Shown here: positions 1 through 64,000 of the stretch, piece by piece
Layout of the letters: the number at the start of each line of letters is the position of its first letter
Numbering within the stretch: the first letter of the stretch is position 1
IMG/VR virus record: IMGVR_UViG_3300023110_001595
Coordinates: 1-64,000 of that record
Reading direction: 5' to 3' (one strand)
DNA from: a virus
DNA: 64,000 bases
The notes under the pieces: generated by a model
The model's database searches: none
What the model saw: only the letters and a program-made list of their open reading frames with translations
Told to the model about the DNA's origin: nothing
Position numbers and translations under genes: made by a program

Positions 1-93
1 GTACAAGAGGTGGCGAACCTCTGTATGGAACGAGGGTGGAGGTTCTCGCCAAGACTCCACATTAGCTTATTCGGAAATGCCTGGGGCACTTAA
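1..93 (+). CDS. queE: C-terminal end of QueE-like radical SAM (7-carboxy-7-deazaguanine synthase), partial
   Basis: Frame 1 translates to VQEVANLCMERGWRFSPRLHISLFGNAWGT*, matching the typical QueE C-terminal GWR(F/Y)SPRLH motif. Not in the ORF track because it is truncated. Confidence 0.75.
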   Translation, partial: VQEVANLCMERGWRFSPRLHISLFGNAWGT

Positions 94-162
94 AGAAAAC
101 GTGGATAGTATTCCTAAAGGCATTAAAAGCGAAGAGGAATACGAAAAGATAAGGAAACTAAT

Positions 163-567
163 ATGAAACAATGGCTTAAGAAAATAACAGGCATCGAAGC
201 AGAAGAAAAACGTCTAGCTGAAGAAAAAGCAGCATTAGAAGCTGAATCTGATAAAAAGCTCAAAGCAAAAGATCCTAAAGCATATGCTACTAAAAAAGGT
301 GAACCTTGGGTAAATGTGCTTGATATGAAAGTCAATGAAGATAATATTCGCAATGGGTTTTTTGAACTTGATTGGAATGAACCTTTTATTGATTCTCTTA
401 TTGAAAATGGTTATGGTAGTGAAGGTGATGAACAAGAAGAAATAGTTGATCGCTGGTTCAAAGACATTGTTTATAATATGCTACAAGAAGAAGGACTTGA
501 CACAAATCGCGGAGCCGGTTATATTAATGTAGTACCAATAGACAAAGGCAAAAGCGAGGTATCATGA
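163..567 (+). CDS. hypothetical phage protein
   Basis: 134-aa ORF with AGGA RBS, overlapping the next gene at ATGA. Confidence 0.75.
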   Translation: MKQWLKKITGIEAEEKRLAEEKAALEAESDKKLKAKDPKAYATKKGEPWVNVLDMKVNEDNIRNGFFELDWNEPFIDSLIENGYGSEGDEQEEIVDRWFKDIVYNMLQEEGLDTNRGAGYINVVPIDKGKSEVS

Positions 568-968
568 GAGACGACCTAATGGTCCAACAGCAAGTAGATA
601 ACGTTTGGCAACATATGGTAGGCGTTATTTGTTTAAACTGCACAGGCAGAAAACAAGTCAAAAAAGTTCTTCCTGTGTTATTTGCTGCTGCACCTACAGC
701 AATACACTTCTTAAATACACCAGAAAAATCTATAAAAAGCATTATAGAAAGTTTAGGAATGGTTAACATAAGATATAACCGTTTGAAAAGAATGAGTAAA
801 GATTTCTTGACATGGGACGGAAATGATGCTACAATGTTACATGGAATAGGCAAATATGGTAGCGACAGTTATCGTCTGTTCTACAAGCACGAGGTTCCCG
901 ACAATGTTGGTGACCATGAACTGAAACGTTATGTAGAAGAAGAGTTTTATGACTTACATACTAATTGA
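564..968 (+). CDS. HhH-GPD DNA glycosylase, MBD4-like
   Basis: HhH motif LHGIGKYGSDSYRLF and catalytic-Asp segment VGDHELKRY, both resembling the MBD4 glycosylase domain. Confidence 0.75.
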   Translation: MRDDLMVQQQVDNVWQHMVGVICLNCTGRKQVKKVLPVLFAAAPTAIHFLNTPEKSIKSIIESLGMVNIRYNRLKRMSKDFLTWDGNDATMLHGIGKYGSDSYRLFYKHEVPDNVGDHELKRYVEEEFYDLHTN

Positions 969-1929
969 TACTGCTAATACTTTCTTTAGGGCTCGTCACG
1001 TTGTTCGTGGCGACATTGATACTAAGGTTGGCATGGCTATGCACATTACCCTTAACAGCATTAAGAAAGCGTGGCAGGACTTTGATGGTTCGCACGTTGT
1101 TTTCTGCTTAGAAGGACGCAGTTGGCGCAAAGATTATTATGAGCCTTACAAGCGCAACCGCAAAGAAGCACGTGATGCACTTACTCCACGTGAAGCAGAA
1201 GAAGATAAAGTATTTTGGGAAATCTTTGACGAGTTCAAAGAGTTTGTTACAGACAAGACTAACTGCACTGTATTGCACAATCCTGTGCTAGAGGCAGATG
1301 ATCTTATTGCTGGTTGGATACAAAATCATCCCAATGATGATCATGTTATTATTTCTACTGATGGTGACTTTGCACAATTGATTGCGCCTAATGTACGTCA
1401 GTACAACGGGGTAAGTAATACTACAATTACTGTAGAAGGATATTTTGATGACAAAGGCAAACCCGTGTGCGATAAGAAGACAGGTGAACCGAAGCCTGCT
1501 CCACAACCCGAATTTATGCTTTTTGAGAAATGTATGCGTGGTGACACTAGCGACAATGTTTTTAGTGCCTACCCTGGTGTGCGCAAGAAAGGCACAAAGA
1601 ACAAAGTAGGTTTGTTAGAAGCATTTGCAGACAAAGATAACAAAGGATATAATTGGAATAATATGATGCTACAACGTTGGGTAGATCACAACGGTGACGA
1701 GCATCGTGTACTAGATGATTACACACGCAATGTTACTCTATGTGATTTGACTGCACAGCCTGACCATATTCGCACAGAAATAAATAATACTATCCAATCA
1801 GCAGACAGCAAGAATGTATCACAAGTTGGTATGAGACTTATGAAGTTTTGTGCCCGTTGGGATCTTCAGCGTGTTGCTGATAATGCAGCGCAATTTGCAG
1901 AGCCATTACAAGCGAGGTATAATGTATGA
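949..1929 (+). CDS. rnh: T4 RNase H-like 5'-3' exonuclease (FEN/PIN family)
   Basis: Motifs ILID, SWRK..YK.NR, EADDLIA, IISTDGDFAQL and GDTSDNV. Confidence 0.9.
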   Translation: MTYILIDTANTFFRARHVVRGDIDTKVGMAMHITLNSIKKAWQDFDGSHVVFCLEGRSWRKDYYEPYKRNRKEARDALTPREAEEDKVFWEIFDEFKEFVTDKTNCTVLHNPVLEADDLIAGWIQNHPNDDHVIISTDGDFAQLIAPNVRQYNGVSNTTITVEGYFDDKGKPVCDKKTGEPKPAPQPEFMLFEKCMRGDTSDNVFSAYPGVRKKGTKNKVGLLEAFADKDNKGYNWNNMMLQRWVDHNGDEHRVLDDYTRNVTLCDLTAQPDHIRTEINNTIQSADSKNVSQVGMRLMKFCARWDLQRVADNAAQFAEPLQARYNV

Positions 1930-2399
1930 CATTTAAGGCAACACCGATACTACAAGACAAATTTTGGATTGTTGAACAAGAAGGTGAAAAAATAGGAACT
2001 TTGAGTAAAAACGATGAAGGTTTTGTTGTAAATTCAAAAGGTAAAGTTAACCTTTACAAAAACGAAAATCAACTTAAACGTACATTTGGTAAAAACTTTT
2101 TAGTTGCTAACATAAAAAAATCAACAAATGATCAGTCAAAAGATGTTCATGGATATCCTACAAGAACTATACCATTTAATAGTATGTTTGATATACAAAG
2201 GAAGTTACCATTATTCACAAAAAGTGAAAAGTCTAAAAGTGTATATTGTGCAGGTTATTATCTTGTAAAATTTAATGTAAATTGGTTAAAAAGTTTTTGT
2301 CCGAAGCTAATTACTATTGAGCGCAATGAGTTTATGGGACCATTTAAGACCGAATTAGAAATGAAATTAGCGTTAAATAATGTCAACAGATCCAATTAA
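1926..2399 (+). CDS. hypothetical phage protein
   Basis: 157-aa ORF, translationally coupled to neighbours. Confidence 0.7.
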   Translation: MTFKATPILQDKFWIVEQEGEKIGTLSKNDEGFVVNSKGKVNLYKNENQLKRTFGKNFLVANIKKSTNDQSKDVHGYPTRTIPFNSMFDIQRKLPLFTKSEKSKSVYCAGYYLVKFNVNWLKSFCPKLITIERNEFMGPFKTELEMKLALNNVNRSN

Positions 2400-2622
2400 C
2401 ACAATGCCTATACAGCAACTTATACAAATGGTAAAGGTTGCTGAACAAAGTAGAGCTAAAGAAGTACGTCTTGATATTAATCAAGCTAAGACACTTGCAT
2501 TTACATTAGGCGAAGTTATGACTAGATTACACGGCGATTTAGAAAAAATATTAGATGAAAAAATAGATAAATTGAATCAAGAGCAAATAATTGAAATTAA
2601 TATGGATTCGGGTGGCTGGTAA
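2380..2622 (+). CDS. hypothetical protein
   Basis: 80-aa ORF within the + strand operon. Confidence 0.65.
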   Translation: MSTDPINTMPIQQLIQMVKVAEQSRAKEVRLDINQAKTLAFTLGEVMTRLHGDLEKILDEKIDKLNQEQIIEINMDSGGW

Positions 2623-2626
2623 AAAA

Positions 2627-2634
2627 GATAAATA
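2627..2634 (+). promoter_or_regulatory. putative late promoter (GATAAATA)
   Basis: Intergenic, resembles the T4 late consensus TATAAATA, and recurs before several genes. Confidence 0.5.
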
Positions 2635-2664
2635 TATGCGTAGTTTATATAAAAGGAAACGCAT

Positions 2665-2949
2665 ATGAGTAGACCTAAGCCTACAGTAAAACTTGAGTTT
2701 ACAAATAAAGTGACATACAAATGTGAACAAGTTTTAGATGCAGAAGCAATCTGGGCTGTTTTCTATCAAGATAAACCGTTCAATTTAAAGAGTAGTAATA
2801 GTTTAACTGGTTATCCTGGTCCTAAATACAAAAAAACAAGTTTTTCAAATCCTGGACACGCACATAATCTTGCTAAAAAATTAAACGATATGTTTAACAC
2901 TGATGAATTTGCTGTTTTTAAACTAACAGCAGGCGAAAAACTCAAATAA
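2665..2949 (+). CDS. hypothetical phage protein (MSRPKP...)
   Basis: 94-aa ORF with AAGGA RBS. Confidence 0.75.
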   Translation: MSRPKPTVKLEFTNKVTYKCEQVLDAEAIWAVFYQDKPFNLKSSNSLTGYPGPKYKKTSFSNPGHAHNLAKKLNDMFNTDEFAVFKLTAGEKLK

Positions 2950-3338
2950 TGGCAGACAAAAAAACCTACACAAAACTTTTTTTAAAAGAACTAGGAAAAA
3001 GCTATAATGAGCTTAGTGTTAAAGAACATATGCCACTTTGGTGGTATAATACTAGACAAAAAGATGTAGGCGGACTTAGACTCACAGATAATGGTTTTGA
3101 TGTAATTAATAAAATAGAATTGCAAACTTACGATATACCATATCCTAGAGATATGCCTATGACTACACAAATTATTATATTTTTAGACAAATTTATTGAT
3201 TGTCCCTACTACTTAACAAATAGAAGTATTACAGTTACAAACGAACGTAAAGCAGTAGAACTTGGTTTGTTCAGCGGAGACTTACGCAAATACGGATTAA
3301 CAAAAGCAATGTCAAGGTCAAAGAAGGATGAGAATTGA
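2949..3338 (+). CDS. hypothetical phage protein
   Basis: 129-aa ORF with TAATG coupling. Confidence 0.7.
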   Translation: MADKKTYTKLFLKELGKSYNELSVKEHMPLWWYNTRQKDVGGLRLTDNGFDVINKIELQTYDIPYPRDMPMTTQIIIFLDKFIDCPYYLTNRSITVTNERKAVELGLFSGDLRKYGLTKAMSRSKKDEN

Positions 3339-3558
3339 TTTACACGGTTATCACATCCATACTGCTTGGCAACATTTTAACACGAGAATAACTGAAGCAT
3401 ATTTTGCTGGGCATAAAAAGTGTACAGTTATTACAGGTCAGGGTGCTATGATGCGTGAGTTTGAGACTTGGGCAAGAAATCATCCACGTATAAGAGAATG
3501 CAAACAAAGACCAAATAATCCTGGAAGTTTTATAGTAAAATTTAATAAAAAAGGTTGA
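3328..3558 (+). CDS. stand-alone Smr/MutS2 C-terminal domain protein
   Basis: Smr motifs IDLHG, VITGQG and NPGSFIV. Confidence 0.8.
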   Translation: MRIDLHGYHIHTAWQHFNTRITEAYFAGHKKCTVITGQGAMMREFETWARNHPRIRECKQRPNNPGSFIVKFNKKG

Positions 3559-3583
3559 CCTTCTAACACTATTGTACTATATT
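3555..3583 (+). promoter_or_regulatory. sigma70-type promoter TTGACC-17-TATATT
   Basis: Read directly from the sequence, intergenic. Confidence 0.65.
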
Positions 3584-3616
3584 AATATTAAATTAATAGG
3601 CACAAGAAGGCACAAA

Positions 3617-3925
3617 ATGAAACGTTTACTACTAGCATTAACACTTTTTGCATCAACAGCACACGCAGATGCAGGTTATTTGAATCAACACGGATGCCAT
3701 TACGGATCAACAGATGGCTGGCGTGGTATGTGGCACTGTCATCATATGGCTCGTTCATATTACACAGACCGTGGGCTAGTAACAGATCCTCCTGTCAACA
3801 CAGATCCTGGTTATAATCATGGTAATAGTCCTACACACGGACATAGTCATGATCACAGCAATAGCAATGATGCATTAAATATATTGCTAGGTATTGTAGT
3901 TTTAGATGCACTTTTAGGCAGATAA
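3617..3925 (+). CDS. small secreted His-rich protein
   Basis: Likely start MKRLLLALTLFASTAHA (signal peptide) at 3617 after a GAAGG RBS. Contains a His-rich tract and a hydrophobic C-terminus. Confidence 0.65.
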   Translation: MKRLLLALTLFASTAHADAGYLNQHGCHYGSTDGWRGMWHCHHMARSYYTDRGLVTDPPVNTDPGYNHGNSPTHGHSHDHSNSNDALNILLGIVVLDALLGR

Positions 3926-3928
3926 AGG

Positions 3929-3957
3929 TTGACACTGATAGCATTATATGCTATATT
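3929..3957 (+). promoter_or_regulatory. sigma70-type promoter TTGACA-17-TATATT with extended -10 TG
   Basis: Read directly from the sequence, intergenic. Confidence 0.75.
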
Positions 3958-3988
3958 ATATGTATAGGGCAACATAGAGGGTAATAAA

Positions 3989-4387
3989 ATGTTTACATAC
4001 TGCGATGATATTATTTCCGATCTTTACAAAGACGTATACGGTGTACGTCCTCGTGAGGCATTTTATGCGGATTGGAATAACTGTACTCCTGCTGAGAAGC
4101 AGAAGACTTGGGATGAGTATTGCGATACTATTGAACAGCAAATCGCTGAACAAAAAATTCGCGAAGCAACTTGTATAGCACGTTTCGAAGATCGTATTAA
4201 AGACGTTATCAGTCTTGGTGCAGGTGATCGTACAACTGCTCTACGTTGGATTTCACAACAAGAAACTTTCTACCACATCCAAGATGTTGAGCATTTTGTT
4301 TGGGAGCAAGGTATCTTGTTCACAGATTATGGCAAGGCTCTTATCAAAGAACTTGCTGCAATTGTAACTTATGAGGAGATGTTCTAA
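3989..4387 (+). CDS. hypothetical phage protein (SDLYKDVYGVRPR motif)
   Basis: 132-aa ORF with GAGG RBS and a motif typical of small early phage proteins. Confidence 0.75.
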   Translation: MFTYCDDIISDLYKDVYGVRPREAFYADWNNCTPAEKQKTWDEYCDTIEQQIAEQKIREATCIARFEDRIKDVISLGAGDRTTALRWISQQETFYHIQDVEHFVWEQGILFTDYGKALIKELAAIVTYEEMF

Positions 4388-4554
4388 TGATTAATATGCA
4401 ATGTCCACATTGTTTTGAAGACAAACCACTAGGTGCAACTCATTGCCCTAAATGTACACATAAGGTTACAGCAGATGAAACAGGTTTAAACGAGTTTTTT
4501 GGTTTGCTATGGATGATTGTAATTGGTACAATTATTTGGAATCTTATTACTTGA
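4387..4554 (+). CDS. small zinc-ribbon membrane protein (55 aa)
   Basis: Hand-translated: MINMQCPHCFEDKPLGATHCPKCTHKVTADETGLNEFFGLLWMIVIGTIIWNLIT. Has a GAGGAG RBS and TAATG coupling, and is below the ORF-track cutoff. Confidence 0.7.
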   Translation: MINMQCPHCFEDKPLGATHCPKCTHKVTADETGLNEFFGLLWMIVIGTIIWNLIT

Positions 4555-4579
4555 CAATACTAAGAAGATACGCTAATAT
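4551..4579 (+). promoter_or_regulatory. sigma70-type promoter TTGACA-17-TAATAT
   Basis: Lies upstream of the AAA ATPase gene. Confidence 0.7.
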
Positions 4580-4612
4580 AAGACATAGGCACTGATTTAG
4601 AAAGGAATACAA

Positions 4613-5698
4613 ATGTCAGACGTTATTCGTACACTATCTCCTAACAAAGCAAAAAACGCACTGCGTCACGCTATGAAGAAAAAGCGTCCTGTGTTTTTAT
4701 GGGGTCCGCCAGGTATCGGTAAATCCGATATTGTAGCACAGGTTACAAACGAGTTTTCTAACTCGCATCTAATTGATATTCGGTTGAGCCTTTGGGATCC
4801 AACTGATATTAAAGGCATTCCATACTTTGACAGCAAAAATGTTAAAATGGTTTGGGGTGCTCCATCAGAACTGCCAGACGAAGAGTTGGCAGCACAATAC
4901 GACAATATTGTTGTATTTTTTGACGAAATGAACTCAGCTGCACCTGCTGTACAAGCGGCAGCATATCAGTTGATTCTTAATCGTCGTGTCGGGCAATACA
5001 AACTGCCAGACAATGTTATCATTGTTGCTGCGGGTAACCGTGAAGCAGATAAAGGCGTTACATATCGTATGCCTTCACCACTTGCTAATCGCTTTATTCA
5101 CATTGAAATGGCTGTCGAATTTGACGATTGGTTCCAGTGGGCAGTAGATAACAATCAACACAAGGATGTTGTTGGTTACTTGACTTTTGCTAAAAAAGAC
5201 TTGTACGACTTCGATCCTAAATCCGCAAGTCGTTCGTTTGCAACACCACGTAGTTGGGCGTTTGTAAGTGAATTACTTGATGACGAACTTGACGAAGGTA
5301 CTACTACTGATTTGGTTTCCGGTTCAGTAGGTGAAGGACTTGGTGTTAAGTTTATGGCACACCGAAAGGTAGCCGCAAGTATGCCTAATCCAACTGATAT
5401 TCTTGCAGGCAAAGTAAAAGACATGAGCACGTCAGAAATCAGTGCCATGTATTCGCTGACTGTTAGTCTTTGCTATGAACTAAAAGAAGCATCAGATAAA
5501 AATGACAAAAAGTTTGATGATAAAGTCAATAACTTCTTACGCTTTGCAATGGATAACTTTGACACAGAACTAGTTGTTATGGGTATTAAACTTGCGCTAA
5601 CACAGTATGCGCTGCCAATTGATCCAGACGAAGTGGAATGCTTTGACGAATTCCACAACCGTTATGGTAAGTATATTAAAGCAGCACAAGCGGTGTAA
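4613..5698 (+). CDS. MoxR-like AAA+ ATPase
   Basis: Walker A GPPGIGKS, Walker B VFFDEMN, plus AAGNR, LANRF and TPRSW. Confidence 0.9.
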   Translation: MSDVIRTLSPNKAKNALRHAMKKKRPVFLWGPPGIGKSDIVAQVTNEFSNSHLIDIRLSLWDPTDIKGIPYFDSKNVKMVWGAPSELPDEELAAQYDNIVVFFDEMNSAAPAVQAAAYQLILNRRVGQYKLPDNVIIVAAGNREADKGVTYRMPSPLANRFIHIEMAVEFDDWFQWAVDNNQHKDVVGYLTFAKKDLYDFDPKSASRSFATPRSWAFVSELLDDELDEGTTTDLVSGSVGEGLGVKFMAHRKVAASMPNPTDILAGKVKDMSTSEISAMYSLTVSLCYELKEASDKNDKKFDDKVNNFLRFAMDNFDTELVVMGIKLALTQYALPIDPDEVECFDEFHNRYGKYIKAAQAV

Positions 5699-5706
5699 GT
5701 CGATAG

Positions 5707-5740
5707 ATAATGGGCAGTTTAGGCTGCCCATTATTCTATT
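5707..5740 (+). terminator. intrinsic terminator-like hairpin
   Basis: Perfect 11-bp stem ATAATGGGCAG-tttagg-CTGCCCATTAT with a T-rich tail, just after the AAA stop codon. Confidence 0.65.
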
Positions 5741-5746
5741 ACGAGG

Positions 5747-5774
5747 TTGACAATTCTGTAAATAGTGTTATATT
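5747..5774 (+). promoter_or_regulatory. sigma70-type promoter TTGACA-16-TATATT with extended -10 TG
   Basis: Upstream of the vWA gene. Confidence 0.6.
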
Positions 5775-5801
5775 AATATTAGCACTGATGAGAGGAATAC
5801 A

Positions 5802-7109
5802 ATGTTTGATAATTGGCCATATATCGAAATGTCTACAAAAGACACATCTAGTAAACTTAAAAACTGGCAACCTAATCCAGATATTACAGAACAAGAATTA
5901 GATGTAATGCGTAAAGATGTGCTAGATCGCATCATTATTGCACGAGTAGGTTTGCTATTACGTCATCCGTTTTTTGGTAATATGGCAACACGTTTGCGTA
6001 TACAATGTGCAGACGATTGGTGCCCTACAGCCGCAGTCGACGGTCGTAACTTGTACTTTAACACACAATTCTTTAATGCAATGTCAAACAAAGAAATTGA
6101 ATTTGTTATTGCACACGAAATTCTACACTGTGTATTTGATCACTTGGGCCGTAGAGACGAACGTAATCCTTTGTTGTATAATATTGCTGCTGATTACAAA
6201 GTAAACAACTTGCTTGTTCGTGATCGAATTGGTGAAAAACCTAGCATTGTTGATTGTTATCAAGACTTCAAATATGAAGAATGGACATCAGAAGAAATAT
6301 ACGACGAATTGTATAAAGAGGCAGAAAAGAACGGTGAAGAATATTTAAAACAATTAGGTGAAATGCTAGACGAGCATTTGGACTTAGAAGGTGACGGTAC
6401 AGAAGAAGATAACAAAGATGGTAAAGGTCGCCCTAAGTACAGTAAAGGCGAAATGGATCAGATCAAAGACGAAATTAAAGAAGCAATGATCCAGGCTGCA
6501 CAAACTGCTGGTGCTGGCAATGTTCCAGGCGGTGTGCAACGTCTTATTAAACAACTAACAGAGCCTAAAATGAACTGGCGTGAATTGCTACGTCAGCAAA
6601 TCCAAAGCACAATCAAAAGCGATTACACATTTGCTCGTCCATCACGTAAAGGCTGGCACACAGGTGCTATTTTGCCAGGTATGAACTTCCAAGATACAAT
6701 TGACATTTGTGTTAGCATTGATATGTCAGGTTCTATTGGTGACGATCAAGCAAAAGACTTCCTAAGCGAAATCAAAGGTATCATGGACGAATACAAAGAT
6801 TACAAGATCAAAGTATGGTGTTTTGATACAGCAGTTTACAACGAAGAAGACTTTACTGCTGATGGCGGCAGAGACTTGAGTGAATACAAAGTGCTAGGCG
6901 GTGGCGGCACTGACTTTATGGTAAACTGGACATACATGAAAGACAACGATATTCAACCTAAAAAGTTCATTATGTTCACAGATGGTTATGCTTGGGATAG
7001 TTGGGGTGATTCGGAATACTGTGAAACTATTTTTATCATTCACAGCAATCACAATAAAAACCTAGAAGGTCCTTTTGGTATTACTGCTCATTATGAGGAG
7101 GCTGCGTGA
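5802..7109 (+). CDS. HExxH putative metallopeptidase + vWA domain (DUF2201-like), MoxR partner
   Basis: AHEILH motif, MIDAS DMSGS, GGGTDF and FTDG, next to the AAA gene. Confidence 0.85.
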   Translation: MFDNWPYIEMSTKDTSSKLKNWQPNPDITEQELDVMRKDVLDRIIIARVGLLLRHPFFGNMATRLRIQCADDWCPTAAVDGRNLYFNTQFFNAMSNKEIEFVIAHEILHCVFDHLGRRDERNPLLYNIAADYKVNNLLVRDRIGEKPSIVDCYQDFKYEEWTSEEIYDELYKEAEKNGEEYLKQLGEMLDEHLDLEGDGTEEDNKDGKGRPKYSKGEMDQIKDEIKEAMIQAAQTAGAGNVPGGVQRLIKQLTEPKMNWRELLRQQIQSTIKSDYTFARPSRKGWHTGAILPGMNFQDTIDICVSIDMSGSIGDDQAKDFLSEIKGIMDEYKDYKIKVWCFDTAVYNEEDFTADGGRDLSEYKVLGGGGTDFMVNWTYMKDNDIQPKKFIMFTDGYAWDSWGDSEYCETIFIIHSNHNKNLEGPFGITAHYEEAA

Positions 7110-7384
7110 AACTAAAAGATCCTAATCCATTAGATGTTTTAGATCTGAGGAGAGTAAAATTTTGCCCTCCTCATTTTGCCATAGTTGATGTCCAAAGAAA
7201 ATACAATATAGATAAAGCTATATGCGATTGGATAGAAGAGAATCTAAGTGGCAGATATTTTTTTGGAAAATCATTAAAATATAAAGAAGATAATGGAATA
7301 AGTCAAACAAATAGAATAGGATTTGAACAAGAAAAAGAATTAAGTTTCTTTATGCTTGCTTGTCCACATTTGAAATACAACTAA
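7106..7384 (+). CDS. hypothetical protein
   Basis: 92-aa ORF with GTG start and GAGGAGG RBS. Confidence 0.7.
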   Translation: MKLKDPNPLDVLDLRRVKFCPPHFAIVDVQRKYNIDKAICDWIEENLSGRYFFGKSLKYKEDNGISQTNRIGFEQEKELSFFMLACPHLKYN

Positions 7385-7393
7385 AATATAGGT

Positions 7394-7401
7394 TATAAGT
7401 A
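7394..7401 (+). promoter_or_regulatory. putative late promoter TATAAGTA
   Basis: Intergenic variant of TATAAATA. Confidence 0.4.
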
Positions 7402-7421
7402 TTATACAAGGAGTTCAAAAT

Positions 7422-7685
7422 ATGACCGAAAACACACAAACAAATCAAAACGAACTAAACATTCAAGATTTGGCATTGGCAAGAGCAGTTATTGAACTTG
7501 CTACAGAACGTGGTACGTTTAAAGCAAATGAAATTGCTAGTGTCGGTGCTTTATATAATAAACTTGATGCTTTCTTGAAAGAAGTAGAAGCACAAGCAAA
7601 AGCAGCACAAGATGGTGCAGCAGCAGCACAACCGGCTCCTGCTCCAGCAAATACAACAGAAACGGAGGCGACAAATGGCTCTTAA
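7422..7685 (+). CDS. hypothetical protein with Ala/Pro-rich tail
   Basis: 87-aa ORF with AGGAG RBS. Confidence 0.75.
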   Translation: MTENTQTNQNELNIQDLALARAVIELATERGTFKANEIASVGALYNKLDAFLKEVEAQAKAAQDGAAAAQPAPAPANTTETEATNGS

Positions 7686-8301
7686 ACACGTAGGTAGGAT
7701 TGCCTCAAATCAACGAAAAATAGTAGTAGCATATAGAGTAGTTCCTGGAGATCCTGATTATTGTCTTGTAGTACAAACAGAAAATTTAAGTGCAGAAGAA
7801 CACGATAGTTTGATTAAAGCAGTCGAATCGGCAGCAGGTCAAGAAGCAAACGAATTTGCAGAATGTATGGCAAGAACATATCTTCCTGATGGACGTAATA
7901 TGTTAGCAGGTTTTAGTAGAACAGGCAAACTTAATAAAGTAATGACTAAAGAAGTTGAAATGGTTCCAAATGCAAACAGTGTGATTAATCTTGCAGAACT
8001 TAACAAAACTATTGCAGAGCAGAAAGGTGTAACAGTTGCAGATTTAGCAATCAAAGGCCCAGATGGCGAAACAGTACAGCCAGGTCCTAACGAAACTGAA
8101 TCAGCAGTTGATCCAGTTGCTACTTACACAGAAACACCAGCACAAGACGGCGTTATCACAGATGACCAATTAGCTGCGCAATATCGTTCACAAGCAGATG
8201 CTTTATTCAAAGAAGCAAAGGCACTTCGTGAACAAGCAGAAGAACTTGTACCAACAAAGAAAAAAACTACGGTAAAGAAAAAAGAACCTAGTGAAGCATG
8301 A
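7675..8301 (+). CDS. hypothetical phage protein (MALKHVGR...)
   Basis: The true start is probably ATG 7675 after GGAGG, rather than the track's 7612. Confidence 0.75.
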   Translation: MALKHVGRIASNQRKIVVAYRVVPGDPDYCLVVQTENLSAEEHDSLIKAVESAAGQEANEFAECMARTYLPDGRNMLAGFSRTGKLNKVMTKEVEMVPNANSVINLAELNKTIAEQKGVTVADLAIKGPDGETVQPGPNETESAVDPVATYTETPAQDGVITDDQLAAQYRSQADALFKEAKALREQAEELVPTKKKTTVKKKEPSEA

Positions 8302-8585
8302 CGAACAGAAACGACTACTGGGATAAGATACTCTCAGAAATTGATATGGATTACATTCCAATTGAGTATATGAATACAGTAGTCGTAAAATTTCATGATG
8401 GAAAAGAGTGGGAAATAGACCTAGCTAAACCAAAACAATCCGAATCAGACGTTGAAAAAATATTAGATGACTTTTTCAAAGAATACGAAGATAGTATAAA
8501 TACTGTTGATTTTAGATTAGACCTACATAAATTAAAAAATGATATTTCTAAAAGAACTGCACGTTTTTTAAAAGTAAACAGATGA
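8298..8585 (+). CDS. hypothetical protein
   Basis: 95-aa coupled ORF. Confidence 0.7.
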   Translation: MTNRNDYWDKILSEIDMDYIPIEYMNTVVVKFHDGKEWEIDLAKPKQSESDVEKILDDFFKEYEDSINTVDFRLDLHKLKNDISKRTARFLKVNR

Positions 8586-9142
8586 TTACAAATATTAATA
8601 TTAGTCTTGATTATAAAGAATTAGTCGATACTTATTATAAATTAGATATCGATAGTAAAATAAAAAATAATTACAATCTTAAACAATTAGCAGTGCAGTG
8701 TCGAAATGATGCTACACCAAAAGATCAATTGTCAGAAAGTTGTGGCAGCTTATATTATGATTGGCCTGCATATACTGGAAAAGGTGATATACCATTACGC
8801 AAACAAATATTTGAAGAAGATCAATTCAATACTGTATGTGATATCTTTCAAAATACAATTTTCGAAGAATTAATAGAAAAAATACAACAACAATACGATA
8901 TCATTAGAGGTCGTTTTATGTTATTACAACATAAAACTTGTTTAACATATCATAAAGACCCTAGCAAACGTATTCATATACCAATATATACAAACAACGA
9001 TTGTATGATGATTATAGACGATCAAGTCTATAGATTACCGTTTGGTGCAACATATTTGGTAGATACTACCGTTCCTCATACTGCACTAAATGCAAGTAAA
9101 GACCCTAGAGTGCATCTTGTATTTTGTTTAAATACTGCGTAA
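8582..9142 (+). CDS. 2OG-Fe(II) oxygenase, aspartyl/asparaginyl beta-hydroxylase-like
   Basis: Facial-triad pattern HKD...RIHIPI...HTALN...RVHLV. Confidence 0.8.
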   Translation: MITNINISLDYKELVDTYYKLDIDSKIKNNYNLKQLAVQCRNDATPKDQLSESCGSLYYDWPAYTGKGDIPLRKQIFEEDQFNTVCDIFQNTIFEELIEKIQQQYDIIRGRFMLLQHKTCLTYHKDPSKRIHIPIYTNNDCMMIIDDQVYRLPFGATYLVDTTVPHTALNASKDPRVHLVFCLNTA

Positions 9143-9145
9143 TAT

Positions 9146-9153
9146 GATAAATA
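9146..9153 (+). promoter_or_regulatory. putative late promoter GATAAATA
   Basis: Upstream of a virion fibre gene. Confidence 0.55.
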
Positions 9154-9184
9154 TATAAAACAGTACATTACCTAGGAGACTATA

Positions 9185-10291
9185 ATGGCTTTAAAGCTAA
9201 GACGCGGATTAAGTGCAAACCGTACAGATATTGTGCCTTCAGAAGGCGAATTAATCTATACAACAGATACCAAATTAATTTATGTAGGTGACGGAACCAC
9301 ACCAGGTGGTAACGTTGTAACCGCAAGTGGCGGAGGCGGTGGTAGCATTACTGGTATTACTGATAACACAACAGGTCCAGTATTGACTTTAAACAACACA
9401 AATATTCAAACAGGAGTTACTTTAGAATTAGGTGCAGATATTGATCTTAATCAATATGATATTACAGGAGAAGGTGATATTACTGTTACAGGTGATTTGA
9501 GTGTAACAGGTTTAGGGTCAGGTATAGTTTCAGCTAATGCAGTTAATACTTCTACATTGTCAGTAGCGCAAGGTATTACAGCAGATATTAAAGGTAGTGT
9601 TTTTGGTGATGACAGCAGTGTAATTGTAAGCGGTATAGATGGTAGTGTAATAGCAAGTTCTTTGACAACTGATGAAATATTTGTAGACGGTGTAACTTTA
9701 AATATAAATAATCCTACTTCATCTAATGCCCAAATTACTGCAAAGATAGCTAGTGATAATGATGTAAGCCTGGTAAATTTAGTTAGAGAGGCACAAACTG
9801 ATATCAGTGGTGACACGTTACCATATGGTAGAATTGCTTTTACTAGAGATGACAGTGTAGGTGAAGCTACTACATCATTTATTCAAGGCGGTAGAGATAC
9901 CATTGTTATTGCCTGTGATCCGAGTAGTACATTTAGTGCTCCATATAACTTGATATTCCAAAATGGTAGATTTGGCATAGGCGCCTTAACTCCTTCAGTA
10001 GAATTAGATGTTGTAGGTGATGCAAATATCTCAGGAACACTTACAGCAGGTGATGTTGTATCAAATGCAGCAGGCACACCTGCTATTACTTCAACAAGCG
10101 ATCTTACAATTACCGTAGCAGGCAGAGCCGAAATTACAGGTGGAACATTTAAATTAGCAAATTTAACAGATACAGAACGTGATGCAATTACTGCTGAAAA
10201 CGGAGATATGATTTATAACACGGATGATAATACAATACAAGCATATGTAAATGGTGCTTGGTATAGAATTGATACTTCTCCTATAGTATAA
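9185..10291 (+). CDS. virion fibre/structural protein
   Basis: N-terminal LKLRRG...EGELIYTTDTK..YVGDG fibre-attachment motif, G/T/S-rich body, C-terminal ERDAI..NGDMIYNTD..W. Confidence 0.75.
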   Translation: MALKLRRGLSANRTDIVPSEGELIYTTDTKLIYVGDGTTPGGNVVTASGGGGGSITGITDNTTGPVLTLNNTNIQTGVTLELGADIDLNQYDITGEGDITVTGDLSVTGLGSGIVSANAVNTSTLSVAQGITADIKGSVFGDDSSVIVSGIDGSVIASSLTTDEIFVDGVTLNINNPTSSNAQITAKIASDNDVSLVNLVREAQTDISGDTLPYGRIAFTRDDSVGEATTSFIQGGRDTIVIACDPSSTFSAPYNLIFQNGRFGIGALTPSVELDVVGDANISGTLTAGDVVSNAAGTPAITSTSDLTITVAGRAEITGGTFKLANLTDTERDAITAENGDMIYNTDDNTIQAYVNGAWYRIDTSPIV

Positions 10292-10300
10292 GGATTTAGA

Positions 10301-12694
10301 ATGACTGAAAAATATTATCAACTAGGTGCGAACAATGCATCAGATTTTGAAAGTCTACATTACTTGCTTTGCTCGGCAACAAATAGTATAGAAAATATAC
10401 CTAATAGAGAATGTACTTGTCACGATGATAAATTACATTCTCCTACAAGAGGCACATTTTTACTCACAGATGAAGAAGCAGCAGTATTAAAAAATGATGC
10501 AAGAGTAAAATTTATCAACATCGATTATGCACTATATCCAGATGATTATAAAGCACCACCAGATGAAATCCAAGCAACAAGTGCTGAATTACTCACAAGA
10601 TATACAGGTAATGTAAAAATTTATAGAGAACACGAAAACAGTGATACTCTTCCTGGTACACCCGATAGCACCGATTATAATCGAGGACCATGGAGTTTAA
10701 CACGTCATGCACAAAAATTAGATCCTTGGGTGGATGAAAGTAGAACAGACAATTATGTCTATTCAGCAAACCCTACACAATATGGCGACGGTGCTGATGT
10801 AGATGTGATAGTTGCAGATGACGGTGGCGGATGGATAGGACACCCTGAATTTCAAAACAACTGTACAGGTGGTAGTGCACCTGATGGTTATACAGGTGGA
10901 AACAAATTACCGGGTAATGGAACTTGTGATGTATTAGATATTGTCCTAGATGCACCATATTATTTAGATCCTGATTATTTTGATGCCGATGCTGGCAACC
11001 GTCTAGAAACACGTTGGGACGGCACAACTGTTCCTGTAGAAAGTTTTGCAAGAGGATGGTGGACAAGCACTGATAACCGAAGTGCAACATTCAATGCTGC
11101 ATATCCAAGTGCAGGTGTTATATCGTCAGTAAACAGCAGCTACACTAGGGCTTATTGTAATGGTAGTAACACTGCACAGAGTAGTGTAGGGCAGCATTGT
11201 ACGCCCTGTATGGCGCTTACATACGGTAGAACACAAGGGTGGGCATACAATGCTAATAAATGGGTATTAAACTTGTATGGTGGCAACGGATCTGACATTG
11301 AACAAGGTTTTGATATGCAGAAAATTTTTCATAACACAAAACCTGTAAATCCAAAATATGGAACACAAGATCCAACTGTAAGTTCAAACAGTTGGGGGTA
11401 TCGTTCAAGCAAAGGTACAACAGGCGGGTACTATCATTTCCGTACAGATGCTCCTGTTCAATACGGTGGTATAAGTGACGAACCTTTGTTCATTTCTCAT
11501 ATGGGTGTTACAGGGGATGCAGGACGCTGGAAGTCGGAAATGAAAACAAACTCTTACACAACTGCACTAGATGAATTAATCGACTCTGGTGTAATTTTTG
11601 TATGTGCAGCTGGCAACAGTAATCAAAAACAAGTAAACTGGGATCATCAAGATTTTGACAATTATGTAAGTGATATATCAACAAGAACAATTGAAGACTC
11701 ATCATATGATGAATTTGGTATCGAAGTTACAGGAACAACCAACAGACGAGGTTTTCCACAACAAGGTGGATTAACACTAGGCGAAGGTAGTACCTTTGCA
11801 TTCAATGCAACTGCACCTGGAGGCACTGCATACTATAGAATTGTAGGCACAGATAGAACAGGTGCTATCGATTACAATAACGGTCCAATTACAATGCGAG
11901 CCGGTGATACAATAGAACTTACAAACGATGCGGATTCAAGCCATACTATGTTTATTAAGACATCAGCAACTACAGGTGCAAGTGATCAAGTAACTGGTGC
12001 AACAGGGCAAGGTGCTCATAGTGGATCTACAATAACTTGGACACCTACAAGCACTGGAACATATTATTATAGATGCTTGAACCATGCAAGTATGGGTGGA
12101 GAAATTGTAGTTACAGCAAGAGAGCAAACATACAAAACTATAAACATCGGTGCTCTTGATGACGAGTATGCTACAGGCAACTTAGAACGCAAAGTAAACT
12201 ATAGCGACAGAGGCGAAGGCATAGATGCTTATTTTGCAGCAGATGGTATTTTAGCAGCAAATAAATCTTACACAAGTGAAGGAAGATATCCTGACACATA
12301 TCCTGGATTCACAGCTAACAGTGGTAGTGGTGCAGGAATTCCAGAAGACTGCGCCTTTAGTGGCACTAGTGCAGCCTGTCCTGTAGGTGCAGGATTTATT
12401 TCAACTCTTGTAGGACTAAATCGTAATTGGACATACACAGATGTAAAAAGTTATTTTGCAAATTTAGACGACCAAGATCCTAGCGATTTTTATATAGGCA
12501 CAGAATCAACAAGTGCCACCGATAGCAACTGGAGTGATTACAATAGTTTAGAAGGTGGACCAGCTAAGGTTGGGTATCAAAATGCTGCTGCTATTAACCA
12601 AACAACTTTCCCAAAAAGAAGTGCTACAATTACTAATTTAAATATTACTGGTTTAAATATTAGTAGAGTAAATAAATTTGACAGAGGCAGATAA
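10301..12694 (+). CDS. subtilisin-like (S8) serine protease with inserted cupredoxin-like domain
   Basis: Catalytic D (VIVADDG), H (QHCTPC), oxyanion N (AAGNS) and S (SGTSAACP). The insert carries YYYRCLNHASMGG. Confidence 0.8.
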   Translation: MTEKYYQLGANNASDFESLHYLLCSATNSIENIPNRECTCHDDKLHSPTRGTFLLTDEEAAVLKNDARVKFINIDYALYPDDYKAPPDEIQATSAELLTRYTGNVKIYREHENSDTLPGTPDSTDYNRGPWSLTRHAQKLDPWVDESRTDNYVYSANPTQYGDGADVDVIVADDGGGWIGHPEFQNNCTGGSAPDGYTGGNKLPGNGTCDVLDIVLDAPYYLDPDYFDADAGNRLETRWDGTTVPVESFARGWWTSTDNRSATFNAAYPSAGVISSVNSSYTRAYCNGSNTAQSSVGQHCTPCMALTYGRTQGWAYNANKWVLNLYGGNGSDIEQGFDMQKIFHNTKPVNPKYGTQDPTVSSNSWGYRSSKGTTGGYYHFRTDAPVQYGGISDEPLFISHMGVTGDAGRWKSEMKTNSYTTALDELIDSGVIFVCAAGNSNQKQVNWDHQDFDNYVSDISTRTIEDSSYDEFGIEVTGTTNRRGFPQQGGLTLGEGSTFAFNATAPGGTAYYRIVGTDRTGAIDYNNGPITMRAGDTIELTNDADSSHTMFIKTSATTGASDQVTGATGQGAHSGSTITWTPTSTGTYYYRCLNHASMGGEIVVTAREQTYKTINIGALDDEYATGNLERKVNYSDRGEGIDAYFAADGILAANKSYTSEGRYPDTYPGFTANSGSGAGIPEDCAFSGTSAACPVGAGFISTLVGLNRNWTYTDVKSYFANLDDQDPSDFYIGTESTSATDSNWSDYNSLEGGPAKVGYQNAAAINQTTFPKRSATITNLNITGLNISRVNKFDRGR

Positions 12695-12706
12695 GTATGC
12701 TATATT
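12678..12706 (+). promoter_or_regulatory. sigma70-type promoter TTGACA-17-TATATT with extended -10 TG
   Basis: Upstream of the desaturase operon. Confidence 0.7.
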
Positions 12707-12735
12707 AAATGTAGTACATTTGTATAGGACTATCA

Positions 12736-13455
12736 ATGAATATTAGATTCCAAATATTTGGATTACAAATTTTATCATATCTATCAATCATACCTATGAT
12801 TATTTTTGCAAGTTGGTGGCAATGGCTAATTGCTGTATTCTTGTACTTTGTGTTTAATGGATTAGGCATGATTATGACATATCATCGATTGTTAACACAC
12901 AGAAGTTTTACTTGTCCTAAATGGTTAGAATATATACTTGCTTTTGTTACAACTTTTAGTTTCACTGGTAGTGCCATTACTTGGATAGCAATACATAGAA
13001 AGCATCATAAATTTGCAGATACAGACAAAGATCCGCACAGTCCGGATCATTTAGGATTTTGGAGAGTGCAATTTTTTACTGCGTTTGCCGAAGTAGAAGG
13101 TAGATATGCTACAGATTTAATGCGTGATCGTTTTTACAAATGGCAGCACAAATATTACACAACAATTTGCTATGCAACAATTTTAGTATTTACATTTATA
13201 GATCCAATGTTGTTAATATACGGATTATTGTTTCCAGCAGCACTAACATTGTTTTTTGGAACCTTAGTATTAAGTTGGGCACACAAAGATTATAAACCTA
13301 GAACAGTTATTTGGTTGGCATTAATTACATTTGGTGATGCTTTCCACGATGTGCATCATGATTATCCTAACAAATATAGACTACATAAATATGACCTGAT
13401 TGGATGGATTATTGAAAAAGTATTCGTCAGAAATAAAACCACACCTGTGGTCTAA
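12736..13455 (+). CDS. membrane fatty-acid (delta-9-like) desaturase
   Basis: His boxes HRLLTH, HRKHH and HDVHH, a DPHSP motif and TM helices. Confidence 0.9.
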   Translation: MNIRFQIFGLQILSYLSIIPMIIFASWWQWLIAVFLYFVFNGLGMIMTYHRLLTHRSFTCPKWLEYILAFVTTFSFTGSAITWIAIHRKHHKFADTDKDPHSPDHLGFWRVQFFTAFAEVEGRYATDLMRDRFYKWQHKYYTTICYATILVFTFIDPMLLIYGLLFPAALTLFFGTLVLSWAHKDYKPRTVIWLALITFGDAFHDVHHDYPNKYRLHKYDLIGWIIEKVFVRNKTTPVV

Positions 13456-13494
13456 AGGATTAAATAAAGTTGGAGAAGTATATTGGAGGTTAAA

Positions 13495-14208
13495 ATGTCT
13501 ACAAGCTGGAAAGGACGCCACGAATTACCAGTCATTGCACGACTTGATTACAGATTTGACATCAAAAGACTCAAAGAAGAACTAAATCAGTTTGCAGCAG
13601 ATAAGATTTGGGACGGGCTAGGTAGCGATTATGCTCATATGTGTGAAACACATACAAAACTTCCAAAAATGTTTTTCAAAGAAGAAGAACTAGAGGAAGT
13701 TAATTGTGTTTGTGATTTAGATTGGAAAACGTCTAGTTATCAACAATTAAGTTTAACTGAGTTTGACGAATCGTATGATATTAGCCAACGCACAGAATTA
13801 AGTGGTAGTGCTTGGGATACAAGAGTAGCAAAACGTGATCCTAAAGCAGATGAACGCTGGTATAGAAAAGTTAAAGACGATGTGCCTTCGTATTTGCGTG
13901 AGGTTTTAGACACGTTTACAGGGTCGCACAGAACTCGATTTGCAAATTTAGCACCACATAGTGAAGTTAAGCCTCATATAGACTATGACACACTTTATGG
14001 AATAAGACTACACATTGCATTAGAAACTAATGATAAATGTTTTAATGGCGGGTGGGATAAAGATGGCAAAGAATATAAAGAGCACATTCCTGCTGATGGT
14101 AGTGTTTGGATGGTTAATCCTGGGGTCAAACATTATGCAGTAAACGGAGGCAATACTCCACGCAATCATTTAATAATAAGTTTAGATAGTCAAAAGGTTC
14201 TTATGTGA
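13495..14208 (+). CDS. 2OG-Fe(II) oxygenase, Asp/Asn beta-hydroxylase-like
   Basis: PHID...RLHIAL...HYAVN...RNHLI. ATG at 13495 follows GGAGG. Confidence 0.8.
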   Translation: MSTSWKGRHELPVIARLDYRFDIKRLKEELNQFAADKIWDGLGSDYAHMCETHTKLPKMFFKEEELEEVNCVCDLDWKTSSYQQLSLTEFDESYDISQRTELSGSAWDTRVAKRDPKADERWYRKVKDDVPSYLREVLDTFTGSHRTRFANLAPHSEVKPHIDYDTLYGIRLHIALETNDKCFNGGWDKDGKEYKEHIPADGSVWMVNPGVKHYAVNGGNTPRNHLIISLDSQKVLM

Positions 14209-14690
14209 AATACAAACATTATCATGTGATTGGTTTACAAAGAACTGGAACAAACTGGTTACACGCTACTGTAAAAGAAAACTTTGAGGTAACACGCAAA
14301 CAAACATTTTGGAAACATTTAACACCTTTGGGACAAAATCCTAATTATCACAATATACACGGACCTTTGGGTTCATTGCTAGAACTTGATCCAGATGTAT
14401 TTTACATAGTAACCTGTAAAAATTTTGATGCATGGTGTCAATCTATAAAAAAACGTAGAGTAGATTTTTGGATATCTCATAATTTTCCTAACAGTGAAGA
14501 AAAGAAAACAGAGGATATTTATTACGCTTGGGTCAAATGGAAAAATAATAATATAAACAAAAAAAATTTTTTCTATAAAAATTATGAAGATTGGAATAAA
14601 AATTGGAAAACATATTTTTCGGAAATAGAAAAAATTACAGGTTGGCAAAAGAAATATGATAATTATATTACAATAAATAAAAGGTTTTAA
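14205..14690 (+). CDS. sulfotransferase-like P-loop protein
   Basis: N-terminal GLQRTGTNW resembles a PAPS-binding loop, followed by a WKH motif. Confidence 0.5.
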   Translation: MKYKHYHVIGLQRTGTNWLHATVKENFEVTRKQTFWKHLTPLGQNPNYHNIHGPLGSLLELDPDVFYIVTCKNFDAWCQSIKKRRVDFWISHNFPNSEEKKTEDIYYAWVKWKNNNINKKNFFYKNYEDWNKNWKTYFSEIEKITGWQKKYDNYITINKRF

Positions 14691-14692
14691 TA

Positions 14693-15283
14693 ATGTATGT
14701 AAAAGAAATTAATAATCCTATAATTCACGAAGTATTTGAAGCAATTAAAGGTGTATGGAATCTTGTGCAAAATGACAATCGTTTTCAAGGTAAGTACAAA
14801 TATATGCATTATGCAGGATCTACAGAAGAAACTGTAGAAATTATTTACGATAAATTTCCTCTTTTACTTGATTTCAGAATGAAACTTGATTTAACGCCAG
14901 GTATTTTATTTTTATCTTATAATGATCCGTCAAAGCAACTTTATCAATGTGATCCCCATAACCATGATAAAGAAGGAAGTTTATTTTTTCCTGTTGTACA
15001 TAGTGAAGGAGCGGGCACAGCATTTTATAATCCTCCAGAAGATAAAATTTATGACGTAGATAGGATTGCTCCAGGTGGTATAGAATATACAATTCAACAT
15101 TGCAATTGGTTTGAACCTGCTGAAGTGCATAATATGTCAACACCTCATATTATGAATACAAAAATACTTCATGGAGCATATGAACTTATACCAGATTACC
15201 CCGATAATCATTATAGAGTAGCTTGTAATTGGCAGTCAAACATATCGTTTAACGAAATAGATAGAATTTTACATGATACCTAA
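14693..15283 (+). CDS. hypothetical protein, possible 2OG-Fe(II)/cupin fold
   Basis: PHNHD...LFFPV...GTAFY...ILHGA...R pattern. Confidence 0.45.
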   Translation: MYVKEINNPIIHEVFEAIKGVWNLVQNDNRFQGKYKYMHYAGSTEETVEIIYDKFPLLLDFRMKLDLTPGILFLSYNDPSKQLYQCDPHNHDKEGSLFFPVVHSEGAGTAFYNPPEDKIYDVDRIAPGGIEYTIQHCNWFEPAEVHNMSTPHIMNTKILHGAYELIPDYPDNHYRVACNWQSNISFNEIDRILHDT

Positions 15284-16070
15284 TGTTCTTCATAATGTCT
15301 GGATAGGTGAAAAAATACCTACTTTTAATTTTACATTAAGTTGGCGTGATGCTATGCCAAACTTTAGAATTATTAATTGGCGTGACGAAAACATCGAATC
15401 AGAATTTAAAAACGACAAAACTTATAGGTATTTAAAGAAACACTATGGTCCAACTATGATTTCAGATTATATTAGGTTATGTATTTTAAAAAAATATGGA
15501 GGAGTGTATGCAGATTTAGATGTTATGTTTTTAAAAGATATAAAAAATTTTTTGAATACTCCTGCTTTTTGCACCTATCAATTTCCGCATATACCGGAGA
15601 ACAAAAAACTAAAAAAAACACCAACAGGTTTGAGTTTGAGAGATTGCGTAAAGAACTTTGTAAATGTTTATAATTTTTACAATACAGACATATATCTTTG
15701 TAATAATTTAATAGGCAGTGAACCAGGCGGACAATTTATAAATGAAATGTTAGATGCTTTTTTAGAACAATTAGATTTGCCTGTAGATAAAAGATTTAGT
15801 TATGTAGATTATGGTAATGGACCTATGCTAACAACATATGTTGCAAAAAAATTCTGCGATGTTAATGGATATACCGAACATAGAGAACAGGTATCGATTT
15901 ATCAAAGCGATATATTTCATCCTACAAACTATATACAATATAAAGATGCAAACGTAAAAAGACAATTGAAAAACACATTAAAAGAACAAATTTTAAAAGC
16001 AAAACAATCAAATAGTTATGCATTGCATATCCAAGGATCAGAAGAAGTAGATTTATATCTAGAAGGTTAA
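15273..16070 (+). CDS. glycosyltransferase, GT32/DXD (mannosyltransferase-like)
   Basis: IPNVLHNVWIG, SDYIRL and GGVYADLDV. Confidence 0.85.
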   Translation: MIPNVLHNVWIGEKIPTFNFTLSWRDAMPNFRIINWRDENIESEFKNDKTYRYLKKHYGPTMISDYIRLCILKKYGGVYADLDVMFLKDIKNFLNTPAFCTYQFPHIPENKKLKKTPTGLSLRDCVKNFVNVYNFYNTDIYLCNNLIGSEPGGQFINEMLDAFLEQLDLPVDKRFSYVDYGNGPMLTTYVAKKFCDVNGYTEHREQVSIYQSDIFHPTNYIQYKDANVKRQLKNTLKEQILKAKQSNSYALHIQGSEEVDLYLEG

Positions 16071-16073
16071 AAA

Positions 16074-16835
16074 ATGTTAAAAACTTTTCATCAAAAACTA
16101 TTATTTTTACAATCAGTGCTTTATATAACAAGCATTATTGGTTTGATATTTTATTGGGATCCTATATGGCTGCTGTTATCTGTGTTTGGAAAATATATAT
16201 TTGCTAATTTAGGTTTAGAAATTGGTTATCATAGATTACTATCGCATAGAAGTTTTACTACAAGCAGAACAGTAGAAAACATTTTAACATTCTTAGGAGT
16301 ATATGGTGGTTTTGGTCCTAGTTTAACTTGGACGGCTAATCATAGAGTACATCATAAAAACAGTGATAGGGAAGGTGATCCTCATCCTGCTTCAGAAACT
16401 TGGAAAACATTTTTTTGGTTAAATGATAAAGTTCCAGTAAATCCTAGTGTAGTTAGAGATTTGCTACGAAATCCATTTCATAAATTTTTGCGTGATTGGT
16501 ATTTTACAATTTGGTATTTAACATTAATAGTTGCATTTATTATAGATCCACGTATTGCAATTTATCTATTTGCTATTCCAGGAGCAACAGGACTTTTAAG
16601 TGGTGCAGCAATAAACATACTATGTCATAAATTTGGATACAGGAATTTTGAAACAAAAGATAAAAGCACAAATAATTGGTGGGTAAATCTTTATGCAACT
16701 TTTGGTGGAAGCGGATGGCATAACAATCATCATGCTAATCCTGGCAGTTATACTACAAAAGTCAAATGGTGGGAATGGGACTTAGATGGTTGGATTATTG
16801 AAAAGTTTTTGATGAAAAAGGAATCTTTAAAATGA
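16074..16835 (+). CDS. second membrane fatty-acid desaturase
   Basis: His boxes HRLLSH, HRVHH and WHNNHH, plus DPH. Confidence 0.9.
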   Translation: MLKTFHQKLLFLQSVLYITSIIGLIFYWDPIWLLLSVFGKYIFANLGLEIGYHRLLSHRSFTTSRTVENILTFLGVYGGFGPSLTWTANHRVHHKNSDREGDPHPASETWKTFFWLNDKVPVNPSVVRDLLRNPFHKFLRDWYFTIWYLTLIVAFIIDPRIAIYLFAIPGATGLLSGAAINILCHKFGYRNFETKDKSTNNWWVNLYATFGGSGWHNNHHANPGSYTTKVKWWEWDLDGWIIEKFLMKKESLK

Positions 16836-18028
16836 TAATTATGTTAGATAAAGATGATCCTAAAATTACTAAATTTAGAGAAAAAATATTTGAAGAAGAT
16901 TTAAATTTGCCTTTAAGTTATATGAATTATGGCTTAAACAAATTAAAAAGAATAACAGACAATAAACTAAGCGAAGAAGAATATCAAAATGCATTTAAAG
17001 CATCTAATGTAAAATGGAACGATGAAAAAATAGATAAAGTATGGTTAATGCCTAATGTTGCAATTAGTGCTGCATACGAAATTGATAATGATACATATAG
17101 AGGTGGATATTTAACATATACACTTAAATCTAAAAGGTCAAAATTTAGAAGTTTAAATTTCAAAGAATTTGGGTTTTTAACACATCAATGCATAAGAGCT
17201 TGCGAGCTAGGTAAAAAAGAATTAATATTAACTGTGTATGAGTATAACAGAAAAATGTCTGCACAAGTGCGGGCGTTAAAACACAAAGGCTATGCCGATG
17301 TAGCAGGAAATATCTTGCATCAAGAATTTGATTACAAAGGTATAAAAAGTCTTAATGGTGTAGATCAACATATTTTTAGTATAGATTTTGAAAAACTATT
17401 TAAAAAATACGATCCATATCTTCTTGAAATGAAAAATGAGGAAACTTTACCTGTAAAAGCAAAATATCCTACACAACCAGAAAAATATCCTTATGTTGTA
17501 GATTTAGGATTATCTGTAGATGTAGATGTTCTACAAAAAGAATTTGATGATTTTGATAAAAAAGACAATTATATGCTAAAACGCCTAAATGATTTTGTAA
17601 TAAGTCCAAGTATAAACATTATTTTAATGACGTACTTAGGATTTCGAAGTAGTGTATATCAAGGTGTAAGTTTAAACAAACCAGGAAGTTTAGAATTAAA
17701 AGAGTCAGTGGGTTCTGCTACTAGAGATTTGTTAGATAAGTTTGATGATGTATGCAGGGTAAATTATATTACGACTCATAAAGGATGGAAAACAAAATCT
17801 CATAAAGATCACGAAGATTATACAACACAAGGATTTAGAATTATAATTCCATTTGCCGAAATGAAAATGACGTTTGAAAAACGTGTTGAATATATGTTCA
17901 AACCAGGGAGAGCTTACTTTGTAAATGTTGCTGTTGAACACGTAGGCGAACACGGAAGTTTATTAAATACACGTACAGGAATACTTTTTAAAATGTGTAA
18001 TGATAAAATGATTTGGGATAACGTATGA
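16832..18028 (+). CDS. two-domain protein: putative GNAT-like N-terminus + 2OG-Fe(II) hydroxylase C-terminus
   Basis: C-terminal HKD...RIIIP...H...R. The N-terminal fold is only loosely GNAT-like. Confidence 0.5.
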   Translation: MIIMLDKDDPKITKFREKIFEEDLNLPLSYMNYGLNKLKRITDNKLSEEEYQNAFKASNVKWNDEKIDKVWLMPNVAISAAYEIDNDTYRGGYLTYTLKSKRSKFRSLNFKEFGFLTHQCIRACELGKKELILTVYEYNRKMSAQVRALKHKGYADVAGNILHQEFDYKGIKSLNGVDQHIFSIDFEKLFKKYDPYLLEMKNEETLPVKAKYPTQPEKYPYVVDLGLSVDVDVLQKEFDDFDKKDNYMLKRLNDFVISPSINIILMTYLGFRSSVYQGVSLNKPGSLELKESVGSATRDLLDKFDDVCRVNYITTHKGWKTKSHKDHEDYTTQGFRIIIPFAEMKMTFEKRVEYMFKPGRAYFVNVAVEHVGEHGSLLNTRTGILFKMCNDKMIWDNV

Positions 18029-19578
18029 GTCTATTTTTGTGTGTAATACCAAAGCACAGCGTAAATGTGCCGCCTTTGAGTCTTGGTTTTTTACAAGGGG
18101 CTTGTAAAAAACACGGAGTGAATGTACAAATACGTGATTTTAATTTTGACTTATGGCAAAAAACAATTTATACAGACAAATGGCACAGTATTTGGCTCGA
18201 GACAAATCAAACATTATTCAAAGGCGAAGAATTTAATAAGTTTTGTGAAGAAATGTATGACAATGAGATACATTCTTGGGCAAAAGAAATTGTTGCTACA
18301 GATCATACACATATTGGTATTAGTTGTTTTAGTCATAGAAGTTTGCCTACATTTAAAAAACTTGCCACAGCAGTTAGAAAATTAGATCCTAAAAAAATTA
18401 TTATTGTAGGTGGTGCTCCTATGACACAATATGGCAAACATATTTTAGAAATGGATCTTGCAGATTTTGTAGTTTTGAGTGAAGGTGAGGAAGTATTACC
18501 TAATATTGTTAAAGGAAAATACAAACCTGGTATTATAGAAACAAAACAAATTGACAATTTAGATAATCTAGAAATTCCAGACTATACAGGTTTAGATATA
18601 ACACAATACACAGGAGGTTCTCCTGTAGGTGATCAAGTAAGAGATGTAAAATATAAAAAGCGTAACGAACTAGCAATTATTGGTAGTAGAGGTTGTGTTA
18701 GAAAATGCACATTTTGTGATGTAGAAGCATATTGGCCTAAATTTCGTTGGCGTAGCGCACAAAACATATTTGACGAAATGATGCACTACAAAGATACTTA
18801 TAGTATTGATAGGTTTTTCTTTTATGATAGCTTAGTAAATGGTAACACAAAACAATTTGAAGAGTTACTTGATCTAATTATTGCTGCGGGTTCGCCATTT
18901 AAAGGAATGCAAGGACTTGCAATATTTAAAAGAATGCCTGAACGTATATTTAAAAAAATGCGAAAAGCAAGATGGCATAGCATGATTATTGGAGTTGAAA
19001 GTTTTAGCCAAGAAGTGCGTGATCATATGCGTAAAAAATTCTCTAACAAAATAATGCATGAAAATTTAGAACATTACAAAAAATATAAAATAAATTTAGT
19101 ACTCTTAATGATTGTGGGTTATCCTGGCGAACTAGAAAAACATCATAAAGAAAATTATGAATGGATGAAAAATAACAGACAATTTGCAGGTAATCCTATC
19201 AAACAAATCGAAGTTGGGACTACAATGTTAGTATTTCCTGGTTCTCCTGTGTTTTATGAAAATATGTTTGAATACTATGTAGATGATAACGGAGATTGGG
19301 TAGTAACTAACGGAAAAGAAATAAACAATATGAAAATCCGAAACGCAAGACGTAAAGATTTGATAAAATGGGCTGAAGAATTTGGGTTAGGAACTAATAG
19401 TGTTTATGGCACTGGTGGACAACTAGTAGGTGATGTTGAAGATAGAGACATTGTAAATAAAATACATAAATTAGAACACAGCACGGATCTAAAATTAGAA
19501 GATGAATATGTAAAACAAGTCTTAGGTTGGGAAAGTGATCCTAATCGTCAGACACATGAATTTTGGCAAATGTTATAA
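18025..19578 (+). CDS. cobalamin-binding (class B) radical SAM enzyme
   Basis: PPLSL, B12-binding segment IGISCF..IIVGG..EGE, SRGCVRKCTFC, GVES and VGYPGE. Confidence 0.9.
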   Translation: MSLFLCVIPKHSVNVPPLSLGFLQGACKKHGVNVQIRDFNFDLWQKTIYTDKWHSIWLETNQTLFKGEEFNKFCEEMYDNEIHSWAKEIVATDHTHIGISCFSHRSLPTFKKLATAVRKLDPKKIIIVGGAPMTQYGKHILEMDLADFVVLSEGEEVLPNIVKGKYKPGIIETKQIDNLDNLEIPDYTGLDITQYTGGSPVGDQVRDVKYKKRNELAIIGSRGCVRKCTFCDVEAYWPKFRWRSAQNIFDEMMHYKDTYSIDRFFFYDSLVNGNTKQFEELLDLIIAAGSPFKGMQGLAIFKRMPERIFKKMRKARWHSMIIGVESFSQEVRDHMRKKFSNKIMHENLEHYKKYKINLVLLMIVGYPGELEKHHKENYEWMKNNRQFAGNPIKQIEVGTTMLVFPGSPVFYENMFEYYVDDNGDWVVTNGKEINNMKIRNARRKDLIKWAEEFGLGTNSVYGTGGQLVGDVEDRDIVNKIHKLEHSTDLKLEDEYVKQVLGWESDPNRQTHEFWQML

Positions 19579-20685
19579 TTTTCTTTTTGGTATTTTACTA
19601 TCAGCACTACTTACACAACTATCTGTTATACATGGCATAGCAGAATCAAAGAGTTTAAATCCTGTTTCTATATTGCCTAGTGGAACATCGTGACAACTGT
19701 ACGAACGTTTAATACTTCCATCAGGTTCTCTAATTATAATTCCTTGATAGCCAGCATTACAACTCCAACCTTTGAACTTGTTAAAATTAAATGCATTAAA
19801 TCTTTCTGCTTGATCCATATACCATGCTTTCCCATCTTTGTCTCTAAATTCAACTTGAAAATGCCAAGGCACACTTGCATCTGGTTTATGATATGCATCA
19901 GCAGGTATCTCAAACTTAGGACTAGGACGTCCTGACCATTTTCGTTTTACTTCTGTGTAGGCCCTTTGTGGCATTCCGTTCCAGAGTCGTTTGAGGTCTT
20001 CTTCTTTGTATCCGTCAACCACTCTTGACGCAGTAGGATCGGACTGTGGTTTGAGGGTAACGTTGATTCCTTGTTCGTGGAAGAAGAGTGCGTTTTCCCA
20101 GTCTCTCTCGAACCACTCAGGTACCATAACCATATTAATGGTAATCTGTACATCATGTTCTTGACACAGGATTAACTTGTCTGCAAAGTCCTGCATCTTC
20201 TCCTTTGTATCTAAATGTTCTGTGTGCAGACTTGCTGTTATACTTGCTCTATGGAATGGCTTTACACATTCTACATACTGTTCAAACCATTTCATAGGGC
20301 GTGAACAGTTTGATGTCATATGGACACTAGTATAGTTAGTGTTATCAACATCGTTGGCAAGATGCTCCAAAATATCCAAGTAACCAGGATGGAAAGTAGG
20401 TTCCCCACCGCTAAGGCTAAAATGGAAACTATTAAATCTATTCTCACGTGCTTGCCTTTTTATCTCATCGATTGTATGAAGACAGAGTTCTGTAGGTCTA
20501 TGGTCTTTACGATCGCTACGGGCATAAGGCCAACAATAACTGCATCGGTAGTTACAGAATCTTCCAAGTAACCAAGATACTGTGAATATGTCACGATACA
20601 ATAAAGTACGCTGACCAACGCTAACGATGTCATCAAACGGTATCTTAGTGAAGTCATAGTTACTCCATTTTAAATCTTCAGTCAT
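19573..20685 (-). CDS. radical SAM enzyme with C-terminal Cys cluster
   Basis: CNYRCSYC, GGEPT, and C-terminal FKGWSC...SC...C...C. Confidence 0.9.
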   Translation of the reverse strand: MTEDLKWSNYDFTKIPFDDIVSVGQRTLLYRDIFTVSWLLGRFCNYRCSYCWPYARSDRKDHRPTELCLHTIDEIKRQARENRFNSFHFSLSGGEPTFHPGYLDILEHLANDVDNTNYTSVHMTSNCSRPMKWFEQYVECVKPFHRASITASLHTEHLDTKEKMQDFADKLILCQEHDVQITINMVMVPEWFERDWENALFFHEQGINVTLKPQSDPTASRVVDGYKEEDLKRLWNGMPQRAYTEVKRKWSGRPSPKFEIPADAYHKPDASVPWHFQVEFRDKDGKAWYMDQAERFNAFNFNKFKGWSCNAGYQGIIIREPDGSIKRSYSCHDVPLGNIETGFKLFDSAMPCITDSCVSSADSKIPKRKL

Positions 20686-20690
20686 ATTTT

Positions 20691-20719
20691 ATTATACTCT
20701 ATTCCTATATATTTGTCAA
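20691..20719 (-). promoter_or_regulatory. consensus sigma70 promoter TTGACA-17-TATAAT, probably leaderless
   Basis: Only 5 nt separate the -10 box from the ATG at 20685, and there is no RBS. Confidence 0.75.
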
Positions 20720-20724
20720 TTAAA

Positions 20725-21363
20725 TTATAAAGAGCCAAACGCCCATTTACGTTCTTTACACCACCAACAAGCATCACAGTGTCCTAAAAACCCTATTCTA
20801 TGTTCAACTTCGCAACTTCTTGTAAGAGGAAACAATTCGTAAGTTAATCCATAATGATCATACAAAGATTTTATGACTTTTTTATCACTGTTGGTAAAAG
20901 GCGTACAAAAAGTATCAGCAATAAAGATGGGACGTTCTAAATTTGGATTACGTGTAATTTGTTCGGTATTCCAACTCGGTCCACAAAAACTGTCAGCTAT
21001 ATCTTTAGGAGGATTAGCTGTGAGTGCTGTGTACAAATATGCAGAATTTTTAGAGGTTTCTTGCCCTGCTACATAGTTACAAAATGCAGGACTGTCTTGC
21101 ACTTCTGCATAACTTATGTAATGTTTTACATTCCAATATCCTGTAAGTTGGATACATTTTTCAATAACATTAGTAGACGTAATAGCTGTGATTCTACTTC
21201 TTTCATTGTTTGCAAGTGTATGTATGTGTATTGTACCTTGTTTTTTATGTTTCATCAAAATGTACAATAATAACGAACTATCTGCGCCGCCTGAGCACAA
21301 AAGAGAAATGTCTTTGTTTTCGCAAAATGGTATGTATAAATCAGCTATTTTAATTTCTTGCAT
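20725..21363 (-). CDS. QueC-like PP-loop ATPase (paralog 1)
   Basis: SGGADS and TRSC...CDACWWCKER. Confidence 0.75.
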   Translation of the reverse strand: MQEIKIADLYIPFCENKDISLLCSGGADSSLLLYILMKHKKQGTIHIHTLANNERSRITAITSTNVIEKCIQLTGYWNVKHYISYAEVQDSPAFCNYVAGQETSKNSAYLYTALTANPPKDIADSFCGPSWNTEQITRNPNLERPIFIADTFCTPFTNSDKKVIKSLYDHYGLTYELFPLTRSCEVEHRIGFLGHCDACWWCKERKWAFGSL

Positions 21364-21370
21364 CACAAAC

Positions 21371-21389
21371 AATATTTATTATAAATATT
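21371..21389. promoter_or_regulatory. palindromic bidirectional late promoter AATATTTAT-T-ATAAATATT
   Basis: Perfect inverted repeat giving ATAAATA on both strands between divergent genes. Confidence 0.55.
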
Positions 21390-21392
21390 TGT

Positions 21393-22334
21393 ATGAGACA
21401 AATTATTGATAATGCTATAATCTGGATGAAAGAAAATTATCCAGATCGTACAAATGAATATGAAAAGTGTTATAGAGATTTAGAGTATATATGCAATGCT
21501 ATTGAGAAAGACTGCATAAACGATACCACCGATCATATTACAAGAATAGGTAATATGTTTTGGCAAGATGATATACGAATGGTAGAAACTTATGAAGTAG
21601 AAATAGCAACGTACAAATTTTTATTAAACGAGTATTCAAAACGTAAAAACGAAGAAACATTTTCAAAAGTAAAACGTAGTATCGATAAATTAATACACAT
21701 TGTAGAGCATGGTATATCTGCAGATTCTGCTTGGCACAAAATAGTCAATGCAAGTAAAAATGCAAATCACTGTCAACGTAATTGGTTTTTCGGAAAACAA
21801 ATTCCAAGCACTACTGTAGATAGTCTAATTCACGTTGCAACCAATATGCCTACTAAACAAAATTTGGAACTTTATAGATTAATAGTATCAACTAACAGAG
21901 ATTTAAACCATAGTTTATACCAATTATCTATATCAGAAGACGGAACTCCAAAGAATCGTAATTCTCAAATTGATGCTAACGTTGTCTTTGTATATTGTAT
22001 AAACACAGAATACGATTCAAAAAATTCAATTGATTTAGATCTAGCAGGTGCCAAATTACATTATGCAATAGGAATAAGCTCAGGTGCTGTATCATTAGCT
22101 GCCAATCAAATGGGATTACGAACAGGATTTTGCCAATGTTATTTAGGAACAAGGGTAAGAGATTTACTCATTAGTAAAGGAGTTGATTTAAAAGAAACTG
22201 ATCTTCCTGAACTAATGCTAGGCATAGGTATACCTAATGTAAAATATAAATGGACAGATGTTGTAAAACGTGATAACATTATTAACGAGATCGAACCTCA
22301 TTTCAAAAATGTAACAGTAAACCTAATTAATTAA
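21393..22334 (+). CDS. nitroreductase-family protein with N-terminal helical extension
   Basis: CQRNW, PTKQN, IGISSG..LAA..MGLRTGFCQC and LMLGIG. Confidence 0.75.
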   Translation: MRQIIDNAIIWMKENYPDRTNEYEKCYRDLEYICNAIEKDCINDTTDHITRIGNMFWQDDIRMVETYEVEIATYKFLLNEYSKRKNEETFSKVKRSIDKLIHIVEHGISADSAWHKIVNASKNANHCQRNWFFGKQIPSTTVDSLIHVATNMPTKQNLELYRLIVSTNRDLNHSLYQLSISEDGTPKNRNSQIDANVVFVYCINTEYDSKNSIDLDLAGAKLHYAIGISSGAVSLAANQMGLRTGFCQCYLGTRVRDLLISKGVDLKETDLPELMLGIGIPNVKYKWTDVVKRDNIINEIEPHFKNVTVNLIN

Positions 22335-23120
22335 TTGGTTAAAATATGATTCAAAGTATTTTTTGATTAATTTTGTCCAAACTTTTTGATGTAAATGATA
22401 TCCATCGGGATAAATGAAAACATTTTTTCTAATATTTTCATCGTCGGGTTTGAAATTATAAAGCTCACAAACTTTATGATCAAGCGTAAAATTACCTATT
22501 GTTTTAAAATTGTGTAAAGAAAATTCTCTTTGCACTCTAGTTTCATATATTATATCATTATCTACACTGAACCATATTACTTGATGTCCAAACATTTTTA
22601 TTAATGCATTTATTGCTAAAAGTTTAGAAATTTGTTCTTCGGCTTCCATTCTTCTGTCAGACATTGTTTTAACACGAAGTATACTTTTTATTGTTTTTTT
22701 ATCTATTTCTAAATCTTCGCCGTTCCATAATTTACTGATGCCATAGTAACAAATATATTTTTCCCATACACCGCGATCTTCTGTTCCTAAAATACTTTGA
22801 TCACTCCAAAACCCTGGCAAACCGTCTACCATGTCCCATTCTTTATATTCTAACAAATTCTTTCTATAATAATCTTGATATCTTCCTATAGTAGGTATTT
22901 CAGCAAATATTAAACATTTTTCTTTTTTATGTTTATTCATTATACCGTGCATACGAGAAAAATAACTTTCTATACCTAGTGCATATATCCCATAATTACT
23001 AAATTCTACATCATAATTATCAGTTACAAATGTTCCCATTGTATTCCATCTAGGAACTGTATGGCTTGTTCCAAATAATATTACTCTATTAAAATTTTCC
23101 AAACGCCCAATACCTTTCAT
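22323..23120 (-). CDS. SGNH-like hydrolase/acyltransferase
   Basis: FGTSHT near the N-terminus, NYG and a C-terminal DGYH. Confidence 0.5.
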   Translation of the reverse strand: MKGIGRLENFNRVILFGTSHTVPRWNTMGTFVTDNYDVEFSNYGIYALGIESYFSRMHGIMNKHKKEKCLIFAEIPTIGRYQDYYRKNLLEYKEWDMVDGLPGFWSDQSILGTEDRGVWEKYICYYGISKLWNGEDLEIDKKTIKSILRVKTMSDRRMEAEEQISKLLAINALIKMFGHQVIWFSVDNDIIYETRVQREFSLHNFKTIGNFTLDHKVCELYNFKPDDENIRKNVFIYPDGYHLHQKVWTKLIKKYFESYFNQLIN

Positions 23121-23739
23121 GGCACCACCAACAATCTTTACAAGGTTTTGTAAAATCCTCGGTCACATCCTTCCATCCTTCGCAACTTCTTGTAATTGGA
23201 AAAAGACTATCTAAAATACCATATTTTTTGTATTTTTCAGCAAGTTTATCTTTAGTTAATTTTCCGTAGGGCAAATAAAGTGCGGGTTGGATAAAATCAA
23301 AGAATAAACGTTTTCCTTCTTTTCGATCAGGTACAGGACAGGTTTCAACAATATCTATAGTTTTATTATCAATTACAACTACGGCGTCTTTGACCGGAGC
23401 CATACTAACTGCATTCATTTGTAAATCAATATTGTATTTTTTATAAATTTCTGTTTGAGCTTTATCAAAAAAATCTTTTTGTGGTGCTGGTACATAATGG
23501 ATATGATGTTTTACTATTAGATTATTGTTAAAATAATTACTTATAAATCGAACAACATTAGCAGCAACAGCACTATTCCAATTTTGTTTCAAAGAATGCG
23601 AAAGAGTGAGAACGTGTATATCCTTTTTATATGAATTATCAACACAAGTTTTTACCAATTCAAATAGCATAAGCGAACTATCTGCGCCACCACTACAATT
23701 TACTAAAATGTTATTGTAATCTTTAATATAATTATTCAC
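23089..23739 (-). CDS. QueC-like PP-loop ATPase (paralog 2)
   Basis: SGGADS and TRSCE...CKDCWWCHER. Confidence 0.75.
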   Translation of the reverse strand: MNNYIKDYNNILVNCSGGADSSLMLFELVKTCVDNSYKKDIHVLTLSHSLKQNWNSAVAANVVRFISNYFNNNLIVKHHIHYVPAPQKDFFDKAQTEIYKKYNIDLQMNAVSMAPVKDAVVVIDNKTIDIVETCPVPDRKEGKRLFFDFIQPALYLPYGKLTKDKLAEKYKKYGILDSLFPITRSCEGWKDVTEDFTKPCKDCWWCHERYWAFGKF

Positions 23740-24454
23740 GCCATTTTCCTAAATTGTATCCTGGATACTTTTCAGCAATCATATCAAAAACAAGTTTTGC
23801 AACTAACTTATTTCCTTTGCCATTCATATGCATACCTTTGTCTAAAACAAAAGTATCTGGAAATCCAAGAGTTTCTTCTATACTTGTACAATTATTATGT
23901 TTATTTTTATTGAACCAAGAAAACGTAATATTATCAATTCCTATGTTATCAAGTATTACATCTCCCGCCATAAGAAATGCTCTATCATATTGTTCCATTA
24001 CTTCATGGTGTGTATGTTTATAATATGACGTATGTAATTTTTGTTTTGTTCTTTCATTATATAATTTGCTTTGTAGGCCATTTGTTGTGCTTGTAAATAT
24101 GCACAAATGAGGATTATAATACTTTCTATGCATTGCATAATATCTTACATCAATTCCTATCATCCAATTAAGCAAATTATTTTCAAATTCTATGTTAGGG
24201 TTTACATAATGATGTCTATAAGGAGTTGTAATTTGTCTAATTATAATGTCTGGTTTAATTTTATAAATTGCTCTTTCCATAAGTCGATAAGCAAGGAAAT
24301 TACTACCTCCTCCTATTCCTAAATTAAACACTTTTGAATTAGGTATTAGTTGCTGCAATTGATAAGGATAAGTTTCTTTATGAGTACGAATACCAGTACA
24401 AAACCCATCTGTATAACTACATCCTACACACACTATTTTCATTTTATATTCCAC
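23732..24454 (-). CDS. SGNH/GDSL-like hydrolase
   Basis: GCSYTDG, NLGIGGGSN and DKGMH. Confidence 0.65.
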   Translation of the reverse strand: MEYKMKIVCVGCSYTDGFCTGIRTHKETYPYQLQQLIPNSKVFNLGIGGGSNFLAYRLMERAIYKIKPDIIIRQITTPYRHHYVNPNIEFENNLLNWMIGIDVRYYAMHRKYYNPHLCIFTSTTNGLQSKLYNERTKQKLHTSYYKHTHHEVMEQYDRAFLMAGDVILDNIGIDNITFSWFNKNKHNNCTSIEETLGFPDTFVLDKGMHMNGKGNKLVAKLVFDMIAEKYPGYNLGKWRE

Positions 24455-25472
24455 ATTTTTCCGAACACAATGGTAATAATCTTCTCTTAAAGTTTCTTGG
24501 TAAGTCTTTTTGAAAAAAGGTATTACTTAATACTTCTAGCATACTATGATGATTTAAATTATTAAAGTTTTCACCATAAAGTTCTATTTTTTCATCTAAC
24601 CAGCCAAATCTTCTGCGATCATCTGGTCTTCCTGTGTGCATACTAAAATAACAACAAGGCCAGACTTCTCCCATTTGGTTAATTTGTATACGTGATAAGC
24701 GTGTCCAAGGACAAGGACTTTTTCTTTTCATTTGTTCTGCTGTTACAACTTCAATTAATGGTATAGAATCATCAAACCATTCAACACTTTTTCGTAGTCT
24801 ATCAACTTTCAAAGATTTAGGAGCAGTAATTTCTCCTGCTGGCATACCTTTATACTCCATTACAGGTATGTAAGTGTCAAAACTTCTGTTCAATACAAAT
24901 TCAATGAAGCCCATTTTTTTTGCTCTAGCACTTGCCTCTTCAATTTGATGTATATTATGATCAAAAACAATCATTCTCCAACGTGCGAGTCCACCAGCGT
25001 CTATATATGCCTTTGCATTTTTCATAACAGCGTCAAAATTTACACCACGTCTGTATATGTGATTAGTATCTTCTAATCCATCAACACTAAATGTTACTAC
25101 AGAAGCAGGAATCTTTTGTGTGACAATTGCTAAATTACGCCAAAAATTTTCAAACCTTGCGCCGCCGTTGGTATGAATGTTTAATCTAACTTTTTCTCCT
25201 GCCACAGAATACAAATATTCTAACATTTGTATAAATTTTGGATGACTAGATATGTCGCCAAAGTTTCCATTAAAGCTAATCTTTGCAGTATTTGTTTCCG
25301 CTGCAAAATCACAAATTTTTTGCCAAACTTTTTCATCTATGTGTTGTAACTTAACAAAAGGACTTACAGGGCCTCCTTGTACGTTTCTAATACAGGCGCC
25401 GCAAAAACTATTACAATAACTTGTTACATCTACTTGAATTTCGAAAACATTGTAAGGGTCTATCGCTTGCAT
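24444..25472 (-). CDS. radical SAM with C-terminal twitch/SPASM
   Basis: CNSFCGAC, GNFGD, CPW...GEVWPCC and CSEKC. Confidence 0.9.
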   Translation of the reverse strand: MQAIDPYNVFEIQVDVTSYCNSFCGACIRNVQGGPVSPFVKLQHIDEKVWQKICDFAAETNTAKISFNGNFGDISSHPKFIQMLEYLYSVAGEKVRLNIHTNGGARFENFWRNLAIVTQKIPASVVTFSVDGLEDTNHIYRRGVNFDAVMKNAKAYIDAGGLARWRMIVFDHNIHQIEEASARAKKMGFIEFVLNRSFDTYIPVMEYKGMPAGEITAPKSLKVDRLRKSVEWFDDSIPLIEVVTAEQMKRKSPCPWTRLSRIQINQMGEVWPCCYFSMHTGRPDDRRRFGWLDEKIELYGENFNNLNHHSMLEVLSNTFFQKDLPRNFKRRLLPLCSEKCGI

Positions 25473-26609
25473 TTATTCCAAATGACCTTCCATTACCTTA
25501 TTGTAGTTTTCTTCATACTTACTTTTTGGTGCGCACAAACCACAACCACAAGTGTGTTTGGGACATATAATTGTAGGCAAAGTGTTGTTGTTCATTTTTT
25601 CTTTTAGATCTGCTAAAATTTTATCGCCATCACTAATTTTACCAATAGGACCTCTAGTTTGATCAAAGCGGGCCTGGCAAGTTTGGTGGTGATAAACACT
25701 ATCTGTTTGTTGTTCAAGATGTAAAAAGAAATAATTTACACTACAATGCCATCCTTTGAATTCTCTTAGATCAACAAAGGTGCTTTTACGACTTTCGCCG
25801 TTCAAACTCAAGCACATTTCTCTACTTCCGCAACAAGGACGTCCGATTGTCATACCTAGTTTTTTCTTTTCACTGGTTTTTTCTCCAGCAGCACTTAGAA
25901 CAGCAGCTTCTTCTTTTGTTTCATTTAATTCTGCATTTTTATATGTCCAATAATTTTTCATATAATCTAATTGTTCATCAGTGTACATATGCGCAAAGTT
26001 ACTTTTACTGTCTGGCTCTTCACCAATAATTCTTGGAACGTATTTTACACCTAAATCGTGTAGATAATAACACAAATCTTTACATTCGTCAAAATACGCA
26101 GCGTGAAACATTACATTACAACTAATACTAAAATCTGCATCATGAAATTGTTTTATTCTATCACGTACTTGTTGTTTAAGTTTGTTATCACTTTCTGCGT
26201 GATAGCTAACTGTAATGTGTCCTAAATTTTCCATTACTGCATCAGCCATTTTTGCGCTCATTGCACCATTACTTGTAAGTGCAAAACCACAAGCCCATTT
26301 ATCTTGATACTTAGCTTCGTATTCTTCTTTTAAATATTTTACAAAAGGAATAAAATTTGGATTTACAGTGGGTTCGCCGCCTGTAAAACTTATACTTGTG
26401 TGTTTATAAGTACGTTTTTCCATATAAGTGTCAATATATTCAAATAAGAAATCTACAGCACTTTTAAGTTCATCTAAACTAGCGTGAGGACTAAAGTTAT
26501 CGTGCCTATGTGCAGGACAATAACTACAATCGTAATTGCAACGTCTGCCTAAATCCCAAGTAACTTGGAAAACTTTGCCTGTTAATAAATCAACTGTATC
26601 AAAACTCAT
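25473..26609 (-). CDS. radical SAM with Cys-rich C-terminus
   Basis: CNYDCSYC, GGEPT and PCCGSREMC...CPKHTCGCGLC. Confidence 0.9.
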   Translation of the reverse strand: MSFDTVDLLTGKVFQVTWDLGRRCNYDCSYCPAHRHDNFSPHASLDELKSAVDFLFEYIDTYMEKRTYKHTSISFTGGEPTVNPNFIPFVKYLKEEYEAKYQDKWACGFALTSNGAMSAKMADAVMENLGHITVSYHAESDNKLKQQVRDRIKQFHDADFSISCNVMFHAAYFDECKDLCYYLHDLGVKYVPRIIGEEPDSKSNFAHMYTDEQLDYMKNYWTYKNAELNETKEEAAVLSAAGEKTSEKKKLGMTIGRPCCGSREMCLSLNGESRKSTFVDLREFKGWHCSVNYFFLHLEQQTDSVYHHQTCQARFDQTRGPIGKISDGDKILADLKEKMNNNTLPTIICPKHTCGCGLCAPKSKYEENYNKVMEGHLE

Positions 26610-27922
26610 TAAATATAATCCTTAAATATAGGTTCCACATCAAGTAAACTTTCAGCTCTAATTTTATCTAAAGTATCGGTATACTGTTTAAAATAATCCC
26701 AATGCTCATTATGATAGCTTTCGCTTGACATATAACTTATTACGCTGTTGCGTATATCTTTTGCTTTATTTTTAGTGTTTTCAGGAAAATCTGAAGTTTC
26801 GATCCAATCAATAAATCCGTCAAAATTTTCTGTAACTTTGTTTTTCAGTTCATCTGGTAGCACACGGATATTTAAGTGTTTAGGATGATGTGCCATATGG
26901 AAAGTGATAATAGGTTTACTTTTAAAACAGTTCAGTTTTTTGAAATTACTTTCTGTAAGTTTCCATTTCATAAAATCTACCATATGGTTTACATTGTATG
27001 CTGTTACTGTAAATGCTAACCAAGCAATAATATTCGGAGATGATGCATCTAAACTATATAAATTTTTTAATAACTTGCTCCATTTGGCCGGATTTCGTTG
27101 ATATTCCAATACTTTACCCATTCCATCTATACTAGCACCTACTCTAACTTGTTTAAATTGCTTCCACATATCAATTACTCTTGGAGGCAATGTGCTCATA
27201 TTTGTATTATATTCCACAATAATATTTTTAGCGTTATCTGTTTCAATACAATGTTCTAGAAAATCATAATGTCTATCAATCAACATAGGCTCTCCGCCGG
27301 CAAAGTATACGTGCTCAATGTTTTCAACATTTTTATATAATTGTTGCCAAAAACTTTCGTTGTGAACCCAATTATACGCATCGGATACTAGTTTATTGCC
27401 TTTACGGTATATTTGCACCTCGCCACTGGTTTCTTTATATGTTGTTTTACCAGTTAGCTTTTCCCAATCTTCATACCAAGTGTCACTATCGGTAGGACCA
27501 CACATACGACATTTTAAATTACAGAAGTTTCCAAAACGCAAATCGTAATATTGAACAGGATTTTCATCAGTATCGATAGTGCCATCTTCATTAGTTATAC
27601 TTTTTGCTATATCAAACGTAAAATTAGGCCAGTTTTTTTCTTCGTATTTGCGTCTACTGTTTAATCCGTTAAGTTCTTCGTTTTTACAACGTCCGCATTC
27701 ATCGCTCCATACACCATTCAACATATTAAGTCTAACATTTTTCATAAGTTCGGCATTACGTGCTTCATTTAGATCATCTATGCCAACATTATAAGCAGTA
27801 CCATCTTCTTTTCGTATTACGCCTTGATTTTTTGTTATGTTGGCCTGACAACATATTCTAATATCTCCATTGCTTCTTGCTGCTTGGAATATCCAAGGTA
27901 TAGGACAAAATGTTTCTGTCAT
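26609..27922 (-). CDS. N-terminal twitch-domain radical SAM
   Basis: FCPIPW..ICC..CGRC followed by CNLKCRMC and GGEP. Confidence 0.9.
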   Translation of the reverse strand: MTETFCPIPWIFQAARSNGDIRICCQANITKNQGVIRKEDGTAYNVGIDDLNEARNAELMKNVRLNMLNGVWSDECGRCKNEELNGLNSRRKYEEKNWPNFTFDIAKSITNEDGTIDTDENPVQYYDLRFGNFCNLKCRMCGPTDSDTWYEDWEKLTGKTTYKETSGEVQIYRKGNKLVSDAYNWVHNESFWQQLYKNVENIEHVYFAGGEPMLIDRHYDFLEHCIETDNAKNIIVEYNTNMSTLPPRVIDMWKQFKQVRVGASIDGMGKVLEYQRNPAKWSKLLKNLYSLDASSPNIIAWLAFTVTAYNVNHMVDFMKWKLTESNFKKLNCFKSKPIITFHMAHHPKHLNIRVLPDELKNKVTENFDGFIDWIETSDFPENTKNKAKDIRNSVISYMSSESYHNEHWDYFKQYTDTLDKIRAESLLDVEPIFKDYI

Positions 27923-29067
27923 TAAAATAACTCCGGGGTAATCAATGGTTCAAGTTTTTCCCATAATTCTTGATTTTTATCCATCCAATGTTCGTTTCTA
28001 ATCTTATTAAGCTGACTATCGTTGCGCACAAATAGCCCAAAATCTCCTGGTGTTTGCATTTCATTAATTAACAGTTTAAATATTTTTCTATATTGAACAG
28101 GATATTTACTTTGCTTTTCTTCTATGTAATTTAAAATCCAAGATTTTAACGATTCTGGTAAATGGCGTGACCGCATCCATTCCGGACCGTCAACAACTAC
28201 GCATTCATGCCATAGTTTTTCTTCTATACAAAAATCAATAATTTCGTGTATTTTGTTTATATTGTAAATACTTATTGCACTATGAACATTTATATTGTCA
28301 AAATGTTTTTTGTACCATTGAATGTTATTATATACATTTTCCCAATCACTATCCTTACGTAAAAAATCATTCAATCTACCATAACTATCAATACTTAAAT
28401 CAATGTTTACTTTTTTACAGTTTTTAAGTAATTGTAATAGTTTTTCATTAGGAACAATTGATGCATTTGTAACTAATAAAATAGTGATATTTTCAATAGT
28501 GCATTTATTAAGAACTTTTATCAACTTTTCTTGCTCCATCATGGGCTCACCGCCTAATACTTTGATGAAACGTAAATCACTCAGATCATATTCGTCAACG
28601 ATAGTGTTATCTGTAATAACACCACGTGGTATTTCAATTCCTAATTTCTTTGCATCACTATACCAATGTGTACTTAATTGCGGAATACACATTCTACATT
28701 TGTTATTACAAACATTAGATAGTGCTAAATCAATGTTTGTCAATTTTTTAATTTTTCCTCTACCTTCTTCTACCGAAGGTAAACCAAAATCACTTGTCCA
28801 AGGAGAAATTAAATCTAATCTCATACTCCTTGCACTGTGTTTTTCATCTTCGTAACATTTCTTACAACCGTGAACATACTCGTCATTGAGCATTTTTTGT
28901 CGCAACCAATTCATATACTCGTGATTAAATGGATCAGGATGTGCTACATTAAGATCTTTAGGAACTTCATCTTGTTCAAACACACAGCAAGGAAATATTT
29001 GTCCATCAGGACGCATTGCCATATGATGAAATGGCATAACACAAGCATATTTTGGTGGTTTATCCAT
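27922..29067 (-). CDS. N-terminal twitch-domain radical SAM
   Basis: CVMPF..PCC..CKKC followed by CNNKCRMC. Start is likely ATG 29067. Confidence 0.88.
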   Translation of the reverse strand: MDKPPKYACVMPFHHMAMRPDGQIFPCCVFEQDEVPKDLNVAHPDPFNHEYMNWLRQKMLNDEYVHGCKKCYEDEKHSARSMRLDLISPWTSDFGLPSVEEGRGKIKKLTNIDLALSNVCNNKCRMCIPQLSTHWYSDAKKLGIEIPRGVITDNTIVDEYDLSDLRFIKVLGGEPMMEQEKLIKVLNKCTIENITILLVTNASIVPNEKLLQLLKNCKKVNIDLSIDSYGRLNDFLRKDSDWENVYNNIQWYKKHFDNINVHSAISIYNINKIHEIIDFCIEEKLWHECVVVDGPEWMRSRHLPESLKSWILNYIEEKQSKYPVQYRKIFKLLINEMQTPGDFGLFVRNDSQLNKIRNEHWMDKNQELWEKLEPLITPELF

Positions 29068-29614
29068 TCCAATATTCCGGTTGCATTGGATCAATACTTA
29101 ATTCATTAATGTTTAAATGTTTAGGAGTATCAACAATCCATTTGATGTATTCAGCAGCCGCATCAATATCCATACATTTTCTATCAGGATGCTTTTGTTG
29201 ATTATTACTTAGTGTGCCAAAACTGATATAACTGATTTTTGGTCCACTTGCCCAAACACCTGTTAGCCCTAATGTGTTTGAATAATCTCGCAATGCCTTC
29301 TTTTCTGCATTGTACAGCCAAGCACCGCCTTTTTTTACTCTATCTGTTGTACTACCTATATTGATAATATGACAGTTATGCTTTACTAACACACATTTTT
29401 TGTAAACAATGTCTAACAAACTGGTTTGATTAAACCTAAACAAAGCACTACAATTAACAAAAACGTCATGTTCTAGTACTGCTTCTGCACATCGTTCCAT
29501 ATCTAACTTTTTACCGAAATCGTATCCAGTTTCTCTACTGATGAATTCTGCATCAGGATAAATTTTTGCCAATGCAGCAGCTACTCCAAAGTCTTTATTA
29601 CCTGTTATAATCAT
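29060..29614 (-). CDS. short-chain dehydrogenase/reductase (compact)
   Basis: N-terminal IITG..FGV, IINIGS and catalytic YNAEK. Confidence 0.75.
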   Translation of the reverse strand: MIITGNKDFGVAAALAKIYPDAEFISRETGYDFGKKLDMERCAEAVLEHDVFVNCSALFRFNQTSLLDIVYKKCVLVKHNCHIINIGSTTDRVKKGGAWLYNAEKKALRDYSNTLGLTGVWASGPKISYISFGTLSNNQQKHPDRKCMDIDAAAEYIKWIVDTPKHLNINELSIDPMQPEYWNG

Positions 29615-30428
29615 TTATTTCCCTTATTACACTACCTACACGTTTATTTGCCCATTCACGTTCTTCGCACCACCAGCATTGTTTGCATTCCGGTATGTAC
29701 ATACCTACTTTGTAATCTTTAAAATGCCCACAAGCGTCTTTTACAATGTCGTGATGATTTATATCACCTTCGCAACTGCGTGTAATCTTATATAAATCTA
29801 ATATATTGTGTATATAATACTGTGCTACAATCCAATCTTTTTTTACAAATCTAAAAGGATGCACAAATGTTGCATTTACCTTGCCGCTGTAAAACCATAA
29901 ATCAGTTAATTGTCCATCTTCTGCATCTTTGTCTCTGTTGGTCATACGATCTTCACGCAAATCATCAGGATTTTTACTAGTTGCATTGTACACTGCATCC
30001 AAGTTGTATTCCCAAGCAGCAAATTTATTAAAACTACCAACAATAATTTGGTCTCCGCTGCGTCCGTCTATTACAGGACCAATGACTCCGTGTTCTAATT
30101 CTGGAGGAATGTAGGTTGTATATCTGTTTTCAATAATATAAGGAAACAAGTCATTTAGTTTATCAAAAACTTGCATAGAAATATAACCTTGCCAAGGTCT
30201 TGTTTCCCAACAACGTTGATATGTGATAATATCGACTTTAGTATTCAAATTATATCTTTGTATCATACTGCAAAGCAAGTATGTAAGTAATGCACTATCT
30301 GCTCCACCGCTGAGATTTACACCGATACGTTGCCATTTTCCGTCTATAGGAATACTCAAATGCGACACAGTGTGTAACAAAACATTATCAGCAATATTTT
30401 TATACAAGCTATTGTTTACTTCATACAT
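29598..30428 (-). CDS. QueC-like PP-loop ATPase (paralog 3)
   Basis: SGGADS and TRSCEG...CKQCWWCEER. Confidence 0.75.
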   Translation of the reverse strand: MYEVNNSLYKNIADNVLLHTVSHLSIPIDGKWQRIGVNLSGGADSALLTYLLCSMIQRYNLNTKVDIITYQRCWETRPWQGYISMQVFDKLNDLFPYIIENRYTTYIPPELEHGVIGPVIDGRSGDQIIVGSFNKFAAWEYNLDAVYNATSKNPDDLREDRMTNRDKDAEDGQLTDLWFYSGKVNATFVHPFRFVKKDWIVAQYYIHNILDLYKITRSCEGDINHHDIVKDACGHFKDYKVGMYIPECKQCWWCEEREWANKRVGSVIREINDYNR

Positions 30429-31749
30429 TATAAACTAATTCTCCGTCTACGAACTTAAAACGTTGTATATGATCATTGAAGTTTTGATTCCACAATAAAT
30501 CTGATTTAGGAATATATTTTAACAGGGCTTGATAATCTTTATTTGTGGCTTGGTGTTTCATAACATATTCACGCACTTGCTCAATGGCTTGCAATGCACT
30601 GGTAATATCCGTCCACCATCCGTATTTTATTTCTTCATCCCAAACATAATTATACATTTCTTTGGTTGTAAGTATGTTTCTTCTACGTTCTTTATCTAAT
30701 TTAATTACTGCATTCCTTGCATTCTCAATTTCATTAAGTGTCGGTCCTCTGTATTTTAACATCATTACACTAGGATTTAAATACGCAGGTGTATAAACAA
30801 TGCTGCAATTTATATAATCTAATTCAAGCGACAAAAACCCACGCATAACATCTTCAAATTCCATCAACTGATATACACTTGTAGTACATACCAAGTTTAT
30901 ATGACTGTGCTTATTATCAACTGCTTTGAATTTTTCTATGTTTTCTTTTAACTTGTTCCAATCTCCTTGTCTAAAGTATGGATACAGTCGAGGTCCTGCA
31001 TCTACACTTATCATTATATTACAATATCCAAATTTTTTCAAGAGAAAACTTAGGGCTTCTGGATCAAAATCTGCATTAAAATTGCTGTGGAATATAATTT
31101 TTATGTTTTCAGCATTTGGGTGTTCACTAAGTTTTTCTAGTGTGGGCAAAAATTGCTTTTGATACAGCACTTCGCCGCCTGCAAAATCAATTCGTTCCAA
31201 GTTAGGAAAGTTTTTGTTTAAATCTTCGGCTATTTCTAATGCACGTTTGGTGCTGATTTGCATTGTAAAATCATCATCAACAGATGATCTGTGCATACGT
31301 CCGGTAAGTTGATGTAATTGGTGTTTGTAATCATCATCATCAGGTTCATATCCTTTGAGTTTCTTCATCCAACCACTACTAAACACTTGACTGCAATGCA
31401 AACAAGCCATGTTACAACTGTGACTAAAACGTATTTCTACTGTTTTGAGGCCTGCAAAATCTACTTCACCTGTTTCTGGATTGTAATATTTGAGATCTGC
31501 TTCCTGTTCTTGGCGCATACTTTTGCCAGCTCGATCTCTTTCAACGTGTTCGCACATATCACAGCCTACGCTCCACTCACCACGCATCATTTCCAGTCTA
31601 TGTTTGCGGAATAGTTCGTTGTTATAGAACTCGCTGGGCAACCAAGCATCATCTAAAATTTGCATTTTTTCGTGCTGCTGCGGACAACTTGTTACAAAGC
31701 CGTTTTTAAAGTTTAATCCACCTATTGTATAGTAACAAGGTAAGCTCAT
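30421..31749 (-). CDS. N-terminal twitch-type radical SAM
   Basis: PCYY..SC..CDMC followed by CNMACLHC and GGE. ATG at 31749 follows GGAG. Confidence 0.88.
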   Translation of the reverse strand: MSLPCYYTIGGLNFKNGFVTSCPQQHEKMQILDDAWLPSEFYNNELFRKHRLEMMRGEWSVGCDMCEHVERDRAGKSMRQEQEADLKYYNPETGEVDFAGLKTVEIRFSHSCNMACLHCSQVFSSGWMKKLKGYEPDDDDYKHQLHQLTGRMHRSSVDDDFTMQISTKRALEIAEDLNKNFPNLERIDFAGGEVLYQKQFLPTLEKLSEHPNAENIKIIFHSNFNADFDPEALSFLLKKFGYCNIMISVDAGPRLYPYFRQGDWNKLKENIEKFKAVDNKHSHINLVCTTSVYQLMEFEDVMRGFLSLELDYINCSIVYTPAYLNPSVMMLKYRGPTLNEIENARNAVIKLDKERRRNILTTKEMYNYVWDEEIKYGWWTDITSALQAIEQVREYVMKHQATNKDYQALLKYIPKSDLLWNQNFNDHIQRFKFVDGELVYNV

Positions 31750-32594
31750 ATATTCTCCAATAAGAAGCCATTGCAATTATCCAAGCCCCATTGCTTTTCT
31801 TGACAGAAAAAACAGTGTCCGCACTCTGGTGGATATTGTCTATTGCGTCTATATTCTTCGCCAAACTCTCTTACATCGCCTTCGCAACTTCTAGTAAGTT
31901 TTAACAAATCCCATTGATTGTAATTATGATACTGTGCCATTGTAAAGTTTTTTCGTAGTAAACCAAATGGATTAATAGCAGGTCCGCTAATAACCCAATC
32001 CCAGTTGTCTTTCATGTATTCTTCGTTACGGAACGTGGGTTCATCTTCAGTAGCAAACGGCGGATTCATAGTGATACCAGTGTATATTAGATCAATATTG
32101 TATCTGTGCATTACGTATTCTTGGAAATCTAATGTACATAACACATCACAGTTTGCTTCCCTTGGTAGTTTTGTAAACAAGTGTTCTTTGCCTAAACGTG
32201 TAAGCGGTACATCTTCAAACTCTGGAGGTAAAAAGCCCCACACTTGTTCTTGTATAATATTTGGAAAACGTGCCTTTAAATAATTATACACATCTTCTGC
32301 CATTGGTGAAAGCCAAGGCTTTTCTTTCCAAAAACGTACAAGTGTCATACAGTAAATTTTGTTATTGTAATTGTTTTTTTCTATGTAATCACAAAGCATA
32401 TAAGTTAGGATACTACTATCTGCACCACCACTTAAACTAACCAGTAAGTTTTTTGCATTGGGATCAAAATGCACAGGTAATCCATTTATTCTATGTAACT
32501 CAGGATATGGTCTAAACAGTAATTCATAAGTGTCTATAAATTTTTTGTTTTTATATCCTTGTTCTAAATAGTCAAGATAGTGTTTATCGTCCAT
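31746..32594 (-). CDS. QueC-like PP-loop ATPase (paralog 4)
   Basis: SGGADS and TRSCEG...CGHCFFCQEK. Start is likely ATG 32594. Confidence 0.75.
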   Translation of the reverse strand: MDDKHYLDYLEQGYKNKKFIDTYELLFRPYPELHRINGLPVHFDPNAKNLLVSLSGGADSSILTYMLCDYIEKNNYNNKIYCMTLVRFWKEKPWLSPMAEDVYNYLKARFPNIIQEQVWGFLPPEFEDVPLTRLGKEHLFTKLPREANCDVLCTLDFQEYVMHRYNIDLIYTGITMNPPFATEDEPTFRNEEYMKDNWDWVISGPAINPFGLLRKNFTMAQYHNYNQWDLLKLTRSCEGDVREFGEEYRRNRQYPPECGHCFFCQEKQWGLDNCNGFLLENI

Positions 32595-33984
32595 CAAATA
32601 TGTCCTGCATTTTAGGAAATACTTCTGCAAAGCTGTTACCACGTTGTGCATCACATCTTTGTAAAAACTCTTGCATTTCTGGCAAACGTCTACTCCAGTC
32701 TTCACTTTCCATAAAACTTAGCATTCCTTCTAATCTTTTTAATCCATAAGGAGCAACTTTCCATTGATCATAAGTTACTTTACCCTTATGCCAACTAGGT
32801 ACACCTAGTTCCCAATTTTCTTCCCACCAAGGATAAAATTCCTCATACTTTTTACGCACTTCTGCTTTAAACCATTCGGGCAATACTTTTACATTAAGGT
32901 GTGGAGGATGGTATACAAAGTGATAATTAATACCACCTGCACCAAATGGCCACATATTAATTTTTTTAAACTTTTGCGTTAATTTCCATTTTATAAAATC
33001 TGGCAAGTAATAAATGTTTAAGGCTTGTACTGCACAAGCAATTGTAATTTCTACATTGTTACTAGTTTCATTATCTAATATATGAAATACTTCTTCTGTA
33101 CGTTGCCACTTACTTGGATAACGTATATAATCATTCATTTCGTGTATGCTATCTACACTATAATGGAATCGTACTAATTTAAATTCTTTCCATAGATCAA
33201 ATAAATCCTCTCTCCATTCAACTCCATTTGAGTTATAACGTAGTTCAAGATCTTTTGCAATACCTTGTCGTATTGCTTCTTCAAGTATTTCATAATGCTC
33301 CTCAATAATAAGACTTTCGCCACCTGCAAAATAAATTTGCTGCATATTTGGCATTTGTTCATAAAACTGTTTCCAAAATACAGGATTTTGCTTATGCCAA
33401 TTATAACTACTACCGTTTGTGCTACCTTTGTCTTGCCATTGCATTGTTTCTTTTAACGATTCATTTTGAACTGCTGGAAAAATCTTTTTGTAGTCTTTGA
33501 TCCAACCCGAACTATCATGGGGTGAACACATTACACAAGCAAGTTGACATTTTGTACCAAAACGCAAATCAATATATGCAAGCTGTGGAGGTACTTCCCC
33601 GTCCTCTGTTGTATTAGCAATTAAGTCATCTACATTTACACGCTGACTCCAATATGCAGTTTCCCACATACGTTTACTATTGTGCCCAGCAGCTTCTTCT
33701 TTGTAACATTTTAAACAACTAGGAGGCATTTCTCCATTCATCATTTGTTTACGTACATTTTTCATATACTTGCTGTTCCAAGCAGTTTGAAAATCTGTAA
33801 CATTCAAATTATTTGGTTTACCATCATCTGTTTTTAATATGCCAACTTGTCCGCCGTGTTCTTTGTCGTTGGTTGGTCCAACACTTGATGCATTTGCTGT
33901 ACAGCAAACTCTCATACTACCGTCGGGTCTTGTGCTTAGATGCACCCAAGGAAGGATGCAAAAGGTATCGCTTACTTTACTCAT
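32584..33984 (-). CDS. N-terminal twitch-domain radical SAM
   Basis: FCILPW..RVCC..CLKC followed by CQLACVMC and GGE. Confidence 0.9.
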   Translation of the reverse strand: MSKVSDTFCILPWVHLSTRPDGSMRVCCTANASSVGPTNDKEHGGQVGILKTDDGKPNNLNVTDFQTAWNSKYMKNVRKQMMNGEMPPSCLKCYKEEAAGHNSKRMWETAYWSQRVNVDDLIANTTEDGEVPPQLAYIDLRFGTKCQLACVMCSPHDSSGWIKDYKKIFPAVQNESLKETMQWQDKGSTNGSSYNWHKQNPVFWKQFYEQMPNMQQIYFAGGESLIIEEHYEILEEAIRQGIAKDLELRYNSNGVEWREDLFDLWKEFKLVRFHYSVDSIHEMNDYIRYPSKWQRTEEVFHILDNETSNNVEITIACAVQALNIYYLPDFIKWKLTQKFKKINMWPFGAGGINYHFVYHPPHLNVKVLPEWFKAEVRKKYEEFYPWWEENWELGVPSWHKGKVTYDQWKVAPYGLKRLEGMLSFMESEDWSRRLPEMQEFLQRCDAQRGNSFAEVFPKMQDIFDGR

Positions 33985-34026
33985 ACTGTACTTACCTAAT
34001 TATATACATACTTTATGATTATATGA

Positions 34027-35097
34027 TCATTTCCTTGTTTCGTTGGTTTCAACATAGTATAGCTCATTGTGATATGCTTTGTTTTTTGCACAAGTTTTTA
34101 TACATCTAGTCAAATGTAAAGGATGCCCAGGTGTCCAACTAGCTTCCAAAAGTTTTTTATACCATTCATGATTTAAAATGTCATCTAAACTATGTTTTTG
34201 CAAACTATTCCATCCATCGTTAAAATAGTTTAATTTGTCTACAATTTTTTCAGAATTTTTAAAAACACTATCCCATAAAAAACAACAAGGCCAGACAGTT
34301 AAATCATTTGCAATAAAAATTTCTTGTTCGTGAACATATTTACAAGTGATTGTATCAATAATATTTTTTACTTTTTCTTGGTTAGTGTCACGCTTTTTTG
34401 TTTTGTATTCCAAAATAAATTTATCTAATTCTTTTGCTACATCTTTTTGTTTGTGTTCTTTACTTCCAGTGGTAGTAATTACTTTTGTTTCTTTATTGTT
34501 TTTCTTACCAATATGAGATATCCATTGATGGTAACTGTTACGCATACCTGTTCTAGTTGCAAAATCAAAACCTAATACAGCAGCGTGAGCTCGTGCTGTT
34601 ACCAAATCTTTTTCGTTATGATCAAATTCAATAAACACCCACGTGGCGTGTTGTTCTGGTGCATTTTCTGCAAATGCTATCATATTACGTTCTATTGTTG
34701 ACCATTTTGTATTCACTCTATAAATATGATTAGTATCTTTGTGTCCATCAACACAAAAATGTACGTGCAATTTACCTATATATTTTTGAGCTAATTTTCC
34801 TAAATCTATCCACCATTGTTGACTGTTATATCCTCCGTTTGTGCTGTATTCACAATAAGCATTTCTTTCTAAAAGATATTCAGTCATTTTATAACAATCA
34901 GGATTAACTATTGGATCTCCTAACACACCGCAAAACTTAAATTCAACACCATTGTAATTATCATTTGGAAAAATTCTTTTTAGGTCTTCAAAAGTAAAAG
35001 AATTAACTTTTAAATGATTACTATGCAAAGTTCTTGCACAGCCTGGACAAGCTGCATTACAATCACTAGTAATTTCTAGTTCCACTTTTTGTATCAT
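34027..35097 (-). CDS. radical SAM with C-terminal twitch/SPASM
   Basis: CNAACPGC, CGVLGDP, WPCC and CIKTC. Confidence 0.9.
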   Translation of the reverse strand: MIQKVELEITSDCNAACPGCARTLHSNHLKVNSFTFEDLKRIFPNDNYNGVEFKFCGVLGDPIVNPDCYKMTEYLLERNAYCEYSTNGGYNSQQWWIDLGKLAQKYIGKLHVHFCVDGHKDTNHIYRVNTKWSTIERNMIAFAENAPEQHATWVFIEFDHNEKDLVTARAHAAVLGFDFATRTGMRNSYHQWISHIGKKNNKETKVITTTGSKEHKQKDVAKELDKFILEYKTKKRDTNQEKVKNIIDTITCKYVHEQEIFIANDLTVWPCCFLWDSVFKNSEKIVDKLNYFNDGWNSLQKHSLDDILNHEWYKKLLEASWTPGHPLHLTRCIKTCAKNKAYHNELYYVETNETRK

Positions 35098-36173
35098 TTA
35101 AATTGTGCTCCAAACGGATCAAACTCTTTACCGCACTTCATACTACAAACTTTTAATTTGCCATCTGCACAACTAGGCTTGTTCCAACTGGCTTCTATGT
35201 TATCAAATATACCTGTATCAAACACTGCACGTAATCCGTGTGTCTTAGCATCGATTGCATTTTTGCCGCCTACGTCATCAATGAAGTCCCATACTTGTTC
35301 TACTTTAGGATCTTTGTGCCACCATTTATACATACGTCCAGCAGTCCAACAACAAGGCATTGCAAGTCCTTCTGCTGTTATAAACAAGTTGCCTTCGTCT
35401 TTGACTTTACATTGTATTTCTGCTCTGTCATAGTATGCATCCATTGTACCGTGTTTGCTTTTTACCTGGTCATATTGTTTTATAGCTTGGTTTTGATATT
35501 TTTCATCTGGCTTCTTAAGTTGTGCAGTCTTGTTTCCTTTTTTATCTACTGCTTGATGTGACTCTTTCTTTTCACTACTAGCAGTTACAAATCTACCTGT
35601 TTTTTTAGATACAAATCTTTCAAAGCCCATACGTTCACTGATTTCTCTTGCTTCTTCAACTTGATGTTGATTATGCTCAAAAATTAGGAAATCCCAACGT
35701 GCCCTTCCTCCGGCAGCAATAAAACTACGCATTGCTCGTTCTACATTATCCCATACAACACCCTGCCTGTATAGATGATTAGTGTCACTAAGACCATCCA
35801 CGCTAAAAATAACAGTGCCCATCCTGCCGTAGATTTTGGCCAATTCAGCCCACCATGCTTCATCTCTTGCTCCTGCGTTTGTATTCATGCTGAGCCACAT
35901 ATCTTTGTTGTGTTCTCTAAAATATTTGAATATTTCAAGTGTATCTCGTGCAACAATAGGATCTCCTAAATTGCCACACATATACATTGTTTTTAATTGT
36001 GCAATAAACTCTGGTTCAAATATACGTTTACAATCTTCTAGTGTAAGTTCATTCAAATCTATATGCGGATTTAATGCGCCTCCGTTTTGATTACGATCAC
36101 ACATAGGGCAATTAGCCTGACAGTTTTGTGTATTTTCTAAGTGTATACTTCTTATATCTTCATACTTATACAT
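35094..36173 (-). CDS. radical SAM with C-terminal twitch/SPASM
   Basis: CQANCPMC, CGNLGDP, MPCC and CSMKC. Confidence 0.9.
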   Translation of the reverse strand: MYKYEDIRSIHLENTQNCQANCPMCDRNQNGGALNPHIDLNELTLEDCKRIFEPEFIAQLKTMYMCGNLGDPIVARDTLEIFKYFREHNKDMWLSMNTNAGARDEAWWAELAKIYGRMGTVIFSVDGLSDTNHLYRQGVVWDNVERAMRSFIAAGGRARWDFLIFEHNQHQVEEAREISERMGFERFVSKKTGRFVTASSEKKESHQAVDKKGNKTAQLKKPDEKYQNQAIKQYDQVKSKHGTMDAYYDRAEIQCKVKDEGNLFITAEGLAMPCCWTAGRMYKWWHKDPKVEQVWDFIDDVGGKNAIDAKTHGLRAVFDTGIFDNIEASWNKPSCADGKLKVCSMKCGKEFDPFGAQFK

Positions 36174-36897
36174 AATATTTGCCTATAAAATTTAAAATTT
36201 CTTCATTTGTTTTAGGTCCGATATGCTGATTATCAAACGCTGTGTCTAGTCTGATAATGTGAGATACATTAAAAGCAGCAGCAGTAAAATCCTCTAAGGC
36301 AAATTCTACTGTTTTAATGTTAAATAAATTTAACATTTTTATAGTTGTTTCCTTTGCCCATAAAGAATTATATTCTATTAAATTTCCATATCGCATTAAA
36401 GATTTAAATATTTTTGATCTGCCTCCTTCTGCAAGTATGCTTGCAACTGAAGGTGTATTACCTTCATAAGGAAAACATAGTCTCATTTGCTTTGGCCATT
36501 GTATAACAACTAATTTAGGTAATTTTATTTCAGATGTTACTAAATTTAAAACATTCATTAGAATAATATTTGTACTGCCGCCGGAAATTCCTAAATTATA
36601 CACTGGAATATTTAATTTATCTTCTAACAAATTACTGTATCTTTCTTTTTCATATTGAAACAATCCGTATGTATTACTGCAACCGAATGCTAATGCGTAG
36701 TCATTGTTAAACTGAAATTCTGGTGTTCTATATCCAAAAGTATTTGTGTTATAATATATAGGATTTTTTGATAGATTTGCATAGTGCCAATTATCGCCTC
36801 TACGTTTTTTTTGCTTGTTCCAAGTATGTTCGTCTACAGAATTATCCCAATTCTTAATAGACTTTTTAATTCCAACTTTAAGAAAAGGACTAGACAT
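36166..36897 (-). CDS. SGNH-like protein
   Basis: NTFGYR, FGCSNTYG, NLGISGGS and DNQHIGP. Confidence 0.6.
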   Translation of the reverse strand: MSSPFLKVGIKKSIKNWDNSVDEHTWNKQKKRRGDNWHYANLSKNPIYYNTNTFGYRTPEFQFNNDYALAFGCSNTYGLFQYEKERYSNLLEDKLNIPVYNLGISGGSTNIILMNVLNLVTSEIKLPKLVVIQWPKQMRLCFPYEGNTPSVASILAEGGRSKIFKSLMRYGNLIEYNSLWAKETTIKMLNLFNIKTVEFALEDFTAAAFNVSHIIRLDTAFDNQHIGPKTNEEILNFIGKYYV

Positions 36898-38029
36898 TTT
36901 GACTCCTTGCATAAAGTAATAATGCTTCCTTTAATGTATTTTTTCTGCGACTAAGTCTATATAATTCTAAATTATATTTTAAAGCATAATGCATTTCTTT
37001 CCGTATATCTAATAAACTTGCTGTGTCATATTTTTTAAGTTTGTTTAAGTTATCAATAATTATTTTTATTCTGTGTTCAATAGGATAATCGTTATCGTAG
37101 CTTTCATTCCACCAATACTCAAAAGTTATATATCCTTTATTCCTTAATTCTTGTATTATGCCAGGATTACCTAAAGTCATAAAAGGCATTCCAATACCCA
37201 ACGGTTTATAAACTTTTTCACTGAGCAAAAGTCTATCATTTTCCACATCGGTCTCTGTATTTAAGAACAAAAAACTTTCACTACATTCTTTTGGAACAGA
37301 GTTGGTAGGCATTGTACTACTCAAATCCGTTATATCTAATACATCAAATTTCATTCTATCAATTTGAGTATTTGGATACATTTTTTTATAAAATTGGAAT
37401 TCGTCAAATACATTTCCCCAAGTATTATAACCGTCGTGAAAAAGATTTTTTGCTATCAATTGATCTAATAGTAAACAACGATGGTATCTAGCTACTCTAG
37501 TAAGATTTATATATAATTTTTTTGGATTATATTCAACTACATCGTCGTAAGGTTGAAAACGATTCTTCCATCTATCATCGTAAAAAGATTTTCCGTGTTT
37601 GCTGTCAAATTTTTTATCAACTGTAACAGCAAAAAATTTTATATAAGGATATTTAACAATAAAGTAATCAAGGGTCTCGGCGTGTGTTTTTGGACATTCC
37701 ATAATTTCACCAATGCACACATGAACATTAGGCAAAGACAAAAAATTTTTATTTTCGTTTAAAAAAATGTCAAATTTATTTTTCCAACGTTCCACTTTTT
37801 CAATTTTGTCATTTTTAATGTAAGGAACTTGAACAATATAAAATTTATCTTCTCTGTAAGTTTTTGTGTAATCAACTTCGTCAACACTATCGTTGAAATC
37901 TGCAATTACATCCATTAAAATATAATTATACCAAGGAGCACGTAAGGCACGGTTATAAACTGTTATACCTCTATCATCAAAAAATTCATAATGTTTTTTG
38001 CCGAGGTATTTCATTACAATTTTAGTCAT
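36890..38029 (-). CDS. putative glycosyltransferase-like protein
   Basis: C-terminal ET...LSEKVYKP..MPF..G...GY.TF pattern, reminiscent of GT10/GT-B nucleotide-sugar-binding segments. Confidence 0.45.
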   Translation of the reverse strand: MTKIVMKYLGKKHYEFFDDRGITVYNRALRAPWYNYILMDVIADFNDSVDEVDYTKTYREDKFYIVQVPYIKNDKIEKVERWKNKFDIFLNENKNFLSLPNVHVCIGEIMECPKTHAETLDYFIVKYPYIKFFAVTVDKKFDSKHGKSFYDDRWKNRFQPYDDVVEYNPKKLYINLTRVARYHRCLLLDQLIAKNLFHDGYNTWGNVFDEFQFYKKMYPNTQIDRMKFDVLDITDLSSTMPTNSVPKECSESFLFLNTETDVENDRLLLSEKVYKPLGIGMPFMTLGNPGIIQELRNKGYITFEYWWNESYDNDYPIEHRIKIIIDNLNKLKKYDTASLLDIRKEMHYALKYNLELYRLSRRKNTLKEALLLYARSQNV

Positions 38030-38246
38030 CTAAAATTAACCTAACATCTTTTCCAGGACTTGTTTTGCTAGGTAAACCTCCATACTGCTCTATGTACCAT
38101 TCAATAACAGCCTTATACCAGTTTTGACTGTTATGATGTGCTTTTTTATTAAACTGCCAAATATTGTTATTTGTTGCTTGCATTGTGCTCAATGCTCTAG
38201 CACTTTCTTTTTGTAATTGTCTTACATCTAAATCATTTATATCCAA
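38022..38246 (-). CDS. small hypothetical protein (74 aa)
   Basis: Overlap-coupled on both sides within the operon. Confidence 0.7.
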   Translation of the reverse strand: MDINDLDVRQLQKESARALSTMQATNNNIWQFNKKAHHNSQNWYKAVIEWYIEQYGGLPSKTSPGKDVRLILDD

Positions 38247-39273
38247 TTTTCATAAACCTTTTGTACTGTGTCAAATCTAGTTCACCTTCATATAAAACAT
38301 TAGACATTGGTGTTTTTTTGCTAAATTCTTCTAACGTTTTGCTGCAATTAACGTGTTCTTTAATTTCAAAATAATTATTATTTTGTAATACTATTAGTTG
38401 ACCTGGAATAATTTTACTATACCAATCTTGAAAATCTTCAATATGTTCAGTGCTGGTATTTATAATTGTATTAGGATAACTCCATAGAGTTTCAATGGTA
38501 CCGTTATTTTTTTCTACGTCATATATGTGTTCGTCAAATCGTAGTTCATGTATGTCTTGTGTACAGGATTTAAATTTCCATTCGTTTATAATCCAAGGTT
38601 TGTTAAAAATATTTGAAATTTGTAAAGTACTTGGGTCTATATCGAAACTTATAATTTCATCTACATTAATGTCAGATTCAAAAATCATAGTAGCTAATGT
38701 TGCATACCATCCTGCACATAAAAATACAACACCTAAATCTCTGTTAATTTCTTTTAATTTTTCAACTAGCCATTGTTTACTTTTTATTTGTCCTCTGCTG
38801 AGGCAATCTTTATCAAATTCAATATTATTTGTTATTAGATCTTTTAGAGCTTTTACAAAATGACTATCTGTATGTTTTTCTAGTATCCTAAACATACTCC
38901 ACATATTGTCATCTAATATTAGTTTTTTTAAATCTTCGTCGCCAATCATTCTAAAAATACTGTGTATATTATTTTCGGTTACTGATTTTCTTAAATCTTC
39001 GTTTCCTGGTAGTAATCTAAATAAACTGTGTAAATTATTTTCTAAAACTGCTTTACGCAAATCTTCCAAATCGCCTATGCATCTTTTGTTTTCAACAATT
39101 CTAAAAATACTATGTATATTATTTTCTAAAACAGCTTTACGTAATTCTTCATTGTCACTTAATTTCAGAATGCTATGCAAATCTTCATCAACATATGATC
39201 TACGTAATAATTCGAAATTTGTATCGTTTTTATTTAATATTTCAAATCTATCTAGTACTTCAAATATTTCCAT
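38233..39273 (-). CDS. class I SAM-dependent methyltransferase-like protein with N-terminal helical repeats
   Basis: SKQWL, AGWYA, SFDIDP and INTSTEH, plus EDLRKAVLENNxHSIFR repeats. Confidence 0.7.
   Translation of the reverse strand: MEIFEVLDRFEILNKNDTNFELLRRSYVDEDLHSILKLSDNEELRKAVLENNIHSIFRIVENKRCIGDLEDLRKAVLENNLHSLFRLLPGNEDLRKSVTENNIHSIFRMIGDEDLKKLILDDNMWSMFRILEKHTDSHFVKALKDLITNNIEFDKDCLSRGQIKSKQWLVEKLKEINRDLGVVFLCAGWYATLATMIFESDINVDEIISFDIDPSTLQISNIFNKPWIINEWKFKSCTQDIHELRFDEHIYDVEKNNGTIETLWSYPNTIINTSTEHIEDFQDWYSKIIPGQLIVLQNNNYFEIKEHVNCSKTLEEFSKKTPMSNVLYEGELDLTQYKRFMKIGYK
38880..39190 (-). repeat. about 4-5 imperfect ~21-aa coding repeats (EDLRKxVxENNxHSxFR)
   Basis: Visible in both the protein and the DNA (attctaaaaatact..gtatattattttc recurs). 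Confidence 0.75.
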
Positions 39274-40294
39274 CAAATTTTTCCTTAAGCCAATCAAAGT
39301 CATTAATTAAACGTAATTCATCTGGTTTGTTTTTGTTTCTTGCGCCATATGATGCACCTGCTTTTGCTCCAATAAGAGCATATTCTCCAAATTTAGGATC
39401 ACCTTCAATATATGTACACCAAGTTCTTAAACGTTCATTTGTTTCTTGGCTTTTTTGCCTATCAATTACTTTACTACTTAGTTTACAACATTCTCTAAAA
39501 GCACTCTTCCACGTATTAAAAGGATCTGTGTTAAAGGCTGTAACGTTAGATATTTTATTCATTGCTACAAATTTATCACTAACACTTGTTGTCATATCTG
39601 GTTTACTTACATCCATAACAAGAGTTTTTTCTGTTGGAAAAAGTTTCACTCCGCCATATCCATATACTAGTCCATTAACTGGATTCATACTGCGCCATAC
39701 GTGTACGGCTTGCTTATTGTGATGTTCTGGAATATAATCAAAAGAAAATTCGTCTGTTAGTTGTGCATCACCATCTATGATCCAAAACATATCAGTTTCA
39801 CACAAACTTGCAGCAGCAATATGAGCTTGATGTATTCCTTTGACACCGTGTATACGTTTTACATCTGGAAAACGTGCTAAAACACGTTCATAATTTTCAT
39901 CAGCATTAGGTTCATTGTAACTTATAAAAACTTTATCAAAATTTGAGATAACAGGTTTACTTGCTTGAATAGGTACGAATTTTTTGTTTATATAAAATCT
40001 TGCTTTTAATTCACCAGGTCCATGATGACTGTTTTTTGGCATTAAACACACACCGTCATAAAAGTCACCATTCTTAAATACGTGAGTATATGTGTTGTTA
40101 TATTCATCAACTGTATAATTAAAATCAAAGTCTTCGTCAACCACAAGGTTATCATAAACAATCCAAAGCATTTTTGTAAGACTTTTACGTTTTGCTTGTG
40201 GAACATTTTCAGCATATTTTGCTGTGGGAAATCTAGTTTTTAGTTTTGTGAATTGTAACTCAGACGGATTGCCAATATAAAAAATATCATACAT
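39260..40294 (-). CDS. glycosyltransferase-like protein (GT-A, DGD)
   Basis: SYNEPNA, GVKGIHQAH, WIIDGD, YGYGGVK and AFREC. Confidence 0.6.
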   Translation of the reverse strand: MYDIFYIGNPSELQFTKLKTRFPTAKYAENVPQAKRKSLTKMLWIVYDNLVVDEDFDFNYTVDEYNNTYTHVFKNGDFYDGVCLMPKNSHHGPGELKARFYINKKFVPIQASKPVISNFDKVFISYNEPNADENYERVLARFPDVKRIHGVKGIHQAHIAAASLCETDMFWIIDGDAQLTDEFSFDYIPEHHNKQAVHVWRSMNPVNGLVYGYGGVKLFPTEKTLVMDVSKPDMTTSVSDKFVAMNKISNVTAFNTDPFNTWKSAFRECCKLSSKVIDRQKSQETNERLRTWCTYIEGDPKFGEYALIGAKAGASYGARNKNKPDELRLINDFDWLKEKFDGNI

Positions 40295-40300
40295 ACAGTA

Positions 40301-40329
40301 ATTATATGAGATTTGTATTCTAATGTCAA
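40301..40329 (-). promoter_or_regulatory. consensus sigma70 promoter TTGACA-17-TATAAT, probably leaderless
   Basis: Only 6 nt separate the -10 box from the ATG at 40294. Confidence 0.75.
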
Positions 40330-40341
40330 TATTAGATTTTA

Positions 40342-40349
40342 GATAAATA
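40342..40349 (+). promoter_or_regulatory. putative late promoter GATAAATA
   Basis: Upstream of a fibre-like gene with a GGAGG RBS. Confidence 0.55.
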
Positions 40350-40366
40350 TTAGGACGGAGGACGTT

Positions 40367-41824
40367 ATGGCAGATTTTATACCAGGTGAAGCATATAGAT
40401 TAGATATCGTTGGAGCAGACGAATCAGTAATTGTAGATAGTTGGCAAGGACAAGTAAAAGCAGATGTTGTATCATCAAATGGATTGATACAAGTTGATGT
40501 TTCAACAGGTAAACTTTATGGACCAATGGTCGGTAATATAGAAGATACCGAAGGTAATGTAGTTTTCAATTTATCAGCACAAGTTTTAAAATCCGATCTA
40601 GAAGGTAGCGTGTATGATACAAGCGGTCAAATCAAACTTATCGACGGTATGACTGCTAGAGTTATAGCACCTGTTTATGGTAATGTTGTTGACAGCGAAG
40701 GTACAACTATTGTTGATACTGCAAATAAAACTATAACTGCAACTACGTTTACTGGCGATTTTTACGGAGATTTGCACGGTAACATTACAAGTGACAGTGT
40801 TATATATGGTACATTTAGCGGCGACTTCAACGGTAACGCTTACGGTGAGTTTTTTGGCGACTTAGTTGGAGAGCACACGGGCGATGTTATTGGAGATTTA
40901 ACTGGTAACGTTACCGGTAATGTAACAGGTAATGTAAATGGACATTTACTTGGTGCTAATTTGAATACAGCAGAAGGTGAACCTCCTGAAGTAAAAATAA
41001 CAAATTTAAACAACACAATCGAACATCCACAATATAGCTTTTACGGCGGCTTAGAACATCATATTGATCCTGATCCAGGTGCTGTTGCAAACGGTCCTAT
41101 TGTTTATCTAGGTGATACTAGAGCAGATACTGCACTACGTGCTCATGTACATCATTATAACGGACAAGAGATTATCAAGTTACATGATCCGGTTGATCCT
41201 ACCAGCGAAACAGCACCTGCTACTATTAGAGGACATTTTGATGGAAACTTTATATACAGTGACGTAAATGGTGCACAGGATGCATTAACTGTTAGTGAAC
41301 AAGGCACTGTGTTACACGCTGTAAACGGTGTTGTAACAATTGGTGGCTATATTACAGATGCAATAGATTGCGATATAAATATTTTCTCAGATGCAATCAC
41401 AGTGGAAACAAGTGCCGATGAAGAATTTTTAAATGTCAAAAACTACAATGGTACAGTAAATGCAAAAACTGCTATAGGAACAGATAATCCACTTGCAATT
41501 ATTTCAGGTGAAGGTTACAATGGAACAAACTTTGTAACTGGTGGCTTGTTTGGTATCTATGCAGATGCAGCACCAACTGATACTCATGTAGAAAGTAAAT
41601 TTGTTGTTAGCTTACCGAAAGGAAACGACAATCACAGTCAAACAAATCCAAGACGTTTGAGCTTTGACGGTGACGGTGTATTGACAGTGCCTGTATTTAA
41701 AGCAAGAGGCACTACTTTTGCAGACAGAGATTCAATGACAGCAGAAGCTGGCATGATTATTTTTAATCAAAATACAAATAAATTCCAAGGCTACACAGGT
41801 AGTTCTTGGGTTGACTTACACTAA
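40367..41824 (+). CDS. virion fibre-like structural protein with Gxxx repeats
   Basis: GDLTGNVTGNVTGNVNG tract. The C-terminus DRDSMTAEAGMIIFN..FQGY..W resembles that of 9185..10291. Confidence 0.7.
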   Translation: MADFIPGEAYRLDIVGADESVIVDSWQGQVKADVVSSNGLIQVDVSTGKLYGPMVGNIEDTEGNVVFNLSAQVLKSDLEGSVYDTSGQIKLIDGMTARVIAPVYGNVVDSEGTTIVDTANKTITATTFTGDFYGDLHGNITSDSVIYGTFSGDFNGNAYGEFFGDLVGEHTGDVIGDLTGNVTGNVTGNVNGHLLGANLNTAEGEPPEVKITNLNNTIEHPQYSFYGGLEHHIDPDPGAVANGPIVYLGDTRADTALRAHVHHYNGQEIIKLHDPVDPTSETAPATIRGHFDGNFIYSDVNGAQDALTVSEQGTVLHAVNGVVTIGGYITDAIDCDINIFSDAITVETSADEEFLNVKNYNGTVNAKTAIGTDNPLAIISGEGYNGTNFVTGGLFGIYADAAPTDTHVESKFVVSLPKGNDNHSQTNPRRLSFDGDGVLTVPVFKARGTTFADRDSMTAEAGMIIFNQNTNKFQGYTGSSWVDLH

Positions 41825-41838
41825 ATTTATGTTATAAT
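41811..41838 (+). promoter_or_regulatory. sigma70-type promoter TTGACT-16-TATAAT with extended -10 TG
   Basis: Upstream of the adenylation enzyme gene. Confidence 0.6.
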
Positions 41839-41868
41839 AAAAACTAAAGATTCGGAGGTGTTTTCAGA

Positions 41869-42858
41869 ATGATCTATATTGATGGAATAGAATATCTAGA
41901 AAGTGATAACGATCACGTAAGATCCGCAGTTATTAACTATCTTGAAAACTGGAATATTACAGTAACTACCAGCGGTACAACTGGTAATCCAAAAACATAT
42001 CAACACAGTGCAGAACTAATGCGCAAAGTTGCAGAATACAATGCAGAATATTTTATGCTTGATTCAAACAGTAGTATGATGGCATTATACAATCCTAGAG
42101 GCATTGGTTTTACAAGTATGAGTTTGTATCCTTGTCATGTTGCAAACTGTGATACATTTATTGAGACAACAGTTGCAAATCTACCAGATAGAATACGTGA
42201 AGTGCAGCCAACAAATATGTTGATACTTCCTAATGTTTGGAAAACTTGGCATAGACACAAAAAGTGGCAAAACTTGGATTTGAGCTGTATGAAGCAGATG
42301 CAAGTAGGCAGTGATATTACACCTACAGGACTTATGGAAGATTTGCGTTCAAAAGGTGCGCAACAGGTTAACACAGGTTACGGCAGCACAGAAGTACCTC
42401 CTATCATTATGAGTACAGAACGCCAAGACGTATATAAGTTAACCGATATTAATCCTAACATCGAATACAAGTTTGAGAAACACGATGATGGCACAACTGA
42501 GTTTTGTTGTAAGTACAAAAATCAAACAGAATGGTGGAACAGTGGCGACCTAGTAGAGTTTACAGACACAGATGAGTTTGCACTATCGGGACGTAGATTT
42601 AATGCATTCAAAATGGAAAACTGTGGTGACAGAGTTTATCCAGAACAAATCGAAAAAGTTGCTATTGAAAATGGTGCAAGTTTAGCACTATGTAGAAAAG
42701 TTGCACACGAATGTGTTGTGTATTACACAGGTGATTTGGATATTACTAAGTTTACAAAACAACATAAGTGCGCATACGAAATCACAGCAAAAAAAGTAGA
42801 CGAAATCAAAGTAGACGATAATCTGCGTAAGATTGATAGGACACAAGTTTTTGTATAG
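41869..42858 (+). CDS. compact AMP-binding (acyl-CoA ligase-like) adenylation enzyme
   Basis: TTSGTTGNPK, GYGSTE, SGD, GR and VYPEQIE. Confidence 0.85.
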   Translation: MIYIDGIEYLESDNDHVRSAVINYLENWNITVTTSGTTGNPKTYQHSAELMRKVAEYNAEYFMLDSNSSMMALYNPRGIGFTSMSLYPCHVANCDTFIETTVANLPDRIREVQPTNMLILPNVWKTWHRHKKWQNLDLSCMKQMQVGSDITPTGLMEDLRSKGAQQVNTGYGSTEVPPIIMSTERQDVYKLTDINPNIEYKFEKHDDGTTEFCCKYKNQTEWWNSGDLVEFTDTDEFALSGRRFNAFKMENCGDRVYPEQIEKVAIENGASLALCRKVAHECVVYYTGDLDITKFTKQHKCAYEITAKKVDEIKVDDNLRKIDRTQVFV

Positions 42859-43465
42859 ACTAGAAGTTTACGACGGTACACAGGATTTAGAAGATTGGTA
42901 CGAAGGTGCTGCTGCTAGAGGCTTTTACAACAACCATAACAAAACAGTGCTTATTGATTATATTGATAAGCACGAAGATGCTACACTAATACTTTTATAT
43001 TATAAAGACAGAGTAATAGGCACAACAATCACACACAGTTTGCGTCAACTAGGAATATTAGGTAAAGATGCACATCGTATTGCTGCACGTACAGCATTGC
43101 TTATTGAACGTGTGGATGACATACGTGGACACAAAGTACACAACAATGATCGCAGCCCAATGAATCATCACACAAGTCAAATGCTAACACCTGCTTGTTT
43201 TTATTACTTAGGGCTAGACAAGCCTATGTATGTAAGCACAAACAACTTAGAGACAGCAAGCCAACGTAAAGTGCATAGAACTTGGGCAAAGATTATGCAT
43301 AGACACAAATATCTTAAAGATCCTTTTGAACTAGAGTACAAAGGTGCATTTCAAACATTTTGGAAAGTAGATGTTGAACACTGGTTAAATGATTTGTCTA
43401 AAGTGCAATGGCCCGAATCAAAACAAGTGCTAGACGTATTTGCTGCACAACTCAAAAAAGTCTGA
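42833..43465 (+). CDS. hypothetical protein, possible GNAT-fold acyltransferase
   Basis: Coupled to the adenylation gene, with a loosely GNAT-like beta-strand pattern (LILLYYKDRVIGT..RIAART..YVSTN). Confidence 0.4.
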   Translation: MIGHKFLYRLEVYDGTQDLEDWYEGAAARGFYNNHNKTVLIDYIDKHEDATLILLYYKDRVIGTTITHSLRQLGILGKDAHRIAARTALLIERVDDIRGHKVHNNDRSPMNHHTSQMLTPACFYYLGLDKPMYVSTNNLETASQRKVHRTWAKIMHRHKYLKDPFELEYKGAFQTFWKVDVEHWLNDLSKVQWPESKQVLDVFAAQLKKV

Positions 43466-44803
43466 CATTTCTGGAAACACTTGTTTGTGATCAACTCCAC
43501 GTCTGCGTCCTTGTTCTTTAAAGAAGTTGTGGAAATCTCTACGTCCTTGTATAACTTTTTCTAACGGATATTCTGTTGTATCCATGTAATCAACAACACG
43601 TCTAAACTTTTCATATTCTATAGTGCTAAATGCATCTTTGCGATTGTCATCTACATTTTCTTTTATAAACTGCAAATGGTCACGCATATAAGTCATATAG
43701 TTGTTTGGCAGTATATTAATATCATATTGTAGAGGCTCTTTAAGATGTGGTGTATCAAAACCCAAACGTTGCCATCTGTGTGTTTCTACATCATTATACT
43801 TGGCACGCCATTCTAATATTTTTTCTAGTAGTGTGCGGAATGTTGTTACACTGAATATGTTAAACGTAATCATCAACACCATAGGTGCTTCACAGTTACG
43901 CATAAAATAATCCAAGTTGCGTTCAAAAACTTCGATGTCTAATCCGTCACGTATGTATTCTGCACGTTTACCCCAAGTGTCAATACTTGTAAACATTTTA
44001 AAGCGTCTAATCTTGTTGTTTGTTAACAGGTCATTTACACGGTTTGTAAACTTTTCTAACTGCTTTGGTTTGCCACCTAAGTTGCTGTTACAGTTTAATT
44101 CAAGTTCTGGCTTAGGGTCTGCGTCCAACATATCAAACAGTTTATATGTGCTTTTTTGTATTGTAGGCTCACCACCTGTAATACGCAATATGTGTAACTC
44201 TTTACTTAATTCTGGCCACCAGCGCCAAAATGCATCTAAATACGGATTGTTTTCTTCTTCAAATATTTGAAACCAATCAATGTCGCATCTATGGTTTTTT
44301 ACGTTTGTATATGGGCCATGTTGTTTGATTTCTTGATAATATCTACTGCTGGCTTTTGGATGACAGTATCCACAACGGAAGTTACACTCATTACCAAAAC
44401 TAACTTCTAAGTATTCTGGATTTACATCAAACTCTGCACCACCTTCTTTTACAGCGTTTAGTCTATGTTTAAAGAAGATAGTTTGATTACGCTGTTTTCT
44501 ATCACTTACGTAATCTTTGCCAAGTGCTTCAATCTTCCAACAATAGTTACAACCAGTAGGTTGTTCGCCACGCATCATTGCAGCACGTTCTTGCTTCTTT
44601 TGCGCTGTGTTGTGTATTGCACTTGGATTTTCTAACAACGGTGCTGTGTCAATCTTATGAGGAGCAGGATGATAACAACTGTGTGTTTCACCTGTTTGGA
44701 AATATATATTGGCATGATACCATTTAGCAAAACAAAACGTTGGTGATATTTCTTGTGTTATACCATCAATGCGTTTAATTTCTTCGCTTTCGCTACGCTC
44801 CAT
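43430..44803 (-). CDS. N-terminal twitch-domain radical SAM
   Basis: FCFAKW..SCYH..CNYC followed by CNFRCGYC and GGEPT. Confidence 0.9.
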   Translation of the reverse strand: MERSESEEIKRIDGITQEISPTFCFAKWYHANIYFQTGETHSCYHPAPHKIDTAPLLENPSAIHNTAQKKQERAAMMRGEQPTGCNYCWKIEALGKDYVSDRKQRNQTIFFKHRLNAVKEGGAEFDVNPEYLEVSFGNECNFRCGYCHPKASSRYYQEIKQHGPYTNVKNHRCDIDWFQIFEEENNPYLDAFWRWWPELSKELHILRITGGEPTIQKSTYKLFDMLDADPKPELELNCNSNLGGKPKQLEKFTNRVNDLLTNNKIRRFKMFTSIDTWGKRAEYIRDGLDIEVFERNLDYFMRNCEAPMVLMITFNIFSVTTFRTLLEKILEWRAKYNDVETHRWQRLGFDTPHLKEPLQYDINILPNNYMTYMRDHLQFIKENVDDNRKDAFSTIEYEKFRRVVDYMDTTEYPLEKVIQGRRDFHNFFKEQGRRRGVDHKQVFPEMSDFFELCSKYV

Positions 44804-45732
44804 TATTGTTCTCTATCTAAAAATTTTCTACTGTTGTCTCTTACAGGATTTTGGTATACATTTTTAAAGAACATACTTTGTTGTGCGTTTAAAGGATCTT
44901 CAGCAATGGGTATATTTAATTCTTCAATTAATTTTTCGCCTAAATAATTAGTATCCAATTCCATGCTTTCTTCATCAAATTCACCTTTTTGATCCCAATA
45001 TTCATTAAGCCATTCAAAATCACGTACATTAACATAATCCCAATCTGTACACATAGTTTTGTACAAACCTTCTCTAGCACCGTATATAGCCCAACGTCCG
45101 TTTTCAACGTCTGCACCTACCATTAACCAAATATACAATCGGTGTAAGTTTTTCCAGTGATTACGTTTAAATCCTTCATAGTCAGGACGAACACCTTGAT
45201 CTAATGCCATTTTAACGCCTTCACGGAAACCAGCACGCCACGCCTGATGAGGTGTAGCATTGTTATATATCATACTATATGTTCCGTTCATTTGTACATA
45301 TTCAGTATCCCAACAAAAATCTACCTGTGCGTGTGGATTATCTTTTGGAGCATTTTCGTGTGTGCGCATATTTAAAACATGACTCTTAGGCCAACATTTA
45401 ATTCCGCCGTTTCCATACGCTAATCCGTTGATTATATTTTCAGCAGTCCAACTAATAACCTTATTAGTTAAATCAGTATCTTCATCAAAGTTTATAACCT
45501 GTGACAAAAAATCATCTCTAATTCTATTATCACCATCTACGGTAATAAATCTATCTGTTGTAGATTTTTCAGCAGCAGCTTTGTGTGCGCTATCACTACC
45601 TTTTACACCATGTACTCGTTCGGCCCAAGGAACCTTACTACATAAGTCTGCAAAATTTTGTTCTGCATTTGGTTCGTCATATGACAAGTATATAATATCG
45701 TAATCAACAACTCTGAATGTGCTAGGCATCAA
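44803..45732 (-). CDS. glycosyltransferase-like protein (paralog of 39260..40294)
   Basis: SYDEPNA, GVKGSDSAH, TVDGD, YGNGGIK and GFREG. Confidence 0.6.
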   Translation of the reverse strand: MMPSTFRVVDYDIIYLSYDEPNAEQNFADLCSKVPWAERVHGVKGSDSAHKAAAEKSTTDRFITVDGDNRIRDDFLSQVINFDEDTDLTNKVISWTAENIINGLAYGNGGIKCWPKSHVLNMRTHENAPKDNPHAQVDFCWDTEYVQMNGTYSMIYNNATPHQAWRAGFREGVKMALDQGVRPDYEGFKRNHWKNLHRLYIWLMVGADVENGRWAIYGAREGLYKTMCTDWDYVNVRDFEWLNEYWDQKGEFDEESMELDTNYLGEKLIEELNIPIAEDPLNAQQSMFFKNVYQNPVRDNSRKFLDREQ

Positions 45733-46270
45733 CTTCCTCTAGATAGTAAGAATCAAATCTACGTGTAGTATACACAGAAAACGGTGTTCCGTCAAATTCA
45801 AAATCTTCTGAAAATGGCACAAAATTTCCATCTGTAAATTTTATAAGTCTATATAATACATTTGGATCATTCTTTTTTGTAATGCTAAAATAATACTTTG
45901 AAAGATCTATGTTAATATTTTGATCTAACAATTCTGATTCAAATTTATCATCTAACATTATATGCCAACTTTTGTTTTTATTATTTTTAGTTAGAATTAC
46001 TTGTTTCTCTTTCGGAATAGCAGTGGGTATTTCATATAGAAAACTCCACATTAATTTATCCTCGTCTATTTGCTTTGTATTTTTTATACTGTATTTTTTC
46101 TCGATAAAATCAAATTCTACTTTGTGTTCAAGAAGACTTAATTTTCCTGTAATAAAATCTTCAACTTCTTCTATATCAACTTCTAAAAATTGAAATCTTT
46201 TGTCAGGCTGGTTGCTTATTTTGTAAATTGTTCCATCGTCTTCAAAACATACAAATCTTTTTACATTCAT
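45722..46270 (-). CDS. hypothetical protein
   Basis: 182-aa coupled ORF. Confidence 0.65.
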   Translation of the reverse strand: MNVKRFVCFEDDGTIYKISNQPDKRFQFLEVDIEEVEDFITGKLSLLEHKVEFDFIEKKYSIKNTKQIDEDKLMWSFLYEIPTAIPKEKQVILTKNNKNKSWHIMLDDKFESELLDQNINIDLSKYYFSITKKNDPNVLYRLIKFTDGNFVPFSEDFEFDGTPFSVYTTRRFDSYYLEEVDA

Positions 46271-47118
46271 ATTCCTAAGACCTTTTCATATTTTTTAATT
46301 ATGTCATTAGTAACAAAATCTTTTTCGGTGTAATGAAAGATTCCATTTTGTTGATAATTTCCAATTTTCAATTTTAGATCGTCGTCTAAATATACACCTA
46401 CTCTGTCTTGCCATCTAACTGAAAAATTATCGTTCCAATTTTGACATTTTGGTTTCATATGCACAAAACTAGGATATTCACTTTTATTATTTGTAATCAA
46501 ATGCGTATTATCTAGTAATAAACTTGCTATAGATGCTGTTAAATCCATACTTGGATTGTTTAAATGTTTTAGCTTGTTATTTACTGTTTTATAAATTGAT
46601 TGCCAATTATTTGTTATTAATTCAAGCCAGTCATTAAACTCGTGTGCTAAATCTGATTTTTTAAAATAATGAAAACCACTGTATAAACTTGGAATATTGT
46701 TTAGGTAAAAATGGTTGTATCTATAATAGTTTTTATCAGGAATCACTTCTCCTCTATATGTTGTAACTTTGCTAGTATAAAATAAATCGTAATTTTCTAA
46801 ATAATCAAACCAAAAAGAAATGTCATCTAATACCAGCATATCTGTATCTATCACTGCTGTGTTTTCATATGGTATAGCGTGATAAATTTTCCATCTATTA
46901 CTAACTTTCCAATCTTCGTTTTCAGCGTGATCGCCCCAAGGAATTTCCACTATATGATCAAACACCTGCTTGTATTTTCGTGGCACTGGATCATTTGTAA
47001 TTAAGCATACACTGCTATTTTCATTTGTAACTTTAATACTCATTGCAGCTAAGTATGCTTGACGCACGTAGTCAAAATTACTGTTTTGGGCAAGCATAGT
47101 AAAATTATTGGTTGTCAA
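46267..47118 (-). CDS. GT8-like (GT-A) glycosyltransferase
   Basis: AAMSIK, PYENTAVIDTD (DxD), SGFHYFKKS and H.KP. Confidence 0.65.
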   Translation of the reverse strand: MTTNNFTMLAQNSNFDYVRQAYLAAMSIKVTNENSSVCLITNDPVPRKYKQVFDHIVEIPWGDHAENEDWKVSNRWKIYHAIPYENTAVIDTDMLVLDDISFWFDYLENYDLFYTSKVTTYRGEVIPDKNYYRYNHFYLNNIPSLYSGFHYFKKSDLAHEFNDWLELITNNWQSIYKTVNNKLKHLNNPSMDLTASIASLLLDNTHLITNNKSEYPSFVHMKPKCQNWNDNFSVRWQDRVGVYLDDDLKLKIGNYQQNGIFHYTEKDFVTNDIIKKYEKVLGI

Positions 47119-47935
47119 TTATTCTCTCCAAGCTAAACTTATTCATTATATGACAATTACTGCCTTTGAGATTTACTGCTGTATACTCACCAAAACGATT
47201 TGTTTTTTGTACAAGAATTTTTATTTCATCTTCAACTATATCAAGTAAAACATCTTTGTCAATAGCATAAAATTTCTTGCCTGGAAGTATACCCGCAAAG
47301 TCACCAGATTTGTATCCATTCATTATGTGTAGCGCAATGCTAAAAGCAAAATCATTTCTATATACAGTTGTACGGAATTGATACATACTTCTATAATGCA
47401 TATAATTTTCTTTAATATGCTTTACTAAATCAAAAAACATTTTTGTTTGTTCTGATTTTTTAAAATAAAATACAGTAGCCCAATAAAAATCTATGCTGGT
47501 ATCACTAATACGTAAAAATTCAGATGTTCCTGTGTGTATACCTACGTGGATTGCATCCTTGTAAAGTAACAATTCCTTCTGTTGTAAAAAGCAATTATTT
47601 AAAATATCATTACTAATAACGTAATCAGTATCCATTACAATTGTTTCATCATAAGGAGTAAGGTAATATACGTCTGCCCTATCGGTATTTAGAAAAGATG
47701 TTATCTTATTATATAAGTCACCGTCGTGATGTCTTTTTGTCGTATTATGATAATTTTTGCTAGTCGATTGAATTACAGTATCAAACAAATTATTACTATT
47801 ATCATAGTCAGAGGTTGTAACAAGACTGACTGGTAAGTTCAAATACTTTTGTATTCTTTTTGCTAAAAATTCAGCTTGTTTTATATAGTTTAGTGTACCG
47901 TTGTTGTTAGCAAATAACAAGACGCCTTTTGTCAT
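47105..47935 (-). CDS. GT8-like (GT-A) glycosyltransferase
   Basis: PYDETIVMDTD (DxD), WATVFYFKKS and RNDFAFS. Confidence 0.65.
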   Translation of the reverse strand: MTKGVLLFANNNGTLNYIKQAEFLAKRIQKYLNLPVSLVTTSDYDNSNNLFDTVIQSTSKNYHNTTKRHHDGDLYNKITSFLNTDRADVYYLTPYDETIVMDTDYVISNDILNNCFLQQKELLLYKDAIHVGIHTGTSEFLRISDTSIDFYWATVFYFKKSEQTKMFFDLVKHIKENYMHYRSMYQFRTTVYRNDFAFSIALHIMNGYKSGDFAGILPGKKFYAIDKDVLLDIVEDEIKILVQKTNRFGEYTAVNLKGSNCHIMNKFSLERIIDNQ

Positions 47936-48279
47936 AAATTTATAATACTTTCAACAGTTCTGTTTTTTTTCAATTTGTTATATTCAACAAAATATTGGTT
48001 AGTTGCTTCAAAATATTTTGTGTATAATTCAGCACTAAAATTTGCAACATTATCTACTTCAATCGGTATACTGTTATCATCAATCAAGATTGTTCCATCC
48101 TGTTCTAAAGTTACTAAACTTTGACAAAAACTTATAAGTTCTTGTGTAACTGTAAATTGTCCACCGTTATAGTAGTATACTAAATTTTCTTTATATTGCT
48201 CTCTTAACAAACGTTTTTGATTGTTTAGAGTAACCATATAGTTACTGTGGTCTAATGCTTTTTGAAGACGTTCGTCCAT
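47932..48279 (-). CDS. hypothetical phage protein
   Basis: 115-aa ORF with AGGAGG RBS. Confidence 0.75.
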   Translation of the reverse strand: MDERLQKALDHSNYMVTLNNQKRLLREQYKENLVYYYNGGQFTVTQELISFCQSLVTLEQDGTILIDDNSIPIEVDNVANFSAELYTKYFEATNQYFVEYNKLKKNRTVESIINL

Positions 48280-48301
48280 ATATACCTCCTAGATATGTTA
48301 T

Positions 48302-48330
48302 AGTATATATTAAACTATTTGTATTGTCAA
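48302..48330 (-). promoter_or_regulatory. sigma70-type promoter TTGACA-17-TATACT
   Basis: Head of the GT/radical SAM operon starting at 48279. Confidence 0.7.
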
Positions 48331-49482
48331 TTATAAATCGGAATCTTTTGTTCCGGTTGGAACATCAAGCACGATTCCATTGTAAGTTACACCATCGTAT
48401 ACAAATGTACTGTTTGGTGTTTTTGTGTAAACTGTGCTTGTAATAGTTGCTCCTACACTTTCATCTGCAGGAGCACCTTGTTCACCAAATTCTTGTTGAT
48501 ATCCAGTCCCTGTATCACCGTCGTCAAATTCAATTCTAAATTGTAACTGTGTAGCACTGGCTAATGCACTATTAGTTCTAGCATAAATTCTAAAAAAGTT
48601 ATCATCGTAGATCTGGCTTACAGGAATACCTCCAGGATTACCACCTGCTCTACCGCCGCCTTGTTTCTCAAATATTTTAGTCCAAGTAGCACCACTACTA
48701 ATATTAGCGTTACTATATCCTGTGCCCGAACCAGGACTAATTGCTTCACAAATCCAATCTGTTTGATTTCTACGTCTGAATCTTACAGTTCCGCTGTCAC
48801 TTAAAACTTGAGCCCAATCCCAATCCTTACTATAAAGAGTGCCTGTTGTGCCTCCTGTTGCACTAGATTGAAAAAGTATTTCTCCGCCGGCTGCTAAGAA
48901 GTAAATTAATTCATTATGACTAGGAAAATTTACTGTAACTTCGTGCCTAATTACTTTTACGGCATCTGCACTACCGCCCCAATTTGCTGTCCTTTGACTA
49001 GATGTGCTTACTCCGCCACTGGTTTCTAACGGCTCTAATCCTGTAAAACTACTGCTAGGAAATTCTGTAGAAGCATGATTAAATGCTAAAACTGTATCAG
49101 CAATAGTATCTAAATCTAATTTATGCTGCCAAGCAATAAGATCTCTATTAGATATATCTGCAAAATCTGGATAAGTTAGTTTACCTTCAAATTCAGTAGG
49201 ATCGATATCACTTGCTAAACTTGCATAGCAGTGATTATGTCCTGCCTGTAAATCTAGCCATAAATTAAAATGTTGTTGTTCGGTAACCGTATCACTAACC
49301 CCTGGAGTACTGCCTCCAACTACATTGTCACTTGTAAAATTCCTACCATATCCTCCAGATGTAGTAAGAGGAGTTGTTAAACTACCATAATCATTATAGA
49401 CAGAAACATTGCCTAAACGTCCAGCTATTAATTCTCTAATTGCATTATAATGTGATGCTAGTATCGGGGTATTTACAGCCAT
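48331..49482 (-). CDS. virion structural protein
   Basis: G/S/T-rich with YFLAAGG, paralogous to the next gene. Confidence 0.65.
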   Translation of the reverse strand: MAVNTPILASHYNAIRELIAGRLGNVSVYNDYGSLTTPLTTSGGYGRNFTSDNVVGGSTPGVSDTVTEQQHFNLWLDLQAGHNHCYASLASDIDPTEFEGKLTYPDFADISNRDLIAWQHKLDLDTIADTVLAFNHASTEFPSSSFTGLEPLETSGGVSTSSQRTANWGGSADAVKVIRHEVTVNFPSHNELIYFLAAGGEILFQSSATGGTTGTLYSKDWDWAQVLSDSGTVRFRRRNQTDWICEAISPGSGTGYSNANISSGATWTKIFEKQGGGRAGGNPGGIPVSQIYDDNFFRIYARTNSALASATQLQFRIEFDDGDTGTGYQQEFGEQGAPADESVGATITSTVYTKTPNSTFVYDGVTYNGIVLDVPTGTKDSDL

Positions 49483-49500
49483 TATATTTCCTTTTTTAAC

Positions 49501-49529
49501 ATTTTAAACTATGCACACAAATTTGTCAA
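49501..49529 (-). promoter_or_regulatory. sigma70-type promoter TTGACA-17-TAAAAT
   Basis: Intergenic, upstream of the gene starting at 49482. Confidence 0.6.
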
Positions 49530-49530
49530 A

Positions 49531-50433
49531 TTATAATTCACTTGTCTTACTATATGAAGGTGCAGGTGTATTTACATAAGTTCCGCTTGCTCTTAGATGA
49601 GAAACTGAACTTGTTAATATACCTGAAACATATTCGTCTGCGCCCCCTGATCCTACATCAAGATCACTAAAAACTATATTAAATGTTATTTCGTTATCGT
49701 TTTTTTCTTTAGCTTCAATATACCATTCATTTTCTGCATAAGTTCCGCTTGGATCAGCTTCTTTAAGATATATTCTTTGATAGGTATCTGTCAAATCTTC
49801 GTTGCCAATTGCGTATGCAGTACCACTTCCTGTTGTTGCAGTAGCAGCTCGTCCAAATTGTATTTGCCCACTGTTTGTAAGCATTGTTTCCCAATCTTGG
49901 TTTTTAGATAAATCATCACCAGAAACACTACTAATATCAATGCTGGCATTAAAACGTATTTGTCCACCAGCATTGAAAAATGCTCTCCGTGCATTTGCAT
50001 CTGCAAAACCTACATCAATAGTGTGATTAATTGTTTGTGGTGTTGCTGTGCCGCCCCACGGCGTAGCTGAACCATTTTTAATACTGTTTACTCCAGCAGA
50101 TTCGGTATCAGTTTGAGAAAGTGCTACTGTAAACCTATCATTTTCTAAAGTAGTAATAAGAGTTTCGTATGCTGCATATAATGCTTCAGTAATATCATCG
50201 TCTTCTGTTACAGTTTCGATTGTTGTTGGAGTAGTTCCATTGATATGTACATATACTTTTTCAAAATCAGTGTACAAAGAATTCATATGATTTGCTAAAA
50301 CAATTGATTCCACAGGCTCAGGATTAGAAGATACACTTTGATTGTAACCTTTATCTCCTGATCCAACTCCTAGTAAAGCTGATATTTTTCCTTGTATTTC
50401 ATTGTAACGTGCTGCTGAAATTATTTCTGGCAT
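49531..50433 (-). CDS. virion structural protein
   Basis: AFFNAGG motif, with a late-type TATAAGTA at 50452-50459. Confidence 0.65.
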   Translation of the reverse strand: MPEIISAARYNEIQGKISALLGVGSGDKGYNQSVSSNPEPVESIVLANHMNSLYTDFEKVYVHINGTTPTTIETVTEDDDITEALYAAYETLITTLENDRFTVALSQTDTESAGVNSIKNGSATPWGGTATPQTINHTIDVGFADANARRAFFNAGGQIRFNASIDISSVSGDDLSKNQDWETMLTNSGQIQFGRAATATTGSGTAYAIGNEDLTDTYQRIYLKEADPSGTYAENEWYIEAKEKNDNEITFNIVFSDLDVGSGGADEYVSGILTSSVSHLRASGTYVNTPAPSYSKTSEL

Positions 50434-50454
50434 ACTATCTCTCCGTTGTAGTAC

Positions 50455-52017
50455 TTATACTTTCAGCACACACTCGACTAATTTTTCTTCTGGGTCTGTA
50501 TTTGTTTCTAATGCAATACCAACTAGAGCTCTTGTAGCTGTAGGCCCTGCAACGCCATCTTCCCAAGCGTATACTGGTGTACCTTTTTCAATTACTCCTT
50601 TGCAACGAACAGGCACACGGCCTTTAAGAGCAATTGCTTGTCCGTCGATTTCTGAATTCATTAGATATGCCGGATTCTCACTTATAACACCAATTGCTAA
50701 ATCGCTTGATTTACAAGGTTTTGTTTCTGCACTAACGTCTTCTTCTGCTGCAAATTTTGCTTGTGACACTGTCATAACAGTACCAACTGGATGTTCTTCT
50801 TCGGTTGTATATTTTTCAGCTAAGTCAGCATACTGTGCTTGTGTAGCAGTACCGTTAAATAATACTGCTGTCAAGTTACCTGATGCATCTCTTGCTGCAA
50901 TAGTATTTGGAGTTGCTGCTGTACTAGCAAGTCGTCCTGTGCCTGCAACATCTACATTTGTTGCTTTATCTGCTGTACCTCTAAAAGATGTTGCATGAAT
51001 CTCCGCAAATTTTTCACTTGCGCCACCAATATTGTATACATTATCAGTTTCTGGATAAAGTCCGGCATCATCTGCTGCTACATTTCTAATAGAAACAATA
51101 TTTACTGGCGAGCCTGCACCGCTACGCAATGCACCAAAAAAGATTTTATCTCCAACTTGGTTTTTAATGTTACCTTGATTTCCTGAAACAATGTTTACTA
51201 ACAAATCATTGCCGGCGCCTACTGTAAATCCAGGATCACCAAAACGCACAAGATCACCACCTGATTGTGCATCCTTAAATGATAAATTATTAGCTGAAAT
51301 AAAACTACTAGCTTCTAAACCATTAATTTTTAAAGCGTTACTTGCTGTACCCCATATAATAGGTTCATCTGCTGCACCTGAGACTGGATCTCCTATGCTG
51401 TTATCTGTAATACCATCTGTTCCAGTATTAACAAAAGTAATACCTCTTTTAATTAAGCTAAAACCTGTTAAAGCAGGAGTGCCATCTGGCTGTAATGTTG
51501 CAAGTGTAAATTCTTCATTTGAAATTACATATAAAGACACATCGTTAATTAATGCAACAATAATTGTTTTTTCGTTCTCAGCATTATCAAGCACATTAAC
51601 ACTGAGCATTTGTGTTGTACCGCTACCGGCAGATTGAGGACCAACAAGTATAAATTCTCCGCCAGCTGTTTTACCGTACAATTGATTGCTTGTACTACTC
51701 CACCAAAGGTCGCCTTCGTTTAATCCTACTGGTTCAGTAGCACTTACTTCAGTGCCGCCTGCTGTTTTCCAAGCACTACCTGTGTAAAATTTTAATTTTA
51801 AAGTGCTTGAATCATACCAAACTTGTCCGTCAATTGCTTTTACTGGCGCAGTAGTACCTGAAAAAGATTCTAAAAGGTGTAGATAATTTTCGTTTTGTAC
51901 TTCGCCGTATCCGCTGTAATTTCGTCCAACAAACTTAATGTCTGTTGTTTGATCAATTGTGCCATCTTCAACTACTGTAAGTTGAGTGCCGTTATATCTG
52001 TTTACAATATATGCCAT
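50455..52017 (-). CDS. tail fibre/baseplate protein with C-terminal intramolecular chaperone (peptidase G2-like) domain
   Basis: N-terminal GRNYSGYGEVQNENYLHLLE. C-terminal YADLAEKY..GVISENPAYLMN..GRVPV. GATAAATA at 52043-52050. Confidence 0.75.
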   Translation of the reverse strand: MAYIVNRYNGTQLTVVEDGTIDQTTDIKFVGRNYSGYGEVQNENYLHLLESFSGTTAPVKAIDGQVWYDSSTLKLKFYTGSAWKTAGGTEVSATEPVGLNEGDLWWSSTSNQLYGKTAGGEFILVGPQSAGSGTTQMLSVNVLDNAENEKTIIVALINDVSLYVISNEEFTLATLQPDGTPALTGFSLIKRGITFVNTGTDGITDNSIGDPVSGAADEPIIWGTASNALKINGLEASSFISANNLSFKDAQSGGDLVRFGDPGFTVGAGNDLLVNIVSGNQGNIKNQVGDKIFFGALRSGAGSPVNIVSIRNVAADDAGLYPETDNVYNIGGASEKFAEIHATSFRGTADKATNVDVAGTGRLASTAATPNTIAARDASGNLTAVLFNGTATQAQYADLAEKYTTEEEHPVGTVMTVSQAKFAAEEDVSAETKPCKSSDLAIGVISENPAYLMNSEIDGQAIALKGRVPVRCKGVIEKGTPVYAWEDGVAGPTATRALVGIALETNTDPEEKLVECVLKV

Positions 52018-52051
52018 TCTTGTTGTTTCCTCGTGCTTAAACTATTTATCG

Positions 52052-53911
52052 CTAAACTGCTGAAGTACTGATCTCTCCTGTTGTAGGTGCCCATAAAGCA
52101 GATGCTATCTCCATAGAAATAGTTATTCGTGTTATTGTTAGGTTAACTGTTGCTGTTGGATCAGTGATTGCAAAATCACCAATTACGTTGACGTTTTGAA
52201 CACCGGCACTATCAACAGCAGTTAGTGTTTTTGAAACACCGCTGTTAACATCAATAGGATCTGTTGTAGCTGTATAGTAATATGCGTGAATATTTGCAAC
52301 GGTTCCATTCCTATCAGTGCTAGGTGTACTGATTTCTGATAATAATGTAGCAATGTTAACAAGTAATACATCATCACAAGTACCATCGCCGTATGATCCT
52401 GGATTGTATGTTGTGCCTATTCCTGTTACGTCTAATCCCATTACTACCGGTTGTGAAAGAATTGCATCATCAACATACTTTTTGTTTGTAACATCGTTAT
52501 TTGCAGTAGGAGTAGCAACATTCTTAATTTGTTTTGCATTGGTTAATTCAATAGCATCAACACTGGTAATTTGTAAACCTTTTGTAGTTGAAATAGTATC
52601 ATCGGTGATAGTCATTGTGTCACTACCACCACCGATTTGTAAATTAGTTAATTTGCCTACAGTTGTCAAACTACTGTTTACAACACTGCTACCTAATGTA
52701 TCCAAAGAAAGAACATTTGCTGTACCGATAAAATAACTATCATTTAGTTTATTTAGAGCTATACCATGAGAACTTGTCCAATTATCCGTATCATAACTCC
52801 AAGTCCAACGTTTATCATCACCCGATACTCTAACAACTATACCAGCATCGTCTGCATCTATATCACTAATAAGTGTACTGTCGTCTGTAATTGCAAGTTC
52901 TATTTGCTTATCTTCGACACGCAAAGTAGCAACATCTAAACTTGTTGTATCACCTTCTACTAATATATTTCCTGTTACACGTAAATCGCCTGCAATGTCT
53001 ACAGTATATTGGGGTAATGCATTTTGGAAAAATCCAACTTTCTTTTCACTTGAATCAAAATACACACTGTCTTCTAAATTGTTGCTGTTAAATGCAAGTT
53101 TTAGATCTTGATTGCTTTTTTGTATTTTGAAATTTGTTACAGCACCGTCTTGTCTGATATTTAAATCTAAATCATCACCAAGATACAAACCGTTGTCGTT
53201 TTTAATAATTATGTACCCTGTGGTAGTATCGTTACTATCAGCACTTAAAAAACTATTTTGATCGTAGACATTACCAAAATCGTCTATTAGATTTTTAGCA
53301 GATGTAGCACTACCTGTAAAAGTGTAATTACTAAACGCAGAACTAATGTTAAATCCTACTTGGAGATTTGTAAATCCTGCTATTGTAGGAAATGGTGTAA
53401 ATGCATCTTTTGTTTCAATGCCAACAATTGCCCCATTAATAAATCTTTTAATTACTACTCTATTTTGCCCTAGTGTATCTTTTATTGTTTCAACAAAATC
53501 GCCTGTGCGTGATTGCGATTTATCATAATCCGGTCCTACTAATATTGTTTCAGTTCCGTTCCAAAAGAACATTTGATCTTTTGCACCGTCGATCCAAATA
53601 TCTCCTGCAATTAATTCTGTTGGTTGTGTTGCACTGTAAATTGTGCTATCTGTACTTCTAAATGTTACACCATCATATACTTTTAATCTACCTGTAGAAG
53701 TATCATACCATAACTGTCCTCTAATTGGACTGCCAGGTGCAGTTGTGTTTGAAAAATTTTCAAGCATTTTGATAAAGTTTTCATTTATACTTTCACCAAA
53801 TCCTTGATAGTTTTTACCTATAAGATTAATGTCAGCGGATGTAGTATCTAACCTACCGTCAACTAATTCTACTAATAGAGACCCGTCTGTTTTATTAAGT
53901 TTATAGGCCAT
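52052..53911 (-). CDS. baseplate wedge/tail fibre protein
   Basis: Same N-terminal module (GKNYQGFGESINENFIKMLENF..GQLWYD) plus DVTNKKYVD. Confidence 0.75.
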   Translation of the reverse strand: MAYKLNKTDGSLLVELVDGRLDTTSADINLIGKNYQGFGESINENFIKMLENFSNTTAPGSPIRGQLWYDTSTGRLKVYDGVTFRSTDSTIYSATQPTELIAGDIWIDGAKDQMFFWNGTETILVGPDYDKSQSRTGDFVETIKDTLGQNRVVIKRFINGAIVGIETKDAFTPFPTIAGFTNLQVGFNISSAFSNYTFTGSATSAKNLIDDFGNVYDQNSFLSADSNDTTTGYIIIKNDNGLYLGDDLDLNIRQDGAVTNFKIQKSNQDLKLAFNSNNLEDSVYFDSSEKKVGFFQNALPQYTVDIAGDLRVTGNILVEGDTTSLDVATLRVEDKQIELAITDDSTLISDIDADDAGIVVRVSGDDKRWTWSYDTDNWTSSHGIALNKLNDSYFIGTANVLSLDTLGSSVVNSSLTTVGKLTNLQIGGGSDTMTITDDTISTTKGLQITSVDAIELTNAKQIKNVATPTANNDVTNKKYVDDAILSQPVVMGLDVTGIGTTYNPGSYGDGTCDDVLLVNIATLLSEISTPSTDRNGTVANIHAYYYTATTDPIDVNSGVSKTLTAVDSAGVQNVNVIGDFAITDPTATVNLTITRITISMEIASALWAPTTGEISTSAV

Positions 53912-55962
53912 TAGGTACCTCCGTAATATATAATAAAGTTAAGTGTTACATATGGATTTACAATGTTTATTGGAAGGTTTTGTAAATCAATTACACCACC
54001 ACTAGTTTCTAATCTTGTGCCAGTACCAGAAGTATCACCGTTATTAGCAACACTATCAGTGCCACTATAAGTTGCTGTAGATGTAGCATAATATTGGTTA
54101 TCATCGCCATCATTTAGATCGTGTTTGTGTTCTGGCAAGTTTTCTTGCATTACTGTAATTTCTTCATTACCAGCAGCATCGCCTATACCTGACACACCAC
54201 TTGAAATAGCATTAGATGGTAACGATCCGCTTCCTATACCAGTTGCCATTGTAGGGAAACGTCCTCTTAAATCTGGAACTCTAAAATAGTTGTTGTTATC
54301 AGGTGCACCTCTATCTGTTGGACTACCATAATACCAAGTTGCTGAATTAGTAGGATCATATCCTAATGCTGTTTTTAAATTACCGTAAGTTGTATCAATA
54401 GGGTAGAAGCTGCCGTCACACAATAACCAATTAGCGGGTGCTGTTATTCCACCATACATAATAATTGTGCCAACTGGCATAGTATCAAAACTACCAAATA
54501 ATTGACTTGGTGTTGCCTTTTCCAATATACCAGATGCATTGTTATAAATCAACAAAGTATCGTTTGTTTGATCAACAGTTGTTGCTAATGTTTGATCGCT
54601 AATAATTGCTGGTGCGGCTTGTGTTGAAAATGTTTTTGTGCTACCACCTGTTTGACCATCAAATACAAAACTGCTGCCTGTTATTTGTCCAGTCATACCA
54701 AATGTTGTTGTGCTGTTTAGTTTGCCTGTACTTCCAGCTGTGCCGCTTACATTACCTGTAACGTTGCCTGTCAAATTACCTGTTATTCTATTTGCATATA
54801 ATGTGTCAAAAGGTAATACACTGCTACCAATATTTCTAACATTTGCAGAATCAGGAATTAAGTTTGCAAGTGTAATATTACCATCAATAGTAGCATTGCC
54901 ACCAACGTTTAAATTTTTTGTTATTCCTACACCACCAAGTGTTGTAATAGAACCTGTTGTAGGATTGTTGCTTTCTGTATCTCCTGTAACACTGATATTA
55001 CTATCAGTTTTTATATTACCAATTACATCTAAACTTTCAGTAGGATTAAGATTGTTAACGCCTACATTAGTGTTACTTTTAATACGTAAAGGAACAGCAA
55101 GTGTTCCGTTGTTGTTAATACGCAAATCAATAGGTGCACCGGGTATACTGTTTTCAACAATACTATTATTACCCTCAACTAATAAACTTAATGTTTTTGC
55201 AGTACCAACTTCAATACCATCATTGTTTTTTACTTGAATTTTTTCAGATACTTGGTTTACGATATTGTTACGCATTACTGTGGTTGTTGGTATAGATGCG
55301 CCGTTGATAAGTAAATTTGCTGCTAGATCAGCAGTGCCATTAAATTTAGCAGTTGTTAAACTTTTGTTGAAATTTACACCTACTTTTAATGGTGTTGTAG
55401 CACTATATCCAGCAAAAGGAGTTCTTGGAGAGAACTCAACTCTTGTGTATATAGTAACTGGAATATTTTCTATATAATTAATAATTACAGGACGCTTAGG
55501 ATTACCCGATTCTGTTGATTCTATTTCTTCTACAAGTGCTCCAGTTTTATTTTCATCAACATAATTTGGGCCTACTAATAACCAACCGCTTCCGGTATAT
55601 AAATAAAGTTGACTTGTACTCGTGTTTACCCACAAGTCTCCTTTGACACTATTTGCTACTTCTGGTTCGAAAGCGCCTTTTTTAAGCCCACCTGCAGCAA
55701 CCCAGTTTGTGCCATCATATATTTTAAGCTGATCTATTTCTTGTGTAGTGTCGTACCAAAGTTGTCCTTCAACTGGATTAGTAGGAGGACTAGCATTAGC
55801 AAAGTTTTCTAACAATTGTAAGAAGTTTGTATTTACTGCTAAACCATAATCAGTTATAAGCCTACCAGGTAAGCTCAAACTTGTATCGTTGTTAAAACTA
55901 CTTTCTTCTACTGTGATTTCACCTTTGTTTGCTTGATCTGTGAAAGGAACTTGATATGACAT
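53911..55962 (-). CDS. baseplate/short tail fibre with tail-collar domain
   Basis: Shared N-terminal module, plus PVGTIIMYGG..WLLCDG..VPDLRGRF and LPEHKH. Confidence 0.8.
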   Translation of the reverse strand: MSYQVPFTDQANKGEITVEESSFNNDTSLSLPGRLITDYGLAVNTNFLQLLENFANASPPTNPVEGQLWYDTTQEIDQLKIYDGTNWVAAGGLKKGAFEPEVANSVKGDLWVNTSTSQLYLYTGSGWLLVGPNYVDENKTGALVEEIESTESGNPKRPVIINYIENIPVTIYTRVEFSPRTPFAGYSATTPLKVGVNFNKSLTTAKFNGTADLAANLLINGASIPTTTVMRNNIVNQVSEKIQVKNNDGIEVGTAKTLSLLVEGNNSIVENSIPGAPIDLRINNNGTLAVPLRIKSNTNVGVNNLNPTESLDVIGNIKTDSNISVTGDTESNNPTTGSITTLGGVGITKNLNVGGNATIDGNITLANLIPDSANVRNIGSSVLPFDTLYANRITGNLTGNVTGNVSGTAGSTGKLNSTTTFGMTGQITGSSFVFDGQTGGSTKTFSTQAAPAIISDQTLATTVDQTNDTLLIYNNASGILEKATPSQLFGSFDTMPVGTIIMYGGITAPANWLLCDGSFYPIDTTYGNLKTALGYDPTNSATWYYGSPTDRGAPDNNNYFRVPDLRGRFPTMATGIGSGSLPSNAISSGVSGIGDAAGNEEITVMQENLPEHKHDLNDGDDNQYYATSTATYSGTDSVANNGDTSGTGTRLETSGGVIDLQNLPINIVNPYVTLNFIIYYGGT

Positions 55963-56564
55963 TAAGTATTACCTCCACTTAAACTTTGTACTCTAACCGT
56001 GTAATCAATTTGTATAAGTCTGTTTAACGATTTTTGCACAGGATGGAAAATCACGTGTGTCAAAAGTCTGCCACTTCCACTAGGAGAATATCCAACTAAT
56101 CCTAGTTCATCAAAAACAAATTGCGCTTCAGTATCTGCTGCTGTATCAAATGCATCTTGTCCATCTGGTTCACCATAATCTAGCAATGCACTTACAACAA
56201 TATCAGTATAATTTGTACCTGTCACATGACGTGTTTCGATTTTATTTCTTTGTGGATCGACATTATTTACGGAACGGTCGTCGACTACTTTTTGATATGT
56301 TTGATTGTAAAGGCTGGCATTAGTACCAGTGCTGTTTGGTGTTAAGTATGTAATAATACCAGTTGGATCAACACTAGTACCACCGTTGCCAAACGCCATT
56401 TCATAGATAAAACCTTCTCCGGCATTACCTAAACTTTCAGCAAGACTGATACTCATATTTTCATAATGAATAGCATTACGCTTGTTTACAAATACGTGTC
56501 CAGAATCTGGATTATGTATTTTAATATGTCCTTCTATGTGTACGCCACTTTGTTCATTAATCAT
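55962..56564 (-). CDS. conserved virion/baseplate protein
   Basis: 200-aa ORF with FDELGL and THVIFHPVQKS. GATAAATA at 56588-56595. Confidence 0.65.
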   Translation of the reverse strand: MINEQSGVHIEGHIKIHNPDSGHVFVNKRNAIHYENMSISLAESLGNAGEGFIYEMAFGNGGTSVDPTGIITYLTPNSTGTNASLYNQTYQKVVDDRSVNNVDPQRNKIETRHVTGTNYTDIVVSALLDYGEPDGQDAFDTAADTEAQFVFDELGLVGYSPSGSGRLLTHVIFHPVQKSLNRLIQIDYTVRVQSLSGGNT

Positions 56565-56590
56565 ATTTTCATTCCGTTCCTATATTGTAT

Positions 56591-59500
56591 TTATCGGGGT
56601 AGCGATATTGTTTTGTCTGTTATAAATTTAGCAATTTGATTTTCACTGTCTGCTATACTTTTTCCTGGATCTGTCCAAGTTTTTCCTGTTTTTCTAATTA
56701 CTTCAATTATGGTTCCATTTGCAGGTGGATCAATATAATCTGCCAAATATAATGCAGTTACAGTGCTATCTCCCCACACAATTGTTTCCATTGTAACTTC
56801 TGGAGCACGAGTAACATCTGCTTCTGGTGAATCTTGATCTATTGTGTGGTCAAACTCTACTATATTATCTTTACGTAATCTAGTACCTGCTAAGAATACA
56901 TCAATTTCATCAATACTGCTTGGTGTGAAATCAAGTATAAATTGTTTACTACTACTATCACCAATAAATGTTGTTTTTATAACTTCATCTTTGTATGGAA
57001 TATTTTCTTCAATGCCTTGGCCTGTAACTTTTGTGCCTACTTCATAAGTAGATTTTACACCAGTGCCTAGTGTACCTCTACGTACCTGTCTTAACAAATT
57101 GCCATCCAATGTGTAATATTCAATACGTTCTTTATCTATCCATACAACACCTGGTGTACCTAATGCTTTATTAGGTGATTGTATACCAGTTGAGTCTTTT
57201 AATTGAATAACTTGATCATAATAATTCAAAGGTTGTTGCAATTCATATTCGTTTTGATTGTTTAATCTCTTATAATGATATCTATTCAACATATCTTTGA
57301 ATATTCTAAATCCAAATTTTGGTTTACTTGTCTGTGCAGCAAATTGTAACACATCGATTTTATCATTTGGTAGTACTTTTTTATAAAGTTGTACACCGTC
57401 TTTTGCAGTAGATATTTTATAATCTTTTTGTGGAACTTGGATTTCTCCGTTTACAAATACCCAAACATAATTTGCACTCAGTGCTGGTTTTTGTAATTTA
57501 ACAAAACCTTTACTCAATAAGTTTTTATCAATGTATTCTTGAGAACCAACAGGTGCTTGATTTGTATTCCATACAACATCATAACTGTTTCTTTCAAACT
57601 CATTAATGTCATGATTGCTAAACGTATACACACTAACTGTTTCCCAAGCATCTGGTGCTTCTTTTAAGACTAAATTATCTGTCTCAACCAGTGTTACATC
57701 TAGTAATTTTAAATCTGCTGTGCTTTCATCATTTGCAACCATTGCAGGAGTATCATCAGTGCTTTTTAATTCAAACAAGTCTCTAACATATCCTTGTAGT
57801 TCAATAGTCATATTATCACCATCACGAGTAAAACTTTCTACTCTTGCATTAACTATTGTGCTATCGTCTGTTAATCTAAATGACACATCTTGGTCTCTTA
57901 CTAAGTCGTCAAGTGCAGAACCATTTTCAATTACAACTTGTGTGTTAAAGAAGAAATACTCTGCATCTCTTATAATAAAAATTTCTAATTTTGCACCAGG
58001 AAGTGCAACATTGTTTGACAAAATTTCAACCCTGCCATTTAGAGGATCATAATTCCATTCTTCGTCTGATAATAAAACTTCATCTAAATAAACAATAACA
58101 TCTTTACTGTCAATTGCAGTAGTATCTTCAAATTGCCAGGCTTGAATGTCATACTGTCTCGCTATAGTTGTAGTATAACCAATTCTGTATCCCGGATGTA
58201 AAAACTTTGACCCTTTTTCACGCTGTACTAATACATTGCTTGCATATGGTTTTTTCAAAGAAGGTACAGCAACATCGTTTGTAAATCTGTGTGTAATGTT
58301 TAACCCATCAGTAACCATGGTTTTATCGATAACCATTTCACTAAACTGATTTAGTTTTTCACTATACACAGTGTATCCAATTACAGTGCCTTCATCTAAA
58401 ACGGTAGGAAATTCTAAAGTACCAAATCCATCAGCATTAGTATCATATCCGTATTGTGTAGCAGGTTCTTGTTTGACTCCATTCACAGTAACAAAAGTAC
58501 TTTGTTCTTCTGTAAAACGTATGGGCAATTCGTAATATGTATTTGTCCCATCTGCAATAATATTATCACTATCTAAAATATTGACTCCGTTGGTTCCAAT
58601 GCTTACAATTGTTAAATTTTTGTTTGCAGCGATTGCAGAACTATCTGCTAAACTTAGAAGTCTAGTTTCAAAATCTAGTTTTAAATCAGCATTGTCTATA
58701 ACTTCACCTTCGACTGTTACAACCACAGTATTTTCTGTCTGCGGAAATGCGTCAAATTCCCATTCTATTGTTGTGCCATCTGTAAGATAACTTCTTGTAG
58801 AAATAATACCTTGTCCTTCGCTAACACGACTGTAAACTTGAATATCAACTGCATCTAAAACTTGGCCAGGTACTTGTTCTTCAGGGCCTTTACTAGTAGT
58901 TGGTGTAACAAATCCATCTCCATCCACAACAATATCACCAGGATCTATACCTGTTGCTGTGGTATACTGAAATCCTCCACCTTGTAAACTAACGTCAAAT
59001 GCTGTGCTTTCAGGTGTAAAGCTACCGTCGCTGGTTGATTTTCTCACAACAATTACATCATCAGCTTTTGTAGTAATCACATCGCTATCTAAGAATATAG
59101 TTAATGAAATATCGTCACCTTGTGGTGATACCATTTTTGCATTAGGATTAGTTCCTGTAGCAGGATATGCAGGATCATCAATACGCACATTGTTTAAATA
59201 AACATTGTATGTGACACCCGATTCTAATACTTTAGACAAATTAACTATTTGTGTACTTCCGTCTAAAACAATTATTTCATCTTCATTGTTTATATCATAG
59301 GTATCAAAATCAATGCCAAATCCTTGTAAGTCCCAACCTAGACTTTCTCCAAATCCAATGCTATCAACTTGAACTCCACCATAATCAACTCCGTCCATTA
59401 ACTGAGATAATTCTTTACCTGGCATTCCGGTTGTTGGATTGTAGAAGAAATTAATTCTATCCGCTGCTGTCAACAAGTCAGTTGATTTTTTATAATTAAT

Positions 59501-62500
59501 AATTACTTCTGCATTATTTGCAGGTGCATTAGTAAAAGTTATTCTTCCTGTGTATCTTTCATAACTTCTTGTTTTATCTAATTCGTTTGATATTGTAAAA
59601 TCACTTATTAGTTGGTCTACGCCTCCTACAGTAATTGAAATATCTGCACTACGAGTACTCAAAGGCCACTTCAAATTAAATTCTGTTAAGCCACCATTGC
59701 CAACAAATGTTTCTGTTTCGTCTAAAGTTGTGAACAAGTAATTGCCTGAAACTCTATCAAATTTCATTAACATATGTGTGTTACGCACTAAGTTATTGCC
59801 TATAACAGCATAAACAATAGCCTCTTCGCCATCTTCATTTAATCCACCATTAATAGTAACTGTAGGTGTATTGAAATATTTTGCACCAACAGTATCTACT
59901 TCAATATAACCAATGCTGTCACCACTTAGATAAGCAAAACCTTCAAGTGTTGGACCACCGCCTCCTTCGACTGTGATATTCGCAGTGTTTACATATCCGC
60001 TTCCGCCACTGTAAATCACAAATTCTTTGATTTCAAATCCTACATTATCATACCAATTACGTTTTGGATATTCTAAAACTTCGCTGTCTACATTTTCAAA
60101 ATTATTGTTTATAAATTTAATTGCTTCAGGTACAACCTTTCCTACCACAGGATCATAACTTGGAGGCAAATCAAAATCAGTGACGTTGGTTTGTGTTGGT
60201 TCAATCTTTTCATAAGCACTTACATATTCTCTAATCTTTGTACTATAAGGTTTTACCTCACTGATATACTCCTGATAATTTGGTAAGTTATCATTTTGAT
60301 ATGTGATTTTTTGCGCAAGTTCACCTACATTGTGTTTTGCGGTTACAAAACTAGATTTGAATATCCAGTCTACATCAATTTGTTCACTAATAGCATATCT
60401 TACACTACTGAAGAATAATTTGTTCCATTCAACTTCTAATTGATCTACAAACAAATTATTTTGAATCGTATTTAAAATAATACGTGTTTCTTGTGTAGGT
60501 TCTCTATCATAGAAACTTGTGTCATAAATTTGCTTATCATAACCTACAGATTCGTTTTGATACAATGTTGTTGTAAATTGAATTGTACCATTTTGTCTAC
60601 CAATAGTTTTATAATTTACAGTATAATCAACATTTGATTGATTGTCAATCTTTTCTAACAACAACCAGCCGCCTGTGCCTATGGTTTCAATTTTAATAAC
60701 ACTACCAATTATGTCATCTAAACTTTCTAATTCATATGCACCTGGAATAATAAAGTTTATTGCTGTTTCTGCATTATATCCTTGTGCATACCAATCTTCA
60801 TAGTTCCAATAAAGTGTAGTGTCGTAATCTTGTATTTGATTTCTAAACCACTCGCCTGTACTTGCAATCCAGTTGTAGATTGCCCAGAAACCACCTATGC
60901 TAGAATCGTTTTTAACAAGTACACTAAATGGACGTACAATCAATGTTGTGTTATCTAAATAATTTTTACCACCATTTAAGATTTCAACACTTGTAACTTG
61001 TCCTAAGTTGTTTATGTATGTTTTAATTTCTGCACCATAACCTGTGCCTTCAATTGTTACAGTTGGGCCATCTCTTGTTGCACCGCTGGTATAATTACTG
61101 TCAATATAGCCACGCCCTGCATTTGTAATTTGTACTTCAGTTATCGTACCGTCTTCAATAATCGGTGTAAGAACAGCCTGTTCAATTTTTGCAGTACCAA
61201 TAAAACGTAATAAATTTTCACTTTCTATTTCTGTATCCCATAAATGACTATATTTGCTCGGAGCAGGATCAATTTGTTGCAATGGTGATATATCAAACTC
61301 ATCAACAACTACATAACCTTTCAAAACACCATTTACACGCTCAACAATCTGTTTGAGTGCTTCTTTACGGTTTACAAACATACTTTGGTTTGGTTCATTT
61401 AAAATACCAAAACGTCTAGCAATACTTACTCTAGTATCTGGCAATTGAATATTTTGTTCATTGTATCCAACAAGACTATCTACCCATTTGTCAACAATGT
61501 CTGTATTAGGTTTGCTACTTGCTAAACCTTCTGTTAACAATTGGTATTCGCTATGTATGTTATTTTCTTCATTATCAGAAACTGAATAATCAATATGTAA
61601 AACTGTATTTTTATCTTTGATTAAATTTTTAACATTGTGTAACGCAAATGTTTGACTGTCAAAAAGATTAATATATCTGTATCCTTGTCCTGCAGGATCT
61701 TTAATTAAATTTTCTACATTATTTGCGCTAATATTTCTGCCATAAGTGTTTGGAACAGTAGTCTTTCCTTTGACCCAGAAGTAATATCTAGGCACTGCAA
61801 TACCTGTTATTGCATCATATGTGTTTGTAATTGTATATGTATCATCGCCGTATAAACTTAAACCACTTATACCATCTGCTAAACCTTCGGTTGTATCTGC
61901 TATACTGTCCCATTCGCTGGGTAGATATTCACTTTCTACCCATTCGTATACGTCAATATCAAACCCTGGCACTATTTGATTCCAATAGTTGGATTTATAT
62001 TGTATATCTCCTTGATATGGTGTATACCATTTTACAGTATCTATATTCCACCATAGCTTTCCAACGTGTTCTTTGCCCCATAAATCAGCAGATCCTGTAT
62101 TTGTCGATCCAGTGTTATAAACAGCAGGATCATAATATAATTTGTAAGATATTTCTTGCTCTGCTGGTCCAGCAATACGTCCTTGAATCGGATCAATAAA
62201 ATCTAAATATGTAATTAAATCTTTTGTTGTTTTGTCGTATAACCACACACCTTTAACTTTTGCTAGATTGACATATCTATCAACTTCGGCAGTAAGTGTC
62301 CAAGCTGTTGCACCTATGTTAGTTCTAAAATCTTGTATGACTCCAACATTGTTAGTACTATCTCCTAAAATAACATCTAGTGGTTGAGATGGCGCAACCA
62401 TATACAGGTGGTTTCTATTCAAATATCCATATGCTCTATTTGCCTGTGTCACATCTGTACTTGTAAATAATTTTTCAGCATAGATCATTCCGTCTTTTGT

Positions 62501-64000
62501 TTCGTTCAAAACTTCATACAAATATACTTGCGAATTGTCTTTTACTGCGTCAATTATTTGTGTAGTAGAATTGTCAAAAGTTGTAGGAGTTTCTAATGGT
62601 GTAGATGTGTCGTCTTTAACATATCTACTGCCAAGTGAAGTGATTGCTCCAGGCAATAATTCGCTGTATGAATCAAATGTTGTTTCAAATTGAGTATCAC
62701 CACGTTCGCTTGTAACTGCTAGACGTGTATCTTCTAAATCAACATATACTCCAAATCTGTTGTTCTTTTCTCCATCAGGTGAATATAATTCTTGGTCTAA
62801 TGCAAATTGACTGTTTTGTAATTTGTATAGGTATACTTTACCATTAAGTATTCCGGCAGCATCTGAATTAGGAGCACCAATTGCTAATCTAGATCCGTTG
62901 CTGTTTAATGAAATACTATATCCAAAAAATTCGTTGTCAACTGGAGAATCAATATTTTGGTCAAAAACATATCTGTTGTTTTGTTTTCTATATATAGCAA
63001 CACGATATTCACTACCAGATAAAACGCCTGATAATGCTAACACTTCACCATTTTCACTTATATCATATGTGATACCAACATCACTTGCTAATCCAAAACC
63101 ACTACTATCTTCATTATATAAATCTGTTGCTTCGTCGAGATCAGATGTTACATAACCAGTATAATCAACATAAGTATCAAGCTGATTCCATAAATTTGAA
63201 TCAAAGGGATTACCTGCCGGTACAAGTGTATTAGCTTGATACAAACTACCTAAGTAATACACAATTTCATTTTCAATATATTTTCTTACAGTGTTCCATT
63301 CACCTCTATAACTTTCATCAATATTATATCTGTAAGATTCAACATCATTATCTACTTGGTTTGTAATGATATATACTCTACCATTATCAGCTAAACTTCT
63401 AATATACAAATGATAATCAAAATCATTAGGAGACACAACTTTTACACCGAGTCCAAATTTTTCATCTGTACCAGGAGCACTGCTCAATATAATGTCAACT
63501 AATTCAAAGTTATTATCAACAAGTTTTTTATAAATGTAAACAACACCTTGATTTGTATACTTGCTCGGTAATGCTGCTGCATCTGCTTTTATAATTTCTA
63601 CTTTTTGCCAATCTTGGCTATCTAAGTCTATTGTACTACTTTCAACTGTTACATCTCTTAGAGCTTGCCAAAGTACACCTTTGCTACTTACAATATCACC
63701 TGCAACATATGCGTCTAAAGGATCTAACTCACCCAAGTATCTACTCTTAACATTAGTTGCTGTAGGTGCGCCAACATATAGATATTGTCCGTCTGCAGAA
63801 ATATCTACACTAGATCCAAATTCTCCGTCATCATGATAAGTTGTGATAGCATCTAATGTTTGCGATAATTTAAAATCTAATGCTTCGCTACTTCTTGTAT
63901 AAATGTAAACTCTTCCGTATCCTAAATCAGGAGCACCTACGGCCATTATTGTGTTATTGTAACTTGCAGATACACTACGTCCGTATTTGTAACTGCTTTC
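56591..64000 (-). CDS. giant baseplate wedge/structural protein with FG-GAP-like propeller repeats (5' partial)
   Basis: More than 2450 aa. The frame stays open to the window edge (ESSYKYGRSVSASYNNTIMA...). Contains repeated FG..V....VGAP....G.VY and VKPYSTKIRE. Confidence 0.8.
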   Translation of the reverse strand, partial: ESSYKYGRSVSASYNNTIMAVGAPDLGYGRVYIYTRSSEALDFKLSQTLDAITTYHDDGEFGSSVDISADGQYLYVGAPTATNVKSRYLGELDPLDAYVAGDIVSSKGVLWQALRDVTVESSTIDLDSQDWQKVEIIKADAAALPSKYTNQGVVYIYKKLVDNNFELVDIILSSAPGTDEKFGLGVKVVSPNDFDYHLYIRSLADNGRVYIITNQVDNDVESYRYNIDESYRGEWNTVRKYIENEIVYYLGSLYQANTLVPAGNPFDSNLWNQLDTYVDYTGYVTSDLDEATDLYNEDSSGFGLASDVGITYDISENGEVLALSGVLSGSEYRVAIYRKQNNRYVFDQNIDSPVDNEFFGYSISLNSNGSRLAIGAPNSDAAGILNGKVYLYKLQNSQFALDQELYSPDGEKNNRFGVYVDLEDTRLAVTSERGDTQFETTFDSYSELLPGAITSLGSRYVKDDTSTPLETPTTFDNSTTQIIDAVKDNSQVYLYEVLNETKDGMIYAEKLFTSTDVTQANRAYGYLNRNHLYMVAPSQPLDVILGDSTNNVGVIQDFRTNIGATAWTLTAEVDRYVNLAKVKGVWLYDKTTKDLITYLDFIDPIQGRIAGPAEQEISYKLYYDPAVYNTGSTNTGSADLWGKEHVGKLWWNIDTVKWYTPYQGDIQYKSNYWNQIVPGFDIDVYEWVESEYLPSEWDSIADTTEGLADGISGLSLYGDDTYTITNTYDAITGIAVPRYYFWVKGKTTVPNTYGRNISANNVENLIKDPAGQGYRYINLFDSQTFALHNVKNLIKDKNTVLHIDYSVSDNEENNIHSEYQLLTEGLASSKPNTDIVDKWVDSLVGYNEQNIQLPDTRVSIARRFGILNEPNQSMFVNRKEALKQIVERVNGVLKGYVVVDEFDISPLQQIDPAPSKYSHLWDTEIESENLLRFIGTAKIEQAVLTPIIEDGTITEVQITNAGRGYIDSNYTSGATRDGPTVTIEGTGYGAEIKTYINNLGQVTSVEILNGGKNYLDNTTLIVRPFSVLVKNDSSIGGFWAIYNWIASTGEWFRNQIQDYDTTLYWNYEDWYAQGYNAETAINFIIPGAYELESLDDIIGSVIKIETIGTGGWLLLEKIDNQSNVDYTVNYKTIGRQNGTIQFTTTLYQNESVGYDKQIYDTSFYDREPTQETRIILNTIQNNLFVDQLEVEWNKLFFSSVRYAISEQIDVDWIFKSSFVTAKHNVGELAQKITYQNDNLPNYQEYISEVKPYSTKIREYVSAYEKIEPTQTNVTDFDLPPSYDPVVGKVVPEAIKFINNNFENVDSEVLEYPKRNWYDNVGFEIKEFVIYSGGSGYVNTANITVEGGGGPTLEGFAYLSGDSIGYIEVDTVGAKYFNTPTVTINGGLNEDGEEAIVYAVIGNNLVRNTHMLMKFDRVSGNYLFTTLDETETFVGNGGLTEFNLKWPLSTRSADISITVGGVDQLISDFTISNELDKTRSYERYTGRITFTNAPANNAEVIINYKKSTDLLTAADRINFFYNPTTGMPGKELSQLMDGVDYGGVQVDSIGFGESLGWDLQGFGIDFDTYDINNEDEIIVLDGSTQIVNLSKVLESGVTYNVYLNNVRIDDPAYPATGTNPNAKMVSPQGDDISLTIFLDSDVITTKADDVIVVRKSTSDGSFTPESTAFDVSLQGGGFQYTTATGIDPGDIVVDGDGFVTPTTSKGPEEQVPGQVLDAVDIQVYSRVSEGQGIISTRSYLTDGTTIEWEFDAFPQTENTVVVTVEGEVIDNADLKLDFETRLLSLADSSAIAANKNLTIVSIGTNGVNILDSDNIIADGTNTYYELPIRFTEEQSTFVTVNGVKQEPATQYGYDTNADGFGTLEFPTVLDEGTVIGYTVYSEKLNQFSEMVIDKTMVTDGLNITHRFTNDVAVPSLKKPYASNVLVQREKGSKFLHPGYRIGYTTTIARQYDIQAWQFEDTTAIDSKDVIVYLDEVLLSDEEWNYDPLNGRVEILSNNVALPGAKLEIFIIRDAEYFFFNTQVVIENGSALDDLVRDQDVSFRLTDDSTIVNARVESFTRDGDNMTIELQGYVRDLFELKSTDDTPAMVANDESTADLKLLDVTLVETDNLVLKEAPDAWETVSVYTFSNHDINEFERNSYDVVWNTNQAPVGSQEYIDKNLLSKGFVKLQKPALSANYVWVFVNGEIQVPQKDYKISTAKDGVQLYKKVLPNDKIDVLQFAAQTSKPKFGFRIFKDMLNRYHYKRLNNQNEYELQQPLNYYDQVIQLKDSTGIQSPNKALGTPGVVWIDKERIEYYTLDGNLLRQVRRGTLGTGVKSTYEVGTKVTGQGIEENIPYKDEVIKTTFIGDSSSKQFILDFTPSSIDEIDVFLAGTRLRKDNIVEFDHTIDQDSPEADVTRAPEVTMETIVWGDSTVTALYLADYIDPPANGTIIEVIRKTGKTWTDPGKSIADSENQIAKFITDKTISLPR

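Follow-up and report, generated by a model that had tools for sequence, protein, structure and literature searches.

The window analysed here, 64 kb in all, comes from a contig that represents about 21% of the genome of an uncultured marine jumbo phage of ~350 kb. The phage backbone is distantly related to that of PA5oct, its nearest counterparts being jumbo phages of the PA5oct/XacN1 type, and the phage occurs in seawater and salt-marsh metagenomes. Positions 8582-48279 form an island of about 40 kb that adjoins the tail-fibre genes (Table 1). The genes are tightly packed (each gap ≤72 bp, overlaps common across the island gene list), in keeping with the coupled operons described in a first-pass annotation. 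That annotation also had the island wedged among virion genes, which holds for the right side: the fibre paralogs and a giant virion protein of 4602 aa, continuing to contig base 70399, are confined to that side (PHROG tail-fibre and virion matches), whereas the left flank consists of exonuclease, AAA ATPase and vWA-like genes. The operon 47932-43430 shares its strand with the fibre genes and begins 51 bp behind them. Two fibre-like genes (9185 and 40367, with a C-terminal motif in common by blastp) and a subtilase gene (10301) are enclosed in the island, as annotated.

Table 1. Genes of the island and its right flank, in window coordinates; the text refers to genes by their first coordinate.
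Position	Strand	Feature	Basis or remark
8582-9142	+	Asp/Asn beta-hydroxylase-like (cupin), first island gene	Pfam Asp_Arg_Hydrox, E 4.2e-12, above cut-off
9185-10291	+	Fibre-like protein, Mtd_N N-terminus	Pfam Mtd_N, 2.8e-11
10301-12694	+	Subtilase (S8) with cupredoxin-like insert	Pfam Peptidase_S8 1.4e-6, Copper-bind 4.3e-5, both above cut-off
12736-13455	+	Membrane fatty-acid-desaturase-like enzyme	Pfam FA_desaturase, His boxes, TM segments
13483-14208	+	Second Asp/Asn hydroxylase-like enzyme	Pfam Asp_Arg_Hydrox, above cut-off
14205-15283	+	Two ORFs without assigned family (161 and 196 aa)	First: sub-threshold sulfotransferase match
15273-16070	+	GT32 glycosyltransferase with DXD	Pfam Gly_transf_sug, 6.4e-15
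16074-16835	+	Second desaturase	Pfam FA_desaturase, 7.5e-16
16832-18028	+	398-aa ORF without family match	Hydroxylase-like HxD...H motif at C-terminus
18025-19578	+	B12-binding radical SAM, probable methyltransferase class	Pfam B12-binding and Radical_SAM
19573-20685	-	Radical SAM, array end-marker	Pfam; 72-94% identity in relatives
20725-21372	-	QueC-like PP-loop paralog 1	Pfam, paralog comparison
21393-22334	+	ORF without supported family	Nitroreductase match, E 0.043
22323-23120	-	ORF without supported family	Pfam search
23089-23739	-	QueC-like PP-loop paralog 2	Paralog comparison, motif
to 24454, after 23089-23739	-	240-aa ORF	GDSL match only, E 0.13
24444-25472	-	Radical SAM/SPASM	Pfam, NCBIfam comparison
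25473-26609	-	Radical SAM, paralog of 19573	Pfam, blastp
26609-29094	-	Two N_Twi radical SAMs (starts 26609, 27922)	NF033640, 373.7 and 239.7 bits
within 29060-30428	-	184-aa ORF	SDR match only, E 0.017
from 29598, within 29060-30428	-	QueC-like PP-loop paralog 3	Paralog comparison, motif
30421-31776	-	N_Twi radical SAM	NF033640, 187.8 bits
31746-32705	-	QueC-like PP-loop paralog 4	Paralog comparison, motif
32584-33984	-	N_Twi radical SAM, most conserved	NF033640, 422.9 bits
34027-36173	-	Two paralogous SPASM/twitch-type radical SAMs (34027, 35094), conserved core	
36166-36912	-	DUF6473 protein	Pfam DUF6473, 1.2e-7
after 36912, to 38029	-	379-aa ORF without assigned function	Variable in relatives
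38022-38246	-	74-aa protein, very conserved	83% column identity in alignment
38233-39303	-	Core protein: N-terminal ~25-aa helical repeats, C-terminal Rossmann/methyltransferase-like domain	Alignment
39260-40294	-	GT-A-fold glycosyltransferase, paralog of 44803	blastp 7e-30; invariant DxD in alignment
40367-41824	+	Fibre-like protein	Pfam and further sequence comparison
41869-42858	+	Short AMP-binding adenylating enzyme	Pfam AMP-binding
after 42858, within 40367-43465	+	210-aa ORF	FeeM match only, E 0.033
43430-44803	-	N_Twi radical SAM, last gene of fibre-proximal operon	NF033640, 298.4 bits
44803-45732	-	GT-A-fold glycosyltransferase	AF2 model, pLDDT 84.6; invariant DxD
after 45732, to 46270	-	182-aa ORF without assigned function	
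46267-47935	-	Two paralogous GT8/glycogenin-like glycosyltransferases (46267, 47105)	Profile, hhalign
47932-48279	-	115-aa ORF, first gene of fibre-proximal operon	Conserved in both the relatives and RsoM2USA
48331-64000	-	Right flank, outside island	Fibre-like paralogs, conserved 200-aa protein, giant virion protein

Radical SAM, PP-loop and accessory enzymes

Pfam and a six-frame search of the whole contig identified exactly 11 radical SAM genes (starts at 18025, 19573, 24444, 25473, 26609, 27922, 30421, 32584, 34027, 35094 and 43430), and CxxxCxxC is retained in all 11 proteins. Five are N_Twi proteins, three belong to the SPASM/twitch type, two form a pair of a different type, and one (18025) is B12-dependent; its NCBIfam matches all fell far under their cut-offs. 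The N_Twi proteins have bit scores of 188-423 for NCBIfam NF033640 (N_Twi_rSAM, twitch domain-containing radical SAM protein; cut-off 170 bits, reached in none of 14 control genomes) and combine an N-terminal Cys-rich domain with CxxxCxxC; in 26609 and 27922 the twitch domain precedes the catalytic core. The family is named, and to our knowledge has neither a function nor a characterised member. Among solved structures, those closest to it in sequence are the peptide maturases CteB and anSME, a generic signal that was counted against a glycan-directed role. The 32584 protein is 82-96% identical in at least 80 viral contigs, and at least 206 viral contigs carry a relative.

SGGADS is invariant in the four PP-loop paralogs (20725, 23089, 29598 and 31746), which also have a QueC-type C-terminal Cys cluster; 20725 alone passes the Pfam QueC cut-off (22.3 versus 22 bits). 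Each of the two FA_desaturase genes encodes three His boxes. By TM segment prediction these are the island's only membrane proteins, and neither Pfam nor TM prediction revealed a flippase, a polymerase or any other polytopic protein in the island. The 74-aa protein (AF2 pLDDT 80) is predicted to form a three-helix bundle followed by a disordered C-terminal tail that is itself conserved; its model had no fold match in a structure search, and it possibly serves as a partner or acceptor.

The first-pass inventory was largely right: its counts of 11 radical SAMs, four QueC-like ATPases and two desaturases stand, as does its adenylation enzyme (41869). Its three to four oxygenases become two to three, 8582 and 13483 lying above the Asp_Arg_Hydrox cut-off and 16832 having just a similar C-terminal motif. 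Below family threshold fell the calls of three SGNH-like proteins (GDSL, E 0.13), an SDR (E 0.017), a nitroreductase (E 0.043), a sulfotransferase (E 0.033) and a GNAT/FeeM protein (E 0.033). The methyltransferase call at 38233 goes back to a single Atlas lead, Methyltransf_31, not confirmed at family threshold, and the protein has no match among PDB sequences. About 15 island ORFs are without a family, a point counted against a glycan reading.

Glycosyltransferases

Support was obtained for five glycosyltransferases (15273, 39260, 44803, 46267 and 47105), not for the six or so first proposed. The 46267 profile matches PDB glycogenin at 1.5e-8, and hhalign relates 46267 to 47105 at 99.6%. Glycogenin is self-glucosylating; the match was counted in favour of a glycan reading. 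Gene 39260 heads the long minus-strand operon, and the GT-A fold of its product is supported by the invariant DxD and by the model of its paralog 44803. Foldseek top matches of the latter model were SunS, ThuS and PBCV-1 A64R (E about 2e-4), which was likewise counted in favour; VIA-align 2 ranks differently, placing these three among many GT-A matches. The GT-A matches have low TM-scores of about 0.3 (counted against), with a VIA Z of about 10 over the N-terminal domain. Also counted against was that no nucleotide-sugar synthesis gene is supported within the window.

Conservation and sugar-gene context

Conservation was assessed in four long relatives (G001, G002, G003 and G005) and 80 loci. 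In G001, G002 and G003 the island always lies between an exonuclease/ATPase module on one side and a fibre/giant-virion-protein module on the other; G005 has the same right flank and core, its contig stopping short of the left flank. Across the right two-thirds gene order is kept, the middle being cassette-variable. Relatives carry 9-19 radical SAM genes and differ in PP-loop paralog number; the DUF6473 gene and the 379-aa ORF (36166-38029) also vary, and the 184-aa ORF is conserved at a median identity of 79% over 35 loci. Conservation is poor in the left third (8582-19578), where genes are replaced by paralogs with 25-50% identity and incomplete coverage; in locus L019, gene 19573 is immediately followed by desaturase and hydroxylase homologs. 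Module 40367-43465 is facultative, being absent in G003 and three loci (L039, L052 and L064), and some DNA contigs join across it. The genes do not scatter independently among relatives, since position and core order are kept; the first-pass view of a single 40-kb assembly line finds less support in the left third and in the facultative module.

In G001, an NDP-sugar epimerase/dehydratase gene (1.3e-39) and a DegT aminotransferase gene sit between N_Twi genes inside the island. Tandem N_Twi arrays are also found in Bdellovibrionales chromosomes. One adjoins UDP-Glc/GDP-Man dehydrogenase, GT2 and AsnB genes and another lies near phosphomannomutase and SDR genes, this bacterial sugar-gene context coming from one genome. 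The island's enzyme families recur together in the relatives and in one Bdellovibrionales contig.

A putative glycan-building and -editing island

From gene families, gene order, conservation and sugar-gene context, which are observed, we infer substrate, reactions and acceptor. We give an even chance to the region being a clade-conserved, cassette-variable island for building and editing a glycan in the host-recognition (tail-fibre) region, probably on a cytoplasmic acceptor. A glycan product had been among the first-pass proposals and is the best supported of them, given the five glycosyltransferases and the sugar genes in G001 and in bacteria. With host nucleotide sugars as donors, the soluble glycosyltransferases (two GT8/glycogenin-like, two GT-A, one GT32) would build up a sugar chain on an acceptor in the cytoplasm, most likely a virion protein, for example a fibre; the absence of polytopic proteins other than the desaturases favours such an acceptor. 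The 11 radical SAM enzymes may edit the sugars by C-H chemistry (methylation, epimerisation, deoxygenation or similar), the four QueC-like ATPases could activate carboxylates to give amides, and the methyltransferase-like protein, hydroxylases and adenylating enzyme might attach further groups. Related phages would diversify the product by gaining and losing enzyme cassettes, much as happens at bacterial O-antigen loci. The left third may constitute a module of its own that hydroxylates lipids or proteins; its desaturases and LpxO-type hydroxylases look lipid- or protein-directed, which was counted against a glycan reading.

An unlikely alternative takes that separation further: independent modules would share a hypervariable accessory island only because the site tolerates insertions, namely a host-membrane lipid-remodelling operon (desaturases, LpxO/OlsC-type hydroxylases, GT32, B12 radical SAM), a radical SAM/PP-loop module and a fibre-linked glycosyltransferase module. 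The replacements in the left third, the facultative module, the restriction of membrane proteins to the desaturases and the mixed, hypervariable 'host recognition clusters' of pelagimyophages (PMC7029224) all fit such a patchwork. However, the same families co-recur in relatives and in the Bdellovibrionales contig, module borders are bridged by genes that overlap or almost touch, the L019 arrangement joins desaturase and hydroxylase homologs to 19573, and for the right two-thirds this explanation overlaps with the preferred one.

Peptide modification and deazaguanine chemistry are both less likely than a glycan island. The former, which we consider improbable, would have SPASM/twitch and B12 radical SAMs, hydroxylases, PP-loop ligases and the subtilase modify the 74-aa or a fibre protein in a RiPP-like manner, by cross-links, C-methylation, hydroxylation and cleavage, the glycosyltransferases adding the final sugar only. 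For several radical SAMs the closest NCBIfam and PDB neighbours are indeed peptide maturases, but these maturase matches all lie far under curated cut-offs (for example 83.8 versus 281.85 bits). The conserved 74-aa ORF, with its disordered tail, lies directly upstream of two SPASM-type genes; yet the protein is evenly conserved without a variable core, its model is all-helical, no PqqD/RRE-like fold was found, and it is missing from the related cassette of phage RsoM2USA (see below). Membership of the protein hydroxylases in the Asp/Asn hydroxylase family, the S8 protease and the glycocin peptide glycosyltransferases among the Foldseek top matches point towards peptides, whereas the sugar genes adjoining the bacterial arrays and interleaved in G001 do not.

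That QueC-like and radical SAM enzymes make modified 7-deazapurines, for DNA or a protein conjugate, seems very improbable. The paralogs do have the QueC-type PP-loop and Zn-Cys layout (the SGGxDS motif and C-terminal four-Cys site of 7-cyano-7-deazaguanine synthase), GTP cyclohydrolase I is encoded 5-15 kb left of the island in three of five relatives, and G001 has a PTPS/QueD gene. The latter, however, is found in that relative only, about 80 kb from the island. Unlike QueC, the island paralogs score at or below the cut-off and form four divergent copies interleaved with N_Twi genes, and QueD, QueE and TGT partners were not found in the island. Nor did NCBIfam reveal a QueE equivalog, or the relatives, which are fragments, a canonical QueC above cut-off. 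The varying number of PP-loop paralogs is unlike a core DNA-modification pathway, and the hypermodified base proposed at first pass is disfavoured because TGT/DpdA was not found in the five relatives (fragments, one of 246 kb).

Comparison with known systems

Large radical SAM sets are known from Campylobacter phages CP220 and CPt10 (11-12 proteins; PMC2853527) and, with 12 proteins, from a T4-like marine viral genome (PMC5332604); the dozen or so genes there likewise lie partly in an interchangeable module and are functionally unassigned. Sequence similarity to Campylobacter phages is weak (19573 versus CP21, 22% identity, E 8e-6; no N_Twi match at 1e-5), and the radical SAM genes there have no fibre-linked glycosyltransferase genes as far as PMC2853527 reports. 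PBCV-1 A64R, an enzyme of virus-encoded virion glycosylation, and the glycocin glycosyltransferases SunS and ThuS share with the island enzymes a GT-A fold with DxD and glycosylate proteins or peptides; the likeness is one of fold only, identity being 7-18%, and none of these systems has radical SAM arrays.

The cultured Ralstonia jumbo phage RsoM2USA (MG752970) carries in ORF346-354 a minimal version of the cassette, colinear with the island. It comes after fibre-like genes and directly follows a giant virion protein confirmed by MS (PMC8504454); this location was counted in favour of a glycan reading. The cassette contains a 47932-like gene, two GT8-like genes, a small ORF, a GT-A gene (45% identity), an N_Twi gene (ORF349, 35% identity to 43430, E 3e-91), a second GT-A gene and a 38233-like gene. 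It differs in having one radical SAM gene and neither PP-loop genes, the 74-aa protein nor a large array; its ORFs are all annotated as hypothetical and lay outside the study of PMC8504454.

The host recognition cluster of pelagimyophages and cyanomyophages is hypervariable, spans about 35-45 kb beside a giant structural protein and tail fibres, and encodes glycosyltransferases, GT8 prominent among them; close genomes differ by radical SAM cassettes, and host O-chain modification was proposed in an analysis that did not cover the radical SAM genes (PMC7029224). Those phages are T4-like, with genomes of about 150-250 kb, in contrast to the PA5oct/XacN1-type backbone found here. As described in PMC7029224, the cluster resembles the island in setting, size, glycosyltransferases and radical SAM cassettes.

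The island and the phage that carries it

The tailoring-enzyme island (8582-48279; genes are named by their start positions) is real, conserved and widespread. The window is the first 64 kb of a viral contig of 75,782 bp in IMG/VR. CheckV puts the completeness of this contig at 21%, implying a genome of ~350 kb; the GC content is ~33%. The 4602-aa protein starting at 56591 and the AAA ATPase at 4613 have their best matches in jumbo phages of the PA5oct group (32% and 50% identity, respectively). Megablast of 24 kb of island DNA against cultured phages gave no match. Near-identical DNA turned up in metagenomes, in seawater and marine runs and in many from salt marshes; 16 runs other than the source contain 0.61-0.96 of the sampled words. 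Island genes were also matched, without mismatches, by contigs from three salt-marsh metatranscriptome libraries. These contigs give neither strand nor level, and the parts of the island left uncovered are not evidence of silence; since DNA carry-over is possible, they provide only a weak hint that the island is transcribed.

The positions of the main features are collected in the Table. To judge from their sequences, the three fibre-like proteins between the island and the giant protein look like alternative fibres for receptor binding that share one anchor. The ends of contigs from several runs within the Gly-rich tract of fibre-like gene 40367 suggest that this repeat may differ in length between strains.

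Table. Positions of radical SAM genes and of other features in the window and in related genomes
Feature	Position	Observation
N_Twi radical SAM genes (twitch domain N-terminal to core)	26609, 27922, 30421, 32584, 43430	NF033640 scores 373.7, 239.7, 187.8, 422.9 and 298.4 bits
SPASM/twitch-type radical SAM paralogs	24444, 34027, 35094	
Radical SAM pair	19573, 25473	
B12-binding radical SAM gene	18025	
AAA ATPase/vWA pair	4613-7109	Conserved MoxR/CobS-like AAA ATPase (PHROG 1297, 1e-100) paired with a vWA-type protein (PHROG 1314); in all relatives the two border the island directly on its left side
Subtilase	10301-12694	Plastocyanin/azurin-like copper-binding domain between catalytic residues (Pfam Copper-bind 4.3e-5, residues 520-604); homologs in relatives only partial
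Repeat protein 38233	38233-39303	N-terminal half made up of tandem helical repeats of ~25 residues (four to five copies; consensus EDLRKAVLEQNLHSLFRL), followed by a Rossmann/methyltransferase-like domain; no family match for the repeat
Joined GT-A paralogs	39598-45599	Low-depth seawater metagenome contigs join 39260 and 44803, skipping 4.9-6.0 kb
Gly-rich repeat tract	40745-40945	Short-period repeat within fibre-like gene 40367; several runs have contigs, of DNA as well as RNA, that end at 40904-40942
Fibre-like proteins	50455-55962	Three successive proteins of 520, 619 and 683 aa; first ~180-330 residues common (30-36% identity), C-termini differ
Giant virion protein	56591-64000, on to contig base 70399	Single 4602-aa ORF; only patches (22-32% identity) common with PA5oct, Rak2-type and RsoM2USA structural proteins; 49-64% in close relatives
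GTP cyclohydrolase I in relatives	G002:C1:15330-15860; G003:C1:83827-84351; G001:C1:223716-224246	Lies a few kb outside the left flank; in the window phage this position would fall before the contig start
N_Twi arrays in a Bdellovibrionales MAG	G008:C1:792852-803016, 1068646-1092743 (L201-L204)	Two tandem arrays of 8-9 N_Twi genes on a 1.9-Mb chromosome

Radical SAM and other tailoring enzymes

Pfam and a six-frame search agreed on exactly 11 radical SAM genes, the number given in the first-pass annotation. Eight of the 11 proteins exceed the PF04055 gathering cut-off of 29.5 bits; 24444, 34027 and 43430 fall below it (24.7-26.2 bits) and are paralogs of members that exceed it. The cluster-binding motif CxxxCxxC is found once in each of the 11. 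The proteins form four groups: five N_Twi_rSAM members (curated NF033640 cut-off 170 bits, scored over the whole protein), three of the SPASM/twitch type, one pair and one B12-binding protein. In the N_Twi proteins, a Cys-rich twitch-like domain, with conserved C..PW...CC and GC..C elements, precedes the radical SAM core and its CxxxCxxC motif (alignments A1 and A3).

The four proposed QueC-like proteins (20725, 23089, 29598 and 31746) all carry an invariant SGGADS PP-loop motif and a C-terminal QueC-like Zn-binding Cys cluster. Pfam scores for QueC are 22.3 bits for 20725 (cut-off 22) and 15.8 for 23089, with no QueC match for the remaining two. PDB profile searches returned nothing significant for this family (alignment A2) or for repeat protein 38233 (A7). 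Both desaturases, the sole island proteins with transmembrane segments, keep the three His boxes. An AMP-binding (adenylation) enzyme, the subtilase with its cupredoxin insert and two embedded fibre-like genes were likewise borne out, as was the tight packing into operons, every intergenic gap being <=72 bp. Where three to four 2OG-Fe(II) oxygenases had been proposed, support was obtained for two Asp/Asn-hydroxylase-like genes; the SGNH, SDR, nitroreductase, sulfotransferase and GNAT calls found matches only at E 0.017-0.13.

Glycosyltransferases

Pfam supported the GT32 gene among the proposed glycosyltransferases (GTs), and three calls lacking a Pfam match were checked separately. The profile of the 46267 family (alignment A5) matched glycogenin-1, a GT8 enzyme, in the PDB (E 1.5e-8, positions 1-105) with an invariant DTD; Pfam gave no GT8 match at E 5 or below. 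Genes 47105 and 46267 are paralogs (hhalign 99.6%), and the alignment of 47105 (A6) retrieved nothing significant in a PDB profile search. The same search was negative for the family of the paralogs 44803 and 39260 (A4). For this family, a GT-A fold was predicted (AF2 pLDDT 84.6) in which D66 and D68 of the DxD motif are invariant, in agreement with their earlier assignment as GTs. The top Foldseek matches of this model are all GT-A enzymes and glycosylate peptides or proteins; VIA gave Z 10.6-8.6 over residues 3-165. A GT-A-like fold is also found in nucleotidyltransferases.

The island GTs are soluble. No Pfam match to an initiating phosphoglycosyl transferase, flippase, polymerase or exporter was obtained among the 41 ORFs. 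A surface polysaccharide locus of the Wzx/Wzy or ABC type is not supported, there being no such Pfam match in these ORFs and transmembrane segments only in the two desaturases.

Conservation in related phages

Relatives of the N_Twi gene 32584 are encoded by 206 viral contigs, the best 80 of the 206 showing 82-96% identity. Rather than scattering independently in related genomes, the island genes keep their position and core order. Three long relatives (G001, G002 and G003) have contigs that reach across the island into both flanks. The left flank is in each case made up of an exonuclease gene, the ATPase, the vWA-like gene, 7612 and 8298; that on the right consists of the fibre paralogs, 55962 and the giant protein gene. 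A fourth, G005, has the same right flank and core, and its contig ends short of the left flank. The size of the island varies from ~38 to 61 kb and the number of radical SAM genes from 9 to 19 per relative.

Conserved portions include the fibre-proximal operon (47932, 47105, 46267, 45722, 44803, 43430) and the core (39260, 38233, 38022, 35094, then 32584), as well as the terminal gene, 19573. The one exception to core order is in G001, where the 34027 homolog is placed after those of 32584 and 31746. The PP-loop and radical SAM genes between 32584 and 19573 vary as entire cassettes. In G001, the island holds an NDP-sugar epimerase/dehydratase gene and a DegT aminotransferase gene between N_Twi genes. 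The left third (8582-19578) is represented in relatives only by distant paralogs. The module at 40367-43465 is absent from several relatives, and the joins between 39260 and 44803 in seawater contigs fit population variants or relatives that, as G003, lack this fibre/adenylation/radical SAM module.

N_Twi arrays outside the phage clade

The N_Twi family comprises 8068 clusters at 50% identity (E <=0.001). A scan of cellular genomes with the degenerate DNA pattern CNLKCRMC, to which only part of the family conforms, retrieved many Bdellovibrionota MAGs. Five of these hold 8-37 N_Twi matches, many of which are arrayed in tandem on contigs of megabase size; the NF033640 cut-off was reached in none of 14 control genomes. 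On one Bdellovibrionales contig the enzyme mix of the phage is repeated, with N_Twi, PP-loop, B12 and SPASM types together with 25473-like genes. One chromosomal array adjoins genes for a UDP-Glc/GDP-Man dehydrogenase, a GT2 and an AsnB-type amidotransferase, and another lies near phosphomannomutase and SDR genes. Two polytopic membrane proteins encoded beside a Bdellovibrionales array had no relative in the PDB. A full-text literature search found no paper joining radical SAM, Bdellovibrio and glycan, and the expansion in Bdellovibrionota appears undescribed. KVP40-like vibriophages carry two to three distant N_Twi genes, among nucleotide-metabolism genes, a context that sheds no light on function.

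Possible roles of the island

The most likely reading of the right two-thirds of the island, at about even odds, is a glycan-building and glycan-editing unit. The GTs would build the glycan on an acceptor in the cytoplasm, for which a virion protein is the simplest candidate, rather than as an exported polysaccharide. Such an acceptor is favored because the GTs are soluble and no flippase, polymerase or initiating transferase was found, because the operon is contiguous with fibre genes, and because the GT-A model resembles enzymes acting on peptides or proteins while the GT8 match is to glycogenin, which glucosylates itself. We infer the acceptor step, and likewise the reaction of every radical SAM and PP-loop enzyme. 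The 74-aa protein (38022-38246), whose columns are strikingly conserved (83% identity) and which is modelled as a bundle of three helices with a flexible, likewise conserved tail, may act as a partner or as an acceptor. For the left third, several independent pathways in place of the single assembly line proposed earlier are plausible.

Alternatively, the enzymes could modify a peptide or protein as in RiPP pathways, a reading we regard as doubtful: the NCBIfam maturase matches all fall far below equivalog cut-offs, their similarities being generic, and an RRE domain is absent from the Pfam results. The sole small ORF, that of the 74-aa protein, is uniformly conserved, and the all-helical model of its product has no fold match. 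As for a hypermodified base, deazaguanine chemistry is unlikely. FolE, QueD, QueE and TGT/DpdA were not found in the island. Among five relatives, TGT/DpdA occurs in none, FolE in three but outside the island and PTPS in one, far from it, and no canonical QueC was found; the records being fragments, these absences are not proof.

The product might be a heavily radical-SAM-edited glycan or glycopeptide of a class not seen before, carried on a dedicated phage protein (the 74-aa protein or the fibres), a proposal that in this specific form is quite improbable. SunS-like GT-A and glycogenin-like GT8 enzymes would prime the protein, pairs of N_Twi and QueC-like enzymes would add carbon-carbon or amide modifications to the sugars, and cassette shuffling would yield a lineage-specific "glyco-code" for host recognition or evasion. 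If the glycan reading is true, the island would point to new sugar-editing radical chemistry and a variable, phage-made glycan at the host-recognition interface.

Relationship to known phage systems

Reports of radical SAM arrays in phages go back to 2010 and offer no explanation. Campylobacter phages CP220 and CPt10 encode 11-12 radical SAM proteins (PMC2853527), a T4-like marine viral genome with 12 such genes is mentioned in passing (PMC5332604), and in the "host recognition clusters" of pelagimyophages, radical SAM cassettes occur together with fibres and a GT8-rich set of glycosyltransferases beside a giant structural protein (PMC7029224); none of these reports assigns the genes a function. 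The arrays are now tied to a conserved GT cassette fixed beside fibre genes in a marine phage clade that is widespread, with at least 206 viral contigs, and the island connects to a very large uncharacterised enzyme family, expanded to ~20 copies per genome in Bdellovibrionales.

A colinear cassette lies directly behind the fibre-like genes and the giant protein gene ORF361 of the cultured Ralstonia phage RsoM2USA (343.8 kb). Its order is 47932-like, GT8, GT8, small ORF, GT-A (45% identity), N_Twi radical SAM (35%, E 3e-91), GT-A and 38233-like; the 74-aa protein is not part of it. ORF361 is a virion protein by mass spectrometry, the cassette genes are listed as hypothetical and radical SAM is never mentioned (PMC8504454). 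The presence of this minimal cassette in a cultured phage makes the question directly testable.

Like the pelagimyophage clusters, the window island is hypervariable and combines GTs with radical SAM cassettes beside fibres and a giant structural protein. Unlike pelagimyophages, the phage lacks a T4-like (Straboviridae-type) backbone, its best cultured matches being PA5oct-group and RsoM2USA jumbo phages. The island is classed among phage host-recognition or glycan islands. Particular to the window is that, besides the cassette, it has a module of desaturases and hydroxylases, four QueC-like paralogs and two fibre genes embedded in the island.
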